From assembly GCA_950097015.1 (NCBI GenBank), contig CATNEN010000001.1:22134001-22198000 (forward strand): 64,000 nt of DNA, in the 5' to 3' direction. This DNA comes from Macrostomum hystrix (lineage: Eukaryota > Animalia > Platyhelminthes). Every line of letters begins with the position of its first letter. Position 1 is the stretch's first letter. Below are positions 1 through 64,000 of the stretch, in pieces. Both the position numbers and the translations under genes were made by a program. The notes under the pieces were generated by a model, which searched no databases, had not been told where the DNA came from, and saw nothing but the letters and a program-made list of their open reading frames with translations.

Positions 1-64
1 TAATTAGTATAATAGCACTCAAAAACTCCATGCATGAAGTAATATAGTATCAACACTGACTTAC

Positions 65-88
65 CTCTTCTTGTAGATGCAACCTGCC
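65..88 (-). CDS. 24-nt micro-exon paralogous to exon 10 of the ANK-kinase gene; gene continues off the left edge
   Basis: Minus strand reads tttag|G GCA GGT TGC ATC TAC AAG AAG AG|gtaagt (phase 2-2). Positions 1-70 match 9538-9607 with one mismatch (intron plus donor of the exon at 9602-9628). Confidence 0.6.
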
Positions 89-235
89 CTAAAAGCGTGC
101 CGTTTTATTATCCCTGCTCCCTTCTTGCAGATGCAACCTGCCCTAAAAGCGTGCCATTTTATTATCCCTGCTCCCTTCTTGCAGATGCAACCTGCCCTAA
201 AAGCGTGCCATTTTATTATCCCTGCTCCCTTCTTT
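66..235. repeat. 54-bp tandem repeat, ~3 copies, containing the micro-exon acceptor
   Basis: Unit cttcttgcagatgcaacctgccctaaaagcgtgccattttattatccctgctcc. Confidence 0.9.
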
Positions 236-877
236 CGAATGTACGTACTCCTGTCATACTTGTGAATGCTCATACTGTATACTGATGTGCTCCTTTGTTG
301 CTTTCTGTATTGCACTCTGCAATACACTCTGTATTGCACTCTGCAATTGTAAACGATTGGCGGTTCTTTCATCTAATATCTCACTTTCTACTACGTTGCA
401 CAAATTCTGTGTTGATCACTATCACATGATAATACGAGTGTAACTTGCAACCTCCAAGTATATTTTATAAACAGTATAACTTCGCTATTTTACCTCTTAG
501 CATGGAAGTGAGCCTAGTCATAAATTAACTGATGCTGCTTCCTTTGACTGATGTTTATATTACGGGCTTTTTTATTTCTTTTGAATTCCGCAATTCGCTT
601 TGGGTTTGCTTCCTACATCTGACTGCATCCACAGAAAGTGCATGTATATAGTGCAATTGGGATATTCATGGGCAAAACATGCATGTGCGGCTTGCACGCA
701 TGGATAAGTCACGCATGTTTTTAGAAAACACACGGTTAACACATGGATACCCATGCATGTAACATGCATGCAACATGCATGGAACATGGATAAAACATAC
801 ATGCTTCATGCATGCTACATGCATGTATTTGCACATAGACCATGCATGATTTATCCATGATCGGGGCAAGTACCACT

Positions 878-961
878 AGTAGATAGTAGTCCTTTAGTAG
901 ATAGTAGATAGTAGTAGTAGTAGATAGTAGTAATAGTAGTAGTAGTAATAGTAGTAGTAGA

Positions 962-992
<31 letters not shown>

Positions 993-1007
993 TGTAGTAG
1001 TAATAGA

Positions 1008-1052
<45 letters not shown>

Positions 1053-1053
1053 A

Positions 1054-1086
<33 letters not shown>

Positions 1087-1111
1087 ATAGTAGTAGTAGT
1101 AGTAGTAGTAA

Positions 1112-1155
<44 letters not shown>

Positions 1156-1169
1156 ATAGTAGTAGTAGA

Positions 1170-1212
<43 letters not shown>

Positions 1213-1227
1213 TGTAGTAGTAATAGA

Positions 1228-1304
<77 letters not shown>

Positions 1305-1325
1305 ATAGTAGTAGTAGATAGTAGT
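878..1325. repeat. (AGT/ACT)n microsatellite
   Basis: ~450 bp of agt with sparse interruptions; explains the poly-L/T/Y ORFs. Confidence 0.97.
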
Positions 1326-1883
1326 CCACTTGAGTAGTCCGTGGATCGGGGGTCCAGGGTTGGGATCAGCACCGTGGGATTTCTAGCGCTCGTATTGTTC
1401 CATCCCCCAGTTACATCAGATTTTGCAGCTTGTTGGGTGCACTGAAGATCTCTAAATGGTAAGGATTGTCGACTTAATTGGGTTACCGAAATGATAAAAC
1501 GAATCAATAAAATTCCTTCAGAAATGGAATTCGCAACCATGTTATGTACAGACTCTCTAGCTTCAGCGGCTGGAGCAAGTGTCGCCATTCGGAGATTGGA
1601 GAATTCTCCAGCATGGGAGTGAAATCCAGCCTGTCTGTGCTCACTAGAAATGGAGAAGCGGTGAGTCTGATCTCATTTCTGCATTGCGAATGCGTTTTAT
1701 ACTACTAACAACCAAGCGTTCGAGTAGCGTACATCGCGCATTGAAATTTGTCACTTCCTGACTCCTCCCCCATTGCTGAAGACGCAGACGAATGCTCTGG
1801 CACTGCCACCGTCTATGGTATGTTGTTGAGCTGTTAATTCATTGCCAATGTGTTTGCTGAAGGGACAATTCGATGGGAGTAAT

Positions 1884-2893
1884 AGAAGATATGAGAGAGT
1901 GACAGAAGACATGAGAGAGTGACAGAAGATATGAGAGAGTGACAGAAGATATGAGAGAGTGACAGAAGACATGAGAGAGTGACAGAAGATATGAGAGAGT
2001 GACAGAAGACATGAGAGAGTGACAGAAGATATGAGAGAGGGACAGAAGATATGAGAAATGACAGAAGACATGAGAGAGTGACAGAAGATATGAGAGAGTG
2101 ACAGAAGACATGAGAGAGTGACAGAAGATATGAGAGAGTGACAGAAGACATGAGAGAGTGACAGAAGATATGAGAGAGTGACAGAAGACATGAGAGAGTG
2201 ACAGAAGATATGAGAGAGGGACAGAAGATATGAGAAATGACAGAAGACATGAGAGAGTGACAGAAGACATGAGAGGGTGACAGAAGATATGAGAGAGTGA
2301 CAGAAGATATGAGAAAGTGACAGAAGACATGAGAGAGTGACAGAAGACATGAGAGAGTGACAGAAGATATGAGAGAGGGACAGAAGACATGAGAGAGTGA
2401 CAGAAGAAATTAGAGAGTGACAGAAGATATGAGAGGGTGACAGAAGACATGAGAGAGTGACAGAAGATATGAGAGTGACAGAAGATATGAGAGAGTGACA
2501 GAAGATATGAGAGGGTGACAGAAGACATGAGAGAGTGACAGAATAAATGAGAGAGTTGACAGAAGACATGAGAGAGTGACAGAAGATATGAGAGAGTGAC
2601 AGAAGATATGAGAGAGTGACAGAAGATATGAGAGAGTGACAGAAGATATGAGGGAGTGACAGAAGATATGAGAGAGCGACAGAAGACATGAGAGAGTGAC
2701 AGAAGACATGAGAGAGTGACAGAAGATATGAGAGAGTGACAGAAGACATGAGAGAGTGACAGTAGAAATTAGAGAGTGACAGAAGATATGAGAGAGTGAC
2801 AGAAGATATGAGAGAGTGACAGAAGATATGAGAGAGTGACAGAAGATATGAGAGAGTGACAGAAGATATGAGAGAGTGACATAAAAACATGAG
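1884..2893. repeat. 20-bp minisatellite, ~50 copies
   Basis: Unit gagagagtgacagaaga(t/c)at. Confidence 0.97.
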
Positions 2894-3479
2894 ATAAATC
2901 TAAAAATAGATCAGACAGTGGACTAGAACACAATAATCACAAATAGTTTATAGGCGTGATTGCTGTCCGTGATTGGAGCAGCTTTGCAAATTTGGTTGCC
3001 ATGGCAACAATGAATATATTTGCATATCACATACTACTCACAAGTATTGATGTACAGATTTTTCTGCTATTTGAAGCACAATAATTTTTAAGCAATTCAA
3101 AGTGTATTCACTGTGCAGTAAATTGTAATTGGCGGGTGTGTCACTTGGCTAAACAATATAAGTCTTCAGAATCTAAATTTGAAATTGTTTATTGTTTAAA
3201 CTCATGTCCTACTGGAGTGCGGATGGGATGAAAATATATTTTTAAAAATCCATCTTTCCCCAATCCCCATGATTCACAGAATCCAATCTTTCCCCAATCC
3301 CCATGATTCACAGAATCCCCTGTCGTCAGATTCCCATGATTCGAAGAATCCTGATTCCCAGTCACAGAAGCATTCAAAGGTTGTATTCGAATCCCATCTG
3401 CAGCCCATTGATGTATTGAAATGGCACCATAGAGAAGGGCAGTAGTATATTACGCATAGATAATGTTGAGCCGCATCCA

Positions 3480-5796
3480 CTAAACTCTGCCAAGGCTGTC
3501 AGCTGCCCGCACCTCCAGCTTGACGGCCGCAGCCGCCGCTTCTACGGCAGCCGCGGCAGTGGTGCTCAGGCCGGCGCAGGCGGTCTCCTGATGCTCCAGC
3601 AGGGACTCCAGCTGTTCAAATGACTCGCCACAGCGAACGCAGACCAGCTGATCCAGCTGCTGCTGCTGAGCGTCTTCGCTGTCTCTGCCGCATCGGCTCA
3701 GTCGAAAGCCAGCTCCAGCAACGGCCGCAGCAGCAGCGGCTGCGGCGCTGGCTCCGGCAGCAGAGATGGCCAGCTGGTGCTGCTGATGCAGCTGTTGGAG
3801 CTGATGTCGGAGCAGCTCCGGGTGAAGCGACAGTGGCAGCTGGAGTGTCTGCTGCTGCTGCTGCGCCAGTGGCGGCGCCACTCGTTTAAAAGTTCTCCGC
3901 TTGCTGTAGGGCTGTGTTTTGTGCTGCAGCATGCCCAGCTCCTCTGGGCTCATGCTGCACAGCAGGTCGCCGGCGAAGGCGTTCGGCAGCCGGATGCCGT
4001 CGCCTGTTGAAGTCTCCGATGGGGACAGCGCTGAGGAGGAGCTGCCGCCGCTGGGAGCCGCCACGGTGCCGAGGCCGCTGCCGCCGCCGAAGCCGCAGTG
4101 CACCTTGGCGTGCATCTTCATGCCGCGCTCAGTCTGGCCGATGTAGCCGCAGATGGAGCACTTGTAGCCGCCGGCTCCGCTTCCACCGACGTCCAGAGAG
4201 ATCGGCAGCCAGGACGGCTGACTGCAGCCGGACCCTGCCGCGTCGCCGGTGGCGGCAGCTGACGTGGCTGATGCCGAACTGTCGGCAGTCGATGCAGAGG
4301 CTGCAGCAGCAGCAGCAGCAGCAGCTGGATCTGCGGCAGTCGATGGCAGTGTGTTGGTGGCCGTGTTGGAGGGCGCAGTTTTGTCTGGATTCTCCGGGCA
4401 GTAGAACGCCTGATGCGCTGTGAGGGTGGATGGCGAGTGGAATCGGATCTGGCAGTAGGGGCACTGGAATTTGCGCTCAGCTGATCCAGTGGGAGAGTGA
4501 CTCGCGCTGCCGGCTGCCGCAGGGGGTTGGGCCTCGAGCTTGGGTGTTGGCAGAACAGGAACTGCTAGGATTGGAGTCTGCTTTTGCTCCTTCAGCTGGA
4601 TGGCTGGCTGCTGCTGCTGCTGCAGTGGCAGCTTGGCTGTGCGGGCCGAGTTGCCGGGTTTGCCAGCCCCCTGAGCCAAGCGGCTGCTCTGGCAGTATAG
4701 AGAGCGGTGCACAACGTAGTTGTTGTAGTTGAAGAAGCCGATCTTGCAGTCCTTGCACACACTCATCAGGCTGGACACGGGGCCGGCCGAAGGCTGAGAT
4801 TTCCTCGGACTCGGCGACTGCTCTGGGCCCGGGCGGCTCTGCTGGTCGAGGCTGTCGACTGGCGGCCGGCTGCGCTGCCTGGGCTGCTCCTGCTGCTGAA
4901 GGCTGGGGGCCGCTCTGGACAATGGTCCCGCACTGACGGTGCTCCTCGGCGGAGACGGCGCTCTGGGCAGGGTCAGGTCCAGCGCCGCGGTCTCAGATGG
5001 CAGATCTGTCGAGCAGCCGCTGATGGGTTTCAGAGAATCGCGGGTTTCAGAGATCAGAGGCGGTGCGAGAAACTGAAGCCACTGATTAGAGAGATTGTAT
5101 TTGCACAGATACTCACCCGCTAACATCCGAGCCAGCTTCCTGCTGCTCCATCATCGGTTGCTCCTCCAGCTGCGGCTGCTGCAGCCTTCGCTGCCGCAGC
5201 TGCAGCCGCTGCGAAGCCTCAGTCGAGTACTGCGCTGGGCTGACTGGCACGTAGGAGATGCTGCCCCAGTCACTGAGCACGGGAGCCGCCAGCACCAGCT
5301 CCGGTCGACTGTCGCGCAGCGGTCGTCGCCGCCGACTCCGCAGCTGGGCGGCTGCGCCGCTGTCGAACAGGCCGTGGAACTGGCGGTGGGTGCGCAGCAT
5401 CCAGGCCGAGGTGAAGTACAGGCCGCACCTGGCGCAGCTGCGGATCCGAGAGCGGACGGCGGATTCGGCCTGCTGGGCGCGGCCCGTCTGCAGGCGCGGC
5501 GTCTTGGCCAGCCGACTGTCGGAGCCGCAGGCGTCGACGCTCGCCGCTCTCTTCCGCGGCTCGGCTGCTTCAGGACGCACCGCGGACTCGTCATCATCGC
5601 AATCGTCGTCTTCTACGCGGACCTACTGGAGTTCCTGCGGATCAGCAGCCTCGGCATTGTCGGCGGCGGTCATTTCTTCGTCGGCATCGTCGCTGCTGGT
5701 CAGTCGAGTGGTGAGTCGATCGCCGGGCCGCAGCGGTCGATCAGCCTTCAGGTACAGCGTCTGCTCGCGCACTTGAAGATCCCAGGTGAGACAGCT
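3480..5796 (-). CDS. FOG/U-shaped (ZFPM)-like zinc-finger gene, 3' exons 5117-5796 and 3480-5005; in-frame TAG at 5623-5625 (possible null allele or pseudogene)
   Basis: FOG-type CCHC fingers (CKDCKIGFFNYNNYVVHRSLYC; CPYCQIRFHSPSTLTAHQAFYC), C2H2 fingers, PxDLS-like ALDLT, and a PR-domain-like tail (LYLKADRPLRPGDRLT). A GT-AG intron at 5006-5116 joins the frames. Confidence 0.75.
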
Positions 5797-6073
5797 CTAA
5801 GGTTACTAGGGCTACCAAAGCTGTTATAATATTCAATAAATAACTAATGTACAAGTAGACAATCATTTTGTAGCAAGATAAACAAAAATAATATATAATT
5901 CTAAGAAATATACACAGACACATTACCAGCTTTCAATTATTTTACAACTTACACTACTTATAATAATTTCTTGGAAACAAATTCATTGTGTAATGCATAA
6001 TTGTTTAAATGCACTAGCAAAATCGTTTCAAAAATTACCACATATTTATTTTTTAAGTGGATCGAGGCTAACA

Positions 6074-6320
6074 AGGGTGGCAGAGGGTGTCAGGGAAGGC
6101 AGAGGGTGTCAGGGAAGGCAGAGGGTGTCAGGGAAGGCAGAGGGTGTCAGGGAAGGCAGAGGGTGTCAGGGAAGGCAGAGGGTGTCAGGGAAGGCAGAGG
6201 GTGTCAGGGAAGGCAGAGGGTGTCAGAGATGGCAGAGGGTGTCAGGGAAGGCAGAGGGTGTCAGGGAAGGCAGAGGGTGTCAGGGAAGGCAGAGGGTGTC
6301 AGGTAGGGCGGGTGTCAGGG
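6074..6320. repeat. 19-bp minisatellite
   Basis: Unit agggaaggcagagggtgtc, ~12 copies. Confidence 0.95.
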
Positions 6321-6930
6321 GCTCCTCACTAAGCCACAGCTCAAGGTGAGCACAGAGTAAAATTCAGCCATTTCCTGCCCAATCGGTTTGCTAAAAGTGA
6401 GAACTGATTTGAGTCACTTCATATCTTTGCTTATTCTTGGCTGGGCAATTTGTGCTCATTGTGACACTGAAAATAAATTTGAGTTTGAAAGCAGCCGCCC
6501 AGTCTGCTGCTCACAATGGAAAAGGGCAAAGCAGGTGGCGCCACTCCGCAGCCTCCTGCAGTTTCTCGAGTTTGTCGCAGCGAGTTCTCTCTGTCTCTGC
6601 CCGGCCCGTCTCTCAGCTTCTTTCACCTGCGCTCTCGGAGCGGGGGAGGTCGACGGGCCGTTTTCAGTGCAGTAAAACAAGCGGTCGGTTATAAAAAATA
6701 AAATAGCATCCCCAAGCCTAGCACTGCTCAGGACTTACGGTGCAGGGCTGCTCAACCGGTTCGAACTGGATTTATTGTCGCATTGTCGCATGCTGGCATA
6801 ATATTTGCTCAAGGTTAATGAAAATTAATTCGCACTCACTCAACTCAGTTTGACGAAACCTCGGACTCAAAATATAAAATTATGGAACTAATGCGGAGAA
6901 TTGTCTCAACTTAAAACTACAGGCAAAGTG

Positions 6931-7190
6931 GCTAATCCTTGTGGGACATGCTAATCCATGCTGGACATTCTAATCCTTGTATGACATGCTAATCCTTGTA
7001 GGACATGCTAATCCTTGAAGGACATGCTAATCCTTGTAGGACATGCTAATCCTTGTAGGACATGCTAATCCTTGAAGGACATGCTAATCCTTGTAGGACA
7101 TGCTAATCCTTGTAGGACATGCTAATCCTTGTAGGACATGCTAATCCTTGTAGGACATGCTAATCCTTGTAGGACATGCTAATCCTTGTA
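6931..7190. repeat. 19-bp minisatellite
   Basis: Unit gctaatccttgtaggacat, ~13 copies. Confidence 0.95.
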
Positions 7191-7292
7191 AGCTCTGGAC
7201 AGACGAAGGGACTAAAGCTGAGCAGATTGTAATTGAGCAGTCAAACACATCATCAGACAAAAGCTTCTTTTGAAATGAGCGATCCCAATTCC

Positions 7293-7540
7293 CTCAGTGC
7301 TCAGCACTTTGAGAAACTCGGGCAGTCAGTGCTCAGCACTTTGAGAACTCGGGCAGTCAGTGCTCAGCACTTTGAGAACTCGGGCAGTCAGTGCTCAGCA
7401 CTTTGAGAACTCGGGCAGTCAGTGCTCAGCACTTTGAGAAACTCGGGCAGTCAGTGCTCAGCACTTTGAGAACTCGGGCAGTCAGTGCTCAGCACTTTGA
7501 GAACTCGGGCAGTCAGTGCTCAGCACTTTAAGAACTCGGG
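7293..7540. repeat. 31-bp minisatellite with internal palindrome
   Basis: Unit cagtgctcagcactttgagaactcgggcagt, ~8 copies; contains AGTGCT-C-AGCACT. Confidence 0.95.
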
Positions 7541-8214
7541 AGGGCGGCCTCAGAAGATGCACTAAAAAGACGCCCACCCCAACTCCGCGGAGTGGAAGCA
7601 GATTTGGGGCTGAGAATTTCAGCAGTCACGCATGACTACAGGCATTCAGTGGCATTGCTATTACAATTCTTTCATTGTCGGTACTGTTTCACACTGGCCA
7701 GACCTGATCTCGCACAGCTCAGCCTCTCCTCTGCCCCGAGCTGCCCTGGCCGCGACTCGAGTTCCAGATGAGCACAGCAGCTCAAACCATTGTGTTCAAC
7801 TAGTATCTATCTTGCATTGCTGCTTAAAAATTGCCAATTCCAGACACTCCACAGGGCAGCGAGTCCACAGCAGACAGCGGGGCGGGGAGATGAGGCTGCA
7901 GACTCAGCCCACTGTCTCACCGAGCTCTGAGCAGCTGCTCAGGCTGACCCGCACCTTCTGTTCCATTGTGCTTGGCTCCAGGCAGCCGCCCTCCCCTGCC
8001 CTGCCGGAGAAAGCAACAAAGCAAAGAGAAAATAACAAAAATTTGTTAAGCTTTTCGCAAACATTTCTTAGAATGTTGTAGGCACAATGAGCTACGAATA
8101 TGATGGATAATTAGCAATCAGGACTGCTTTATTTAGTGTTTTGTGCGATGCGTAATTAACAAGTAAAACTAAAGGATTGGGCATTGGACAATTCATTTCT
8201 TATTTAGCAGTCAG

Positions 8215-8358
8215 AGGTCATACATTATGGTCATGCAAGAGTCATACAGCATTGTTATACAAGAGTCATGCAGGAAGGTCATACAAGAGTCATGCAAGAG
8301 TCATACAGGATGGTCATACAAGAGTCATACAGGATGGTCATACAAGAGTCATGCAGGA
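8215..8358. repeat. Degenerate short tandem repeat just 3' of the kinase stop
   Basis: Repeated gtcatacaaga / gtcatgcagga motifs. Confidence 0.7.
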
Positions 8359-8376
8359 GCTAAGAATTCAACTGGG

Positions 8377-9358
8377 TCACTTGCGTGTGAATATGCTAAA
8401 GAAGCTCTGGCTCTGCCTTCGCAGCTGCCTGCCCGTCAGGAACTCGTGGCTCAGCAGCTCCAGCGCGGACTTTCTCCTCCTGCGGTCTCGGTTCGTGCAG
8501 CGGCTGTAGAAGTCCCGCAGCTCAGCCGAGCAGCTGCCGGGCAGGGCGGGGGCTCCCCTCTGACTGAGCTGCTGGGCCATCTGTAAGTAATTGCCTGTGT
8601 TTGAGTAGGGCCTGCCTCCCGTGGCCATCTGGAAGACTGAGCAGCCGAACGCCCAGATGTCCGACTCTCTGCTGTACCGCGGGTTGCCTTCATCGTCTGG
8701 TGCCAGCAGCTCTGGCGCCATGAAGTTCAGAGTGCCCTTCGGTGTGGCAGTGGAGGCTATGAGGTGGCTGACAGACTGCTCCAGCTTGATTGACAGGCCG
8801 AAGTCGATCAGCTTGACTCGCCTGTTGTCACCGACCACAATGATGTTGCTGCAGTTGATGTCTCTGTGGATCACAGGCGGCTGTCGGCTGTGCAGGTAGT
8901 GCAGCGCGCTGCAGATCTGCAGGTGGGTGGGTTGAGGAACTGGTGTCGGCTGACGCTAAAAAGTCAACTCACTGCATCACTCATGAGCAGGCTGCTCAAA
9001 TCTCACCTGCTCGCTGAACTGTCGAATGGCTTCTTCGCCCAGCGGCTTGGAGTCGAGAAATCTCTCCAGGCTGCAGCCATCCAGCAGCTCCATGAACACA
9101 ACAGCTGTCGCATACTCAGGCTGAGCGATGTGCAAGAAGCTGACGATGTTGGGGTGCCACAGCTGGCACAGGTTCTTCTCGCCCTCAATAATCTTGTCGA
9201 TCTCCTTTCTCTTTGAAGGCTCCAGGTCGCCGAGCTGCACTGGCAGTCTGAGAGTCTTCGCAGCGCACCTGATGCCCGTGTCCGTGAGCACTTCGTGGAC
9301 ATCGCCGAAGCCTCCCCTGCCGATGAGTTTGAAGGATTCCCAGCGCTCAATGAGAAAC
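8377..9358 (-). CDS. Kinase-domain exons (9007-9358, 8377-8916) of the ANK-kinase gene
   Basis: GRGGFG Gly loop, [37 protein letters not shown]; intron 8917-9006. Confidence 0.92.
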
Positions 9359-12300
9359 CTGAGGAATTTTTAGTGGCTGATGAAAGCAAGCGGCAGGTGG
9401 GCAGAAGAGCTGCAGATTGCAGAGAGCAGAAATGCAATAAAAGCAGCAGCAATGAATGTACTCACGGCTTTTCAAAGTACTCCTTGTCTTCGGACCTGCA
9501 TGGGCATTGGTTAGTGGAAGTGGAGATTGTCAACGAGTAATTAGTATAATAGCACTCAAAAACTCCATGCATGAAGTAATATAGTATCAACACTAACTTA
9601 CCTCTTCTGGCCCCTACCAGCCTTGCCGCTGAATAAGCGACATGAGTTGTATGTGTGTCATACAGGGGCAGAGAACAGAGAGGTGACGAGGGGGCAGAGA
9701 GGTGACGAGGGGCAGAGAGGTGACGAGGGGCAGAGAGGTGACGAGAGGCAGAGAGGTGACGAGGGGGCAGAGAGGTGACGAGGGGGCAGAGAGGTGACGA
9801 GAGGCAGAGAGGTGACGAGGGGGCAGAGAGGTGACGAGGGGCAGAGAGGTGACGAGGGGAAGAGAGGTGACGAGGGGGCAGAGGGCGGGTCCACCCACCC
9901 ACTCCACAGTCAGCCAGTCTGTTTTTTATAGTGTTTGTGCTTGTGTTTGTCCTGAGTCTATTCTGTCCTTTGCTTGTGTTTACTGAAGGCACTGCTGTAA
10001 TTAATACCAATTAACAGTTCAAATAGCAGCTAACTGTAACTAAACTTTACATTTTAGCTCAGCTGTGTTAGTTTTTCAGCAATAGTAGCGCAACAGCGCA
10101 ACAGCTAGGCTGAAATGGCGCAGAAGCGCTAAAACTGACTGGCGGAGGCCGCCAGCCAATGGGAGAGACGGGGCGGGGAGGTCGCCAGCCAATGGGAGAG
10201 ACGGGGCGGGGAGGTCGCCAGCCAATGGGAGAGCGCCCGCACGCCCACCCCTCCAGAAGCGATGCTCAGCCGTTTCACAAGCCCCAATTTCCACAGCGTC
10301 GAAAGCAGAAGTTGCTTCGGACTGCACAAACTCTGAATTGCACACTGAAAATTGGGCTTTGTGAGAGCGGCCCGCACGGTACGCAGTGCGCATTTTCACC
10401 TATAAAAAGCAGCAAATGGAAAGCTTTATTCCCACTGATAATATTAATGCTATTATTTACGGCACTGCAAACTGCTTGAGTGGCAGAGGCGGGCAAAACT
10501 CTGATTGGACAGAAAATATTTTGGCTAAAAATTGCAACCCACTTTGACTCTGATCAGTGAAACACTGCGACCTGCACCCACTCAGTGCGATAATGCAAGA
10601 TGAGAGACATTCTCAGTCGCCATGGCAACTCACCCACGCAGCAGCTCGGCCAGTTCGCTATTTCCCATCCCTGTGGCCCAATCCAGCGCAGTCTTGCCAT
10701 CACTGCTCTTCAGGCTCCAGTCCGACCCTGCGGCCAGCAGAGCCCGACCGACTGCGGCGGCGGTGGCGGGGGGCGCCCAGGCTGCCCACATGAGGGGCGT
10801 GGATTCACTCCAATTCCTGGCGTTGGCGGAGGCTCCGGCATGGAGCAGCTGGGAGACTGCGGCAGAATTGCCAGTCCCGGCTGCCCTGTGCAGGCAACTG
10901 GCAGCAAACACATCAGCACAGGTGGGGTCCCCGAGCTGCAGCAGATGCTGCCACAGAGCCCCGTCAGAGCACTGGATGTTCCCAGCTGCCCACATTAACG
11001 CTGTCCGACCCCAGCTGTCCGGCAGGTCGCAGTTGCCGCGGGTCGCCGCTCGCCGCAGCCCCGCCGAGTCGCCCGCCTCGGCCAACCGCTCCAGTTCCTC
11101 TCGCTCTGCCTCCTCCTGCAAAGGCGAGTGTAGAATTTGAGCACAGCTGCTCATCTGCACCCACATCGGCACCCCAGATGCCACTCACCGAGGCTGTCAG
11201 GCCGGAGATGCCGCCATCTTCACCCAGTCGCAGCCGCATCTCCCTGCAAAGCAGAAGAAATCAAATGCGAAATTCTCATCGCTCACAAACAGGCAGCAGT
11301 TTCAGACAAGCTCATTTTTACTCAGCCTCAAATTCGCTGCATCAGCAAAGTGTTGGGGTCGAGAAAGCACTGCGGCATGAGAAATGCCAATTCTCAGTGC
11401 TGCCAATGTGGCACACACAAATCTGTGCACTGGCCATTGGAGATTTGCTGATTGCGTTTTGCTGCATGAAATGCTCTGATTGCAGTTCGGCTGTGCGCCA
11501 TTTGACAAGAGGATTCGGTCAGGGCTTTCGGTGAGGGCGACTGAGGCAGCTGAAGGCTGTGGGCTGAAACTGAGGCAGCTGAAGGCTGTGCATGGGCTGA
11601 AACTGAGGCAGCTGAAGGCTGTGGGCTGAGACTGAGGCAACTGAAGGCTGTGGGCTGAGACTGAGGCAGCTGAAGGCTGTGCATGGGCTGAAACTGAGGC
11701 AGCTGAAGGCTGCGGACTGAAACTGAGGCAGCTGAAGGCTGCGGACTGAAACTGAGGCAGCTGAAGGCTGCGGACTGAAACTGAGGCAGCTGAAGGCTGC
11801 GGACTGAAACTGAGGCAGCTGAAGGCTGCGGATTGAAACTGAGGCAGCTGAAGGCTGCGGACTGAAACTGAGGCAGCTGAAGGCTGCGGACTGAAACTGA
11901 GGCAGCTGAAGGCTGCGGACTGAAACTGAGGCAGCTGAAGGCTGCGGACTGAAACTGAGGCAGCTGAAGGCTGCGGACTGAAACTGAGGCAGCTGAACAT
12001 TCAGCAGGCATTTCTCTGAGCACTTCAGCAAATCTCCAACTTAAGGGAAGTGAAATCTCAGCCAATCAAAATACTGGAGAAGTGAAACTGCCCGTGGGAG
12101 ACATAAACACATGGGGAATTTGTTGTGCAGTTGATTAATGCACGTACATAGTTCGTACATGTACACCTCTGATATCGATTGGCGCAGAATATATATAGTC
12201 CAAATACTGAGAGCCAACTTGGCGTGAAAGTTTCGGATACTAACTTGGCTGACTCGCGACTATTCATTTACAACATTGGCATCGCAAGCACAAGCGAACA

Positions 12301-15300
12301 CCCACCCCAATAAGCCGGGGTCGGAGTAGACTGAAGTGAAGTGACTGCAAGCCTGCCAAGCCAAGCGTAAACAACAGCGCCAAACTGCAAAAGTGCAAAC
12401 TGAAACATGACGAGTGACAGCAACTCAGCAGAAGCGCCGCGGATCAGCGTATCGCCGCCGGATCAATTCCTGCCGCAGCCGGGCCGACCGGCGAGGCCGT
12501 GGAAAGAGTGGAAGGCCCTCTTTGAGAACTACTTACTTGCGGCCGGCTACGACACTTTGCCGGAAGCGAGGAGGCGCGCGCTGTTGCTGCACTGCCTTGG
12601 CGCGGAAGGGCAGCGAGTCTTTGCGGCTGTGGCAGCAACGAAGAGGCCGAGTCCGACAGAACTCGCGGCGACAGTCGCGATTCTGGACGAGCAGTTCGGA
12701 GCCAAAGTCAACGTGGTGGCGGAGCGCCACAAGTTTCGGCAGCGCAGTCAGCGTCCGGGTGAAAAGATTGCGGACTTCGTGGCGGCTCTGTATGCTCTGG
12801 CTGGCTCATGTGAGTTCCGCGACATGATGGAAGAAATGATCCGCGACCAGATCGTGGAGAAGGTCAGCGACAGGCGAATTCGAGAGCGCTTGCTGATCGA
12901 GGACGGCCTGACGCTGCAGAAGGCAGTGACGCTGAGCCAGCAATGGGAGACCAGCATCGCTGAGGCCAGCGCGATAGAGACGGAAGGCGCAGCCGCGGCC
13001 GGAGCACAGCTGGAAGAAGAGGTGAAGAGAGTCCGACTACAACCAGACAGGAAGAACACAGGACAAGGGCAACCAGATCGAGAGTCATGCTCCAAGTGCG
13101 GAGGCGGGCACAACAGACGAGCCCGGTGTCCAGCTGAAGGCAAGAGTTGTCATGTCTGCGGGAAGGCGAACCATTTCGGCCGGATGTGCAGGTCGCAGGG
13201 CGCCAAGGTCGCCGAGGTCATGGACGAGAGCGGCCAAGCCGTGTACATGGTGCGCGGCGCCGCCAGTCCCGACATCCGCTGCCGGCTGAAGGTGCATGGC
13301 ATCTGGCTGAATCTGCTTGTAGACTCGGGAGCCAAGGTGTCCATCCTGTCAGAGAGGACCTTCAGGAAGCTCGGAAACCGGTCGCCACTCCAGCCGTCGA
13401 CCAAGAAACTCATCGCGTACAACGGCAAGGCAATCGATGTCGTCGGCGAGGCGGTGCTGTCCGTCAGCTATCGCGGCCAGCTGGTGCCATTTTTCTGCTT
13501 TACCGTGGTACGGCAAGGCTCCGACATCATGGGAACGGATCTGATGCAGCACCTCAGCTTCCAGGTGGTGGACAAGGACGGCGACCTCGTGCGCACAGTC
13601 GAAAAAACGGCAGAGCTACCGGTCTGGCTGGCCGAGCGCTTCAAGCCACTGACGCAGGGACTCGGGCGGATCCGAGGATTCGAGCACCGGCCCAGGCTGA
13701 ACCCCGCCGTGCCCCCGGTGGCGCAATCGCTTCGCCGCATCCCACTTAGCATCAAAGACAAAGTCCAGGCGGAGATTGACCAGCTGCTGGAGGATGACAT
13801 CATCGAGGAGATCCAGGCTTCAGAGTGGATTTCGAACCTGGTGATCGTCCCGAAGCCTGATGGCAAAATCAGGGTCTGCAATGACCTCAGGTGCCCAAAC
13901 AAGGCCATAGTTCCGGATAAGCAGCCGCTGCCGACATTCGAGGAGCTGACAACGGAGTTCAAGGGCTCAACCGTGTTCACTAAGCTGGATTTAAATTCTT
14001 CGTATCTGCAGTTGGAGCTAGCAGAAGATAGGCGGGACTTAACGGCCTTCATTACGGAGAAAGGGCTGTACCGGTACAAGCGCGTATGCTATGGCCTAAA
14101 CAGCGCCCCGGCGGCCTTCCAGAAAGTTCTCAGCAAGATTCTCCATGGCTGTTCCGGGACGCTGCACTACATCGACGACATAGTGGTGCACGCTGCCAAC
14201 GAGGCGGAGCACCTGCGGCGGCTCACGACAGTGCTGGACAAGCTACTCGCCCATGGCGTCACGCTCAACGCCTCAAAGTGCCAGTGGGCTGCAGAGACGG
14301 TGCAGTTCCTGGGCTACATCGTCTCCGCGAGAGGACTTCAGCCGATGCAGTCTAACGTTGAAGACATCGAGGCGGTGCCGGAGCCCCAGAACGCCGAGGC
14401 AGTGGCCTCATTTCTGGGAATGGTTAAATTCTATTCCAACTTTCTGCACAACTTGTCCGACATCGCCGAGCCGCTGCTGCTGCTACTTCGCAAAGAGCAG
14501 CCCTGGAACTGGACAACAGATTGCCAAAAGGCCTTTTGGAGGCTCAAGAAGATGGTGGTGTCCCCAACATGCTTGCGATTCTTCAGTCCCGACGACAAGA
14601 TCATCGTGGCCTGCGACAGCTCCGCGCACGCTCTGGGGGCCGTGCTGATGCAAGACGACAGCGCCGGGGTTCGAAGACCAGTCGCTTTCGCGTCAAGGAC
14701 CCTGTCAGCGACCGAGCGCAAGTACTCCGCATCAGAGAGAGAGGCTCTCGCGTGCATCTTCGCGTGCGAGAGATGGCACTATTTCCTGTTCGACCGGAGA
14801 TTCGAGCTGCACACGGACCACCAGGCTCTGACGACGCTGCTGACGGCTCAAGGCAGCGGCCACCGGCCTCTGCGGCTTCATTGATGGGCCGACCGCCTGC
14901 TCGCGTACGACTTCCAAGTCTGCCACGTTCCTGGCAAGAAGAACATCGTGCCAGATTTTTTGTCGCGCCACGGCGCTCTCGGAGCAAAATGTCCAAGGCA
15001 AAGCGAAGAGGACTCGACCGAGCTCAAAGTGAATGCCGTACTGCTGTCGGGCGCGCTGGAGATTGTCAGTCCAAGCGAACTGGCTGAGGCATCCCTGCAG
15101 GACCCGGTGATCAATGATGCGGTCACAATGACGCTCCAGGGGTGGCCTAACTCCATCAAGCAGCTGAAGCCGGAGCTGCAGCCGTTCTGGAGGATGCGGA
15201 CGCAACTGGCGCTCTGGAATGACGGCAAGTGCCTGGCCAACGGCACCCGAGCAGTAATCCCCGCATCCCTGAGGGAGAAGACGCTGCAGCTGGCGCATTT

Positions 15301-18300
15301 CGGGCACCTCGGCGTGAGCAAAATGAAGCAGCATTGCCGGGACGCAGTCTGGTGGCCGCAAATCGATCAGCATATCGAGGAATTTGTGCGACATTGCGAG
15401 GCCTGCCTGCTTAGCGAGAAGAACTTTAAGCCACCCAAGACGGTCCTGACCCCTACGAAGTGGCCGACGCGTCCATGGGAGGAACTCCAGCTCGACATCT
15501 TCGGGGAGCTGCACTCTGCACCGAACTCCTGTCGCTTCATCCTGGTGCTGTACGATTTGCATTCAAAGTGGCCGGAGGCTGCCTGCATGTCGACTGTCAC
15601 AAGCGCGGATGTCATCGACGCCCTGACAACGTGGTTTAGCCGCTGGGGCCTGCCGAAGAGCATTAAAACAGACGGAGGTCCGCAGTTCGTGTCCGGCGAT
15701 TTCGAGGATTTTCTTCAGCGCTGCGGCATCCGGCACCGGCAGTCACCGCACTACCACCCCCAGGGCAACGCGGCCGTAGAGCGCTTCAACCGTTTTCTCA
15801 AGGACGGCCTAAAGACGCACCTAGAGGAGGGCTACGACTTCAAGGACGCGGTGAAGACGCTGCTGTGGTCGTACAGGGCCACCCCACATGCACTGACTGG
15901 AGTGTCACCGGCGGAGCTTATGACAGGCCGGAAGATCAGCACCCCGTTGACAGCTCTGCAGCCAAGGACAACAGCGCGGCACAGACTGGCGGCCAGCATC
16001 AAGCGGAGGCAGCAGCGCGTTTTCGATCAGCTCAACACGACCCGGAGGCCGCCGCCCACGTTCATAGTCGGCGACTGGGTGCGCGTGAAGCGGCCGTTCG
16101 CCCGCGGCAAGCTGAGCAGCCGCCTGTCCGAGCCACGGCAGATCTCCCGGATTGCGAGCGCGACCACCGTCATCCTCAGCGATGGCTCCCGCTGGCACGT
16201 CGACAACTGCGTCCGGGTACCGCGGCCAGCCGGAGCGCTGCCGCACTGGCCAGCGCCGGCTCCCAGCGCAGCCGGGACAGCCGCGGAGGCGGCGACGGCG
16301 GCAGACCCAGCGAGACAGCAGCAGCCAGCCCAGACAGCGATCCGAGTGAGCTCAAGGCCGCGAGCGCCGCCGCAATGGTACGGTGAAATCGTGACTCACT
16401 GACTCGTTTATTAGTGACGGTTATTCAGCTGTTATTAGCGATCAGCTGTTTCGATTTAATTCTCTTTGAAGTACCTGTGGCATAAAAATATCATTTTACT
16501 CCTTCGATGCTTGGTAATGCACTTTTATTTCCTGCTCAATATTTGCATAATTATTTTCGTTGCTCTATCCTTTGAAAGGGAAGGTGAATGTTGTGCAGTT
16601 GATTAATGCACGTACATAGTTCGTACATGTACACCTCTGATATCGATTGGCGCAGAATATATATAGTCCAAATACTGAGAGCCAACTTGGCGTGAAAGTT
16701 TCGGATACTAACTTGGCTGACTCGCTACTATTCATTTACAACAGAATTCAGTTACAGCATAAAATTCCCCTGAATCTCAAATGCTTTCCCAGATTGACAA
16801 GTTCCCATTTGAGTGATCTCCAATCAATTTATTAGTTAGCTCGAGTTGCTAAACTAGAAATGCAAAAGCGACTGCACCGAAATGAAATCCCATTGGGCCA
16901 TGCAAAAAACAGCGGCTTCAGCTGACTGGCTCTGATTGGCTGGGCTGAGACCAATGCTCAGGCCACCCCAGCTGCATTGCTGCGAATCGGGCACAGCAGC
17001 GAACTGATCACTCACCGCTCAATGTCGCTGGCCAGCTCTGAGTGGCCGCCCTGCCTCGCCAGGTCGAGCGCGGTTCGACCTTCGCTGTCCTGCAGGCCGA
17101 GCAGCTGATCCCTCTTCGAGTTGCCATGCACCTCATACTCATTATACCTCCTCTGCCTCAGCAGATGCAGCAGGTGTTTCGCGGTTCGACAGCTGCCGGC
17201 CCGAGCTGCTTCCATCAGCGGTGTCGCGCCTCGCTCGTTCTGCAGCCACTTCGCATCGAACGGCAGCAGCGCCAGCAGCCGCAGGTGGTTTCGTCTGGCT
17301 GACACGTGCGCTGCCGTGTCGCCCGCCCCGTCACGCGCTCTCGGGTCCGCGTCCAACTCAAATAAGTACAATACGCACTTCTCAGTCTCCACGGGAGTCT
17401 CTGGAGCGTCGGCCACCAGCATGAGGACGGTCCATCCGCTCTCATCGGTGCTTGCCACCAGCTGTCGCGTGGCGAGCAGCCGCACCTGGCCGAAGTCACC
17501 ATGGATGACCAGCTCGGAGAGTCTCTGCACCTGAGAACAAATATAACCTGCATATCGGTTCATTTACTTTGACAGTCTTACTTTCATATTTAAATTTAAA
17601 TATCAGCGGACAAAAATGGAGTGATAAATTTAGAAATCAATACTGGGCTTCCTGTGAGTCGTAGTCGTTGGTTGCAACTCGAACAAAGAAATAAATCACT
17701 CACCGATTTTCGAAACTCCTTGGCAGCTGAGGTACCTTCCGCCCCATAAACAGGCCTGAAATGGGCAACAATGGGATTTCATCAAATGTACTGTTCGTAT
17801 AAGCATGGAGTCAGCATCTTTCGCTGATCATTCTCAAAGAGATTATCATGCTGCAGAAGCAGATTTAAGAAGCCTCAATTGTTGGGGCCCAGTTCTTGAA
17901 TGGCGGGCAATAGTCCTCCGAACTCGAAGATTCATAAAAAATTAGCTGAATAACGAAATATGCATTTGTACTAAGAAAATGTGTGTAGGCACATATTGGC
18001 ACATATATGCGAGGGCCTAGACCCGCCACTGTCTGTCTGATATCCGAATTATTTCAAAGTTGCAGCACTACAGAAGAACAGAAACGAAACGGAATCCACA
18101 ATAGACAAACAATGCAGGTTTTGAGTCCCAGGTACATCATACACGCACCATAAACTCTATACTGTATTTTCTTGCACCATTAAAATGCTTTTGCCTTCTG
18201 CTGTAGACTAAAAAGTTCTTTACAATGGATGAAATCTCTCCAACGAAATTTTCCCTGACCACCTTGTAAGGATCCTAGTTGCACCGGAAAAGAAAATGTA

Positions 18301-21300
18301 CTTCATTTTCGACCCCGACTTTGCACTTCGGGCAAATTCTCATAAGTTTTCAGTTTCCATAAGGGATTTTCGGGTGAACAGAACGCTGAGTTTGACCTTA
18401 ACAGGGTATGCGGCCAGTCCGCAGCGTTCGTGCACCTGTGCGTGATCAGGTACCTCTGGCTACGGCTCTGAGGGACAGGTGTCACCCTTTGACCTTAACA
18501 GGGTATGCGGCCAGTCCGCAGCTTTCGTGCACCTGTGCGTGATCAGGTACCTCTAGGCTACGGCTCTGAGGGTAAGGTGTCACCCTTTGACCTTAACAGG
18601 GTATGCGGCCAGTCCGCAGCTTTCGTGCACCTGTGCGTGATCAGGTACCTCTGGCTACGGCTCTGAGGGACAGGTGTCACCCTTTGACCTTAACAGGGTA
18701 TGCGGCCAGTCCGCAGCTTTCGTGCACCTGTGCGTGATCAGGTACCTCTAGGCTACGGCTCTGAGGGTAAGGTGTCACCCTTTGACCTTAACAGGGTATG
18801 CGGCCAGTCCGCAGCTTTCGTGCACCTGTGCGTGATCAGGTACCTCTGGCTACGGCTCTGAGGGACAGGTGTCACCCTTCGACCTCAACAGGGTACGCAG
18901 CCAGTCTGCGGGCCTGGCACTGCTCTAGATGTCCTCTTATGCCTAAGGTCTCACCGCGCTGAGGGGCTGAAAGGTCCGGGGAGTCTATCCGGCCATTAGC
19001 GGTTTTTATTTTTATTTTTTCTTTCCCTTTCTTTCCAGCGACCTATGGAGTCCCACTATAGCTACAGCACGTCCCAGGACCCTGCTGAAACGCTGACCCC
19101 GGCCGGCGACGCAGATCCTCAGGACCAGCGCCAGGGCGACACCGGTTCCACCGGCGCCCAAAATCCATCCTGCTCCTCCGCCACTCAGGAAAACACCAGA
19201 GCGGCTGGATCAAAGAGCAAACGCTCCCCTGCCACGCAAGCCCGCAGCTTCGCCCGCCTCCAGGAATTCCGGCGGCGAAAACAGGAAGTACGGTTGGCTG
19301 CGAAATCCGCGCCAACCACCGCCTCCGAGGAGGGGGCCGGCAACTCTGCGAACATCGCGGAGGAACCGGCACCCAACAAGGAGGCGGACTCCTCGCGCCG
19401 TCCGAGAAACCCGGAAGCGCGGAAAAGTGCCGCCCAGGCCTCTGGGGAGTCCGGTTCCTCTCGCGGCGGAACCTCTCACAGTCATCCGGAAACTCCGACG
19501 ACTGCTGGGGGGCCCGTTGCGGGAGGCGCCGGCCAAACCACAAAGCCAAAGCGCACTTACGCTGCTATGGCAAAGAGGCAGCCGGCCTTGGTTATCCGAG
19601 GCCAGGAGACGCCCCTCTCAACAGCGCAACTCGACCAGATCTGGCGCAGATTGGACTCCCATCTGGTCAAACTGGCACTGAGCGGCACTGTGCTGCACGT
19701 CCTGAAGACCGACATCCAGGACCAAGCCCTCATTGTCCAGCCTGCCGACAACCAGTCCGGACAGCAACTCCTCAAGATGCTGAAATCCTTCGACTGGGGC
19801 ACGGAAATGGGCAACCTGTTTATCTACAGGGAGGACGAGCGCCCCCAGACACACCGTCATCGTGTTTGGATCCCAGTTCGCAGCGCCATCACCAACGCCG
19901 GAAAACTGCGCCGCCTGCTGTTGGCAATCCACCCGGATCTGCCAGCAAACGGTGTCGTGGTTCATGAAACCATCACCAGACCTGGTGGAGACGGTTTCAC
20001 GGCCATCCTAGGACTGTCGGACAGCTGGATGCTCCGCTGCCCAGACATGTCCTACATCAGTGCAGGCCTCACTCGAATGCAGATCTTCAGCTTCGAGTCC
20101 GACGCCACTCGCCCGCCGCCCCCGGAAAAGCGGAAACGGACGAACCAGAGCTCTGCCGGGCCCCTGCGCCCTGGAACACAGACTCCTGATCGTGTCACGA
20201 CCACTCCGTGGATGCGGGCCCTATCAGGGGCAAAGCCGCGCGAGCTGCAACGACAGGCGGACGTGGTAAGGGCCGGAAACCCGCCCGCAACACCATCCGC
20301 ACTGGCCTGACTCAGCGCGCCAGACAGCTGTCGGACCCCAACAGTGGACGCCACCGCAGCACCACCCGGCCCAATGTCTCATCGGAACCCCCGGCGGAAA
20401 ACCGGGCTGAGGATATGGACGCCGCTGTTGCGGCAGCCCCGGCCTCAGCTCTGGATCCGATTCAGGAGGAACCGATGGAGCTCGGGCAAAACACCGGCGA
20501 GGACGAGGAATCTCTCCTGAACAACTCGCCGTAGGCCAGCAGGTAGCCGCACGGACCGCCCTTCCTGGGGTGAGCTTCCTGCAGCTGAACCTGCACCACT
20601 GCATCGCGGCCTCGACCAACCTGGCGCGTGTGGTGGACTGTGCTTTTCCTCGACATTGATGGTGCCTTCGACAATGTGCTTTTCGGAGCCTTCAGGCGAG
20701 CCCTGGAACGCCGGGCTACGCACGAGCACCTCACCCGCTGGATCATGTATATGATCTCTCACCGAACTGCCACCTCGCACCTGCTTGGCCACTCCCGTTC
20801 TGTGAATGTCCAGAAGGGAGGCCCGCAGGGTGGCGTTCTCAGTCCGATCCTTTGGAACCTTGTCATGGACGAGCTGCTCTGCAGCCCTGACCCGGACCCG
20901 GTCCAAAAAATCGGCTATGCTGACGACGTCACCGCCACCGTGGGCGGACCGTCTTCCCCGGTCCTTAGAGACCTTTTGCAAGCTTTCATCCACCGTGCCG
21001 AGCGCTGGGCCCATAGCTGCGGCCTCAAACTCTCTGAGTCCAAGACCGTCGCAATTATGTTCACCAGCAAACAAAACTGGAGGATTGAACCTCTCCTTCT
21101 CTATGACAAACCCATCGCCATGGAGAAGCAAACCAGATGCTTAGGTGTCATCCTCGACCACAGGTTGAGCTGGACACCTCACGTCAAATTCAAAACCCGC
21201 AAAGCTCTTGCGACGCTCGCGCAGATCCGCAGAGCCTTCGGCGCCACCTGGGGCCTCACCCCCCGCCGTCTCTGGTGGATTTACACTACCATTGTAAGAC

Positions 21301-24300
21301 CGGCCATCTCTTTTGCCGGCTTCATCTGGAATAGTGCCCTGGAGACCAAAGGGGTCCTGGAGGCCCTAAACAAGGTGCAGGGCCGTGCTTGTCGAGCCAT
21401 CATGAGTGCGGCACCCTCCACTCCCTTCGCTGGCATGAATGCCTTCCTGGACCTTCCCCCTTTAGATCTTTTTATCAAGGGGGAAGCGATGAAGACGGCT
21501 CGTCGTCTTCTGGACGCGGGCATCTCCATCCGGAAGCAACTTGCCTTCAGCAAGCGGAACCTCCAGCCCCATGGCGACCTCAGCCTACGGGACCTGGACG
21601 CAGCAGGTCTCAAAATTCTCTCAGACGGAATCCCGTCGACGCTGTGCCCACCGCTCAAATTCAAATCCAGCATTCCGCCTCGCCAGGAAGTACGTGACCA
21701 CGGCCAACCCCGTGAAATTCACTGCTTCACCGACGGATCGCAAATCAACTCGGTCTCTGGTTTCGGCTACTGCATTATGTCCGGAGGGAAACTGTGGCGA
21801 CCTTCTCCCAGCACACCGGCATAAACTCTACCGTTTTCCAGAACGAAGTTCTCGCCATCAGCTCCTGCGCCCTGGAGCTGATCAACCAAAACGTCCACGG
21901 AGCAGAAATCTTCCTCCACTCGGACAGCCAGGCGACGATCCATGCCCTTGGACGCACGCACACCTGCTCGCGCACAGTCCTCGACTGCGTCGCGCAACTC
22001 AACCGCTTAGGGACCCACAACAAGGTGTCCCAAAGGTGGATTCCAGGGCACTCTGGCCGCCCTGGTAACGAATTGGCCGACAGCCTCGCCAAGGCCGGTT
22101 CGACGGGTTCGCTTTTTGGCCCCGTGCCTGCGGTCTCCACCCCTACCGCCGTCGTCAACACTCGGATTAACCAGTGGGTGACCTCAAAGCACAAGGACAA
22201 ATGGATCAATACCGCCGATTGTCGGCAGTCTCGCGCTGCTGTCCCTTGTCCCTCCACTGCCCTTCGCAAAGCCTTGCTTGGACTGAACCGCAAGGACATC
22301 AGGGCAGTTACCATGGCCCTCTCTGGCCATGGCTGTTTCGCCAGGCACCGCTTCCTGCAAGGCAAAATCCGCAGTGAGGAATGCCCCTTCTGCCTCTCCT
22401 ATTTTGAGGATGCAGAGCATTTTATTTGCGACTGCCCCGCCTTCACTCAGGACAGGCTCACCTATCTCGGCCCAAACCCGGATCTACCCGACGTTTTCAG
22501 GCCTGAGAACATCTGCCAGCTTCTTCTTCTTCTTCTTCTTCGGGTGTGCGCGGGCCAGGGCCCATGACACCGGGCATCAGATGATGCCCGCCTTCCCAAG
22601 CAGGGCCAGCACGGAAGCACAGCATTCAAAGACCGCAGCGGGCTCCGGGCAGGGGCCCCAGAGGCGGCAGCGGTGGGCGGTCAGGGCGGGGCAGGCGAGG
22701 AGCACGTGGGCCGCCGTCTCGTCGCCCTCGCCACAGAGTCGACAGGTGGGGGCCACCGGGGCGCCAATCGCGGCCTGGAAGCCCCGGAGGGCATGGCAGC
22801 GGTCGGCGCGCAGCTGGCAGATCAGCCGCTCGTGCCGCCGCGAGAGGTCAGTCGGCGGAGGAGGCGGCAGGTGGCCCGAGGTGCAGGCGGCGTGCCAGGG
22901 CAGCGAGCTCGTGCCCGCAGCGTCGGCGGCCGCCGCGCGGTACAGCTGGTGCCAGCGGGCAAGGCAGTGGCGGCGAATGGCGGCCTGGGCCGCAGCCAGC
23001 GGGATGTGGGCCTCAGCCTGCGGCAGCGCGGAGCCGCGCTTGGCAATGGCATCGACCGCCTCGTTGCCAGGGATGCCCGCGTGGCCCGGGACCCACTGCA
23101 GGTGGACAGCGACGCCTCCGGCTGCGAGGTGGGAGAGGCTGGCCCAGATGGCATCGGCAGTGGTGACGCCCGTCGAGCCGGGGCCGGACTCGAGCGCAGC
23201 CAGCGCACTCAGGGAGTCCGAGCACACGCGGACCGGCGACAGCTCGGCCGGGTCCGGTGCCGCCAACACCCACTGGAGGGCCTCGGCGATGGCCACCAGC
23301 TCAGCGTGGAAGCTGGACGTCACGTGACCGGCTGGGACGCACAGTGCCGTGTCGGGCTCGACCAGGGCGCCGCTGCCGCCGGCCGAGACGCCATCCTTTG
23401 CCGCTCCGTCGGTCCAGATGGCCGTGCGGGCGGGCGGCAGGCCTGCCAGCGTTAGCTCAGCCGCCGCTCTCCGTGCCTCAGGCGGATCGCACCGGGAGGA
23501 GGGGGCGGACAGCTGCAGACCAAAGGTGACGGTGTCCAGGTTGGTCCAGGGAGGCGTCGCGGGGACAGCGCAAACGGGCTCGCGCGGGTAGCCGCTCAGG
23601 CCCGCGTCGGTGCTGACTCTGGTCGCCGTTTCCCGCCAGCCTCGGGCGCTCTGGAGGCGGCGGCGTGGGCCCTCGGCGGCCGCGCAGGCGAGCAGCGGGT
23701 TGTCGGGCGGGAGCCTGAGGGCGCGCTCGAGGAGAAGGCCGGCGTGCATCTCGGCGCGGACCGCCATCGGGGGCAGGCCGGCCTCTCGTTCTAGCACCTC
23801 CGACCTGGTGTTCCGAGGGCACCCGGTGATGACGCGCGCGCACAGGCGCTGGGCTCGGTCCAGCTGCTCAATGGCCGTCTTGCAGGCCGACGGCATCCAG
23901 GCGCCGGCCGCGTACTCCAGCACCGGCCGCACGTAGGCAGTGTAGAGCCGGCGCACGTCGGTCTGCTTGGCGCCCCAGCTGCTACCGGAGAGCGCGGCCA
24001 GGACGCCGCACCGGGCGCGGGCGCGGCCTGCGACGTTGGCGGCGTGTGCGGTGAAGCTCAGCAGGCGGTCCAGGATGACGCCGAGAAACCGGGGCTGGCG
24101 GTCCGTCGCGAGGGGGGCGTCGTTCAGCTGCAGCCGCAGCTCCCGGCTGGCCTCACCTGCGGTGGTGGAAAACAGGGATGCGGCGCACTTCTCCGGCGCC
24201 AGCTGCAGCCGCCACTTGTTTGCCCACTCGGCCGTCGCATCGATGGCCCGCTGCGCTTTCGCCTCGGCCTCCTCCACAGTCAGGCCTTGCACTGCAATGG

Positions 24301-27300
24301 CCAGGTCGTCCGCGTAGAGGAGCGGCGTGCAGTCGGGCGGCAGCTGGTCCGGCAGGTCGTTAATGAAAAGCGCGAAGAGCAGCGGGGCAAGAACGCTCCC
24401 CTGTGGTAAGCCCTCGCGGAAGAGCCGCCAGCTGCTCGTCGCGCCGTCGACCCTGACGGCGGCCCTTCGGTCGGCCAGGAAGCTGCTGAGCCAGCGGACC
24501 CCGGCAGCCGGGATGCCCGCGGCGTGGAGCTTGTGCAGCAGGCCCTGCTTCCAGACGGTGTCGTACGCCCTGCGGAAGTCGAACAGAACGACGACAGTCC
24601 GCCGGGCAGGGCTGGCCTGGTGACCATCACTGATGAGCTGGGTGAGCCTGGCGATCTGGTCCTCGGTGCAGCGCCGCTTGCGGAAGCCGGCCTGAGCCGG
24701 GTGCAGCAGCTGCCGGGACTCGGCCCACCAGTAGAGCCGCGCTTGGACCAGGCGCTCGGCCAGCTTGGCCATGGCGGAGGTCAGGGCGATCGGCCGGTAG
24801 GAGCCAATCACGTCGGCCGGCTTGCCCTTCTTCAGGATCGGCACGACGTGGGCGCGTCGCCACGCAGACGGGACCTCCCCCTTTGCCCAGGACTGGTTGA
24901 TCACGTACAGAGCCGCCCGGCGACCGGCGGGGCCGAGGTGCTGCAGGTGCTCGGCACAGATGCCGTCTGGTCCTGGGGCTTTCCTGGCCGGGAGGGAGCG
25001 AAGGACTCTGTCCAGCTCGCGAGACGAGAATTGCTTGCTAAAGTCTCCTGCCTCCGGGCTGTCAGCTTGTGCGGCGGCGCGGCTGCGGTGGTTCTCGCGG
25101 CGGAGGATGCGCGTCCTGCGGTCTTGCGGAAGGCGGCTCACGGCGGCGTACTCCTTGGCGTAAGCCTCGGCGATGTCCTTTGGTCGGACGTAGAGCTTCT
25201 GGCCCACACGGAGCGCTGCATCCCGCTGCAGGTTGTTGCTTCTGCCGTCAAGGGAGCGAACGACTCTCCAGATCTTTGAGTGGTCTGTGTCCGCTGCCAC
25301 CTCGCCGGCGAAGGCCCTCCAGCTGTCGCGCTTGGCGTCGGCGATGATCTTCTTGGCGTCTGCGCTGGCCTTGTTCCAGGCCGGCCGCTCGTTCGGATCG
25401 GCAGCGGCGGCGGCCCGCGCGGCCCGACGGCTCTTCACGGCGTCCTCGACCTCCGGGGTCCACCAGGCCTTCGGGGACGGCCGGGCCCCTCGCGGGATGA
25501 ACGCCTTGTCGGCCGTCATGATGGCCTCGGTCAGCAGCCGGTTGGCTTCGGTGGCCGTCGCGGGCGGCAGGGCGTCCCAGCCAGCCAGGGCCTCCTCGGT
25601 CTGCGCGCGGAAGCCGGCCCAGTCCGCTTTGGCCCAGGCCCGCCGGGCGGCGCCCGCTCTCTTGGCTGCGCCTCGGCTGCCATGAATGATGACGCTGATC
25701 GGCAGGTGGTCCGATCCGACGTCCCTCCGCACCTGCCACTCAGCCCGGCTGGCGAGCGACTTGTGGCACAGGCTGACGTCGGGCGCCGTCTGCCGAGCAT
25801 CGGCGCGGCGCGGCATGTGGGTGTGGCTGCCGTCATTCAGGATGCGCATGCCGGAAATAACGGACCATTCAAAGGCGGCCGTGCCCAGGTCCGTCTCTTC
25901 CGATTCGGGGTCCCAGGCCGGGTGGTGCGCGTTGAGGTCCCCCAGGATCACCGTGCTGGCACCTGACGGGAGCCACTGGGGGTTGAAACGCTGCACGCGG
26001 TCGTCGCCTTCGGCGTTTCTGATGGGCGGCACGTACAGGCAGTGAATGTCCAGGCTCTCGACCGTCTTCTCAGATGGGAAAACCCGGATGCCGGCCCACT
26101 CGGTGGAGACGTCCTCGGGGGCGCAGGGCCGCTCATGCAGCACCTCGTAGCGCAGCCCCTCGCGGATAAGGATCGCGACCCCTCCGCCGCGGGTGGGGCC
26201 ACCTGAGCGCCGGCCGCTCTGTCTGTGGCGCCAGACTGATTGAAGCCCGGCAGGCGTGGTTCCCTTCCTTCGGCGGTGTGGGTCTCTTGAAGACAGGCCA
26301 CGTCAACGCGCAGGTCTTGGCAACGACGCCCTCTGCGTTGAGTTGCAGGAGGTGCAGGCTGCTGGGGGCCTGAGCGCGCGCGGACCGACGGTCGGGCTGG
26401 CGCTTCGCGCCGCCGGGGGCCCGCCGTTGAGGCTCGGCAGGCTGCGTCGGCAGTTGGTCAGTCATTTAGGACCGGTTCGGACCGCCAGATGCTTGTTGGG
26501 CGGTGAGATAGGGCTGTGCTGTGCTGTGCTTTGCTGGGCTTTGGGAGGGCCCGTTTGATGGCCTGCATTTCGTAGGACTTGCGTCCTCCGGGGGGCACCT
26601 CGTGGAGGCGCAGGCCATTGCCCCCCACATCTGCCAGCTCGTCCGATACCTGAGGGCCACCGGGCGAGCAACCCTCCACCTCCTGGACTCTCCGGAGGAG
26701 GACCGCGCTGCGGACGCCGGCACCACCGGATCCCCATTTGGGGAAGGGACAGAGGAAGGAAAGGAGAATTTAAAGCCCTGACAAAATTACAAATTTTAAG
26801 TCCATTGGTGCTATTATGAAACCTTGTCACCAATTAAAATTACCTATTATCAAAGTTTAAACATTCGAAATTAATATTTAATGACCTTTAACGTAGTATT
26901 ACGTTTCGTAAATTCAAAATAATAACAAAAATATTATTTTTTACTTGCAATAGGTAACTTGCTGGTCTGAGCAAATAAGTATAAGTTATCACCCACTTTT
27001 TTTATTTATTTTGGTCGGGAACGGCTGAGGACTCGTTTATTGGCCGAGGTGTCCTAGGAAATCACTATGAAAGTTTTCCCTGTGAATTTGAACAGACTGT
27101 GTCTTTGAGCTCAGAGAACAGATTTGCAGTACAACACTTCTCTTTTTTGTTGCAATGCCTACTTCGCTGTATTCCGGGTCACGTATAAGCTTTGATATAA
27201 TGGAGTCTGGGCGATGAGATAGGCATGACCAGAACTGGAGGCTTCTTTTCTGTATATCATATAATAGAGGCAGTCTACCAAGTTCTGATCGGGCCCCATT

Positions 27301-30300
27301 GCTGTCAGTATTTTGACTGAGCTGTAGTATTGCCTTGCAGTTCCTAAAGTTAATTCTCTCTATTAAGCCCCGATCCCAGGGTCCCCAGTTCCAAGAAACA
27401 AAGGTGCCCCAGGCCTCTGGGGCATACAGGACTATGCTTTCAAACATGGCTGTGCAGAACAGCATTAGCTGCTTAAATTTGACGCTTCGGAATCCTGCCA
27501 ACTTCCTAAGAAAAATTATTGGGTAGTCACACTTTTTGCTAACTTCTATGGCGTGGGTATCGACTGTCCCCTTCGAGTTCATGTTAAATCCCAGGTATTT
27601 CCACTCTTGAACTGGTTCCCCAGTCGACACTGCATTATCAAATTATTTGCCCTTTTTGTTGGGGAGTCACATTGCCAAAGCTTCGTTTTTGTAATATTTA
27701 TTTCGTTTTTTGAAGCAAAAATCTGCTCCTTTGTCTAGACCCTTTTGTAGTTCTGTTAGATCTTCGCCGAAAATAACTAGGCCATCACAATAGAGTAAGT
27801 AGTTGATTTCTTCATTCATTATATCGGTGTTGATGTGGAATGACTCATTTAACATAGCACTCAATGGGCCTATGCATAGGGAAAATGGTAGCTGCGACAA
27901 GGGACAACCTTGTCTCACGCCATTTGTGATTGGACGGGCCTTTGTTGCTGTACTTTCCTATGTCCTTATCTGGAAATTTCCTTTTGTGCATATGCTCTGA
28001 ATCATTTTCATGATTGACGGGTTCACATAAAGATCTTTTTGTCATTTGATCAAGGTCGAGTGGTTAACCATATCAGAGGCACTTTTAAGATAGAAAAATA
28101 CTAGATGAAAGGCATTTTCTTTCGTCTTTTGCTCTGAATCAGTGTGAGCAGGGTGGCAATGTGGTCCGAAGTTCTATGACCTTTTTTGCTTTCGATTTGA
28201 TTAGAAGACAATAATAAAAATTTAAATTTGGTCATCGAGTTTGCCGTAGATAATTGATGCGAACAAACGTGTTATCGCAGGTAGCACACTGATGGGCCTA
28301 TAGTTTTCGGGGTCGATCGTTTCTGGGTCCTCTTTTGTAAATCGGGGTTGCTAACGCGACAGACCACGGCTGAGGTGTATAACCGAGTCTAAGTATTGCG
28401 TTGGATAGCTTAAGCAGCACGGGTTTTATTACTGCAATTGCATACAAAATGTGCTCGTCAGCTATCCCATCTATTCCTGCAGCCTTTCTTTTCTTTAGTT
28501 TTTTAACCGCCTTATCAATATCCTCAGCACTTATTGTTTCTATCGCCTGATTCCCTCCCGGACACTGATGTTGAAGACCAGCTGACCTCATTAATAATAC
28601 AATACAATTCGGCCTCGCTGCTTCTAGGCAACACAAAACGCGCTACTTTCTTTCCAAAATTGACTCCGCATAAGGAATCTACAACCAGTGTTTGATATAA
28701 ATGCTCTAAGAATACACCATTGCTAACTCTTGCTATTATCCTTAGCAGCTGCACAAGTCATTGCAAGTAAAATATGTTCTCTTACTTTTCATTCGGAGCT
28801 GTCGCATTTTTCAGAAGTTTCTGAGCACTCAGCTGTCCATTGTGCTCAGCGACTTGCCCAGGCCGCTCACCCTCCAGGTTTGTGGCTTGGAGACTGGCTC
28901 CGTGATTCAGAAGATGCTTGATCACCTGGTTATTGCCAGAAGCGGCTGCAAGGTGCAGGGAGGTGTTTCCATCCAGGTCTACGAGCCCATGCTTGGCCCC
29001 CAGTCTGAGCAGCAGTTGAGCACACTCTGCATGCTCATCTGTCGGATCGCAGCATCCGATGGCGGCCCACATGAGCGGAGTTCTGCAGTCCCAGTCTCTG
29101 AGGTCGCAGTTTTGGTTGTTAACCTCTCCGTCTAGTTGCTTCACATCGCCCTGAGAAGCCAGCTCGCCAAGTCGGACGGCGGTCTGAAATTCGTTATTTT
29201 TTATTGATATTCTTTCAGCTGCATAATAGAGCACGCCACAATAAACTTACCAGGACTTCGCTTTCTGTCTGGTTGAACTTCCATCTGGAAATAATATTTG
29301 AAACCACATTTGAGTAAATGTGTGCAATTAGTAAGTCTCAAAAGTACTTATATGGTACATTCCAACTGCCTCTTTCGCCATCCACTCACCGAATCAAAGC
29401 GCTGCAGATTCGTGTAGCGTCTAGTTTCCACGCCGTCCAATAGTACTTGGAGAAGTGTTGATCCGATAGACACTCGGATTCAGCCTTGAGAAGCAGTTCC
29501 ACCAGTTCAATATTCTCAATACCAATGGCCTTAGCGAGTTCAATGCAACTTCCATCTTTGTTCCTGGAGACCGCTGCTCCATTCCGTAAGAGCAGCTCTG
29601 CGATCGCTACATTTTCCTCATCCACAGCGAGCTGCAACGGCGTCCTGTCCTCACAGTCTCTGCAGTTGGGATCTGCTTCGGTCTCAGTCAGCAGCTGCTG
29701 TACCAGCGGTGTGTTGCCAGACAGAACTGCGCAGTGCAAAACCGTGTGTCGGAGAGAATCAGCGCTTCGAACATCAGCTCCTTTGTCGATCAAAATGTGA
29801 GCACACTCGGCATGTGACTCGCTGCCCTGAGCAAAGTCTTCCAGCGAAGCAGCTGCAGCACACAGCAGAGCAGTGCGATGAGGGAGATCAACTTGCCTCT
29901 CATCCACTGATGATGGGCTTGAACCCGCGATTCGAGCCACCAACGCTGCGTTCCCGTCCGCTGCCGCCTGGTGCAGAGAGACTGGTGCCGTCTGAAAATG
30001 CATTTGAGAAATTGAAATCAGCTTGAAGTGTGTAAGAAACGGAGGACTTGCTGCCATTCTGACGTCACTCACCAAGGGTGTTAAACTTGGTGTCGCCCGT
30101 TCATATGCAGAACTTCGCAACTCCCTGTAAGGAGGTTAGTCGTTTATTTGTTCATGCTTTAAAAATAACAAGTTTTTAGATATACGCTCGAAGATGAAAC
30201 ATGATTAGTGCGTACCGTCTTTCCACGATGTCCAGCCAACTTCCTGTCGTTCTGCACGGAACAGCCAGGCAAAAGAAGTGAATCGAGAAATTGTTGTCGT

Positions 30301-31261
30301 CCACCATTAACTTGAGTAGAAGTCGAACTGATGTCAGCAGAAGTTCATCGTCTTTATATTTCTCTGGGATGGGGTGCGCAGCCGTCAGCCGTGTTTTGAA
30401 ACTGCTGTACTTGTCCTCACAGTCATCAAAGGCTGTCACTGTGACAGTTACGGACCCGCTGCTTGCTTCAAACTCAATCAGGCTTGTGTCGTGGTTCGGC
30501 AGTCTGTCGTGCTGGTGATCTGCGCCCTTTTCGCTCAGGTACCAGTTGCTCATGCCAAGTTCATCAAAGAGCACACAAATGTGGATTGGCGTTGAGTTGC
30601 GTGACGCCGAGGCCATCAACAGCTTTTGTAGTTCTTCCACAAACCGCAAGGGCTGCTCACCCTTCAAGTCAAACGGTAGCCAGCCTAGAGGACACTCGGC
30701 TCCATCGTTGACTCGAATGCACAGGCTTGAGCCCTCCTCGGAGGCGGTGAGGAGTTTAGCGTCCGCAACCCGCACGAGATGCAGCAGCAAAAAGGCGGAG
30801 GAGAGAAAGCCAGCGATTCGCTTTTGATTTGGCCGTCTCTCGAAATCGAACAAACTCTCTGCCAAGGCAAGGTCGCACTGAAGCCTCAGCTCCGAGATCT
30901 GGCAGCCTTTGAGGCAGTTGAAGGCCACTCGAAATAAGTCGTAAAGTAGAAACTGACGGTGCTCATCGTTGCTTGGCAAATTCAGAGGGCTCCCATTGTC
31001 TAGAATCCGGCAAACTACCGAGTGATAGGGCGACATCCATGTGAAGTCGGACTTGTGAGAAGAGCTTTTGGCTTCGTTGGGGTTCGAAATGGACAGGACA
31101 AGCTCGCACATTCGATCTGCCTCTGATGGCGATGATGGCAGCAGCTTCAGCAGTGGAGGCTCTCCGGGAATCCGAGGCAGCGGCAGATCAGCATTCCGAT
31201 TAATGCGGCAGGTTTTGAGCAGCTCACTGAGGACACCACCGTATAAACTGAGCAGGGCCAT
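8377..31261 (-). CDS. 13-exon gene: unrecognised N-terminal domain + ankyrin repeats + MAP3K/STE-like Ser/Thr kinase (1394 aa)
   Basis: Exons 30216-31261, 30073-30124, 29390-29991, 29251-29284, 28786-29183, 17704-17755, 17016-17530, 11189-11243, 10634-11115, 9602-9628, 9466-9495, 9007-9358, 8377-8916. All introns GT-AG, all 12 junctions phase-compatible, total 4185 nt with no internal stop. Confidence 0.75.
9665..9885. repeat. 20/21-bp minisatellite (intronic)
   Basis: Unit ggggcagagaggtgacga(g), ~10 copies. Confidence 0.93.
10150..10232. repeat. 33-bp repeat, ~2.5 copies, carrying CCAAT and GC-box motifs
   Basis: Unit gccagccaatgggagagacggggcggggaggtc. Confidence 0.8.
10634..11115 (-). CDS. 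Ankyrin-repeat exon 9 of the ANK-kinase gene
   Basis: [32 protein letters not shown]; cag| acceptor and |gtgagt donor. Confidence 0.9.
11540..11997. repeat. 29-bp minisatellite (intronic)
   Basis: Unit ctgaaactgaggcagctgaaggctgcgga, ~15 copies. Confidence 0.95.
12121..12275 (+). repeat. 5' LTR
   Basis: TGTTG...CAACA; direct repeat of 16589-16743. Confidence 0.95.
12407..16402 (+). pseudogene. gag-pol (gag, protease, RT, RNase H, integrase) with one in-frame TGA at 14882-14884
   Basis: Two CCHC knuckles, LVDSGA protease, YIDD RT, ACDSSA RNase H, HFGH..CEAC zinc motif and D-D-E integrase (LDIFG, TDGGPQF, AVERFN). ORFs 12407-14884 and 14948-16402 are in the same frame. Confidence 0.93.
16589..16743 (+). 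repeat. 3' LTR
   Basis: Direct repeat of the 5' LTR. Confidence 0.95.
17016..17530 (-). CDS. Ankyrin-repeat exon 7 of the ANK-kinase gene
   Basis: [35 protein letters not shown]; canonical splice sites. Confidence 0.9.
18226..18393 (-). mobile_element. 3' fragment of the degenerate RTE-X-like LINE (C-terminal CCHC region)
   Basis: Diverged homologue of 31517-31675, which encodes [19 protein letters not shown]. Confidence 0.7.
18391..18910 (+). repeat. 97/98-bp tandem monomers (A-B-A-B-A plus a diverged 6th) upstream of the LOA-like ORF1
   Basis: Units start at 18391, 18488, 18586, 18683, 18781 and 18878. Confidence 0.95.
19045..20534 (+). CDS. ORF1 (gag-like) of the LOA-like element; probable frameshift near 20200-20310
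   Basis: 421-aa ORF 19045-20310 overlapped by ORF 20208-20534, which ends just before the ORF2 start. Confidence 0.65.
20570..22521 (+). pseudogene. ORF2 of the LOA-like element: most of the endonuclease and RT N-terminus deleted, frameshift near 21790
   Basis: The EN N-terminal peptide is followed at ~20635, in another frame, by the RT motif [10 protein letters not shown]; RNase H is split between ORFs 20628-21824 and 21794-22567. Confidence 0.85.
22577..26465 (-). pseudogene. APE endonuclease-RT-RNase H-CCHC polyprotein with frameshifts in the N-terminal EN (~26315 and ~26200)
   Basis: [74 protein letters not shown]; 1188 aa uninterrupted at 22577-26143. Confidence 0.9.
26558..26626 (-). 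ncRNA. HDV-like self-cleaving ribozyme at the 5' end of the Ingi-like element
   Basis: P1 GGGGGGC/GCCCCCC; P2 AUGGCCUGC/GCAGGCCAU; P3 GCC/GGU; L3 UCCACGA; P1.1 CC/GG; P4 AGGAC-GCAA-GUCCU; J4/2 ACGAAAU with candidate catalytic C. G1 abuts the TSD. Confidence 0.9.
27049..28730 (-). mobile_element. Degenerate LINE (RTE-X-like) RT remnant in intron 5; further copies at ~31514-33511 and ~36295-38292
   Basis: Frameshifted RT motifs: [50 protein letters not shown]. Confidence 0.8.
28786..29183 (-). CDS. Ankyrin-repeat exon 5 (copy 1)
   Basis: [26 protein letters not shown]; donor AA|gtaag. Confidence 0.88.
29390..29991 (-). CDS. Ankyrin-repeat exon 3 (copy 1)
   Basis: [30 protein letters not shown]; canonical splice sites. 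Confidence 0.88.
30216..31261 (-). CDS. First coding exon (copy 1): ~349-aa domain with no recognisable family
   Basis: ATG-initiated ORF; phase-2 donor CG|gtacgc fits micro-exon 30073-30124. Confidence 0.75.
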
Positions 31262-33566
31262 GCTGTGGTGTTTAATGCGGAGCGAAGCAGCTTTGCAGTT
31301 TTTTCTCTAGAGCTTTCACGCGTAGTTTTGATAAGAAATAAAATGGAATGAAAAAATGCTCGTATGTTTCTGCTGACAGTCACAAAGCTTTTTTCAGGAA
31401 AAAAGGATGACACAGTTCTTGTGGCTTGGCTTTTATGGCATCGTAATTCAGGCCTTTCTCAACGACTCAGACCGAGTGATTATGCAACAATGGATAGCTC
31501 GCATGTTGGAGAGAAAGGATGGATGAAATGTCTCCAACGAAACTTTCCCTGACTGCCTTATAATTATCCCAGTTGCACCGGAATAGAAAATGTACTTCAT
31601 TTTCGATCCCGACTTTGCACTTCGGGCAAATTCTGTTTCCATAAGGGATTTTCGGGTGAACAGAACGCAGAGTTTCGCAGGCCAGTCTGTGATTTCCTAA
31701 ACGAAAATCTGACAGTATGCGCCTGTGTTCCGGATTTGAAACATTTTATAGATTTTTTTCACGTCAAAAATCCACTTGAAACTGCAGTAGAAATGGCTGA
31801 GCTTTGTAGAATTTTGCACCTTGTCTGCAGTGTCCTAGGAAATCACTATGAAAGTTTTCCCTGTGAATTTGAACAGACTGTGTCTTTGAGCTCAGAGAAC
31901 AGATTTGCAGTACAACACTTCTCTTTTTTGTTGCAATGCCTACTTCGCTGTATTCCGGGTCACGTATAAGCTTTGATATAATGGAGTCTGGGCGATGAGA
32001 TAGGCATGACCAGAACTGGAGGCTTCTTTTCTGTATATCATATAATAGAGGCAGTCTACCAAGTTCTGATCGGGCCCCATTGCTGTCAGTATTTTGACTG
32101 AGCTGTAGTATTGCCTGGCAGTTCCTAAAGTTAATTCTCTCTATTAAGCCCCGATCCCAGGGTCCCCAGTTCCAAGAAACAAAGGTGCCCCAGGCCTCTG
32201 GGGCATACAGGACTATGCTTTCAAACATGGCTGTGCAGAACAGCATTAGCTGCTTAAATTTGACGCTTCGGAATCCTGCCAACTTCCTAAGAAAAATTAT
32301 TGGGTAGTCACACTTTTTGCTAACTTCTATGGCGTGGGTATCGACTGTCCCCTTCGAGTTCATGTTAAATCCCAGGTATTTCCACTCTTGAACTGGTTCC
32401 CCAGTCGACACTGCATTATCAAATTATTTGCCCTTTTTGTTGGGGAGTCACATTGCCAAAGCTTCGTTTTTGTAATATTTATTTCGTTTTTTGAAGCAAA
32501 AATCTGCTCCTTTGTCTAGACCCTTTTGTAGTTCTGTTAGATCTTCGCCGAAAATAACTAGGCCATCACAATAGAGTAAGTAGTTGATTTCTTCATTCAT
32601 TATATCGGTGTTGATGTGGAATGACTCATTTAACATAGCACTCAATGGGCCTATGCATAGGGAAAATGGTAGCTGCGACAAGGGACAACCTTGTCTCACG
32701 CCATTTGTGATTGGACGGGCCTTTGTTGCTGTACTTTCCTATGTCCTTATCTGGAAATTTCCTTTTGTGCATATGCTCTGAATCATTTTCATGATTGACG
32801 GGTTCACATAAAGATCTTTTTGTCATTTGATCAAGGTCGAGTGGTTAACCATATCAGAGGCACTTTTAAGATAGAAAAATACTAGATGAAAGGCATTTTC
32901 TTTCGTCTTTTGCTCTGAATCAGTGTGAGCAGGGTGGCAATGTGGTCCGAAGTTCTATGACCTTTTTTGCTTTCGATTTGATTAGAAGACAATAATAAAA
33001 ATTTAAATTTGGTCATCGAGTTTGCCGTAGATAATTGATGCGAACAAACGTGTTATCGCAGGTAGCACACTGATGGGCCTATAGTTTTCGGGGTCGATCG
33101 TTTCTGGGTCCTCTTTTGTAAATCGGGGTTGCTAACGCGACAGACCACGGCTGAGGTGTATAACCGAGTCTAAGTATTGCGTTGGATAGCTTAAGCAGCA
33201 CGGGTTTTATTACTGCAATTGCATACAAAATGTGCTCGTCAGCTATCCCATCTATTCCTGCAGCCTTTCTTTTCTTTAGTTTTTTAACCGCCTTATCAAT
33301 ATCCTCAGCACTTATTGTTTCTATCGCCTGATTCCCTCCCGGACACTGATGTTGAAGACCAGCTGACCTCATTAATAATACAATACAATTCGGCCTCGCT
33401 GCTTCTAGGCAACACAAAACGCGCTACTTTCTTTCCAAAATTGACTCCGCATAAGGAATCTACAACCAGTGTTTGATATAAATGCTCTAAGAATACACCA
33501 TTGCTAACTCTTGCTATTATCCTTAGCAGCTGCACAAGTCATTGCAAGTAAAATATGTTCTCTTAC

Positions 33567-36042
33567 TTTTCATTCGGAGCTGTCGCATTTTTTAGAAGTT
33601 TCTGAGCACTCAGCTGTCCATTGTGCTCAGCGACTTGCCCAGGCCGCTCACCCTCCAGGTTTGTGGCTTGGAGACTGGCTCCGTGATTCAGAAGATGCTT
33701 GATCACCTGGTTATTGCCAGAAGCGGCTGCAAGGTGCAGGGAGGTGTTTCCATCCAGGTCTACGAGCCCATGCTTGGCCCCCAGTCTGAGCAGCAGTTGA
33801 GCACACTCTGCATGCTCATCTGTCGGATCGCAGCATCCGATGGCGGCCCACATGAGCGGAGTTCTGCAGTCCCAGTCTCTGAGGTCGCAGTTTTGGTTGT
33901 TAACCTCTCCGTCTAGTTGCTTCACATCGCCCTGAGAAGCCAGCTCGCCAAGTCGGACGGCGGTCTGAAATTCGTTATTTTTTATTGATATTCTTTCAGC
34001 TGCATAATAGAGCACGCCACAATAAACTTACCAGGACTTCGCTTTCTGTCTGGTTGAACTTCCATCTGGAAATAATATTTGAAACCACATTTGAGTAAAT
34101 GTGTGCAACTAGTAAGTCTCAAAAGTACTTATATGGTACATTCCAACTGCCTTTTTCGCCATCCACTCACCGAATCAAAGCGCTGCAGATTCGTGTAGCG
34201 TCTAGTTTCCACGCCGTCCAATAGTACTTGGAGAAGTGTTGATCCGATAGACACTCGGATTCAGCCTTGAGAAGCAGTTCCACCAGTTCAATATTCTCAA
34301 TACCAATGGCCTTAGCGAGTTCAATGCAACTTCCATCTTTGTTCCTGGAGACCGCTGCTCCATTCCGCAAGAGCAGCTCTGCGATCGCTACATTTTCCTC
34401 ATCCACAGCGAGCTGCAACGGCGTCCTGTCCTCACAGTCTCTGCAGTTGGGATCTGCTTCGGTCTCAGTCAGCAGCTGCTGTACCAGCGGTGTGTTGCCA
34501 GACAGAACTGCGCAGTGCAAAACCGAGTGTCGGAGAGAATCAGCGCTTCGAACATCAGCTCCTTTGTCGATCAAAATGTGAGCACACTCGGCATGTGACT
34601 CGCTGCCCTGAGCAAAGTCTTCCAGCGAAGCAGCTGCAGCACACAGCAGAGCAGTGCGATGAGGGAGATCAACTTGCCTCTCATCCACTGATGATGGGCT
34701 TGAACCCGCGATTCGAGCCACCAACGCTGCGTTCCCGTCCGCTGCCGCCTGGTGCAGAGAGACTGGTGCCGTCTGAAAATGCATTTGAGAAATTGAAATC
34801 AGCTTGAAGTGTGTAAGAAACGGAGGACTTGCTGCCATTCTGACGTCACTCACCAAGGGTGTTAAACTTGGTGTCGCCCGTTCATATGCAGAACTTCGCA
34901 ACTCCCTGTAAGGAGGTTAGTCGTTTATTTGTTCATGCTTTAAAAATAACAAGTTTTTAGATATACGCTCGTAGATGAAACATGATTAGTGCGTACCGTC
35001 TTTCCACGATGTCCAGCCAACTTCCTGTCGTTCTGCACGGAACAGCCAGGCAAAAGAAGTGAATCGAGAAATTGTTGTCGTCCACCATTAACTTGAGTAG
35101 AAGTCGAACTGATGTCAGCAGAAGTTCATCGTCTTTATATTTCTCTGGGATGGGGTGCGCAGCCGTCAGCCGTGTTTTGAAACTGCTGTACTTGTCCTCA
35201 CAGTCATCAAAGGCTGTCACTGTGACAGTTACGGACCCGCTGCTTGCTTCAAACTCAATCAGGCTTGTGTCGTGGTTCGGCAGTCTGTCGTGCTGGTGAT
35301 CTGCGCCCTTTTCGCTCAGGTACCAGTTGCTCATGCCAAGTTCATCAAAGAGCACACAAATGTGGATTGGCGTTGAGTTGCGTGACGCCGAGGCCATCAA
35401 CAGCTTTTGTAGTTCTTCCACAAACCGCAAGGGCTGCTCACCCTTCAAGTCAAACGGTAGCCAGCCTAGAGGACACTCGGCTCCATCGTTGACTCGAATG
35501 CACAGGCTTGAGCCCTCCTCGGAGGCGGTGAGGAGTTTAGCGTCCGCAACCCGCACGAGATGCAGCAGCAAAAAGGCGGAGGAGAGAAAGCCAGCGATTC
35601 GCTTTTGATTTGGCCGTCTCTCGAAATCGAACAAACTCTCTGCCAAGGCAAGGTCGCACTGAAGCCTCAGCTCCGAGATCTGGCAGCCTTTGAGGCAGTT
35701 GAAGGCCACTCGAAATAAGTCGTAAAGTAGAAACTGACGGTGCTCATCGTTGCTTGGCAAATTCAGAGGGCTCCCATTGTCTAGAATCCGGCAAACTACC
35801 GAGTGATAGGGCGACATCCATGTGAAGTCGGACTTGTGAGAAGAGCTCTTGGCTTCGTTGGGGTTCGAAATGGACAGGACAAGCTCGCACATTCGATCTG
35901 CCTCTGATGGCGATGATGGCAGCAGCTTCAGCAGTGGAGGCTCTCCGGGAATCCGAGGCAGCGGCAGATCAGCATTCCGATTAATGCGGCAGGTTTTGAG
36001 CAGCTCACTGAGGACACCACCGTATAAACTGAGCAGGGCCAT
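33567..36042 (-). CDS. Duplicate cassette (copy 2) of exons 1-5: N-terminal domain + two ankyrin exons
   Basis: Exons 34997-36042, 34854-34905, 34171-34772, 34032-34065, 33567-33964; ORFs and splice sites intact. Confidence 0.75.
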
Positions 36043-38347
36043 GCTGTGGTGTTTAATGCGGAGCGAAGCAGCTTTGCAGTTTTTTCTCTAGAGCTTTCAC
36101 GCGTAGTTTTGATAAGAAATAAAATGGAATGAAAAAATGCTCGTATGTTTCTGCTGACAGTCACAAAGCTTTTTTCAGGAAAAAAGGATGACACAGTTCT
36201 TGTGGCTTGGCTTTTATGGCATCGTAATTCAGGCCTTTCTCAACGACTCAGACCGAGTGATTATGCAACAATGGATAGCTCGCATGTTGGAGAGAAAGGA
36301 TGGATGAAATGTCTCCAACGAAACTTTCCCTGACTGCCTTATAATTATCCCAGTTGCACCGGAATAGAAAATGTACTTCATTTTCGATCCCGACTTTGCA
36401 CTTCGGGCAAATTCTGTTTCCATAAGGGATTTTCGGGTGAACAGAACGCAGAGTTTCGCAGGCCAGTCTGTGATTTCCTAAACGAAAATCTGACAGTATG
36501 CGCCTGTGTTCCGGATTTGAAACATTTTATAGATTTTTTTCACGTCAAAAATCCACTTGAAACTGCAGTAGAAATGGCTGAGCTTTGTAGAATTTTGCAC
36601 CTTGTCTGCAGTGTCCTAGGAAATCACTATGAAAGTTTTCCCTGTGAATTTGAACAGACTGTGTCTTTGAGCTCAGAGAACAGATTTGCAGTACAACACT
36701 TCTCTTTTTTGTTGCAATGCCTACTTCGCTGTATTCCGGGTCACGTATAAGCTTTGATATAATGGAGTCTGGGCGATGAGATAGGCATGACCAGAACTGG
36801 AGGCTTCTTTTCTGTATATCATATAATAGAGGCAGTCTACCAAGTTCTGATCGGGCCCCATTGCTGTCAGTATTTTGACTGAGCTGTAGTATTGCCTTGC
36901 AGTTCCTAAAGTTAATTCTCTCTATTAAGCCCCGATCCCAGGGTCCCCAGTTCCAAGAAACAAAGGTGCCCCAGGCCTCTGGGGCATACAGGACTATGCT
37001 TTCAAACATGGCTGTGCAGAACAGCATTAGCTGCTTAAATTTGACGCTTCGGAATCCTGCCAACTTCCTAAGAAAAATTATTGGGTAGTCACACTTTTTG
37101 CTAACTTCTATGGCGTGGGTATCGACTGTCCCCTTCGAGTTCATGTTAAATCCCAGGTATTTCCACTCTTGAACTGGTTCCCCAGTCGACACTGCATTAT
37201 CAAATTATTTGCCCTTTTTGTTGGGGAGTCACATTGCCAAAGCTTCGTTTTTGTAATATTTATTTCGTTTTTTGAAGCAAAAATCTGCTCCTTTGTCTAG
37301 ACCCTTTTGTAGTTCTGTTAGATCTTCGCCGAAAATAACTAGGCCATCACAATAGAGTAAGTAGTTGATTTCTTCATTCATTATATCGGTGTTGATGTGG
37401 AATGACTCATTTAACATAGCACTCAATGGGCCTATGCATAGGGAAAATGGTAGCTGCGACAAGGGACAACCTTGTCTCACGCCATTTGTGATTGGACGGG
37501 CCTTTGTTGCTGTACTTTCCTATGTCCTTATCTGGAAATTTCCTTTTGTGCATATGCTCTGAATCATTTTCATGATTGACGGGTTCACATAAAGATCTTT
37601 TTGTCATTTGATCAAGGTCGAGTGGTTAACCATATCAGAGGCACTTTTAAGATAGAAAAATACTAGATGAAAGGCATTTTCTTTCGTCTTTTGCTCTGAA
37701 TCAGTGTGAGCAGGGTGGCAATGTGGTCCGAAGTTCTATGACCTTTTTTGCTTTCGATTTGATTAGAAGACAATAATAAAAATTTAAATTTGGTCATCGA
37801 GTTTGCCGTAGATAATTGATGCGAACAAACGTGTTATCGCAGGTAGCACACTGATGGGCCTATAGTTTTCGGGGTCGATCGTTTCTGGGTCCTCTTTTGT
37901 AAATCGGGGTTGCTAACGCGACAGACCACGGCTGAGGTGTATAACCGAGTCTAAGTATTGCGTTGGATAGCTTAAGCAGCACGGGTTTTATTACTGCAAT
38001 TGCATACAAAATGTGCTCGTCAGCTATCCCATCTATTCCTGCAGCCTTTCTTTTCTTTAGTTTTTTAACCGCCTTATCAATATCCTCAGCACTTATTGTT
38101 TCTATCGCCTGATTCCCTCCCGGACACTGATGTTGAAGACCAGCTGACCTCATTAATAATACAATACAATTCGGCCTCGCTGCTTCTAGGCAACACAAAA
38201 CGCGCTACTTTCTTTCCAAAATTGACTCCGCATAAGGAATCTACAACCAGTGTTTGATATAAATGCTCTAAGAATACACCATTGCTAACTCTTGCTATTA
38301 TCCTTAGCAGCTGCACAAGTCATTGCAAGTAAAATATGTTCTCTTAC

Positions 38348-40823
38348 TTTTCATTCGGAGCTGTCGCATTTTTTAGAAGTTTCTGAGCACTCAGCTGTCC
38401 ATTGTGCTCAGCGACTTGCCCAGGCCGCTCACCCTCCAGGTTTGTGGCTTGGAGACTGGCTCCGTGATTCAGAAGATGCTTGATCACCTGGTTATTGCCA
38501 GAAGCGGCTGCAAGGTGCAAGGAGGTGTTTCCATCCAGGTCTACGAGCCCATGCTTGGCCCCCAGTCTGAGCAGCAGTTGAGCACACTCTGCATGCTCAT
38601 CTGTCGGATCGCAGCATCCGATGGCGGCCCACATGAGCGGAGTTCTGCAGTCCCAGTCTCTGAGGTCGCAGTTTTGGTTGTTAACCTCTCCGTCTAGTTG
38701 CTTCACATCGCCCTGAGAAGCCAGCTCGCCAAGTCGGACGGCGGTCTGAAATTCGTTATTTTTTATTGATATTCTTTCAGCTGCATAATAGAGCACGCCA
38801 CAATAAACTTACCAGGACTTCGCTTTCTGTCTGGTTGAACTTCCATCTGGAAATAATATTTGAAACCACATTTGAGTAAATGTGTGCAACTAGTAAGTCT
38901 CAAAAGTACTTATATGGTACATTCCAACTGCCTTTTTCGCCATCCACTCACCGAATCAAAGCGCTGCAGATTCGTGTAGCGTCTAGTTTCCACGCCGTCC
39001 AATAGTACTTGGAGAAGTGTTGATCCGATAGACACTCGGATTCAGCCTTGAGAAGCAGTTCCACCAGTTCAATATTCTCAATACCAATGGCCTTAGCGAG
39101 TTCAATGCAACTTCCATCTTTGTTCCTGGAGACCGCTGCTCCATTCCGCAAGAGCAGCTCTGCGATCGCTACATTTTCCTCATCCACAGCGAGCTGCAAC
39201 GGCGTCCTGTCCTCACAGTCTCTGCAGTTGGGATCTGCTTCGGTCTCAGTCAGCAGCTGCTGTACCAGCGGTGTGTTGCCAGACAGAACTGCGCAGTGCA
39301 AAACCGAGTGTCGGAGAGAATCAGCGCTTCGAACATCAGCTCCTTTGTCGATCAAAATGTGAGCACACTCGGCATGTGACTCGCTGCCCTGAGCAAAGTC
39401 TTCCAGCGAAGCAGCTGCAGCACACAGCAGAGCAGTGCGATGAGGGAGATCAACTTGCCTCTCATCCACTGATGATGGGCTTGAACCCGCGATTCGAGCC
39501 ACCAACGCTGCGTTCCCGTCCGCTGCCGCCTGGTGCAGAGAGACTGGTGCCGTCTGAAAATGCATTTGAGAAATTGAAATCAGCTTGAAGTGTGTAAGAA
39601 ACGGAGGACTTGCTGCCATTCTGACGTCACTCACCAAGGGTGTTAAACTTGGTGTCGCCCGTTCATATGCAGAACTTCGCAACTCCCTGTAAGGAGGTTA
39701 GTCGTTTATTTGTTCATGCTTTAAAAATAACAAGTTTTTAGATATACGCTCGAAGATGAAACATGATTAGTGCGTACCGTCTTTCCACGATGTCCAGCCA
39801 ACTTCCTGTCGTTCTGCACGGAACAGCCAGGCAAAAGAAGTGAATCGAGAAATTGTTGTCGTCCACCATTAACTTGAGTAGAAGTCGAACTGATGTCAGC
39901 AGAAGTTCATCGTCTTTATATTTCTCTGGGATGGGGTGCGCAGCCGTCAGCCGTGTTTTGAAACTGCTGTACTTGTCCTCACAGTCATCAAAGGCTGTCA
40001 CTGTGACAGTTACGGACCCGCTGCTTGCTTCAAACTCAATCAGGCTTGTGTCGTGGTTCGGCAGTCTGTCGTGCTGGTGATCTGCGCCCTTTTCGCTCAG
40101 GTACCAGTTGCTCATGCCAAGTTCATCAAAGAGCACACAAATGTGGATTGGCGTTGAGTTGCGTGACGCCGAGGCCATCAACAGCTTTTGTAGTTCTTCC
40201 ACAAACCGCAAGGGCTGCTCACCCTTCAAGTCAAACGGTAGCCAGCCTAGAGGACACTCGGCTCCATCGTTGACTCGAATGCACAGGCTTGAGCCCTCCT
40301 CGGAGGCGGTGAGGAGTTTAGCGTCCGCAACCCGCACGAGATGCAGCAGCAAAAAGGCGGAGGAGAGAAAGCCAGCGATTCGCTTTTGATTTGGCCGTCT
40401 CTCGAAATCGAACAAACTCTCTGCCAAGGCAAGGTCGCACTGAAGCCTCAGCTCCGAGATCTGGCAGCCTTTGAGGCAGTTGAAGGCCACTCGAAATAAG
40501 TCGTAAAGTAGAAACTGACGGTGCTCATCGTTGCTTGGCAAATTCAGAGGGCTCCCATTGTCTAGAATCCGGCAAACTACCGAGTGATAGGGCGACATCC
40601 ATGTGAAGTCGGACTTGTGAGAAGAGCTTTTGGCTTCGTTGGGGTTCGAAATGGACAGGACAAGCTCGCACATTCGATCTGCCTCTGATGGCGATGATGG
40701 CAGCAGCTTCAGCAGTGGAGGCTCTCCGGGAATCCGAGGCAGCGGCAGATCAGCATTCCGATTAATGCGGCAGGTTTTGAGCAGCTCACTGAGGACACCA
40801 CCGTATAAACTGAGCAGGGCCAT
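38348..40823 (-). CDS. Duplicate cassette (copy 3) of exons 1-5: N-terminal domain + two ankyrin exons
   Basis: Exons 39778-40823, 39635-39686, 38952-39553, 38813-38846, 38348-38745; ORFs and splice sites intact. Confidence 0.75.
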
Positions 40824-41412
40824 GCTGTGGTGTTTAATGCGGAGCGAAGCAGCTTTGCAGTTTTTTCTCTAGAGCTTTCACGCGTAGTTTTGATAAGAAA
40901 TAAAATGGAATGAAAAAATGCTCGTATGTTTCTGCTGACAGTCACAAAGCTTTTTTCAGGAAAAAAGGATGACACAGTTCTTGTGGCTTGGCTTTTATGG
41001 CTTCGTAATTCAGGCCTTTCTCAACGACTCAGACCGAGTGAGTGCAGTGCAACAATGGATAGCTCGCATGTTGGAGAGTAAGAAGCTTCTCTGCATTTTA
41101 GCTGCATAACGATGGCATATGCCAGTGTGCATAGAATGTATTCATAGCTAAGCTATGCATTTTCCTTTTTGTGCTCGGGTCTTATGGTTAACTTAAGAGC
41201 GTACTGGTCGGTTGTATTGTGACCATGAGACTATTGTGCTAGTCTTTGACAACCCTCACGAGAAAATTCTTCTTGGATCGATGAAAAGAGAGAAAGAGAA
41301 AACTTCCAATGGGGTCGAAAATTGTCTGTCTCAAAGCAACAAAAGCAGCCATCCCACTGCGCGTCGATAGAATAAAAACGAAATTAAAACGTATTTAGTC
41401 TGAATACACAGA

Positions 41413-42591
41413 ATGGCAGATAAGAAAATCATTGAATTTTTTTGCAGTGAGGTAGCTTTAAAAAGACAGCAAGTAATGGACTGGCGGCAGCCAAGGATAG
41501 AGGAGAGATTTAGCGAGGACCTTCTAAGAGACCTCGCCAACATCAGCGGCGAGCATGTGCCAGCAGTCCGGGAGATTTCCGCTCTGCTAACGGTTCTGAC
41601 CTCGTGTGAGTCTGCTTTTAAAGAGAATTATAAAAGAGCATTTTCTCTTTTCCTAAGCAAAACATCCGTTGAAAGCATCGGTAGCGTGTCAAGGCCTGTC
41701 TTGCGTGACCATGAAAACCAGCCAGCTGCTCCTCAACCCGATGCTGCGAATCCACTGATTGACAAAGCTTGGCGTCTGACTGACCGAGCTGTGGTCGATG
41801 TTCCCAAATCATACTCAGAGGGCCTTGCCGCCGCTACCCTCTACTTGCTGCTCAGGGATGCTAGCCTCACCTTCATGGTCAGCGGCGGTGGTGGCAACCA
41901 GCGAGCGATTGAGATTCCGTGCCTGCTCGAGATGATTCGCCACAGTGAGAAGCAGGACACAGATAATGATTCGATTCTAAGCGAGTACCTGGCACTGGTT
42001 CACGTCAGCTTTCATCCCGAGTTCAATTTTCCCGGATGTGTTTACTGCCGCGAGAGCAAAAAGTGGGATATCCGCATTACCGTCCCTGGGCGTGGAGACG
42101 TCAAGGTGTCAGTGAAGAGCATAAATTTCGGGCCACCCGAGTACTTCAGCTGCTCTGAAAAGCACAGACTTATTATTAAGAAGCAGGAGGAAAGGGAAAT
42201 TCGATTTGTGGACAGAATCGATGGCGAGAACATACTGCTGCACAACTGCCCGTGCGCCACCTGCATGAGCAACCCTGTGCGGAAGGTGACCAAGACAGAT
42301 TCCAGCGCGCCACTGGAAGGGCTCGAAGGGGACTGTACAGAAAAGTTCAAACATGTCCTTCGTAGCCTGAAATTCGGAGTGGTCTACCTGGTTCACGCCA
42401 ACCTGTACTTCGAGCTGCGCTACGCCCTGATGACATTCGACCAGCAGAAGTTCCGAGGCCGAAGGCTCCACCTGAGATACTTATTCTTGGAGACGCTGCT
42501 GCAGTGCGCTCAGCAGGACGGTGTCCCGGTGCACCAGAAAGTGAATGGAAGAGAGCAGATTCCGACACTCGTTGACAGAACCGGCGGCTGA
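41413..42591 (+). CDS. Single-exon 392-aa protein of unknown function
   Basis: Long, non-repetitive ATG-TGA ORF with AT-rich flanks; Cys pairs (CVYC, CPCATC); no family recognised. Confidence 0.7.
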   Translation: MADKKIIEFFCSEVALKRQQVMDWRQPRIEERFSEDLLRDLANISGEHVPAVREISALLTVLTSCESAFKENYKRAFSLFLSKTSVESIGSVSRPVLRDHENQPAAPQPDAANPLIDKAWRLTDRAVVDVPKSYSEGLAAATLYLLLRDASLTFMVSGGGGNQRAIEIPCLLEMIRHSEKQDTDNDSILSEYLALVHVSFHPEFNFPGCVYCRESKKWDIRITVPGRGDVKVSVKSINFGPPEYFSCSEKHRLIIKKQEEREIRFVDRIDGENILLHNCPCATCMSNPVRKVTKTDSSAPLEGLEGDCTEKFKHVLRSLKFGVVYLVHANLYFELRYALMTFDQQKFRGRRLHLRYLFLETLLQCAQQDGVPVHQKVNGREQIPTLVDRTGG

Positions 42592-43581
42592 ACTCGACAT
42601 TTGCCAACACTCAACTGGATTCAACCAAACTGGTGATGCTGACGGGATGACGTTCGACATAGCATCACATGACCGTGTCTTTTAGCTGTCTTCAAATCCA
42701 CATTTTATTCAACTCTCATCAAAGTTAAAATTATTTCTTCTTGAACTTTAAATCGTAAGCTGCTAAATTTTTCACTTTTCAAACTGATTTTCAGTTTCTT
42801 ACCAGAAATTATCAAATCTGTGCCTTTAGTGCATGAGCTAATTTTGCATAACTTTTATTGTCTAGCGGAAAACTTAGATAGTGGCTTTATGAATTTTCAA
42901 TTTCGCGCCTGTAAAAGTACTTTCAGTTAGCTAATATATCTCTTATCGAGCATCAATTGATGTGATGAATATTTTTCAATTATCATGTATTCGTACGAGA
43001 ATATTAATTAATAATGTTCAGAAGTACATCCGTGTTAAAAATGTAAGTTTTAATACAAATAAAATTACCAGCCATCCGAAAGCATATTGCCTCTATTAAA
43101 AATTCAAAAGAAAAATTTTTTTCCACTTGCATATGGGTCTCTGATGTGGTCAGGATCCATCTGCATGCATGTCTGTGGGTTCTGCAGTCAGCTCAGCAAT
43201 GCTTGAGCAGCAAGTCTCGTGCGCCGTTTATGATTAGCGAAATCAATGCATATTAATCTAAATTGGGCATCAATTGAGATCATTTTAAGTGTCAGTCTAG
43301 AAACCAAATAACCATGTAAAGGTCGACACAGAGCTCGAACAACCGCTTAACAAGTCTTTGTTTTGAAGGCATAAGTACAAGTGAGTCTGCATCGTCTCCT
43401 TGTAAACTTTTTTGTTTCGCTGCAGTTGACTCTGTTTGATTGTACTCGCGATCCTTGAGAAAATACTGCACATATTTGTACACCTGGTCTAGTAAGACTC
43501 TCTTGTAATTTCCACACAAGAGTGCGACCTGCTACGAGTATGTTCACAGAAGCATGCGTCTGGCAACCACGAAGTGCAAAC

Positions 43582-44283
43582 CTAGACAGACAAACTGCAT
43601 GCCACAGACAGACAAAGTGCATGCCCCAGACAGACAAACTGCATGCCCCAGACAGACAAAGTGCATGCCCCAGACAGTCAAAGTGCATGCCCCAGACAGT
43701 CAAAGTGCATGCCCCAGACAGACAAACTGCATGCCCCAGACAGACAAAGTGCATGCCACAGACAGACAAAGTGCATGCCACAGACAGACAAACTGCATGC
43801 CACAGACAGACAAACTGCATGCCACAGACAGACAAAGTGCATGCCACAGACAGACAAAGTGCATGCCACAGACAGACAAAGTGCATGCCACAGACAGACA
43901 AACTGCATGCCACAGACAGACAAAGTGCATGCCACAGACAGACAAAGTGCATGCCACAGACAGACAAAGTGCATGCCACAGACAGACAAAGTGCATGCCA
44001 CAGACAGACAAACTGCATGCCACAGACAGACAAAGTGCATGCCACAGACAGACAAAGTGCATGCCACAGACAGACAAAGTGCATGCCACAGACAGACAAA
44101 GTGCATGCCACAGACAGACAAAGTGCATGCCACAGACAGACAAACTGCATGCCACAGACAGACAAAGTGCATGCCACAGACAGACAAAGTGCATGCCACA
44201 GACAGACAAAGTGCATGCCACAGACAGACAAAGTGCATGCCACAGACAGACAAACTGCATGCCACAGACAGACAAAGTGCAAA
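43582..44283. repeat. 22-bp minisatellite, ~32 copies
   Basis: Unit cacagacagacaaa(g/c)tgcatgc. Confidence 0.97.
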
Positions 44284-44454
44284 CGGAGGTGTGGCAGAGC
44301 GCGTTTGCCTCTCGCACCAAAATTGCTGAGCTCGATTCCGCGGCGAGGCCACAGTTTATCTATTTGGAGCGCAGCTCCGGAAAGAAGGCTTGGAGGCTTG
44401 TTGTGCAATTTAAGCCCTTAGAGCCAACCTCCAATGCACAGCGAAAATGTACAC

Positions 44455-44797
44455 TGCCTGACGATGAGAACATCAGGGCAGATGTAACACCTGTAGCTCT
44501 TCAATGTGGCCAACCTTCGCGTGGAGGAGAGTGGACAGGAAATTTCCTGGCAAAACAGTCACAAGGAAAAGACGTTTGGAAGGAGGCGAGTAGGAAACTC
44601 TAACCGACTTACCGGCCCTTTTCAGCAACGACATCTGGAGATGGCCGAACCGGATGTCGGGATGTCGGGATGTCGGGATAAATCAGGCTAAACCACCCCT
44701 CAGGGGTAAGAAGGAGAGCGTGGCGAGAAGGAGGACGTGCGTAAGACCCTGAGGGAGCCAAGCCGAAAGGCGATAACGGGCCACGGCCAAGAAGAAG
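44455..44797 (+). mobile_element. Short non-autonomous retroposon with (AAG)n tail, possibly Ingi-mobilised
   Basis: Flanked by direct repeat ATGTACAC (44447-44454 and 44798-44805); ends gggccacggcc-aagaagaag. Confidence 0.55.
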
Positions 44798-45695
44798 ATG
44801 TACACACCTGTGTGAGTGTATGCCTGCGTATGGTAACTGTGTGCGTGTGTGCTCAGGAGTCAGCGAATTGGGCAGAACTGCCTCCAGTAAAAATACAAAT
44901 ATTTTTATATTATGTTTTAGATACCACAGACAGACAAAGCTACATACCTACAGTTGCTATGAAATGGAAAGAACAAAAGCAAGGAACAGGCGCAGAAAAA
45001 CATGTTTTTATGTCCAAACTTGTGCCACTGCAGAGTCGGTGTGACACAAGCGTGCCTGACCAAAGCCCTCATTCTGCTCTCTTCTGCCTCATCCGAGAGG
45101 TTGCGCGGACACGTGAAGCTTCTATTTAGTCTTTCTATTTGAATCCAATTTCCAGGCTTTGAGTGGCAAATTTAGTTAGAAAAAAGCACAGGGGAAAAAG
45201 AGTAGGAGGAGAAAACCGGACTGCGGCTGCTTGCACAGAAACAGGATCGGCGGGGCGGCAGCGCGGGGCCTGCAGGGGGGATTGAGGCGCGCCCTTCTCG
45301 GGCAACCGGGCAGCAATAAAAAATCACTCAGCAGTTCATCTTCGAGGCGGGACATTGTGCGGGGACGTGAGTTGAATTATCGGGGGAGGGGAATCGTTCA
45401 GATTTCAATTTTAAACACCGAGCTGCAAGATTGACCCGGCTTTAACAGACAAACAAACAACACTGATTATAACAAACGTGGCTTAAACAGAGTATTCATA
45501 TAAGTTATATAAGCATTCCGTTGGGCTTGCAAACATAGCTAAACAAATAAGGTGACAGTTGGGACTCACAGAGAGGAATTGAAAGGGGAGAGGGATTAGG
45601 GGGAGCTAGTTAGAGAGAACAGACACGGTAGCGACCCGGCCGGCGCCCGCCGCTGCCCGCCTTAGCGATCCGTTCCCTGGTCTCTGTCAAGTTTG

Positions 45696-46852
45696 TTACA
45701 TTCCGCGACCGCGGCCGCCTCGGTAGCCGCCGCTGGCGCCGCCGCGCTGCCAACCGCCGCCGTAGGGAGGTCGCTGCCAGCCGCCGCGGCCAATCTGCGG
45801 ACCGTAGCCGCCGCCGCCATATCCGCCGTAGCCGCCGTAGCCGTAAGCGTCCTGCTGCTGATAGGGATTGTAGCCATAGGCCTGCTGCTGATACTGGTAC
45901 TGTTGCTGCTGCTGCTGTCGCATGCGGATTCGCTGCATCTCCTCCCGGCTCAGGCCTTTGCGAACATCGACGCCGCAGTTCTTGACCCGGTGGGGCCGGT
46001 GCAGCACCGCCTTGTCCACGGAGTCGTAGTCGGAGAAGGTCACAAAGCCGAAGCCGCGACTGTCGCCGGTCTCCTTCACTCGGGCGATCTCGACCGACTC
46101 GATCTGGCCGAATTGGCCGAACTGTTCGCGAATCTCGTCCTCGGTGGCGTCCTTCGGCAGCGAGCCGACGAACAGCTTCGGTGTGGTGACGCGAAACTCC
46201 GGACGGTCGCCTTCGTCCCGCGGCATCGCCCGCTTCACTTCCACCTGCGAGACAAGTTCGGGATGGACGGTGAGAAAGATAGGCTTGGACAGCGAAGATC
46301 TGGGAACGTGGGGATTTTGTTGGGATAAATAACTGGGAGCCTGGGGATTTTGTTTGGATAAACAACTGGGAATGTGGGGATTTTGTTGGGATAAATAACT
46401 GGGAACGTGGGGATTTTGTTGGGAGAAATGATTATGAATGTGGGGATTTTGTTGGGATAAATAACTGGGAACGTGGAAATTTTGTTGAGATAAAATGTCG
46501 AGACTTGAATGATGGGGATTGTGGAATTTTGTTGACCGAAGTTATGAGATCGTTTGCCACAACTCGCCTCCTTTTCCTGAATAACATGAGGCCGCTTGGC
46601 CTGCACAGCGTTGACTGTCTCGGCCTCTTTGAAGGTAACAAAGCCGAAGCCCTTAGACCGCTGGGTGGCCGGGTTCTTGACGGCCACGCAGTCGACAACC
46701 TCACCGAACTTGGCAAAGTACTCGCGCAGTCCCTCTGTGCTCACGTCCGGGCTGAGGCCGCCGACGAAGATCTTGCGAAAGGCCTCGTCGCCGGGGTCTC
46801 GCGGCGCCAGCGCCGCCTGCCTGCCACCACCGTGAGCTCCGCCGAATACCAT
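45696..46852 (-). CDS. hnRNP A/B-type protein (2 RRMs + Q/G/Y-rich, RGG tail); exons 46568-46852 and 45696-46244
   Basis: KIFVGGL / KGFGFVTF and KLFVGSL / RGFGFVTF; GC-AG intron 46245-46567 restores RPHVIQEKE-VEVKRAMPR. Confidence 0.9.
46301..46495. repeat. 33-bp intronic tandem repeat
   Basis: Unit tgggaacgtggggattttgttgggataaataac, ~6 copies. Confidence 0.85.
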
Positions 46853-46985
46853 GATGATGCGAGTGGGCTGGCTGGAGCTCTGCGCTGCAATGCCAACAGG
46901 AAGGAGATTGGCTGCAGATCGGAGCTGCCGCGACTCGAAGGAACTCAATTGGTGGGAGGTGGGCGGCTATCGTTGACGGTGGCAT

Positions 46986-47283
46986 GGGATCATGGGAGCA
47001 GGGAACCACAGGTGAGTGGGATCTAGATCATGGGAGCAGGGAATCACAGAATGAGTGGGATCTAGATCATGAGAGCAGGGAACCACAGGTGAGTGGGATC
47101 TAGATCATGGGAGCAGGGAATCACAGGTGAGTGGGATCTAGATCATGGGAGCAGGGAACCACAGGTAAGTGGGATCTAGATCATTGGAGCAGGGAATCAC
47201 AGGTGAGTGGGATCTAGATCATGGGAGCAGGGAATCACAGGTGAGTGGGATCTAGATCATGGGAGCAGGGAATCACAGGTGAA
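46986..47283. repeat. 38-bp minisatellite
   Basis: Unit atctagatcatgggagcagggaatcacaggtgagtggg, ~8 copies. Confidence 0.93.
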
Positions 47284-48109
47284 TGGAGGCAATAGATGAC
47301 TGGGAAATGAGATCTGTGGATGATGAGGAATTAGGGTCTGTAGGTGATGTAGAAGTGGATTGAATCAGGAAATCATGGGCTATCTATAGGTGAAGATGGA
47401 AGTGTGAGATGTTGGTGGCGATGATGGCCTGTTAATAAAAGTACACATACGAATCTAGAAATGTACCATCTTGCAGATAAAAACAATAAACGACACTAAA
47501 ACAGATGCTGTATGACTCTTCTGTGTAATCACAACCCAAGTACATTATTTACAGATGCGTTATGAGAAATGACAATGCTACTCAGTACAAACAATTGAAT
47601 AAATGAAATTTAAAGTATATAATTAGGGAAATAGATAATCGTATATATTAATTAGCAAACAATGTATGCATACTAATTTTGTAACCAGCAGTTATCTGCT
47701 AGTCTACTAGTACGGTTTGATAGTACAGTAAAACAGAATATCGTAAAACTAGATTACAGTTAGCTATACTATAGCACGTCTAGCAGTGACACAATAAATT
47801 AAACACAGTCTGTGAGTATGCATATTTTTTACTCATCTATACTTGTACATTGTGAAGAAATACAAACGACACATTTCAATACCAGCTGGAATTATGCAGT
47901 AGAACAATAATTAATAATAAGTGTAATGAATAAAACAAATAGAGGCATTTTTACTAGTAACTATGAATTACAATTTAGCTTTGATTTGCTAATATACAAA
48001 TATGATTGCGGTACAGTGAGTCAAAATAAATGGAGTAGGTAGTAGAATATATCATATAGAGTCATAACAAAGTACATTTACTCATATCCACTTGAGTGTA
48101 CTGCTAAGG

Positions 48110-48522
48110 CAGGGGTCGGCAAACTTTTTAGCGAGCGGGCCACGGGGAGAACCTATAGGACGACAGCGGGCCGTACTAACTGTAGGAATATGAGAAAGGG
48201 GGGAGATGAGACACAGGATAGATGAGAAATGGGAGAGATGATAAATGGGAGAGATGAGACACCGGATAGACGAGAAATGGGAGAGATGAGACACCGGATA
48301 GACGAGACAGGGGAAGGATGAGCCAGAGATGAGAATAGATAAGACTGGAGAGAGACGGGAGACACGGCAGAGATGAGACAGGGGAGAGATAATTAGACAC
48401 AGGACAGATAAGACACTGGAGAGATGAGACAGGATACTATAAGTGGTGGAAGGGGCAACGGGCCAGATTTAGGGGCTTCGAGGGCCGCATCTGGCCCGCG
48501 GGCCGGAGTTTGCCGACCCCTG
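48110..48522. mobile_element. Non-autonomous hAT (Charlie/Buster-type) MITE
   Basis: Perfect 16-bp TIR CAGGGGTCGGCAAACT; 8-bp TSD TGCTAAGG (nnnTAnnn) at 48102-48109 and 48523-48530; GA-rich interior. Confidence 0.95.
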
Positions 48523-49690
48523 TGCTAAGGGTTAGCGCGAAAGGTATGTACATAAATAATAAATATGAATGCTGTTATTCGACCCGATCCTTCTGGATGT
48601 CTTATTAAGTGAAGTTCTTGGCGACAATCTGCAAACTATTCTGTGTATCCAACCCAATAGAGTAAATAACAGCAAGTCTTTGTCAGCCAGTAGACCAAGC
48701 TTTGTTTATTGGATATATAAACTAGTGTAAAATATATGCAAATTTAAACAAAATAAGTAAATAGAAATGTTTGCAAAAAACTGCAAGACTGAAAAAACAC
48801 GAAAGAGAGAAAAGGCAATACAATAAACTGGGATTGGAAAAAGCTTCTCAAATAGAGGGAAAGAGAGAGGGAGAGAGGTGAGGGATAATTAAATAACTCT
48901 CTCCCTCACTCTTGTGGCTCAGAACAGGCACGCAGCACTAAACAATGGACGGCCCCACCTCAACGCCAGTTTACTAAGCAAGCAGACTGAACGAACGAGG
49001 CTTGGAAGATTGCACTACACTAGCTACTGTGTTACTGTGTATTGACTGTTGTTACGAGCTAGATTTGTACATGTGGCAAAGCAGGTGCTTGCTTGATTTT
49101 AATGGCCAATGCTGCTCCTTACTGATCGATTTAAAGCAATTCAAAATCAAGATAAAAAGACAAGAACTGAGTAGTAAGTTGCAGAGAGCACTAGCAGAGC
49201 AATCAACAACCAAACTAGAACAGAACCAATAGAAATTGTTCTTGTAAGACAGGTTTCGAGGAAAAGATTGAAATCTCATGAAAATTGCCCGGCAATGACT
49301 TCTTAAGTCGCAATAAATTAATTACTAGATCATTAAAAACAAATCAATTATAAAAATTCTCTATCGCTAGCCTGTGCATTGATTCTAGTGAAACGCAAGT
49401 ACAAGGAAACCTTGATAGCTTGGAATCAGTTGGAGGGTACTAGCTGAACCAACTGATCTAGGCGTTATAATTAAGCATTGATGACTGCGATGCGTGTGGC
49501 ACCTGAAATTGCCAGGTCGTTAGTCTTGACTCTGATTAAGTGAATGTGACACAATCGGATAGACAAGGAGCCTCACCGGATTCAGGTAAACGCGCCTGTA
49601 TCAAACAATTCTTCAACTGGCGCAGGTGCCTGGACACACTGCAGCTTGTCTGTGATTGAGCGGCAGCGCTGCCACTGCCACTGCTGCTCC

Positions 49691-51047
49691 TTAGGTTGAG
49701 TTGCTGCGAGTCCTGTGAGGCGGCATCATGGAGTAGGGCGAGCTGCGGAATCCGCCCCAGCCTCCGCGTGCCATCGGGCCGAAGCCGCCACACTGATTGG
49801 GATAAAAGCCAAATCCTGGTCCCATCATACCCATCGGTCCCATGGGACCGGGTCCCATCATGCCCATGGGACCCATCGGTCCAGGTCCCATCATGCCCAT
49901 TGGGCCCATGGGTCCGGGTCCCATCATGCCCATTGGACCCATCGGACCGGGTCCCATCATGCCCATTGGACCCATTGGGCCTGGTCCCATCATGCCCATC
50001 ATGCCCATGGGACCATATGGACCCATCGGACCGGCCATGCCGTTCGGACCACCGAAACCGGCACCTCCAGACGGACCCTTCGACTTGCTAGATGCTTGCT
50101 GATTTTGATTCTTCCCATGCTGCTGCTGCTTCTGTTGCTGCTGATTCGGACCAGCGCCGGCACCGCCCATCATCGGCCCCATCATCATGTGCGGACCCCA
50201 GGGTCCCATTGGACAGGACTGCATGATCATGTTCGTTGGCATGCCGCCTCCGACACCACCACCGCCGCTGCCTCCGCCACTGGCGCTTCCACCGCCACCA
50301 CCTCGAGACTGTTGTTCGCGCAGATGGGCACTAGCCAGCTCTTCCTTGGTAAGGCCTTTCTTAACGTCCGTGATGCTGACAGACCCGCCAGCACGCAGCA
50401 GATGCGGCTTGTAGAGCATCACCTTGTCTACTGGGTCGTAGTCGTCAAAGACAACAAAGCCGAAGCCGCGACTGTCGCCGCTGGCGTTGTCCTTCACCAC
50501 GTAGGCGTCAACTACTGTGCCGTAGGCTGAGAAATAGTCTCTAAGCAGTTGATCAGTCACATCTTTGCGCAGTGCGCCAACAAAAAGCTTCTTGGTGGTG
50601 ATGTGAGCTTCGGGGTTGTTGGCCTCCTCACGTGGCATCGCTCGCTTGGTTTCCACCTGTGCAAGGCGATTTGGGTAGCAACTAATTGATGATGACTCTA
50701 ACACAGGTGGCCCGCTGACTGCGGCTAATTAACAACCAGAAAATGCATCATTTTCTAACCTGTCTACCGTCCAAAATATGCGGCCTATTTAACTGAGCAG
50801 CGTCAACATTTTCTCGATCTTTGAAGGTCAAAAATCCGTAGCCCTTGGATCGCTGAGTCTTGGGATCCTTGGGCACATTGCAGTGGAATACAGTGCCGTA
50901 CTGGCTAAAGTACTGGCGCAGACTGTCCGAAGTTACAGAAGGCGACAGGCCGCCAATAAACAGGCGGCAGCAGATGTCTTCGCGACTGCCGCCGCCGCCA
51001 CCGTGTGTGTCTTTGTGATTGGAATTCGAACCACCACCGTCATACAT
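49691..51047 (-). CDS. hnRNP A/B-type paralogue (2 RRMs + G/P/M-rich tail); exons 50760-51047 and 49691-50656
   Basis: RLFIGGL / KGYGFLTF and KLFVGAL / RGFGFVVF; GT-AG intron 50657-50759 at the same position as in the paralogue. Confidence 0.9.
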
Positions 51048-51174
51048 TGCTCTGTAGATGAAAGAAAATCACTGCTAATTGTTCTCTAAGACTCTGAGAA
51101 GGTTCGATTATAAATAGCGACTGCAACGCAAACAAGTGGTGAAATATTTGTTTTACTGTCTCTATCAGAGTCTC

Positions 51175-51592
51175 CCCTGTAAAAAATTCGGCTGCTTCTT
51201 CGGCGGGTTTTTGTGCAAAATAGGAGTGGAATCTACCAAAATCCCCCCCATCTCGCAAGAGTTAAAGAAACCACCCAGGAAGCAGCCGATATAACCGTAA
51301 ATTGTGCGGAAACCGCCGAAGAATCACCCGAACCAGTGGTCCATGGGACAATCAGAGAATTATTTACGGGCGATTCCTCGGCGGTTTCTGAGCATGGAAT
51401 CTTCCGAACTGGAGGATTCTTTGGGTGATTCCATTTCGTCACCAAGAAACACCGAGAAAACGCCCAGTTGGGTAGATTCTAAGCATGGAATCATCCGATT
51501 GGTATGTTTCCAGCGTTCGGTTCTTTCTTTTTCTGGAAACACCGCAGATTCCAACTGGAATCACCAAAGAAACATCCCTATTTTTTAGCGGG
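51175..51592. mobile_element. ~418-bp MITE-like dispersed repeat, copy 1
   Basis: Highly similar to 61929-62347; imperfect terminal inverted repeats CCCTGTAAAAAA / TTTTTTAGCGGG. Confidence 0.75.
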
Positions 51593-52002
51593 CCATAACT
51601 GTCTGTATTATGATTTTTAACAGGCGCTATATTAAAGCTATCAATGAAAGTTCTTAATTTGTGAGTAAAATGAATCAGAAAGCAATACACTGTGCTATAC
51701 AATTTAGATTTTCTGTTTATTTATCACTTGCTTAAAAATAGTAAAATACATAAAACTTTGAATAAAAAAAGTGAAGGCAAAAACACACAGAAAATGGCCC
51801 ACTGTGTCACCGGAAAGCAGATAAAATTAAAAATTAAATTATAAACCGATTCTACTAATAGTAAGTAGTAAGTAGATAAGAATATCTATGACATCATCTA
51901 GCTTAAATACTTGATGAGTATAAAAACATATGCCAAGTGCCAATATTTACAGACAGCCAATGAGGTTAACAAGTTCAACAACTGTCAGCTCGCTCTACAA
52001 AT

Positions 52003-52801
52003 TCACCACGCCTTGGCCCGGAATGAGCAGCCCTCAGTGAGGCGGGCTTTGCCGCCAGTTGGCTGGCAGAGCACAGTGCTGCAGCCTGAGCACACCACCA
52101 CGGTTTGAGCATGAGAGAAAATCACGCTTACTTTTATGCAACCTGCGGCAAGTTGAGAATTAACAGCGAGTATTATTAGATAGCGAAGATTAGTTGCGAT
52201 AGCCCGCTGTAATTCTTAAGTATTTTAAACATTACTCAAACCGAGAGGAAAGAGCTTGGACGAGTCAGCATTATGTGGGTCAATAAAATTAGCAGAGATG
52301 GGACCATGAGACAGGATGAGATAGGAGCATGAGATAGGATGAGATGGGAGCATGAGATAGGATGAGATGGGACCATTAGACAGGATGAGATGGAAGCATG
52401 AGGTAGGATGAGATGGGACCATTAGACAGGATGAGATGGGAGCATATGATAGGATGAGATGGGGGCATGAGATAGGATGAGATGGGAGCATGAGACAGGA
52501 TGAGATGGGAGCATGAGACAGGATGAGATGGGAGCATGAGACAGGATGAGATGGGGGCATGAGACAGGATGAGATGGGGGCATGAGACAGGATGAGATGG
52601 GAGCATGAGATAGGATGCCCTTAGACTGCCTGCCTGCTTGATAGTACAGTTGATTGAACAATCCAGCTAGCCCGACCCCAGCTCACCCGGGCACTTGACA
52701 TCGATGAAGCTGGAGTTAGGCGACTGAACCAGCCTCTTCTTCTTGTGCCGCCGCTTCTCCTGGCCTAGCGACGGATGCAGCAGATCCTTGGCGAGAGGCA
52801 T
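52003..52801 (-). CDS. RPS27: 40S ribosomal protein S27 (eS27), 84 aa; exons 52687-52801 and 52003-52142
   Basis: [84 protein letters not shown]; absent from the ORF track because both exons are short. Confidence 0.95.
52296..52617. repeat. 23-bp minisatellite in the RPS27 intron
   Basis: Unit gagatgggagcatgagacaggat, ~14 copies. Confidence 0.92.
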
Positions 52802-54345
52802 GCTTGATTGTTGTTTCTTGTGAGACTTTGAGGAAAGACTTCACTGGAGACAAACGGAGAGAGCAAGGCTTGAGAACTCCACCTCAAATGCTAGCTATAT
52901 ATAACTACTGGCAACTATTGTGACTCCGAACTGGCTTGCAACATATAGCGAAACGTTTTTTCGATTCCACTGTGAAATAACGACTGACATCACTACACAC
53001 TACTGACTGGAAGTATAGATAAGTAGATAGTAAGCAAGGAAATGAGATATAAGAAGCTAGCGCGAGATTTTATAATCTGTTTATCATTCCAGTACGTAAA
53101 GAAATCCCAGAAATAAATAGAGCTGTTTATTTGATAAAAAATGAAAGTCTAACAAAACTTTATACTCGCCCATTTTGGTGCCGAATACGGATAAAAGAAA
53201 TACAAGTTGTTTAGAATTTGTGATTATGTTGTTCCTCTATTTTACAGTCGTTACATTGGCGCAAGCTGTCAACTGTTTAAATCATACAACTCAAGGTGAG
53301 CAAAATGTGGCGCCTCACGCGTGCTAAAAACTGGAGAAAAGAAACATAAACAGGAGCAGAAAAATTGAACCTGGGTAGAAAACGCGAAAATAGCGGAAAT
53401 CCACTGAATTTTTACAAAAAATCCCATCCTACACAAAGACACAAATCCATCAACATTTGTGACTCTTGACTATGTAGAAAACGATTACTTAAACACCGGC
53501 CTACTAAATTGCTAAAATCTAAAATTATTATGAGCAATCATAGGTGGGAGGGCATTGTTAGCCGGGCTGATCGTGACAACTAGTTACACAGGGCAATATA
53601 ATTTTCTGGTGAATACAACAACAGGTGAAAACGAATAATTTTATTGTCTTTAAAAGTGAGCTGATGATATCCATAGCCTTAGTAATATAACATTGAACGA
53701 GTTGGACAGATAAAAATTGGCTACTGGAGGCGGGTGTTAAAAAACAGCATCATTACAGATCTGATAGAATAAAGATCAGCTCATGTATGTCGAAGTTAAG
53801 TAATAAAAACATCACAAAATATACAAATTTGAGCAAAGCTAAGAAATCAATGTAAGATTTTGTAGTGGGTGAGCATTAGTTCTCAAAATTTTGTGACTCT
53901 GCCTTTGCTAAGAAATATGGAGAACTTTACAAGCGATTCACTTTGGGGTGAAAACAGTGACAAGCTACACAAAAAAGTACCACTGACTAGTTCCAGTGCA
54001 CACTTGTACTCGAGTATAACATATGACAGTGCGAACAAAAGCATGCTGAGAATCGAACCGAGATGATAATTTTAGACAACTGTGTCGCCTATAAACATTA
54101 AACTAAAATAAACTTATGCACAGCAAAGTGATATGAATTGTGTGCCAATTATTCTAGTTTTGCCTTTCTCTCTAACCTACTAATTTTTAACCGAATATGT
54201 GTGCCAGCAATTATAAATTGGTGGACGTAAAACGAATGACTATGCGGGACATAAAACAGAGGAATAAGAATTCTACTAAATCAATAATAAAGGCCCCAAA
54301 AGTTTCTTGCGTGATGTAAGTAGCTAGTCACAAATAACAACGCAC

Positions 54346-57300
54346 TTAAACATAGCTCAAATTTGTATCTTCATCCATCGAACTGTTCGATCTTGAAGTC
54401 CGAGCAGCCGCAACCCACAGCTGCAGAGGATGGGGCAGCGCAGGTGGCGGCGATGGCAGCGGTGGAGGAGGCGGCGGTGGAAGAGGCAGAAAAGCATCGT
54501 CAGTTTCAACACCCACTTGTGCTGTTGGCGATTGTTCCACGATGTTGTGATACTGCCGACGACTGGCATTAAAGAAGTACTCAGGATTCTGGACAGTTGT
54601 GCAGGGTGGTAATGAATTCGGTGGTCGAGTCTGCGACGTTGCATCCTGACTAGCGTTAGAGTCAGCTCTGATAGGCGGCAGGTAATCATGGTCAGCGTTG
54701 CCAGAAGATGACTCGTCTGTAGGAGACAGATGCTCGTCGGCTGTGACCTTACATGGGTCAGATGTGTACTTGTTGTCATTATTTGAGGACGGTCGCGGCT
54801 TCTTAACATTGACGTACATCTGAGAACCTCTCGGATGGGTTCGTGGCTGTCTAGAAGAGCTACGACTAGCTGATGCGGAGGCGCCAGCTGCAACAGCAGA
54901 TGCATCTGCTGCGATGGCTTCACTGCTTTCATCAGCACTGTTGTTACTAGCAGACGGTTGCGACGTTGAAGTACCTGGTACTAGTAGCAGACTTAAGTCG
55001 CCTCGAAACACATCGTTCTCCATGTCTGTTGTGTCTAACGCTGAATAGTTGCAATCATCAACTTCGGCAGAAGCTAGCCGCTCAGAAGCACTAATATGAT
55101 TGACAGACGGAGACTTTGAGCTTTCTGAACGATGCTCAGTTGATGCACTCTCATTTGAAGGATTTCGGGCGTACTTATCGCCCTTGATATAAACATAGCG
55201 CCCCGGATCATGAGCCATCTTCTTAAAGGTAGCTTCAAGTTCATCAAAAGTTGGTCTTTGCGACTCGTTGAGCATCCAACATTTAATCATCAAGATGTAC
55301 ACGTCTAAAGTACAAATTGGCGGTTGTGGAAGGCGTTCACCTTTTTCCAAGTAGTCAGCAAGGTCAGCCGGCTTGACATTCACATATGGTGGGTCGCCGA
55401 ACATAAAGATCTCCCATAAAGTAACGCCATACGCCCAAACATCAGATTTGTGAGAAAACTTTCGGCTGACTAGACACTCAAGTGCTAGCCACTTTACTGG
55501 CAGCTTCCCACCAGATGCCTTGTACTCGTCGTTAGGGTTATCAAGCACCTTTGCTAAGCCGAAGTCTGTTATTTTGACGCATTTTGCCGAGGCGACTAGT
55601 ACGTTCCGACAAGCTAGATCACGATGAATGATGTTTCGCTGCTCAAGATAACCCATTCCACTAGCAATTTGAGAAGCATAGCGAAGTAAATGGCTGCTTC
55701 CGATTTGATCAGTATCTTTTCTAGCCCGCAGAAAGTCTCTCAAGTTTCCAAGTGGCATGAACTGTGTAATAAGCTGAAGCGGCTGTGCCATACATATTCC
55801 AACTAGACGAACACAGTGAGGATGTTCAACTGAAGCCATAATTCGACTTTCTTCTAGTAGTTCACTGGACACGTTGGAGTCTCCGATTGAGTCTGATAGA
55901 ATTTTTATGGCGACGGATATTTTCTTGTTTTCACCATCTGGAAACCACTCTCCTCTAAAAACTGTGCCGAAAGCTCCAGAACCAACTTCCTGGCCTCTGG
56001 AAATTTCTTTTTCTGAAATAGTTCGTAGCACAGCTACATTTGGGACCGTGTTTGTAACATTCAGTGGCTCCATATCCTCGTCCCAGACTCCGATAATCCG
56101 AGATTTCTTCCTTGAATTTCGACTGCGCTGTCTGAACCAATAGCATGAAACGACGATACAGGAGAATAGCAGAAGGACAACAAAGACAGCGAATCCGATT
56201 TGGAATGCTGTTATTTTAGCTGCTTTATGCCGCTCTCTTTCTTCAACAGAATTGGTTGGATTGCTTGAGCACGTCATGCCAAGATTTTCGAAGGAGACTG
56301 CATGTGGCTGAGTGTCTGGGCAGCTGCTGACGCAAGTAAACCTAGTATTTGTACTATTAATACCGTCCGGAAAGTATGTGTACACACGATCATCACATTT
56401 ATAACATTCTGAATCAGTCGGTCCAGAGCATTTAGAGCAGTGCTGGGCGCATGGCTTGCAGATTTTTTCTTGTTCGACAAGGAAATAGCCACCAGGGCAT
56501 TCAGACCCGCTTGTGCACTGAATCTGGCTGCGCTCTAAATCTTTCTTTAACTCAACACTGAAGTACTTACATTCAGTACAAATTCCCGGAGCTCCACGAC
56601 ACTTTTTACATTGGTCTGCACATCGCAAACAAATTGACACAGATAGAGTCGTTGATTTAAGAATCTGAAGAATTTCAGGGAAGTCAACTACATGACTTTG
56701 GTCTAGGACAGCAACATAAAACCCATCGGGACATGGTTCTCGGGCATTTAAACATGTCAATATCCGTACTCCTGTTTTATCAAGCTCAGGAAGAACTCTT
56801 GCGCAAAATTGACATCCACCATGGCCAACAAAAGATCCATTTCCAGAGCACGTTGGGATGTTGTTTTTTTGATTGAGACATAACTTTGAGCAGTTCCGAC
56901 AAATTCGATTAGAATCAGAATACTGAGTTCGGATAGAACATTCTCTGACGCACTTAGTTTCATCACGAAATGCGGCAGGAACACAATCTGTGCAATCGTC
57001 ATCGTTCGGACCAAAGCATTTCGAACATAACACTGAACACCGACTGCAATGATTCTCAAGAATGGGTTGTGTAGAACTTATTGAAGTAGTCAGAGAATGA
57101 TTAAACCAACCGCTTGCAGAACTGCAATCTGAAATACAATGCTGTCCGGCCTTGGCGCGTGAGCACTTGACACAGTGGTTTGCTAACGGGCCCCAGCAGC
57201 CATACGATGAATCGCATTCTTCGTGACACTTGTCTAGTTCAGCCGGGCACATTTTTTGAAAAAATCCGTTTTGGATCTTTCTAAAAAAATTTCCTGTTCT

Positions 57301-58872
57301 GGTATTGCGTAGCTGATTAGTTACAATAACACCGTCTGTTGAAGCTTTAGTTTTAGGAAAAAGATTAGGACAGAACTGGACACTGGTGTCTTTCAATTTG
57401 GTTAGCTCTTTGTCTGTTGATGCAAGAATATTAATAGAGCCTGCAATATTTTGTAGAGAAGACAATCCAAGGTATTGGATATACGGCGAAATAATTAGCA
57501 GATTACCAGAGTCGCTGTTGCCAAGCGCGCTCTCGATTTTCTTTAAGCTAGACATGAATGATAAATTTCTAAGGAGTGGTTTTTTAATAGTGACAAAAAT
57601 GCTTCCACGAACAACAGTCAGTCGGCTAAATATAAAATTCAGGTCTTCAATGCTTAGCCTCTTTTGGCCTTCTGTATTTTTGCCGTCGAAACAAGTATCC
57701 AGAATACTGATGTCTCCAGTGAACTCTGTGCACGGCAAAACAGAAGAATTTTTTAGTGGACTTATCAATGCATTGTTATCGCTGCATAAAATAGCAGACT
57801 CAACAGCGTCACAATGCCGAATAGCTTGCATTTTGACGCAAGTCCGGTTACTGTTGGCCGAATAGCCCGTAGTGCATTTGCTAACACAGGCATCTTCTTC
57901 GACAAAGAACGAGCTAGGACATTTAGAAACACATATTGGACCTAGCGGATATAACTTCTCCTGCGACTTAATGTAGCGTGCACTTACAGTGTCGTATACT
58001 TTAGACGAATATCGACAAGCGTCAACACACGTTCCATTCTTATTGAACATAGCGCATCCATAACATTGTCTTGACGAGGAACCAAAGCAACCGCCTAGGC
58101 AGTTATCAGGACAGCAATGTTCAACGCCGTTGCTTAAAAAGCACCTGTTCGATACACACTCACGATTGCTGCGGCACTTGGACCTTACTTGACACTGGTC
58201 GGGTTCAGGCCCCCAACAATATTTATTAGAATCGGGCCACTCAGGACAACTTGCATGGCATAGAGGCTTCTTATCGCCAGTACAAGGAAGATCTATACGG
58301 AAATTTTGCTTCTCAGTATCTGAAAACAGCTCCGTAAAATTGACGCGCTTCTCTAAATAGCAACTTTTCAAACCACCGATGCGAATTCCACCTTGGCCGA
58401 TGTATCTCAAACTACGGAAATCGACGGGTGGAATATCCATCTTACAGGTGGCCATGAAATGCATGGCGATAGCGTTGTCGTTGCACTGGCCTCGAATAAC
58501 TTCTAAATTCTTGAATGAAATCGGTTTACTAAAACAGCTGTCTATGATCTGGATGCAACCAGTTACTTCACGGATAGAATTGAGGAAAGACAGGTCGAAG
58601 GTCACGCCTTTGTCAATGAACTCTTGCTCGTTGATTTTTATTATATGAATGTCGCCAATAACAAATTGACAACCAGCAAGTGACTTTCGCAGAATTTCTA
58701 CCAACTTCACCGGATTACTCATACTGAACTCCGACCTTCGTGTGCCAACACAAGCAGTAGGCTCAGTAGCTGGAACCACAGCGGCTGACGGGAGCTTCTG
58801 GTTTAAGTCCAATAGTAGTAGAAACAGCACGCATAGTAGGCGGAAATGAAATGGCTTACACACAGACACCAT
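54346..58872 (-). CDS. egfr: EGFR/ErbB-family receptor tyrosine kinase with intronless CDS (likely start Met at 58872)
   Basis: Signal peptide (LLCVLFLLLL), two receptor-L domains, extended furin-like Cys-rich regions, TM helix, GSGAFG, VAIK, HRDLACRN, DFG, KLPVKWLALE, Tyr-containing tail. Confidence 0.95.
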   Translation of the reverse strand: MVSVCKPFHFRLLCVLFLLLLDLNQKLPSAAVVPATEPTACVGTRRSEFSMSNPVKLVEILRKSLAGCQFVIGDIHIIKINEQEFIDKGVTFDLSFLNSIREVTGCIQIIDSCFSKPISFKNLEVIRGQCNDNAIAMHFMATCKMDIPPVDFRSLRYIGQGGIRIGGLKSCYLEKRVNFTELFSDTEKQNFRIDLPCTGDKKPLCHASCPEWPDSNKYCWGPEPDQCQVRSKCRSNRECVSNRCFLSNGVEHCCPDNCLGGCFGSSSRQCYGCAMFNKNGTCVDACRYSSKVYDTVSARYIKSQEKLYPLGPICVSKCPSSFFVEEDACVSKCTTGYSANSNRTCVKMQAIRHCDAVESAILCSDNNALISPLKNSSVLPCTEFTGDISILDTCFDGKNTEGQKRLSIEDLNFIFSRLTVVRGSIFVTIKKPLLRNLSFMSSLKKIESALGNSDSGNLLIISPYIQYLGLSSLQNIAGSINILASTDKELTKLKDTSVQFCPNLFPKTKASTDGVIVTNQLRNTRTGNFFRKIQNGFFQKMCPAELDKCHEECDSSYGCWGPLANHCVKCSRAKAGQHCISDCSSASGWFNHSLTTSISSTQPILENHCSRCSVLCSKCFGPNDDDCTDCVPAAFRDETKCVRECSIRTQYSDSNRICRNCSKLCLNQKNNIPTCSGNGSFVGHGGCQFCARVLPELDKTGVRILTCLNAREPCPDGFYVAVLDQSHVVDFPEILQILKSTTLSVSICLRCADQCKKCRGAPGICTECKYFSVELKKDLERSQIQCTSGSECPGGYFLVEQEKICKPCAQHCSKCSGPTDSECYKCDDRVYTYFPDGINSTNTRFTCVSSCPDTQPHAVSFENLGMTCSSNPTNSVEERERHKAAKITAFQIGFAVFVVLLLFSCIVVSCYWFRQRSRNSRKKSRIIGVWDEDMEPLNVTNTVPNVAVLRTISEKEISRGQEVGSGAFGTVFRGEWFPDGENKKISVAIKILSDSIGDSNVSSELLEESRIMASVEHPHCVRLVGICMAQPLQLITQFMPLGNLRDFLRARKDTDQIGSSHLLRYASQIASGMGYLEQRNIIHRDLACRNVLVASAKCVKITDFGLAKVLDNPNDEYKASGGKLPVKWLALECLVSRKFSHKSDVWAYGVTLWEIFMFGDPPYVNVKPADLADYLEKGERLPQPPICTLDVYILMIKCWMLNESQRPTFDELEATFKKMAHDPGRYVYIKGDKYARNPSNESASTEHRSESSKSPSVNHISASERLASAEVDDCNYSALDTTDMENDVFRGDLSLLLVPGTSTSQPSASNNSADESSEAIAADASAVAAGASASASRSSSRQPRTHPRGSQMYVNVKKPRPSSNNDNKYTSDPCKVTADEHLSPTDESSSGNADHDYLPPIRADSNASQDATSQTRPPNSLPPCTTVQNPEYFFNASRRQYHNIVEQSPTAQVGVETDDAFLPLPPPPPPPLPSPPPALPHPLQLWVAAARTSRSNSSMDEDTNLSYV

Positions 58873-61800
58873 GTCACCAGATATAGTTGTAGATTGGCGA
58901 AACAAAAGCTTAGCAGTGCCGTTGTTGCCGACCCGATATTTGCAGAGCAGAGTGGTCGAACAAATACTTAGATGAGCACGCGGCGCACAACCAGAATCAG
59001 TTGGCACGTAGTTCGGTTGCTGGGCTAGGTAAATCGACAACTGATGTGGAAGCTAATTTTAGACACACGGGAAGAGGCTGGCGAAAGAATGCAGTTTCCC
59101 AACGCACTGGCGCAAAGATCGGCGGCCGCAGCAGTGAATTATAGAGGGACAAAAATAGAGTGATTGGCAGAACGAGCGGGCCTCTCGTGCAAACCCTGTT
59201 TCTGTTTGTTCTAAGCAATACTACCAAAAAGGGACCTTTCTCTCTGTCTCTCTGTGCGCAGTTCTATGTAGCAACGATTTAATAGCGAAGAGTACACTGC
59301 AAAGCACCCACCTCATCATGCTTCCCCACTATATGGGGCTACGAACACGCAAGTGGGCCACATGGGTTTGGTAGGACAGAGAGGCAGCGGAATGAGGGTG
59401 CGGGGAGCGATAGGCTATCACCAATAGCAAATCCCAACTGAAGTGGAGGCTTTTGCGTAAGAATCGGAACTAAACGCAGCTGTACAGTGAAGCATTGGGG
59501 GCGGGGTGCGTGTGGGGGGGGAGGCTCAACCCACTCTATTTTCATACCCAAAACTGTAAACTGTGAAGAGGAAACTGGAAGAGGAATAAAGAAAATAGAA
59601 ATGAAGGCAGGGGGAGGAGTGGAGGAGTGAAGCACTAAAGAAAAGGTGCTGCAAAGGGGAACGGGAGGAGTCATCTGCTACCATTTAGGGCCAGCGCACT
59701 ACTACAACAATTGGAAGTTGTCATAAAACTCATCCGTCAAGTTTCCAAATTAAATTTTGCAATCACGAGACCCCAGAGCTGGGAAATATTTAGCTCGCGC
59801 AAATTAAAAATTCTACTCAATTGTAAACTTTCAGCAACACGCGCATTGCTTTGGAACTTTGCCAGCAGAATTCTTTCTACAACTAGCAAACCTTTGGGTT
59901 TGGGACAGAAAAGGGAAGAGCGTAAAAATGGGAAGGCATTTCGGACTGGCTGTTGAGTGAAGTCTGGTCGCATGAGTCACACCTAATCACGTGGACATCT
60001 ACAAAGCGCAGCAGTAGGTAAGAAACTTAACAAGGGGAACTTTAGAGGCTATGAGGAGCATGAGTGACGGGATTAAATTTTGTTAGAACCCAAAAAGAAG
60101 CAGCAGCTGAGGTAAGGCGCGCGCACTAGAGACGGATGAGTGCTGGAGAAGGAAGCTAATACAAACAGGATTAATATTTCAGGTGGGGACCTGCATGCTT
60201 GGAAATTGAGTCAAAACGAAGTTTTAAAGACAAAAACGTGTATGAAAGAAGTATTCTGTAAAACAAAGACAAAATAGTACTGAATCTGTGTAGAAATGAG
60301 AGAGAATTACAGAAAGTTGATCTGCGAGACCAGGGGCAAATTGATTGATGGATGAGTCAGTTGCGTGTTCTGAGTGCAACCTTGATGGCTAGGCGGGAGT
60401 CGATTATAATGTGAAGTCAATTTATAAACTAAACAAAAGCTCCTACACCTGTACACTGGTTTGAAAAACTATATTTTAAGTCCTAAGCGATAATATTAAA
60501 AAAGGAGAAGTCGAATAAGTAGAGAAACGTCCCACATGGAGTAGACTGTACTCGCAAGCCTTTGGTAAATTCGGTATATTTTGTGACACATCTGCAAACA
60601 AAGGAATATATATATATATAGGGAAGGATGATCTAATTTCTATAAATTGATCAGAGAAATCAAAACACATTACCAGACAACTTTCTAATACAATAAGCAT
60701 ACCAATAGGCGATTTTATAAATGAATTTTTAACACCGTAGATTGAGCGCTCTACCTTGTCGGAACTTAAAAATGAGAATATAGAATCGCTTTTATCAGAA
60801 TGTAAAGTTTAACAAAAATACACCTCAAGAGAAGATCCTAATCATAAAATAAAATAGTTAATTAATGCCATATGCAATTACGGTTGGGTAAAGACAGAAA
60901 ATGAAATAGTTGTCATAGCAGGATAATAAGACATTTTTGTTGCTCTAGGCAAAGAAAAGCTAACACGGAAAGCCTAGTAGAACTCGTTTTCTTGTGTCGA
61001 CTCTTAGAATTAAGTATTGAAGGTCTCGAGGAAGATAAGATAAGGGGAGTTATATTGCATTTTTGGTTCTATTGTCCACTGCAAGCTAAAAAAACTGAAA
61101 AATGCCCAACGCAGAAAGCAAATCTCCTAACATTGTTATTATAATTTTCCTGTTCCGGTCCAGGGAAGCATTCCAAGAGGCGACAAGGCAAATGGCGGAC
61201 TAGAAATTCGACAACAATCATATCGGAGGCAATGGGCAGATAAATCACAGGATTAAAAATGAAAGAAATATGTCAGATTTTCATAAAAGAAAATGAATAT
61301 TACAAGCGTCGTCTGTTCCTATGAGAGTAGCTAGCAATAATATGAATAAGATCGATTGCAGTTGAATGAAAACAGAAACAAAAAATCGGATAAAAACTGC
61401 GAATGCATTGAAAGCCATACATGACGGGGTTCCCTCACGCAACCAAAATTTGCAATATAATAATTATTATTAATAAATAATCGAATGCCTGCACCACAGA
61501 ATTACCCAAATAGACATAAAGATTTCATATGCGGGATAGGTTGCAAAGAACACATTTGAAATAAATAAGAGAAATTCAATTCAAACAGATTTATTGTAAA
61601 ATTAAAAAGAGTTTTCAAATAAATAAAACTGACATTTGGCATTGTGCAGCGGTGCTCAAAATAAACAGTTCTAAAAATAGCAACATTTTGTTTGCTTGTT
61701 TGCGCTTGCATCCGCGGAAAGATTTCACTGGAATTTATAGAAAAAGTATACATTCTTGTCTTCTGTGATTAACAACCATGCTTTCAACAAAAATCATTAT

Positions 61801-61928
61801 AGTATTTTGTGTCGTGAAATTAAAGGACTAGTTATTAATATAAAGCAGTGGCTAGGGGCTGCCGGCAGATACCGATCAGGATTTTGCAAACCAATCGCTA
61901 TGGAAACAGGCCTGTCAAAACTGTGTAA

Positions 61929-62347
61929 CCCTGTAAAAAATTCGGCTGCTTCTTCGGTGGGTTTTTTGTGCAAAATAGGAGTGGAATCTACCAAAATCCC
62001 CCTATCTCGCAAGAGTTAAAGAAACCACCCAGGAAGCAGCCGATGTAACCGTAAATTGTGCGGAAACCGCCGGAGAATCACCCGAACCAGTGACCCATGG
62101 GACAACCAGAGAATTATTTACGGGCGATTCCTCGGCGGTTTCTGAGCATGGAATCTTCCGAACTGGAGGATTCTTTGGGTGATTCCATTTCGCCACCAAG
62201 AAGCACCGAGAAACCGCCCAGTTGGATAGATTCTAAGCATGGAATCATCCGATTGGTATGTTTCCAGCGTTCGGCTGTTTCTTTTTCTGGAAACACCGCA
62301 GATTCCAACTGGAATCACCCAAAGCAACATCCCTATTTTTTAGCAGG
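61929..62347. mobile_element. MITE-like dispersed repeat, copy 2
   Basis: Same orientation as and highly similar to 51175-51592; flanked by AA...AA. Confidence 0.75.
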
Positions 62348-62971
62348 AATTTAGAAATAATTTATATATTTTATTGTAACTGCCAAATTAGACAGCAAAT
62401 GATGTAAATCAAAATACTGGCTATGTTGACCTTATAGGCTTGACCAATAAAATCGCATTGTTATTTTCCACTTACAGAAAGCTACAACAATCCCAGCAAA
62501 AGAAAACAAAGAGAGTATTTTCAATAATAGAGAACTGGAAGCACAGTACGGCAAAGCAGGCAAATTAAAGGAAAGATAATTATGGTGGTGATGAAAAAAT
62601 GAACTGGCAAACGAACACACGAATATCCAGAGAAGCATGCGACAGGGTAGATCCCAGGACCACGCCAAAAAATAACAAAAAGCAACCTCTTATTCTATTC
62701 AATCGAGCATACTCAGAAACCAGAGTAGTTAATGATATAACGTTTTATCGTGACATTTTAGAAAAATCATAAACGCAATATAAAATATAAACTGGTGACA
62801 CAATGGGATAAAGCAGCAGTTTATTGTCGCTTTCCTTAAGCTCCTAAAATAGTTTCTGATTCTCATATAAAAAAGGAATAAAACTGGGGATTACTGATCA
62901 ATTCTTGAATTCGGGCAAGATAAACTATCCACTGTAAGTTGTTAGCTATTTATTCCGATTTCACATCCAAA

Positions 62972-64000
62972 CTAGGTCGTGGCGGTGGCAGCGCCGACCC
63001 CGCTGGAGAGGTCCGTGCCGCTACCGGAGGCGCCGAACTCTGCCGCGGTGAACTCGTTCTCCTTGGCGGTGCTCTCGTCGATTGGTGCCGAATTAAGATC
63101 AATGTCCGGCGTTGCCAGGACGTCGCTAGGCGATAGGCGCGGCAGCTCCATCTGCTCAGGATAGATCCACGGCTTCCAGCCCGGATTGTTCTTGGCCTTC
63201 CAAGAGTCGTACTTGATGGCCGCCTTGTGTAGGCGTTGGGCAACTTTCGGAGCAACAAAGTTGGTGGCCTTGTTAACAGCCCAGGCTGGAAGTTTACCTG
63301 CGAATTGGAATGACACTTGCAGTTGAGATCACACGCCTTTAATAGTGTACTTCGACATCGCCGGCCCTGCTCCTCCCATCATGAAATTTCCATGTTTTAT
63401 CCTTCGTGTCTCGTGTCTTTTCTATCCCATGTCTGATCTATCTCGAGTCTTATCTATCCCCCTGTCTGATCTATTATCTCGTGTCTTATCTATTCGCTGT
63501 CTGATCTATCTCGTGTCTTCTCTAAACCCTGTGCGCCAGAACAATGTCAAAATTAAATGTCCACCTTGAAATTGTGTTTTAAATGTTCGGCTCAAATTCC
63601 TTCTAGTAATTATTGCATGATACTAACGGGTGTTGTAGCCTAGTGGTTAGAGTGTCGGACCGACCACAAAGATCTGGGGTTCGATCCCTGACTCCACTGG
63701 AACAAATTGTGTCCTTTAGCAAAACACTTAACTCTGCATTGCTTCAGTTCACCCAGCTGTTTTATGGGTACCAGCATCAGCAGGGGTAACTCTGGGTGGG
63801 TGGGTGTGGCGCCCCCAGTCCATGGACTGAACAGCCGTACGCAGTCTTCAGATGCAAACGCGCAATAGCTGGGGCTGTGCTGTCGGCGGCACATCTGGCC
63901 CGATTGGGGCAGGTGTAATTAATTATTAATAATCATATAACATGAATCTAATACCAAAAGTCTACCTCTGGGATCAACCTGGGCGACGTAGGACAGATGG
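62972..64000 (-). CDS. STARD10: 3' end of a START-domain (STARD10/PCTP-like) gene; exons 62972-63297 and 63966 to window edge
   Basis: [28 protein letters not shown]...YDSWK...KPWIYPEQ matches the STARD10 C-terminus; GT-AG intron 63298-63965. Confidence 0.85.
63628..63931 (+). mobile_element. tRNA-derived SINE with CORE-like central domain, in the STARD10 intron
   Basis: Box A TAGCCTAGTGG, box B GGTTCGATCC, CORE-like gtgtcctttagcaaaacacttaac...cagttcacccagctg...atgggtacc, TAA-rich tail. Confidence 0.8.

Follow-up and report, generated by a model that had tools for sequence, protein, structure and literature searches.

A probable chimeric gene in Macrostomum hystrix joining an N-terminal domain/ankyrin gene to a truncated ankyrin-kinase copy across an 11-kb intron

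In a 64,000-nt stretch of the Macrostomum hystrix genome (contig CATNEN010000001.1, positions 22,134,001 to 22,198,000; hereafter the window), seven large open reading frame (ORF) pieces lie on the minus strand where a sequence-only reading of the locus had placed them. In Pfam, four of these pieces match ankyrin repeats and two a protein kinase, and the 361-aa N-terminal piece has no match. The locus raises the question of whether pieces that look so unrelated belong to one spliced gene, as that reading had proposed, and, if so, how a gene of this composition came to be.

Gene model and transcript evidence

The best spliced model comprises 12 exons encoding 1395 aa without a stop and runs on the minus strand from 31261 to 8377, with GT..AG ends at all introns (Table 1). 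An 11-exon version of the model (1422 aa) is also stop-free; the 12-exon model is derived from it by taking out an 81-nt in-frame intron (30072-29992, GTGAGT...TTTCAG) and is the better fit to the closest Macrostomum lignano protein, P0001, with 21 gaps versus 48. Exon 2 is a sequence prediction from the consensus GTGAGT donor, the TTTCAG acceptor, and this better fit to P0001. Exon 4 encodes a linker equal in length and similar in sequence to that of P0001. Four separate ankyrin modules match the Ank/Ank_2 profiles, with E values from 6e-33 to 2e-12. The sequence-only reading had counted 13 exons, 1394 aa, and six micro-exons of 27-55 nt; its stop-free frame holds, but the rebuilt model comes to 12 exons and 1395 aa, with five micro-exons of 30-55 nt (52, 34, 52, 55, and 30 nt in order) and no place for the 27-nt one.

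Table 1. Features of the window. Positions are counted from the first letter of the window, except those preceded by C1.
Feature	Position	Strand	Content or basis
Exon 1	30186..31261	-	ATG at 31261; N-terminal alpha/beta domain (~345 aa); donor GTATAT
Exon 2, predicted micro-exon, 52 nt	30073..30124	-	Exists only with the 81-nt intron 29992-30072 removed
Exon 3, ankyrin module 1 (ANK1)	29390..29991	-	Pfam Ank_2 E = 6e-33; splice sites
Exon 4, micro-exon, 34 nt, linker	29251..29284	-	GT-AG sites, phase correct
Exon 5, ankyrin module 2 (ANK2)	28786..29183	-	Pfam; donor AA|GTAAGA; spliced-contig loose end
Exon 6, bridging micro-exon, 52 nt	17704..17755	-	RNA-like contigs
Exon 7, ankyrin module 3 (ANK3)	17016..17530	-	Pfam; paralogue homology; spliced contigs
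Exon 8, micro-exon, 55 nt, linker	11189..11243	-	Spliced-contig loose end; splice sites conserved in 3 paralogues
Exon 9, ankyrin module 4 (ANK4)	10634..11115	-	Pfam; hypervariable within family
Exon 10, micro-exon, 30 nt	9466..9495	-	GT-AG sites, phase correct; conserved in paralogues
Exon 11, kinase N-lobe	9007..9358	-	G-loop GRGGFGDV, lysine in CAAK, alpha-C glutamate
Exon 12, kinase C-lobe and stop codon	8377..8916	-	Pfam Pkinase 101.5 bits
Intron 5, 11,030 nt	17756..28785	-	Repeat-unit sequence, two non-LTR retrotransposons, dispersed repeat, unique sequence
Non-LTR retrotransposon 1 in intron 5	22577-26735	-	Pfam APE/RT/RNaseH
Non-LTR retrotransposon 2 in intron 5	about 18391-22600	+	Pfam APE/RT/RNaseH
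Dispersed 225-nt repeat in intron 5	18162-18386		Genome copy numbers
Unique sequence in intron 5	17756-18161		Genome copy numbers
LTR (Gypsy-type) retrotransposon in intron 7 (5.8 kb)	12121..16743	+	Pfam gag/PR/RT/RNaseH/integrase
127-nt segment	26731..26857	-	One other genome copy, C1:11856893-11857019 (+), 94% identical
Tandem repeat, unit 4781 bp, 2.93 copies	27049..41055	-	Holds exons 1-5 three times
Exon 1 in the three repeat copies	30186-31261, 34967-36042, 39748-40823	-

Evidence for splicing comes from contigs of four public runs (X1, X5, X7, and a fourth), which are junction-sized and whose RNA origin is deduced from their spliced form; run X1 represents another, related organism. Contigs of X5 and X7 pass from 17755 into 30 letters equal to 28786-28815, and this loose end carries at 28812 the C allele, a SNP specific to copy A of the tandem repeat. 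Contigs of all four runs pass from 17016 into 15 letters equal to 11228-11242, and a 173-nt skip from 17704 to 17530, with GT..AG ends, is seen directly in X5, X7, and X1. The junctions 28786-17755 and 17016-11243, predicted beforehand from the letters of the window, were thus exact. The contigs of X5 and X7 bridge exons 5-6-7 with 0 differences and an open frame, in agreement with the proposal that a single transcribed unit spans the 11-kb intron. With the frame open, the splice sites canonical, and the junctions present in spliced contigs, the ORF pieces form one spliced gene. The 11-kb and 5.8-kb introns are indeed filled with transposons, Pfam identifying two non-LTR elements and one LTR element, of which the LTR element is not present in the paralogues, where it corresponds to a gap in homology. 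Because of these introns and of the micro-exons, annotation is likely to split or truncate the gene.

The two halves of the gene and their relatives

Exons 1-5, the 5' half of about 720 aa, encode the N-terminal domain (N-domain) and two ankyrin modules; judged by sequence similarity, this half belongs to a small family confined to Macrostomum. Across the genome, N-domain, ANK1, and ANK2 are confined to the three tandem copies, the C1:22.705 Mb copy, and two distant loci, and the relatives in this family terminate straight after the second ankyrin module. A HMMER scan of 1.84 billion representatives returned 6 true homologues of the N-domain, all from M. lignano. For example, P0001 (A0A1I8JJD2, 703 aa, 46% identity) matches the N-domain with E = 7e-75 over residues 1-349 and is colinear with the window protein over 715 residues, with its stop at the end of exon 5. 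This protein and its relatives P0002-P0005 and P0007, all uncharacterised, resemble the window gene in the N-terminal domain, with 42-46% identity, and in both ankyrin modules and the linker, but are without the bridging exon, the third and fourth ankyrin modules, and the kinase. A kinase is found in 0/7 database hits of the N-domain, the M. lignano homologues being composed of N-domain and ankyrin repeats, and the 22 kb that follow the C1:22.705 Mb copy on its downstream side contain no 3'-type exon.

The N-domain has no match in Pfam at E <= 10 and none of 0.9 or more in the ESM Atlas. AF2 modeled it with a pLDDT of 37 from the single sequence and of 73 (pTM 0.79) from an 11-sequence alignment, and a Foldseek comparison of the AF2 model with the PDB gave no match at E <= 0.001. 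The best VIA-align Z scores were 4.8 (Hachiman HamA) and 4.0-4.1 (PaqCI), the usual background being 7-8. Weak matches to PD-(D/E)xK nuclease-like folds recur for residues about 145-340; membership of this fold was rejected because the scores lie below background and no catalytic (D/E)xK motif is conserved in the alignment. Pfam, HMMER, the ESM Atlas, and fold search thus give the N-domain no identity, as the sequence-only reading had anticipated in calling it unrecognised.

Exons 7-12, the 3' half of about 660 aa, encode two ankyrin modules and an STE-like kinase. The genome-wide paralogue count that had been suggested gives roughly 17 close copies of ANK3, ANK4, and kinase (16-17), in addition to more distant ones. 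These paralogues (~666 aa) possess their own 30-nt ATG exon (MAAGGPSDDQ), which precedes the ANK3 exon by ~100 nt; neither this exon nor its upstream sequence was found in the window, where nucleotide homology to the paralogues sets in at 17536, six bases before the exon 7 acceptor. A search within 15 kb upstream of three paralogues found no 5'-type exon. The paralogues clustered at C1:23.9-26.9 Mb are 80-97% identical to the window gene in protein over exons 7-12 and agree with it in the intron positions, in the HRDINCSN loop, and in the hypervariability of ankyrin module 4, but they start from their own ATG exon and have neither the 5'-half domains (N-domain, ANK1, and ANK2) nor the 52-nt exon 6. 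Exon 6 matched only itself in a DNA search of the genome, a second copy being absent from the genome, the fetched loci, and all paralogues.

Within the ankyrin-kinase family, ankyrin module 4 shows a dN/dS of ~6.6 (dN 0.100, dS 0.015), with 38 non-synonymous versus 2 synonymous-only variable codons. The high dN/dS is concentrated in this module at canonical binding positions, and the same holds between intact paralogues; for the 3' half overall, comparison with the paralogues gives a dN/dS of 0.85-1.16, a range with which relaxed constraint is also compatible. The description of the gene as lineage-specific, with no known conserved orthologue group, is in agreement with the restriction of the N-domain to Macrostomum and with the kinase-free database hits, whereas that of the gene as fast-evolving applies to ankyrin module 4, that is, to part of the family only. 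Taken together, a Macrostomum-only domain is tied to a multi-copy ankyrin-kinase family with a binding surface under strong diversifying selection, and such a surface makes the ankyrin-kinase family a candidate for a recognition system in this genus of model flatworms.

With regard to the kinase, the Pfam profiles (PF00069/PF07714) recognize the C-lobe exon with 101.5 bits against a cut-off of 31.7; the N-lobe exon, being a partial domain, does not reach the cut-off by itself. The Gly-rich loop, VAIK Lys, alpha-C Glu, HRD Asp, DFG, and APE are all present and conserved in 12 paralogues. The Lys of the HRDxKxxN motif of Ser/Thr kinases, on the other hand, is replaced family-wide: the catalytic loop, identical in the 12 paralogues, reads HRDINCSN, in which an Asn aligns with the Lys of MAP2K7 HRDVKPSN. 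Because the catalytic-loop Lys is an Asn, kinase activity is uncertain, and the kinase may be atypical or weak. The N-lobe and C-lobe exons were searched separately against solved structures; the PDB chains nearest to the C-lobe are those of MAP2K7, MAP2K6, ASK1, WNK, and PAK (E about 4e-23), and the nearest structures for the N-lobe, which are weak matches (E 1e-4 to 9e-4), are MAP3K2 (MEKK2) and MAP3K14 (NIK). All of the best 60 PDB chains listed for the C-lobe bear STE-group or WNK kinase names, on which ground an ILK/TNNI3K-type (TKL) kinase was rejected; the earlier description as a MAP3K-like kinase, distinct from the TKL kinases of ILK and TNNI3K, is in line with these structures, which point to an STE/MAP3K-MAP2K-like kinase. 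ILK and TNNI3K, which are TKL-group kinases, resemble the window gene in having N-terminal ankyrin repeats and a C-terminal kinase, but they are conserved single-copy animal genes, whereas the window family is lineage-specific and multi-copy, and the window gene has an extra N-terminal domain and STE-group or WNK kinases as its nearest solved structures. RIPK4/ANKK1 and DAPK1 also combine a kinase with ankyrin repeats, but in the opposite order, the kinase standing ahead of the repeats.

Origin of the fused gene

We consider it likely that the locus is a transcribed chimeric Macrostomum gene, in which a 5' gene of the type ending after the second ankyrin module (A-only) is joined to a truncated ankyrin-kinase copy. 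The two parental gene types each occur separately in the genome, and the junction-spanning transcript is present in one open frame in the exon 5-6-7 contigs of X5 and X7. The ankyrin-kinase copy would have lost the 30-nt ATG exon and the promoter of its family, and transcription would proceed from the start of the 5' gene, where the exon 5 donor, which overlaps the TAA stop that would end a 5'-half-only protein (in ...NEK), would be used in place of termination. The 11-kb intron would be spliced out, with the unique 52-nt exon holding the frame and the ankyrin-kinase exons coming next. The predicted product is a cytosolic protein of ~1395 aa made up of N-domain, four ankyrin modules, and STE-like kinase, which may serve as a binding scaffold whose ankyrin surfaces bring a target to the kinase. 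As a case of gene birth by fusion, the locus would be clean and datable, both parental families persisting and the breakpoint lying within a few bases of the acceptor. Read-through or conjoined chimeric genes are known, for example TWE-PRIL, TRIMCyp, and Drosophila jingwei. The likeness lies in splicing from the last coding exon that bypasses the upstream stop and enters an internal acceptor of the downstream gene, the first exon of which is lost or skipped; in the window gene, however, the donor and the stop codon themselves overlap, the halves are bridged by an additional, unique exon of 52 nt, the intron is 11 kb of transposons, and the 5' unit is tandemly triplicated.

The joining could also be conjoined-gene noise, the real product being the ~721-aa A-only protein, the 3' half a decaying promoter-less fragment, and the splice a rare, non-functional read-through. 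Contig depth is low for the fused form (~6-13) compared with paralogue-like contigs (~150-200), depth being a poor measure of expression; the 3' half has a dN/dS close to 1; the intervening introns took up four transposon insertions; and neither the M. lignano relatives nor the C1:22.705 Mb copy extend beyond the A-only form. We nevertheless regard this reading as unlikely. Despite having no start exon of its own, the 3' half keeps ~675 codons open and six acceptor/donor pairs intact, the phase is preserved by the unique 52-nt exon, and the splice between exons 6 and 7 recurs in three runs from two studies. Moreover, the high dN/dS falls in one ankyrin module at binding positions, as it does between intact paralogues; it is therefore not evenly spread, unlike the pattern predicted by decay.

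That the locus is instead an intact founder, in which N-domain, four ankyrin modules, and kinase represent the old form of the family, with the short paralogues and the kinase-less M. lignano proteins as truncated derivatives or incomplete models, appears quite improbable. Gene models of M. lignano are frequently fragmentary, and in X1 exon 6 comes after an exon that belongs to another N-domain/ankyrin gene: the contig joins exon 6 to sequence 29/30 identical to an exon end at C1:11855688-717, where the exon has a phase-2 GT donor. In addition, the C1:11.70 Mb locus contains ANK2-like, ANK3-like, and ANK4-like exons in a row and in order, so the joining of both module types is not unique to the window locus. 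Against an ancestral architecture, however, the closest M. lignano protein stops at the position where exon 5 ends, the window exon 5 donor overlaps a stop codon, and database hits with a kinase are wanting. The window N-domain also shares no more than 30-33% identity with its counterpart in the C1:11.84 Mb gene, which indicates that at least the 5' partner was exchanged. An assembly artefact, with triplication and juxtaposition as mis-joins in a repeat-rich region, is extremely improbable. The repeat units, three copies of 4781 bp, do differ at 32 of the 9243 positions compared (99.65% identity) and have high-copy retrotransposons on their flanks. Fixed SNPs, however, separate copy A from B and C, and B from C, and independent contigs in spliced form cross from one half to the other with 0 differences, carrying a copy-specific SNP.

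For the chimeric gene, the two parts may have been juxtaposed by a rearrangement, possibly an inversion of roughly 10.3 Mb, which would have moved exon 6 and the kinase half from the distant paralogue at C1:11.84-11.86 Mb. The evidence pointing to an inversion is one contig from another organism, that of X1, and one 127-nt segment at 94% identity. This two-copy segment connects the two introns in inverted orientation; in the distant paralogue, exon E_L is followed 1.2 kb downstream by the other copy. The surroundings of the C1:11855688-717 exon contain no exon of the ANK3, ANK4, or kinase type. The same 3' half apparently follows a different 5' gene in the related organism represented by X1. 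A more far-reaching reading, which we put forward tentatively as a possibility on the doubtful side, is that the ankyrin-kinase half together with the 52-nt exon forms a portable output module that has been re-attached to different N-domain/ankyrin sensor heads between very close relatives, coming after the C1:11.84 Mb-type gene in one organism and after the triplicated gene in the window, the N-domain being a new fold. If this is true, a recent rearrangement made a new receptor-like kinase, and the diversifying family may act in recognition or immunity.

Gene model and transcript evidence

The sequence-only reading had joined minus-strand ORFs between 31261 and 8377 into a stop-free frame of 13 exons and 1394 aa, encoding an N-terminal domain (N-domain), four ankyrin modules (ANK1-ANK4), and a kinase. 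The seven large minus-strand ORF pieces were found where that reading had put them; those with ankyrin or kinase matches are listed in the table, and the 361-aa N-terminal piece had no Pfam match. A spliced model rebuilt from GT-AG sites comprised 11 exons (4269 nt, 1422 aa) without an internal stop, and excising one more in-frame intron, 81 nt long and flanked by consensus splice sites (30072-29992), gave 12 exons and 1395 aa, lowering the gaps against the closest Macrostomum lignano protein (A0A1I8JJD2) from 48 to 21. Database searches used the individual exons, and the joined translation served for the frame test and for this alignment. The frame stays open over all 1395 aa, as proposed; the rebuilt model differs from the proposed one by a single exon and a single residue, and a 27-nt micro-exon could not be placed, those of the rebuilt model measuring 52, 34, 52, 55, and 30 nt. 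Minisatellite arrays within introns 7 and 9 yield long spurious ORFs of repeated peptides.

Parts of 16900-17900 are present in seven public sequencing runs, the contigs of which were placed on window 16700-18400. A 173-nt stretch bounded by GT..AG, whose removal joins 17704 to 17530, is missing from contigs of runs X5 and X7 (organism C) and of run X1 (organism A), and the X5/X7 contigs bearing this joint show zero differences from the window. Upstream, the X5/X7 contigs run from exon 6, the 52-nt bridge, past 17755 into 30 letters found once in the window (28786-28815), with C at 28812 as in copy A of the tandemly repeated exons 1-5, the copy nearest exon 6 (T in copies B and C), and contigs stopping at 17015/17016 go on into 15 letters corresponding to 11228-11242. 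These extensions establish that both junctions singled out by the earlier reading, 28786-17755 and 17016-11243, are used. Because the contigs have the intron-less form and the genome contains neither a second copy of exon 6 nor another 100%-identical ANK3 exon, they probably derive from RNA.

Exons 1-5 are present three times, within a tandemly repeated unit, and splicing to exon 6 has been shown only for the proximal copy A. Since exon 5 ends and exon 2 begins in phase 2, copy-to-copy splicing is predicted to keep the frame and lengthen the ankyrin array.

Features of the window
Feature	Position	Strand	Remark
C2H2 zinc-finger protein ORF	3480-5126	minus	Pfam
Protein kinase ORFs	8977-9291, 8377-8874	minus	Pfam
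Minisatellite arrays	9640-9900, 10150-10240, 11300-12065		
Ankyrin-repeat ORFs	29386-30120, 28782-29234, 17012-17563, 10630-11184	minus	Pfam
Dispersed ~225-nt repeat	18162-18386, 31519-31672, 36300-36453		~40 genome copies, 75-91% identity
5' end of non-LTR element	26627-26735		
Tandem unit with exons 1-5	27049-41055		4781 bp, 2.93 copies, 99.65% identical
ORF of 392 aa	41413-42591	plus	no Pfam match
Tandem array of 22-nt unit	43452-44400		>30 copies
RRM protein ORF	49691-50704	minus	Pfam
EGFR/ErbB-type receptor tyrosine kinase	54346-59040	minus	single 1564-aa open frame

Domains of the predicted protein

The N-domain, described before as unrecognised, matched nothing in Pfam or the Atlas, and only six true homologues were found among 1.84 billion representatives, all of them from M. 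lignano, in line with the lineage-specific gene that had been suggested. Its AF2 model, built from an 11-sequence alignment, is alpha/beta (pLDDT 73, pTM 0.79) and had no match above background in fold searches; the conserved motifs are C-x2-F-[DN]-E, Y-L, R-L-P-N-H-D, and V-P-C-R. The N-domain is unique; the family is multi-copy and lineage-specific. By eye, neither a signal peptide nor a membrane-spanning stretch is evident in the protein.

Among solved structures, the kinase C-lobe comes closest to MAP2K7, MAP2K6, ASK1, WNK, and PAK (E about 4e-23) and the N-lobe to MEKK2 and NIK, both weak matches; on these neighbors we call the kinase, read from the sequence as MAP3K-like, STE-like and not TKL. 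ILK and TNNI3K resemble the window gene in that ankyrin repeats precede the kinase but differ from it in kinase type. The kinase carries the G-loop, VAIK-Lys, HRD, DFG, and APE motifs; because Asn replaces the catalytic-loop Lys (HRDINCSN) both here and in 12 paralogues, kinase activity may be atypical or lost, with the fold kept. The fast evolution that had been proposed is borne out in ANK4, where dN is 0.100 and dS 0.015 across paralogues (ratio 6.6), compared with only 0.57-0.65 for ANK3 and the N-lobe. Of 149 ANK4 codons, 38 vary non-synonymously and 2 synonymously only, chiefly at beta-turn and first-helix positions, which we take to form the binding surfaces of ankyrin repeats, and this diversifying surface is the feature that would point to a recognition or immune role.

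Two parental families and a chimeric anatomy

The 5' unit (exons 1-5) and the 3' unit (exons 7-12) belong to separate families. On the contig of the window (C1), the 5' unit has three tandem copies in the window, one at 22.705 Mb (92-99% identity), and distant relatives at 11.84 Mb and 23.33 Mb (27-60% identity). The 3' unit has 16-17 close copies (82-89% identity) and about a dozen more distant ones, the majority of them likewise on C1, at 22-27 Mb. In three 3'-unit paralogues examined, the ANK3-to-kinase span is 3.7-4.6 kb, and a 5'-type exon was not found within 15 kb upstream; likewise, no 3'-type exon was found within 22 kb downstream of the 22.705-Mb copy. Nucleotide homology between window and paralogues covers ~8300 to 17536 and ends at the ANK3 exon acceptor, past which the paralogues have in common an intron of 70 nt and then the 30-nt exon that opens their coding sequence (MAAGGPSDDQ, with donor GTGAGG); this exon is absent from the window, its place being taken by unique sequence including exon 6. 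As for the 5' half, its nearest M. lignano counterpart (703 aa; 46% identity across 715 residues) stops where exon 5 ends, the 22.705-Mb copy likewise terminates soon after ANK2, and in the window the TAA expected to end a protein of ~721 aa after exon 5 is overlapped by the splice donor of that exon, AA|GTAAGA. Judged by this anatomy, the gene is a chimera, in which a kinase paralogue devoid of its promoter and first exon would have been placed downstream of a complete N-domain/ankyrin gene, a mode of origin shared with previously known read-through or chimeric genes. Two more kinase-only copies (N-lobe and C-lobe, 80-95% and 46-51% identity) lie directly downstream of the gene on the minus strand, just before the window start (C1:22131226-22133754), with no ankyrin exons found alongside, and window 1-71 is homologous to 9538-9608. 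When window exon boundaries were projected onto the close paralogue at C1:23.926-23.931 Mb, its N-lobe exon measured 351 nt versus 352, breaking the joined frame; this copy may be a pseudogene, or the one-base gap an alignment slip.

An alternative 5' partner and neighboring elements

In run X1, from a relative, exon 6 is likewise spliced to exon 7 but preceded by other letters, which match C1:11855688-11855717 with one mismatch. At this place an exon ends (L049:7409-7719; donor GG|GTAATT, phase 2) that belongs to the locus of a distant N-domain/ankyrin paralogue and lies 7 kb downstream of the latter's ANK2-like exon; no ANK3-, ANK4-, or kinase-type exon was found near it in this genome. At 1.2 kb downstream of the exon lies a 127-nt segment whose sole other genomic copy, window 26731-26857, directly adjoins a retrotransposon insertion; the two copies share the same orientation relative to transcription and are thus inverted on the chromosome. 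We consider the chances roughly even that exon 6 and the kinase half were formerly part of the C1:11.84 Mb gene and were moved by rearrangement, in which case transfer behind the present 5' gene would have involved a ~10.3-Mb inversion with staggered breaks or an equivalent event. The intron of the distant paralogue also holds a deleted Gypsy-type LTR copy (L049:1445-4850, C1:11.849-11.853 Mb) of the family inserted in the window gene's intron 7, the LTR ends being 94-96% identical.

Elsewhere in the window, the dispersed ~225-nt repeat also occurs upstream of exon 1 within the tandem unit. The non-LTR element's 5' end recurs at 99-100% identity in >200 candidate genome places, so this family is very young and active. 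The EGFR/ErbB-type gene appears intronless, with Recep_L, Furin-like, GF_recep_IV, and PK_Tyr domains in its open frame.
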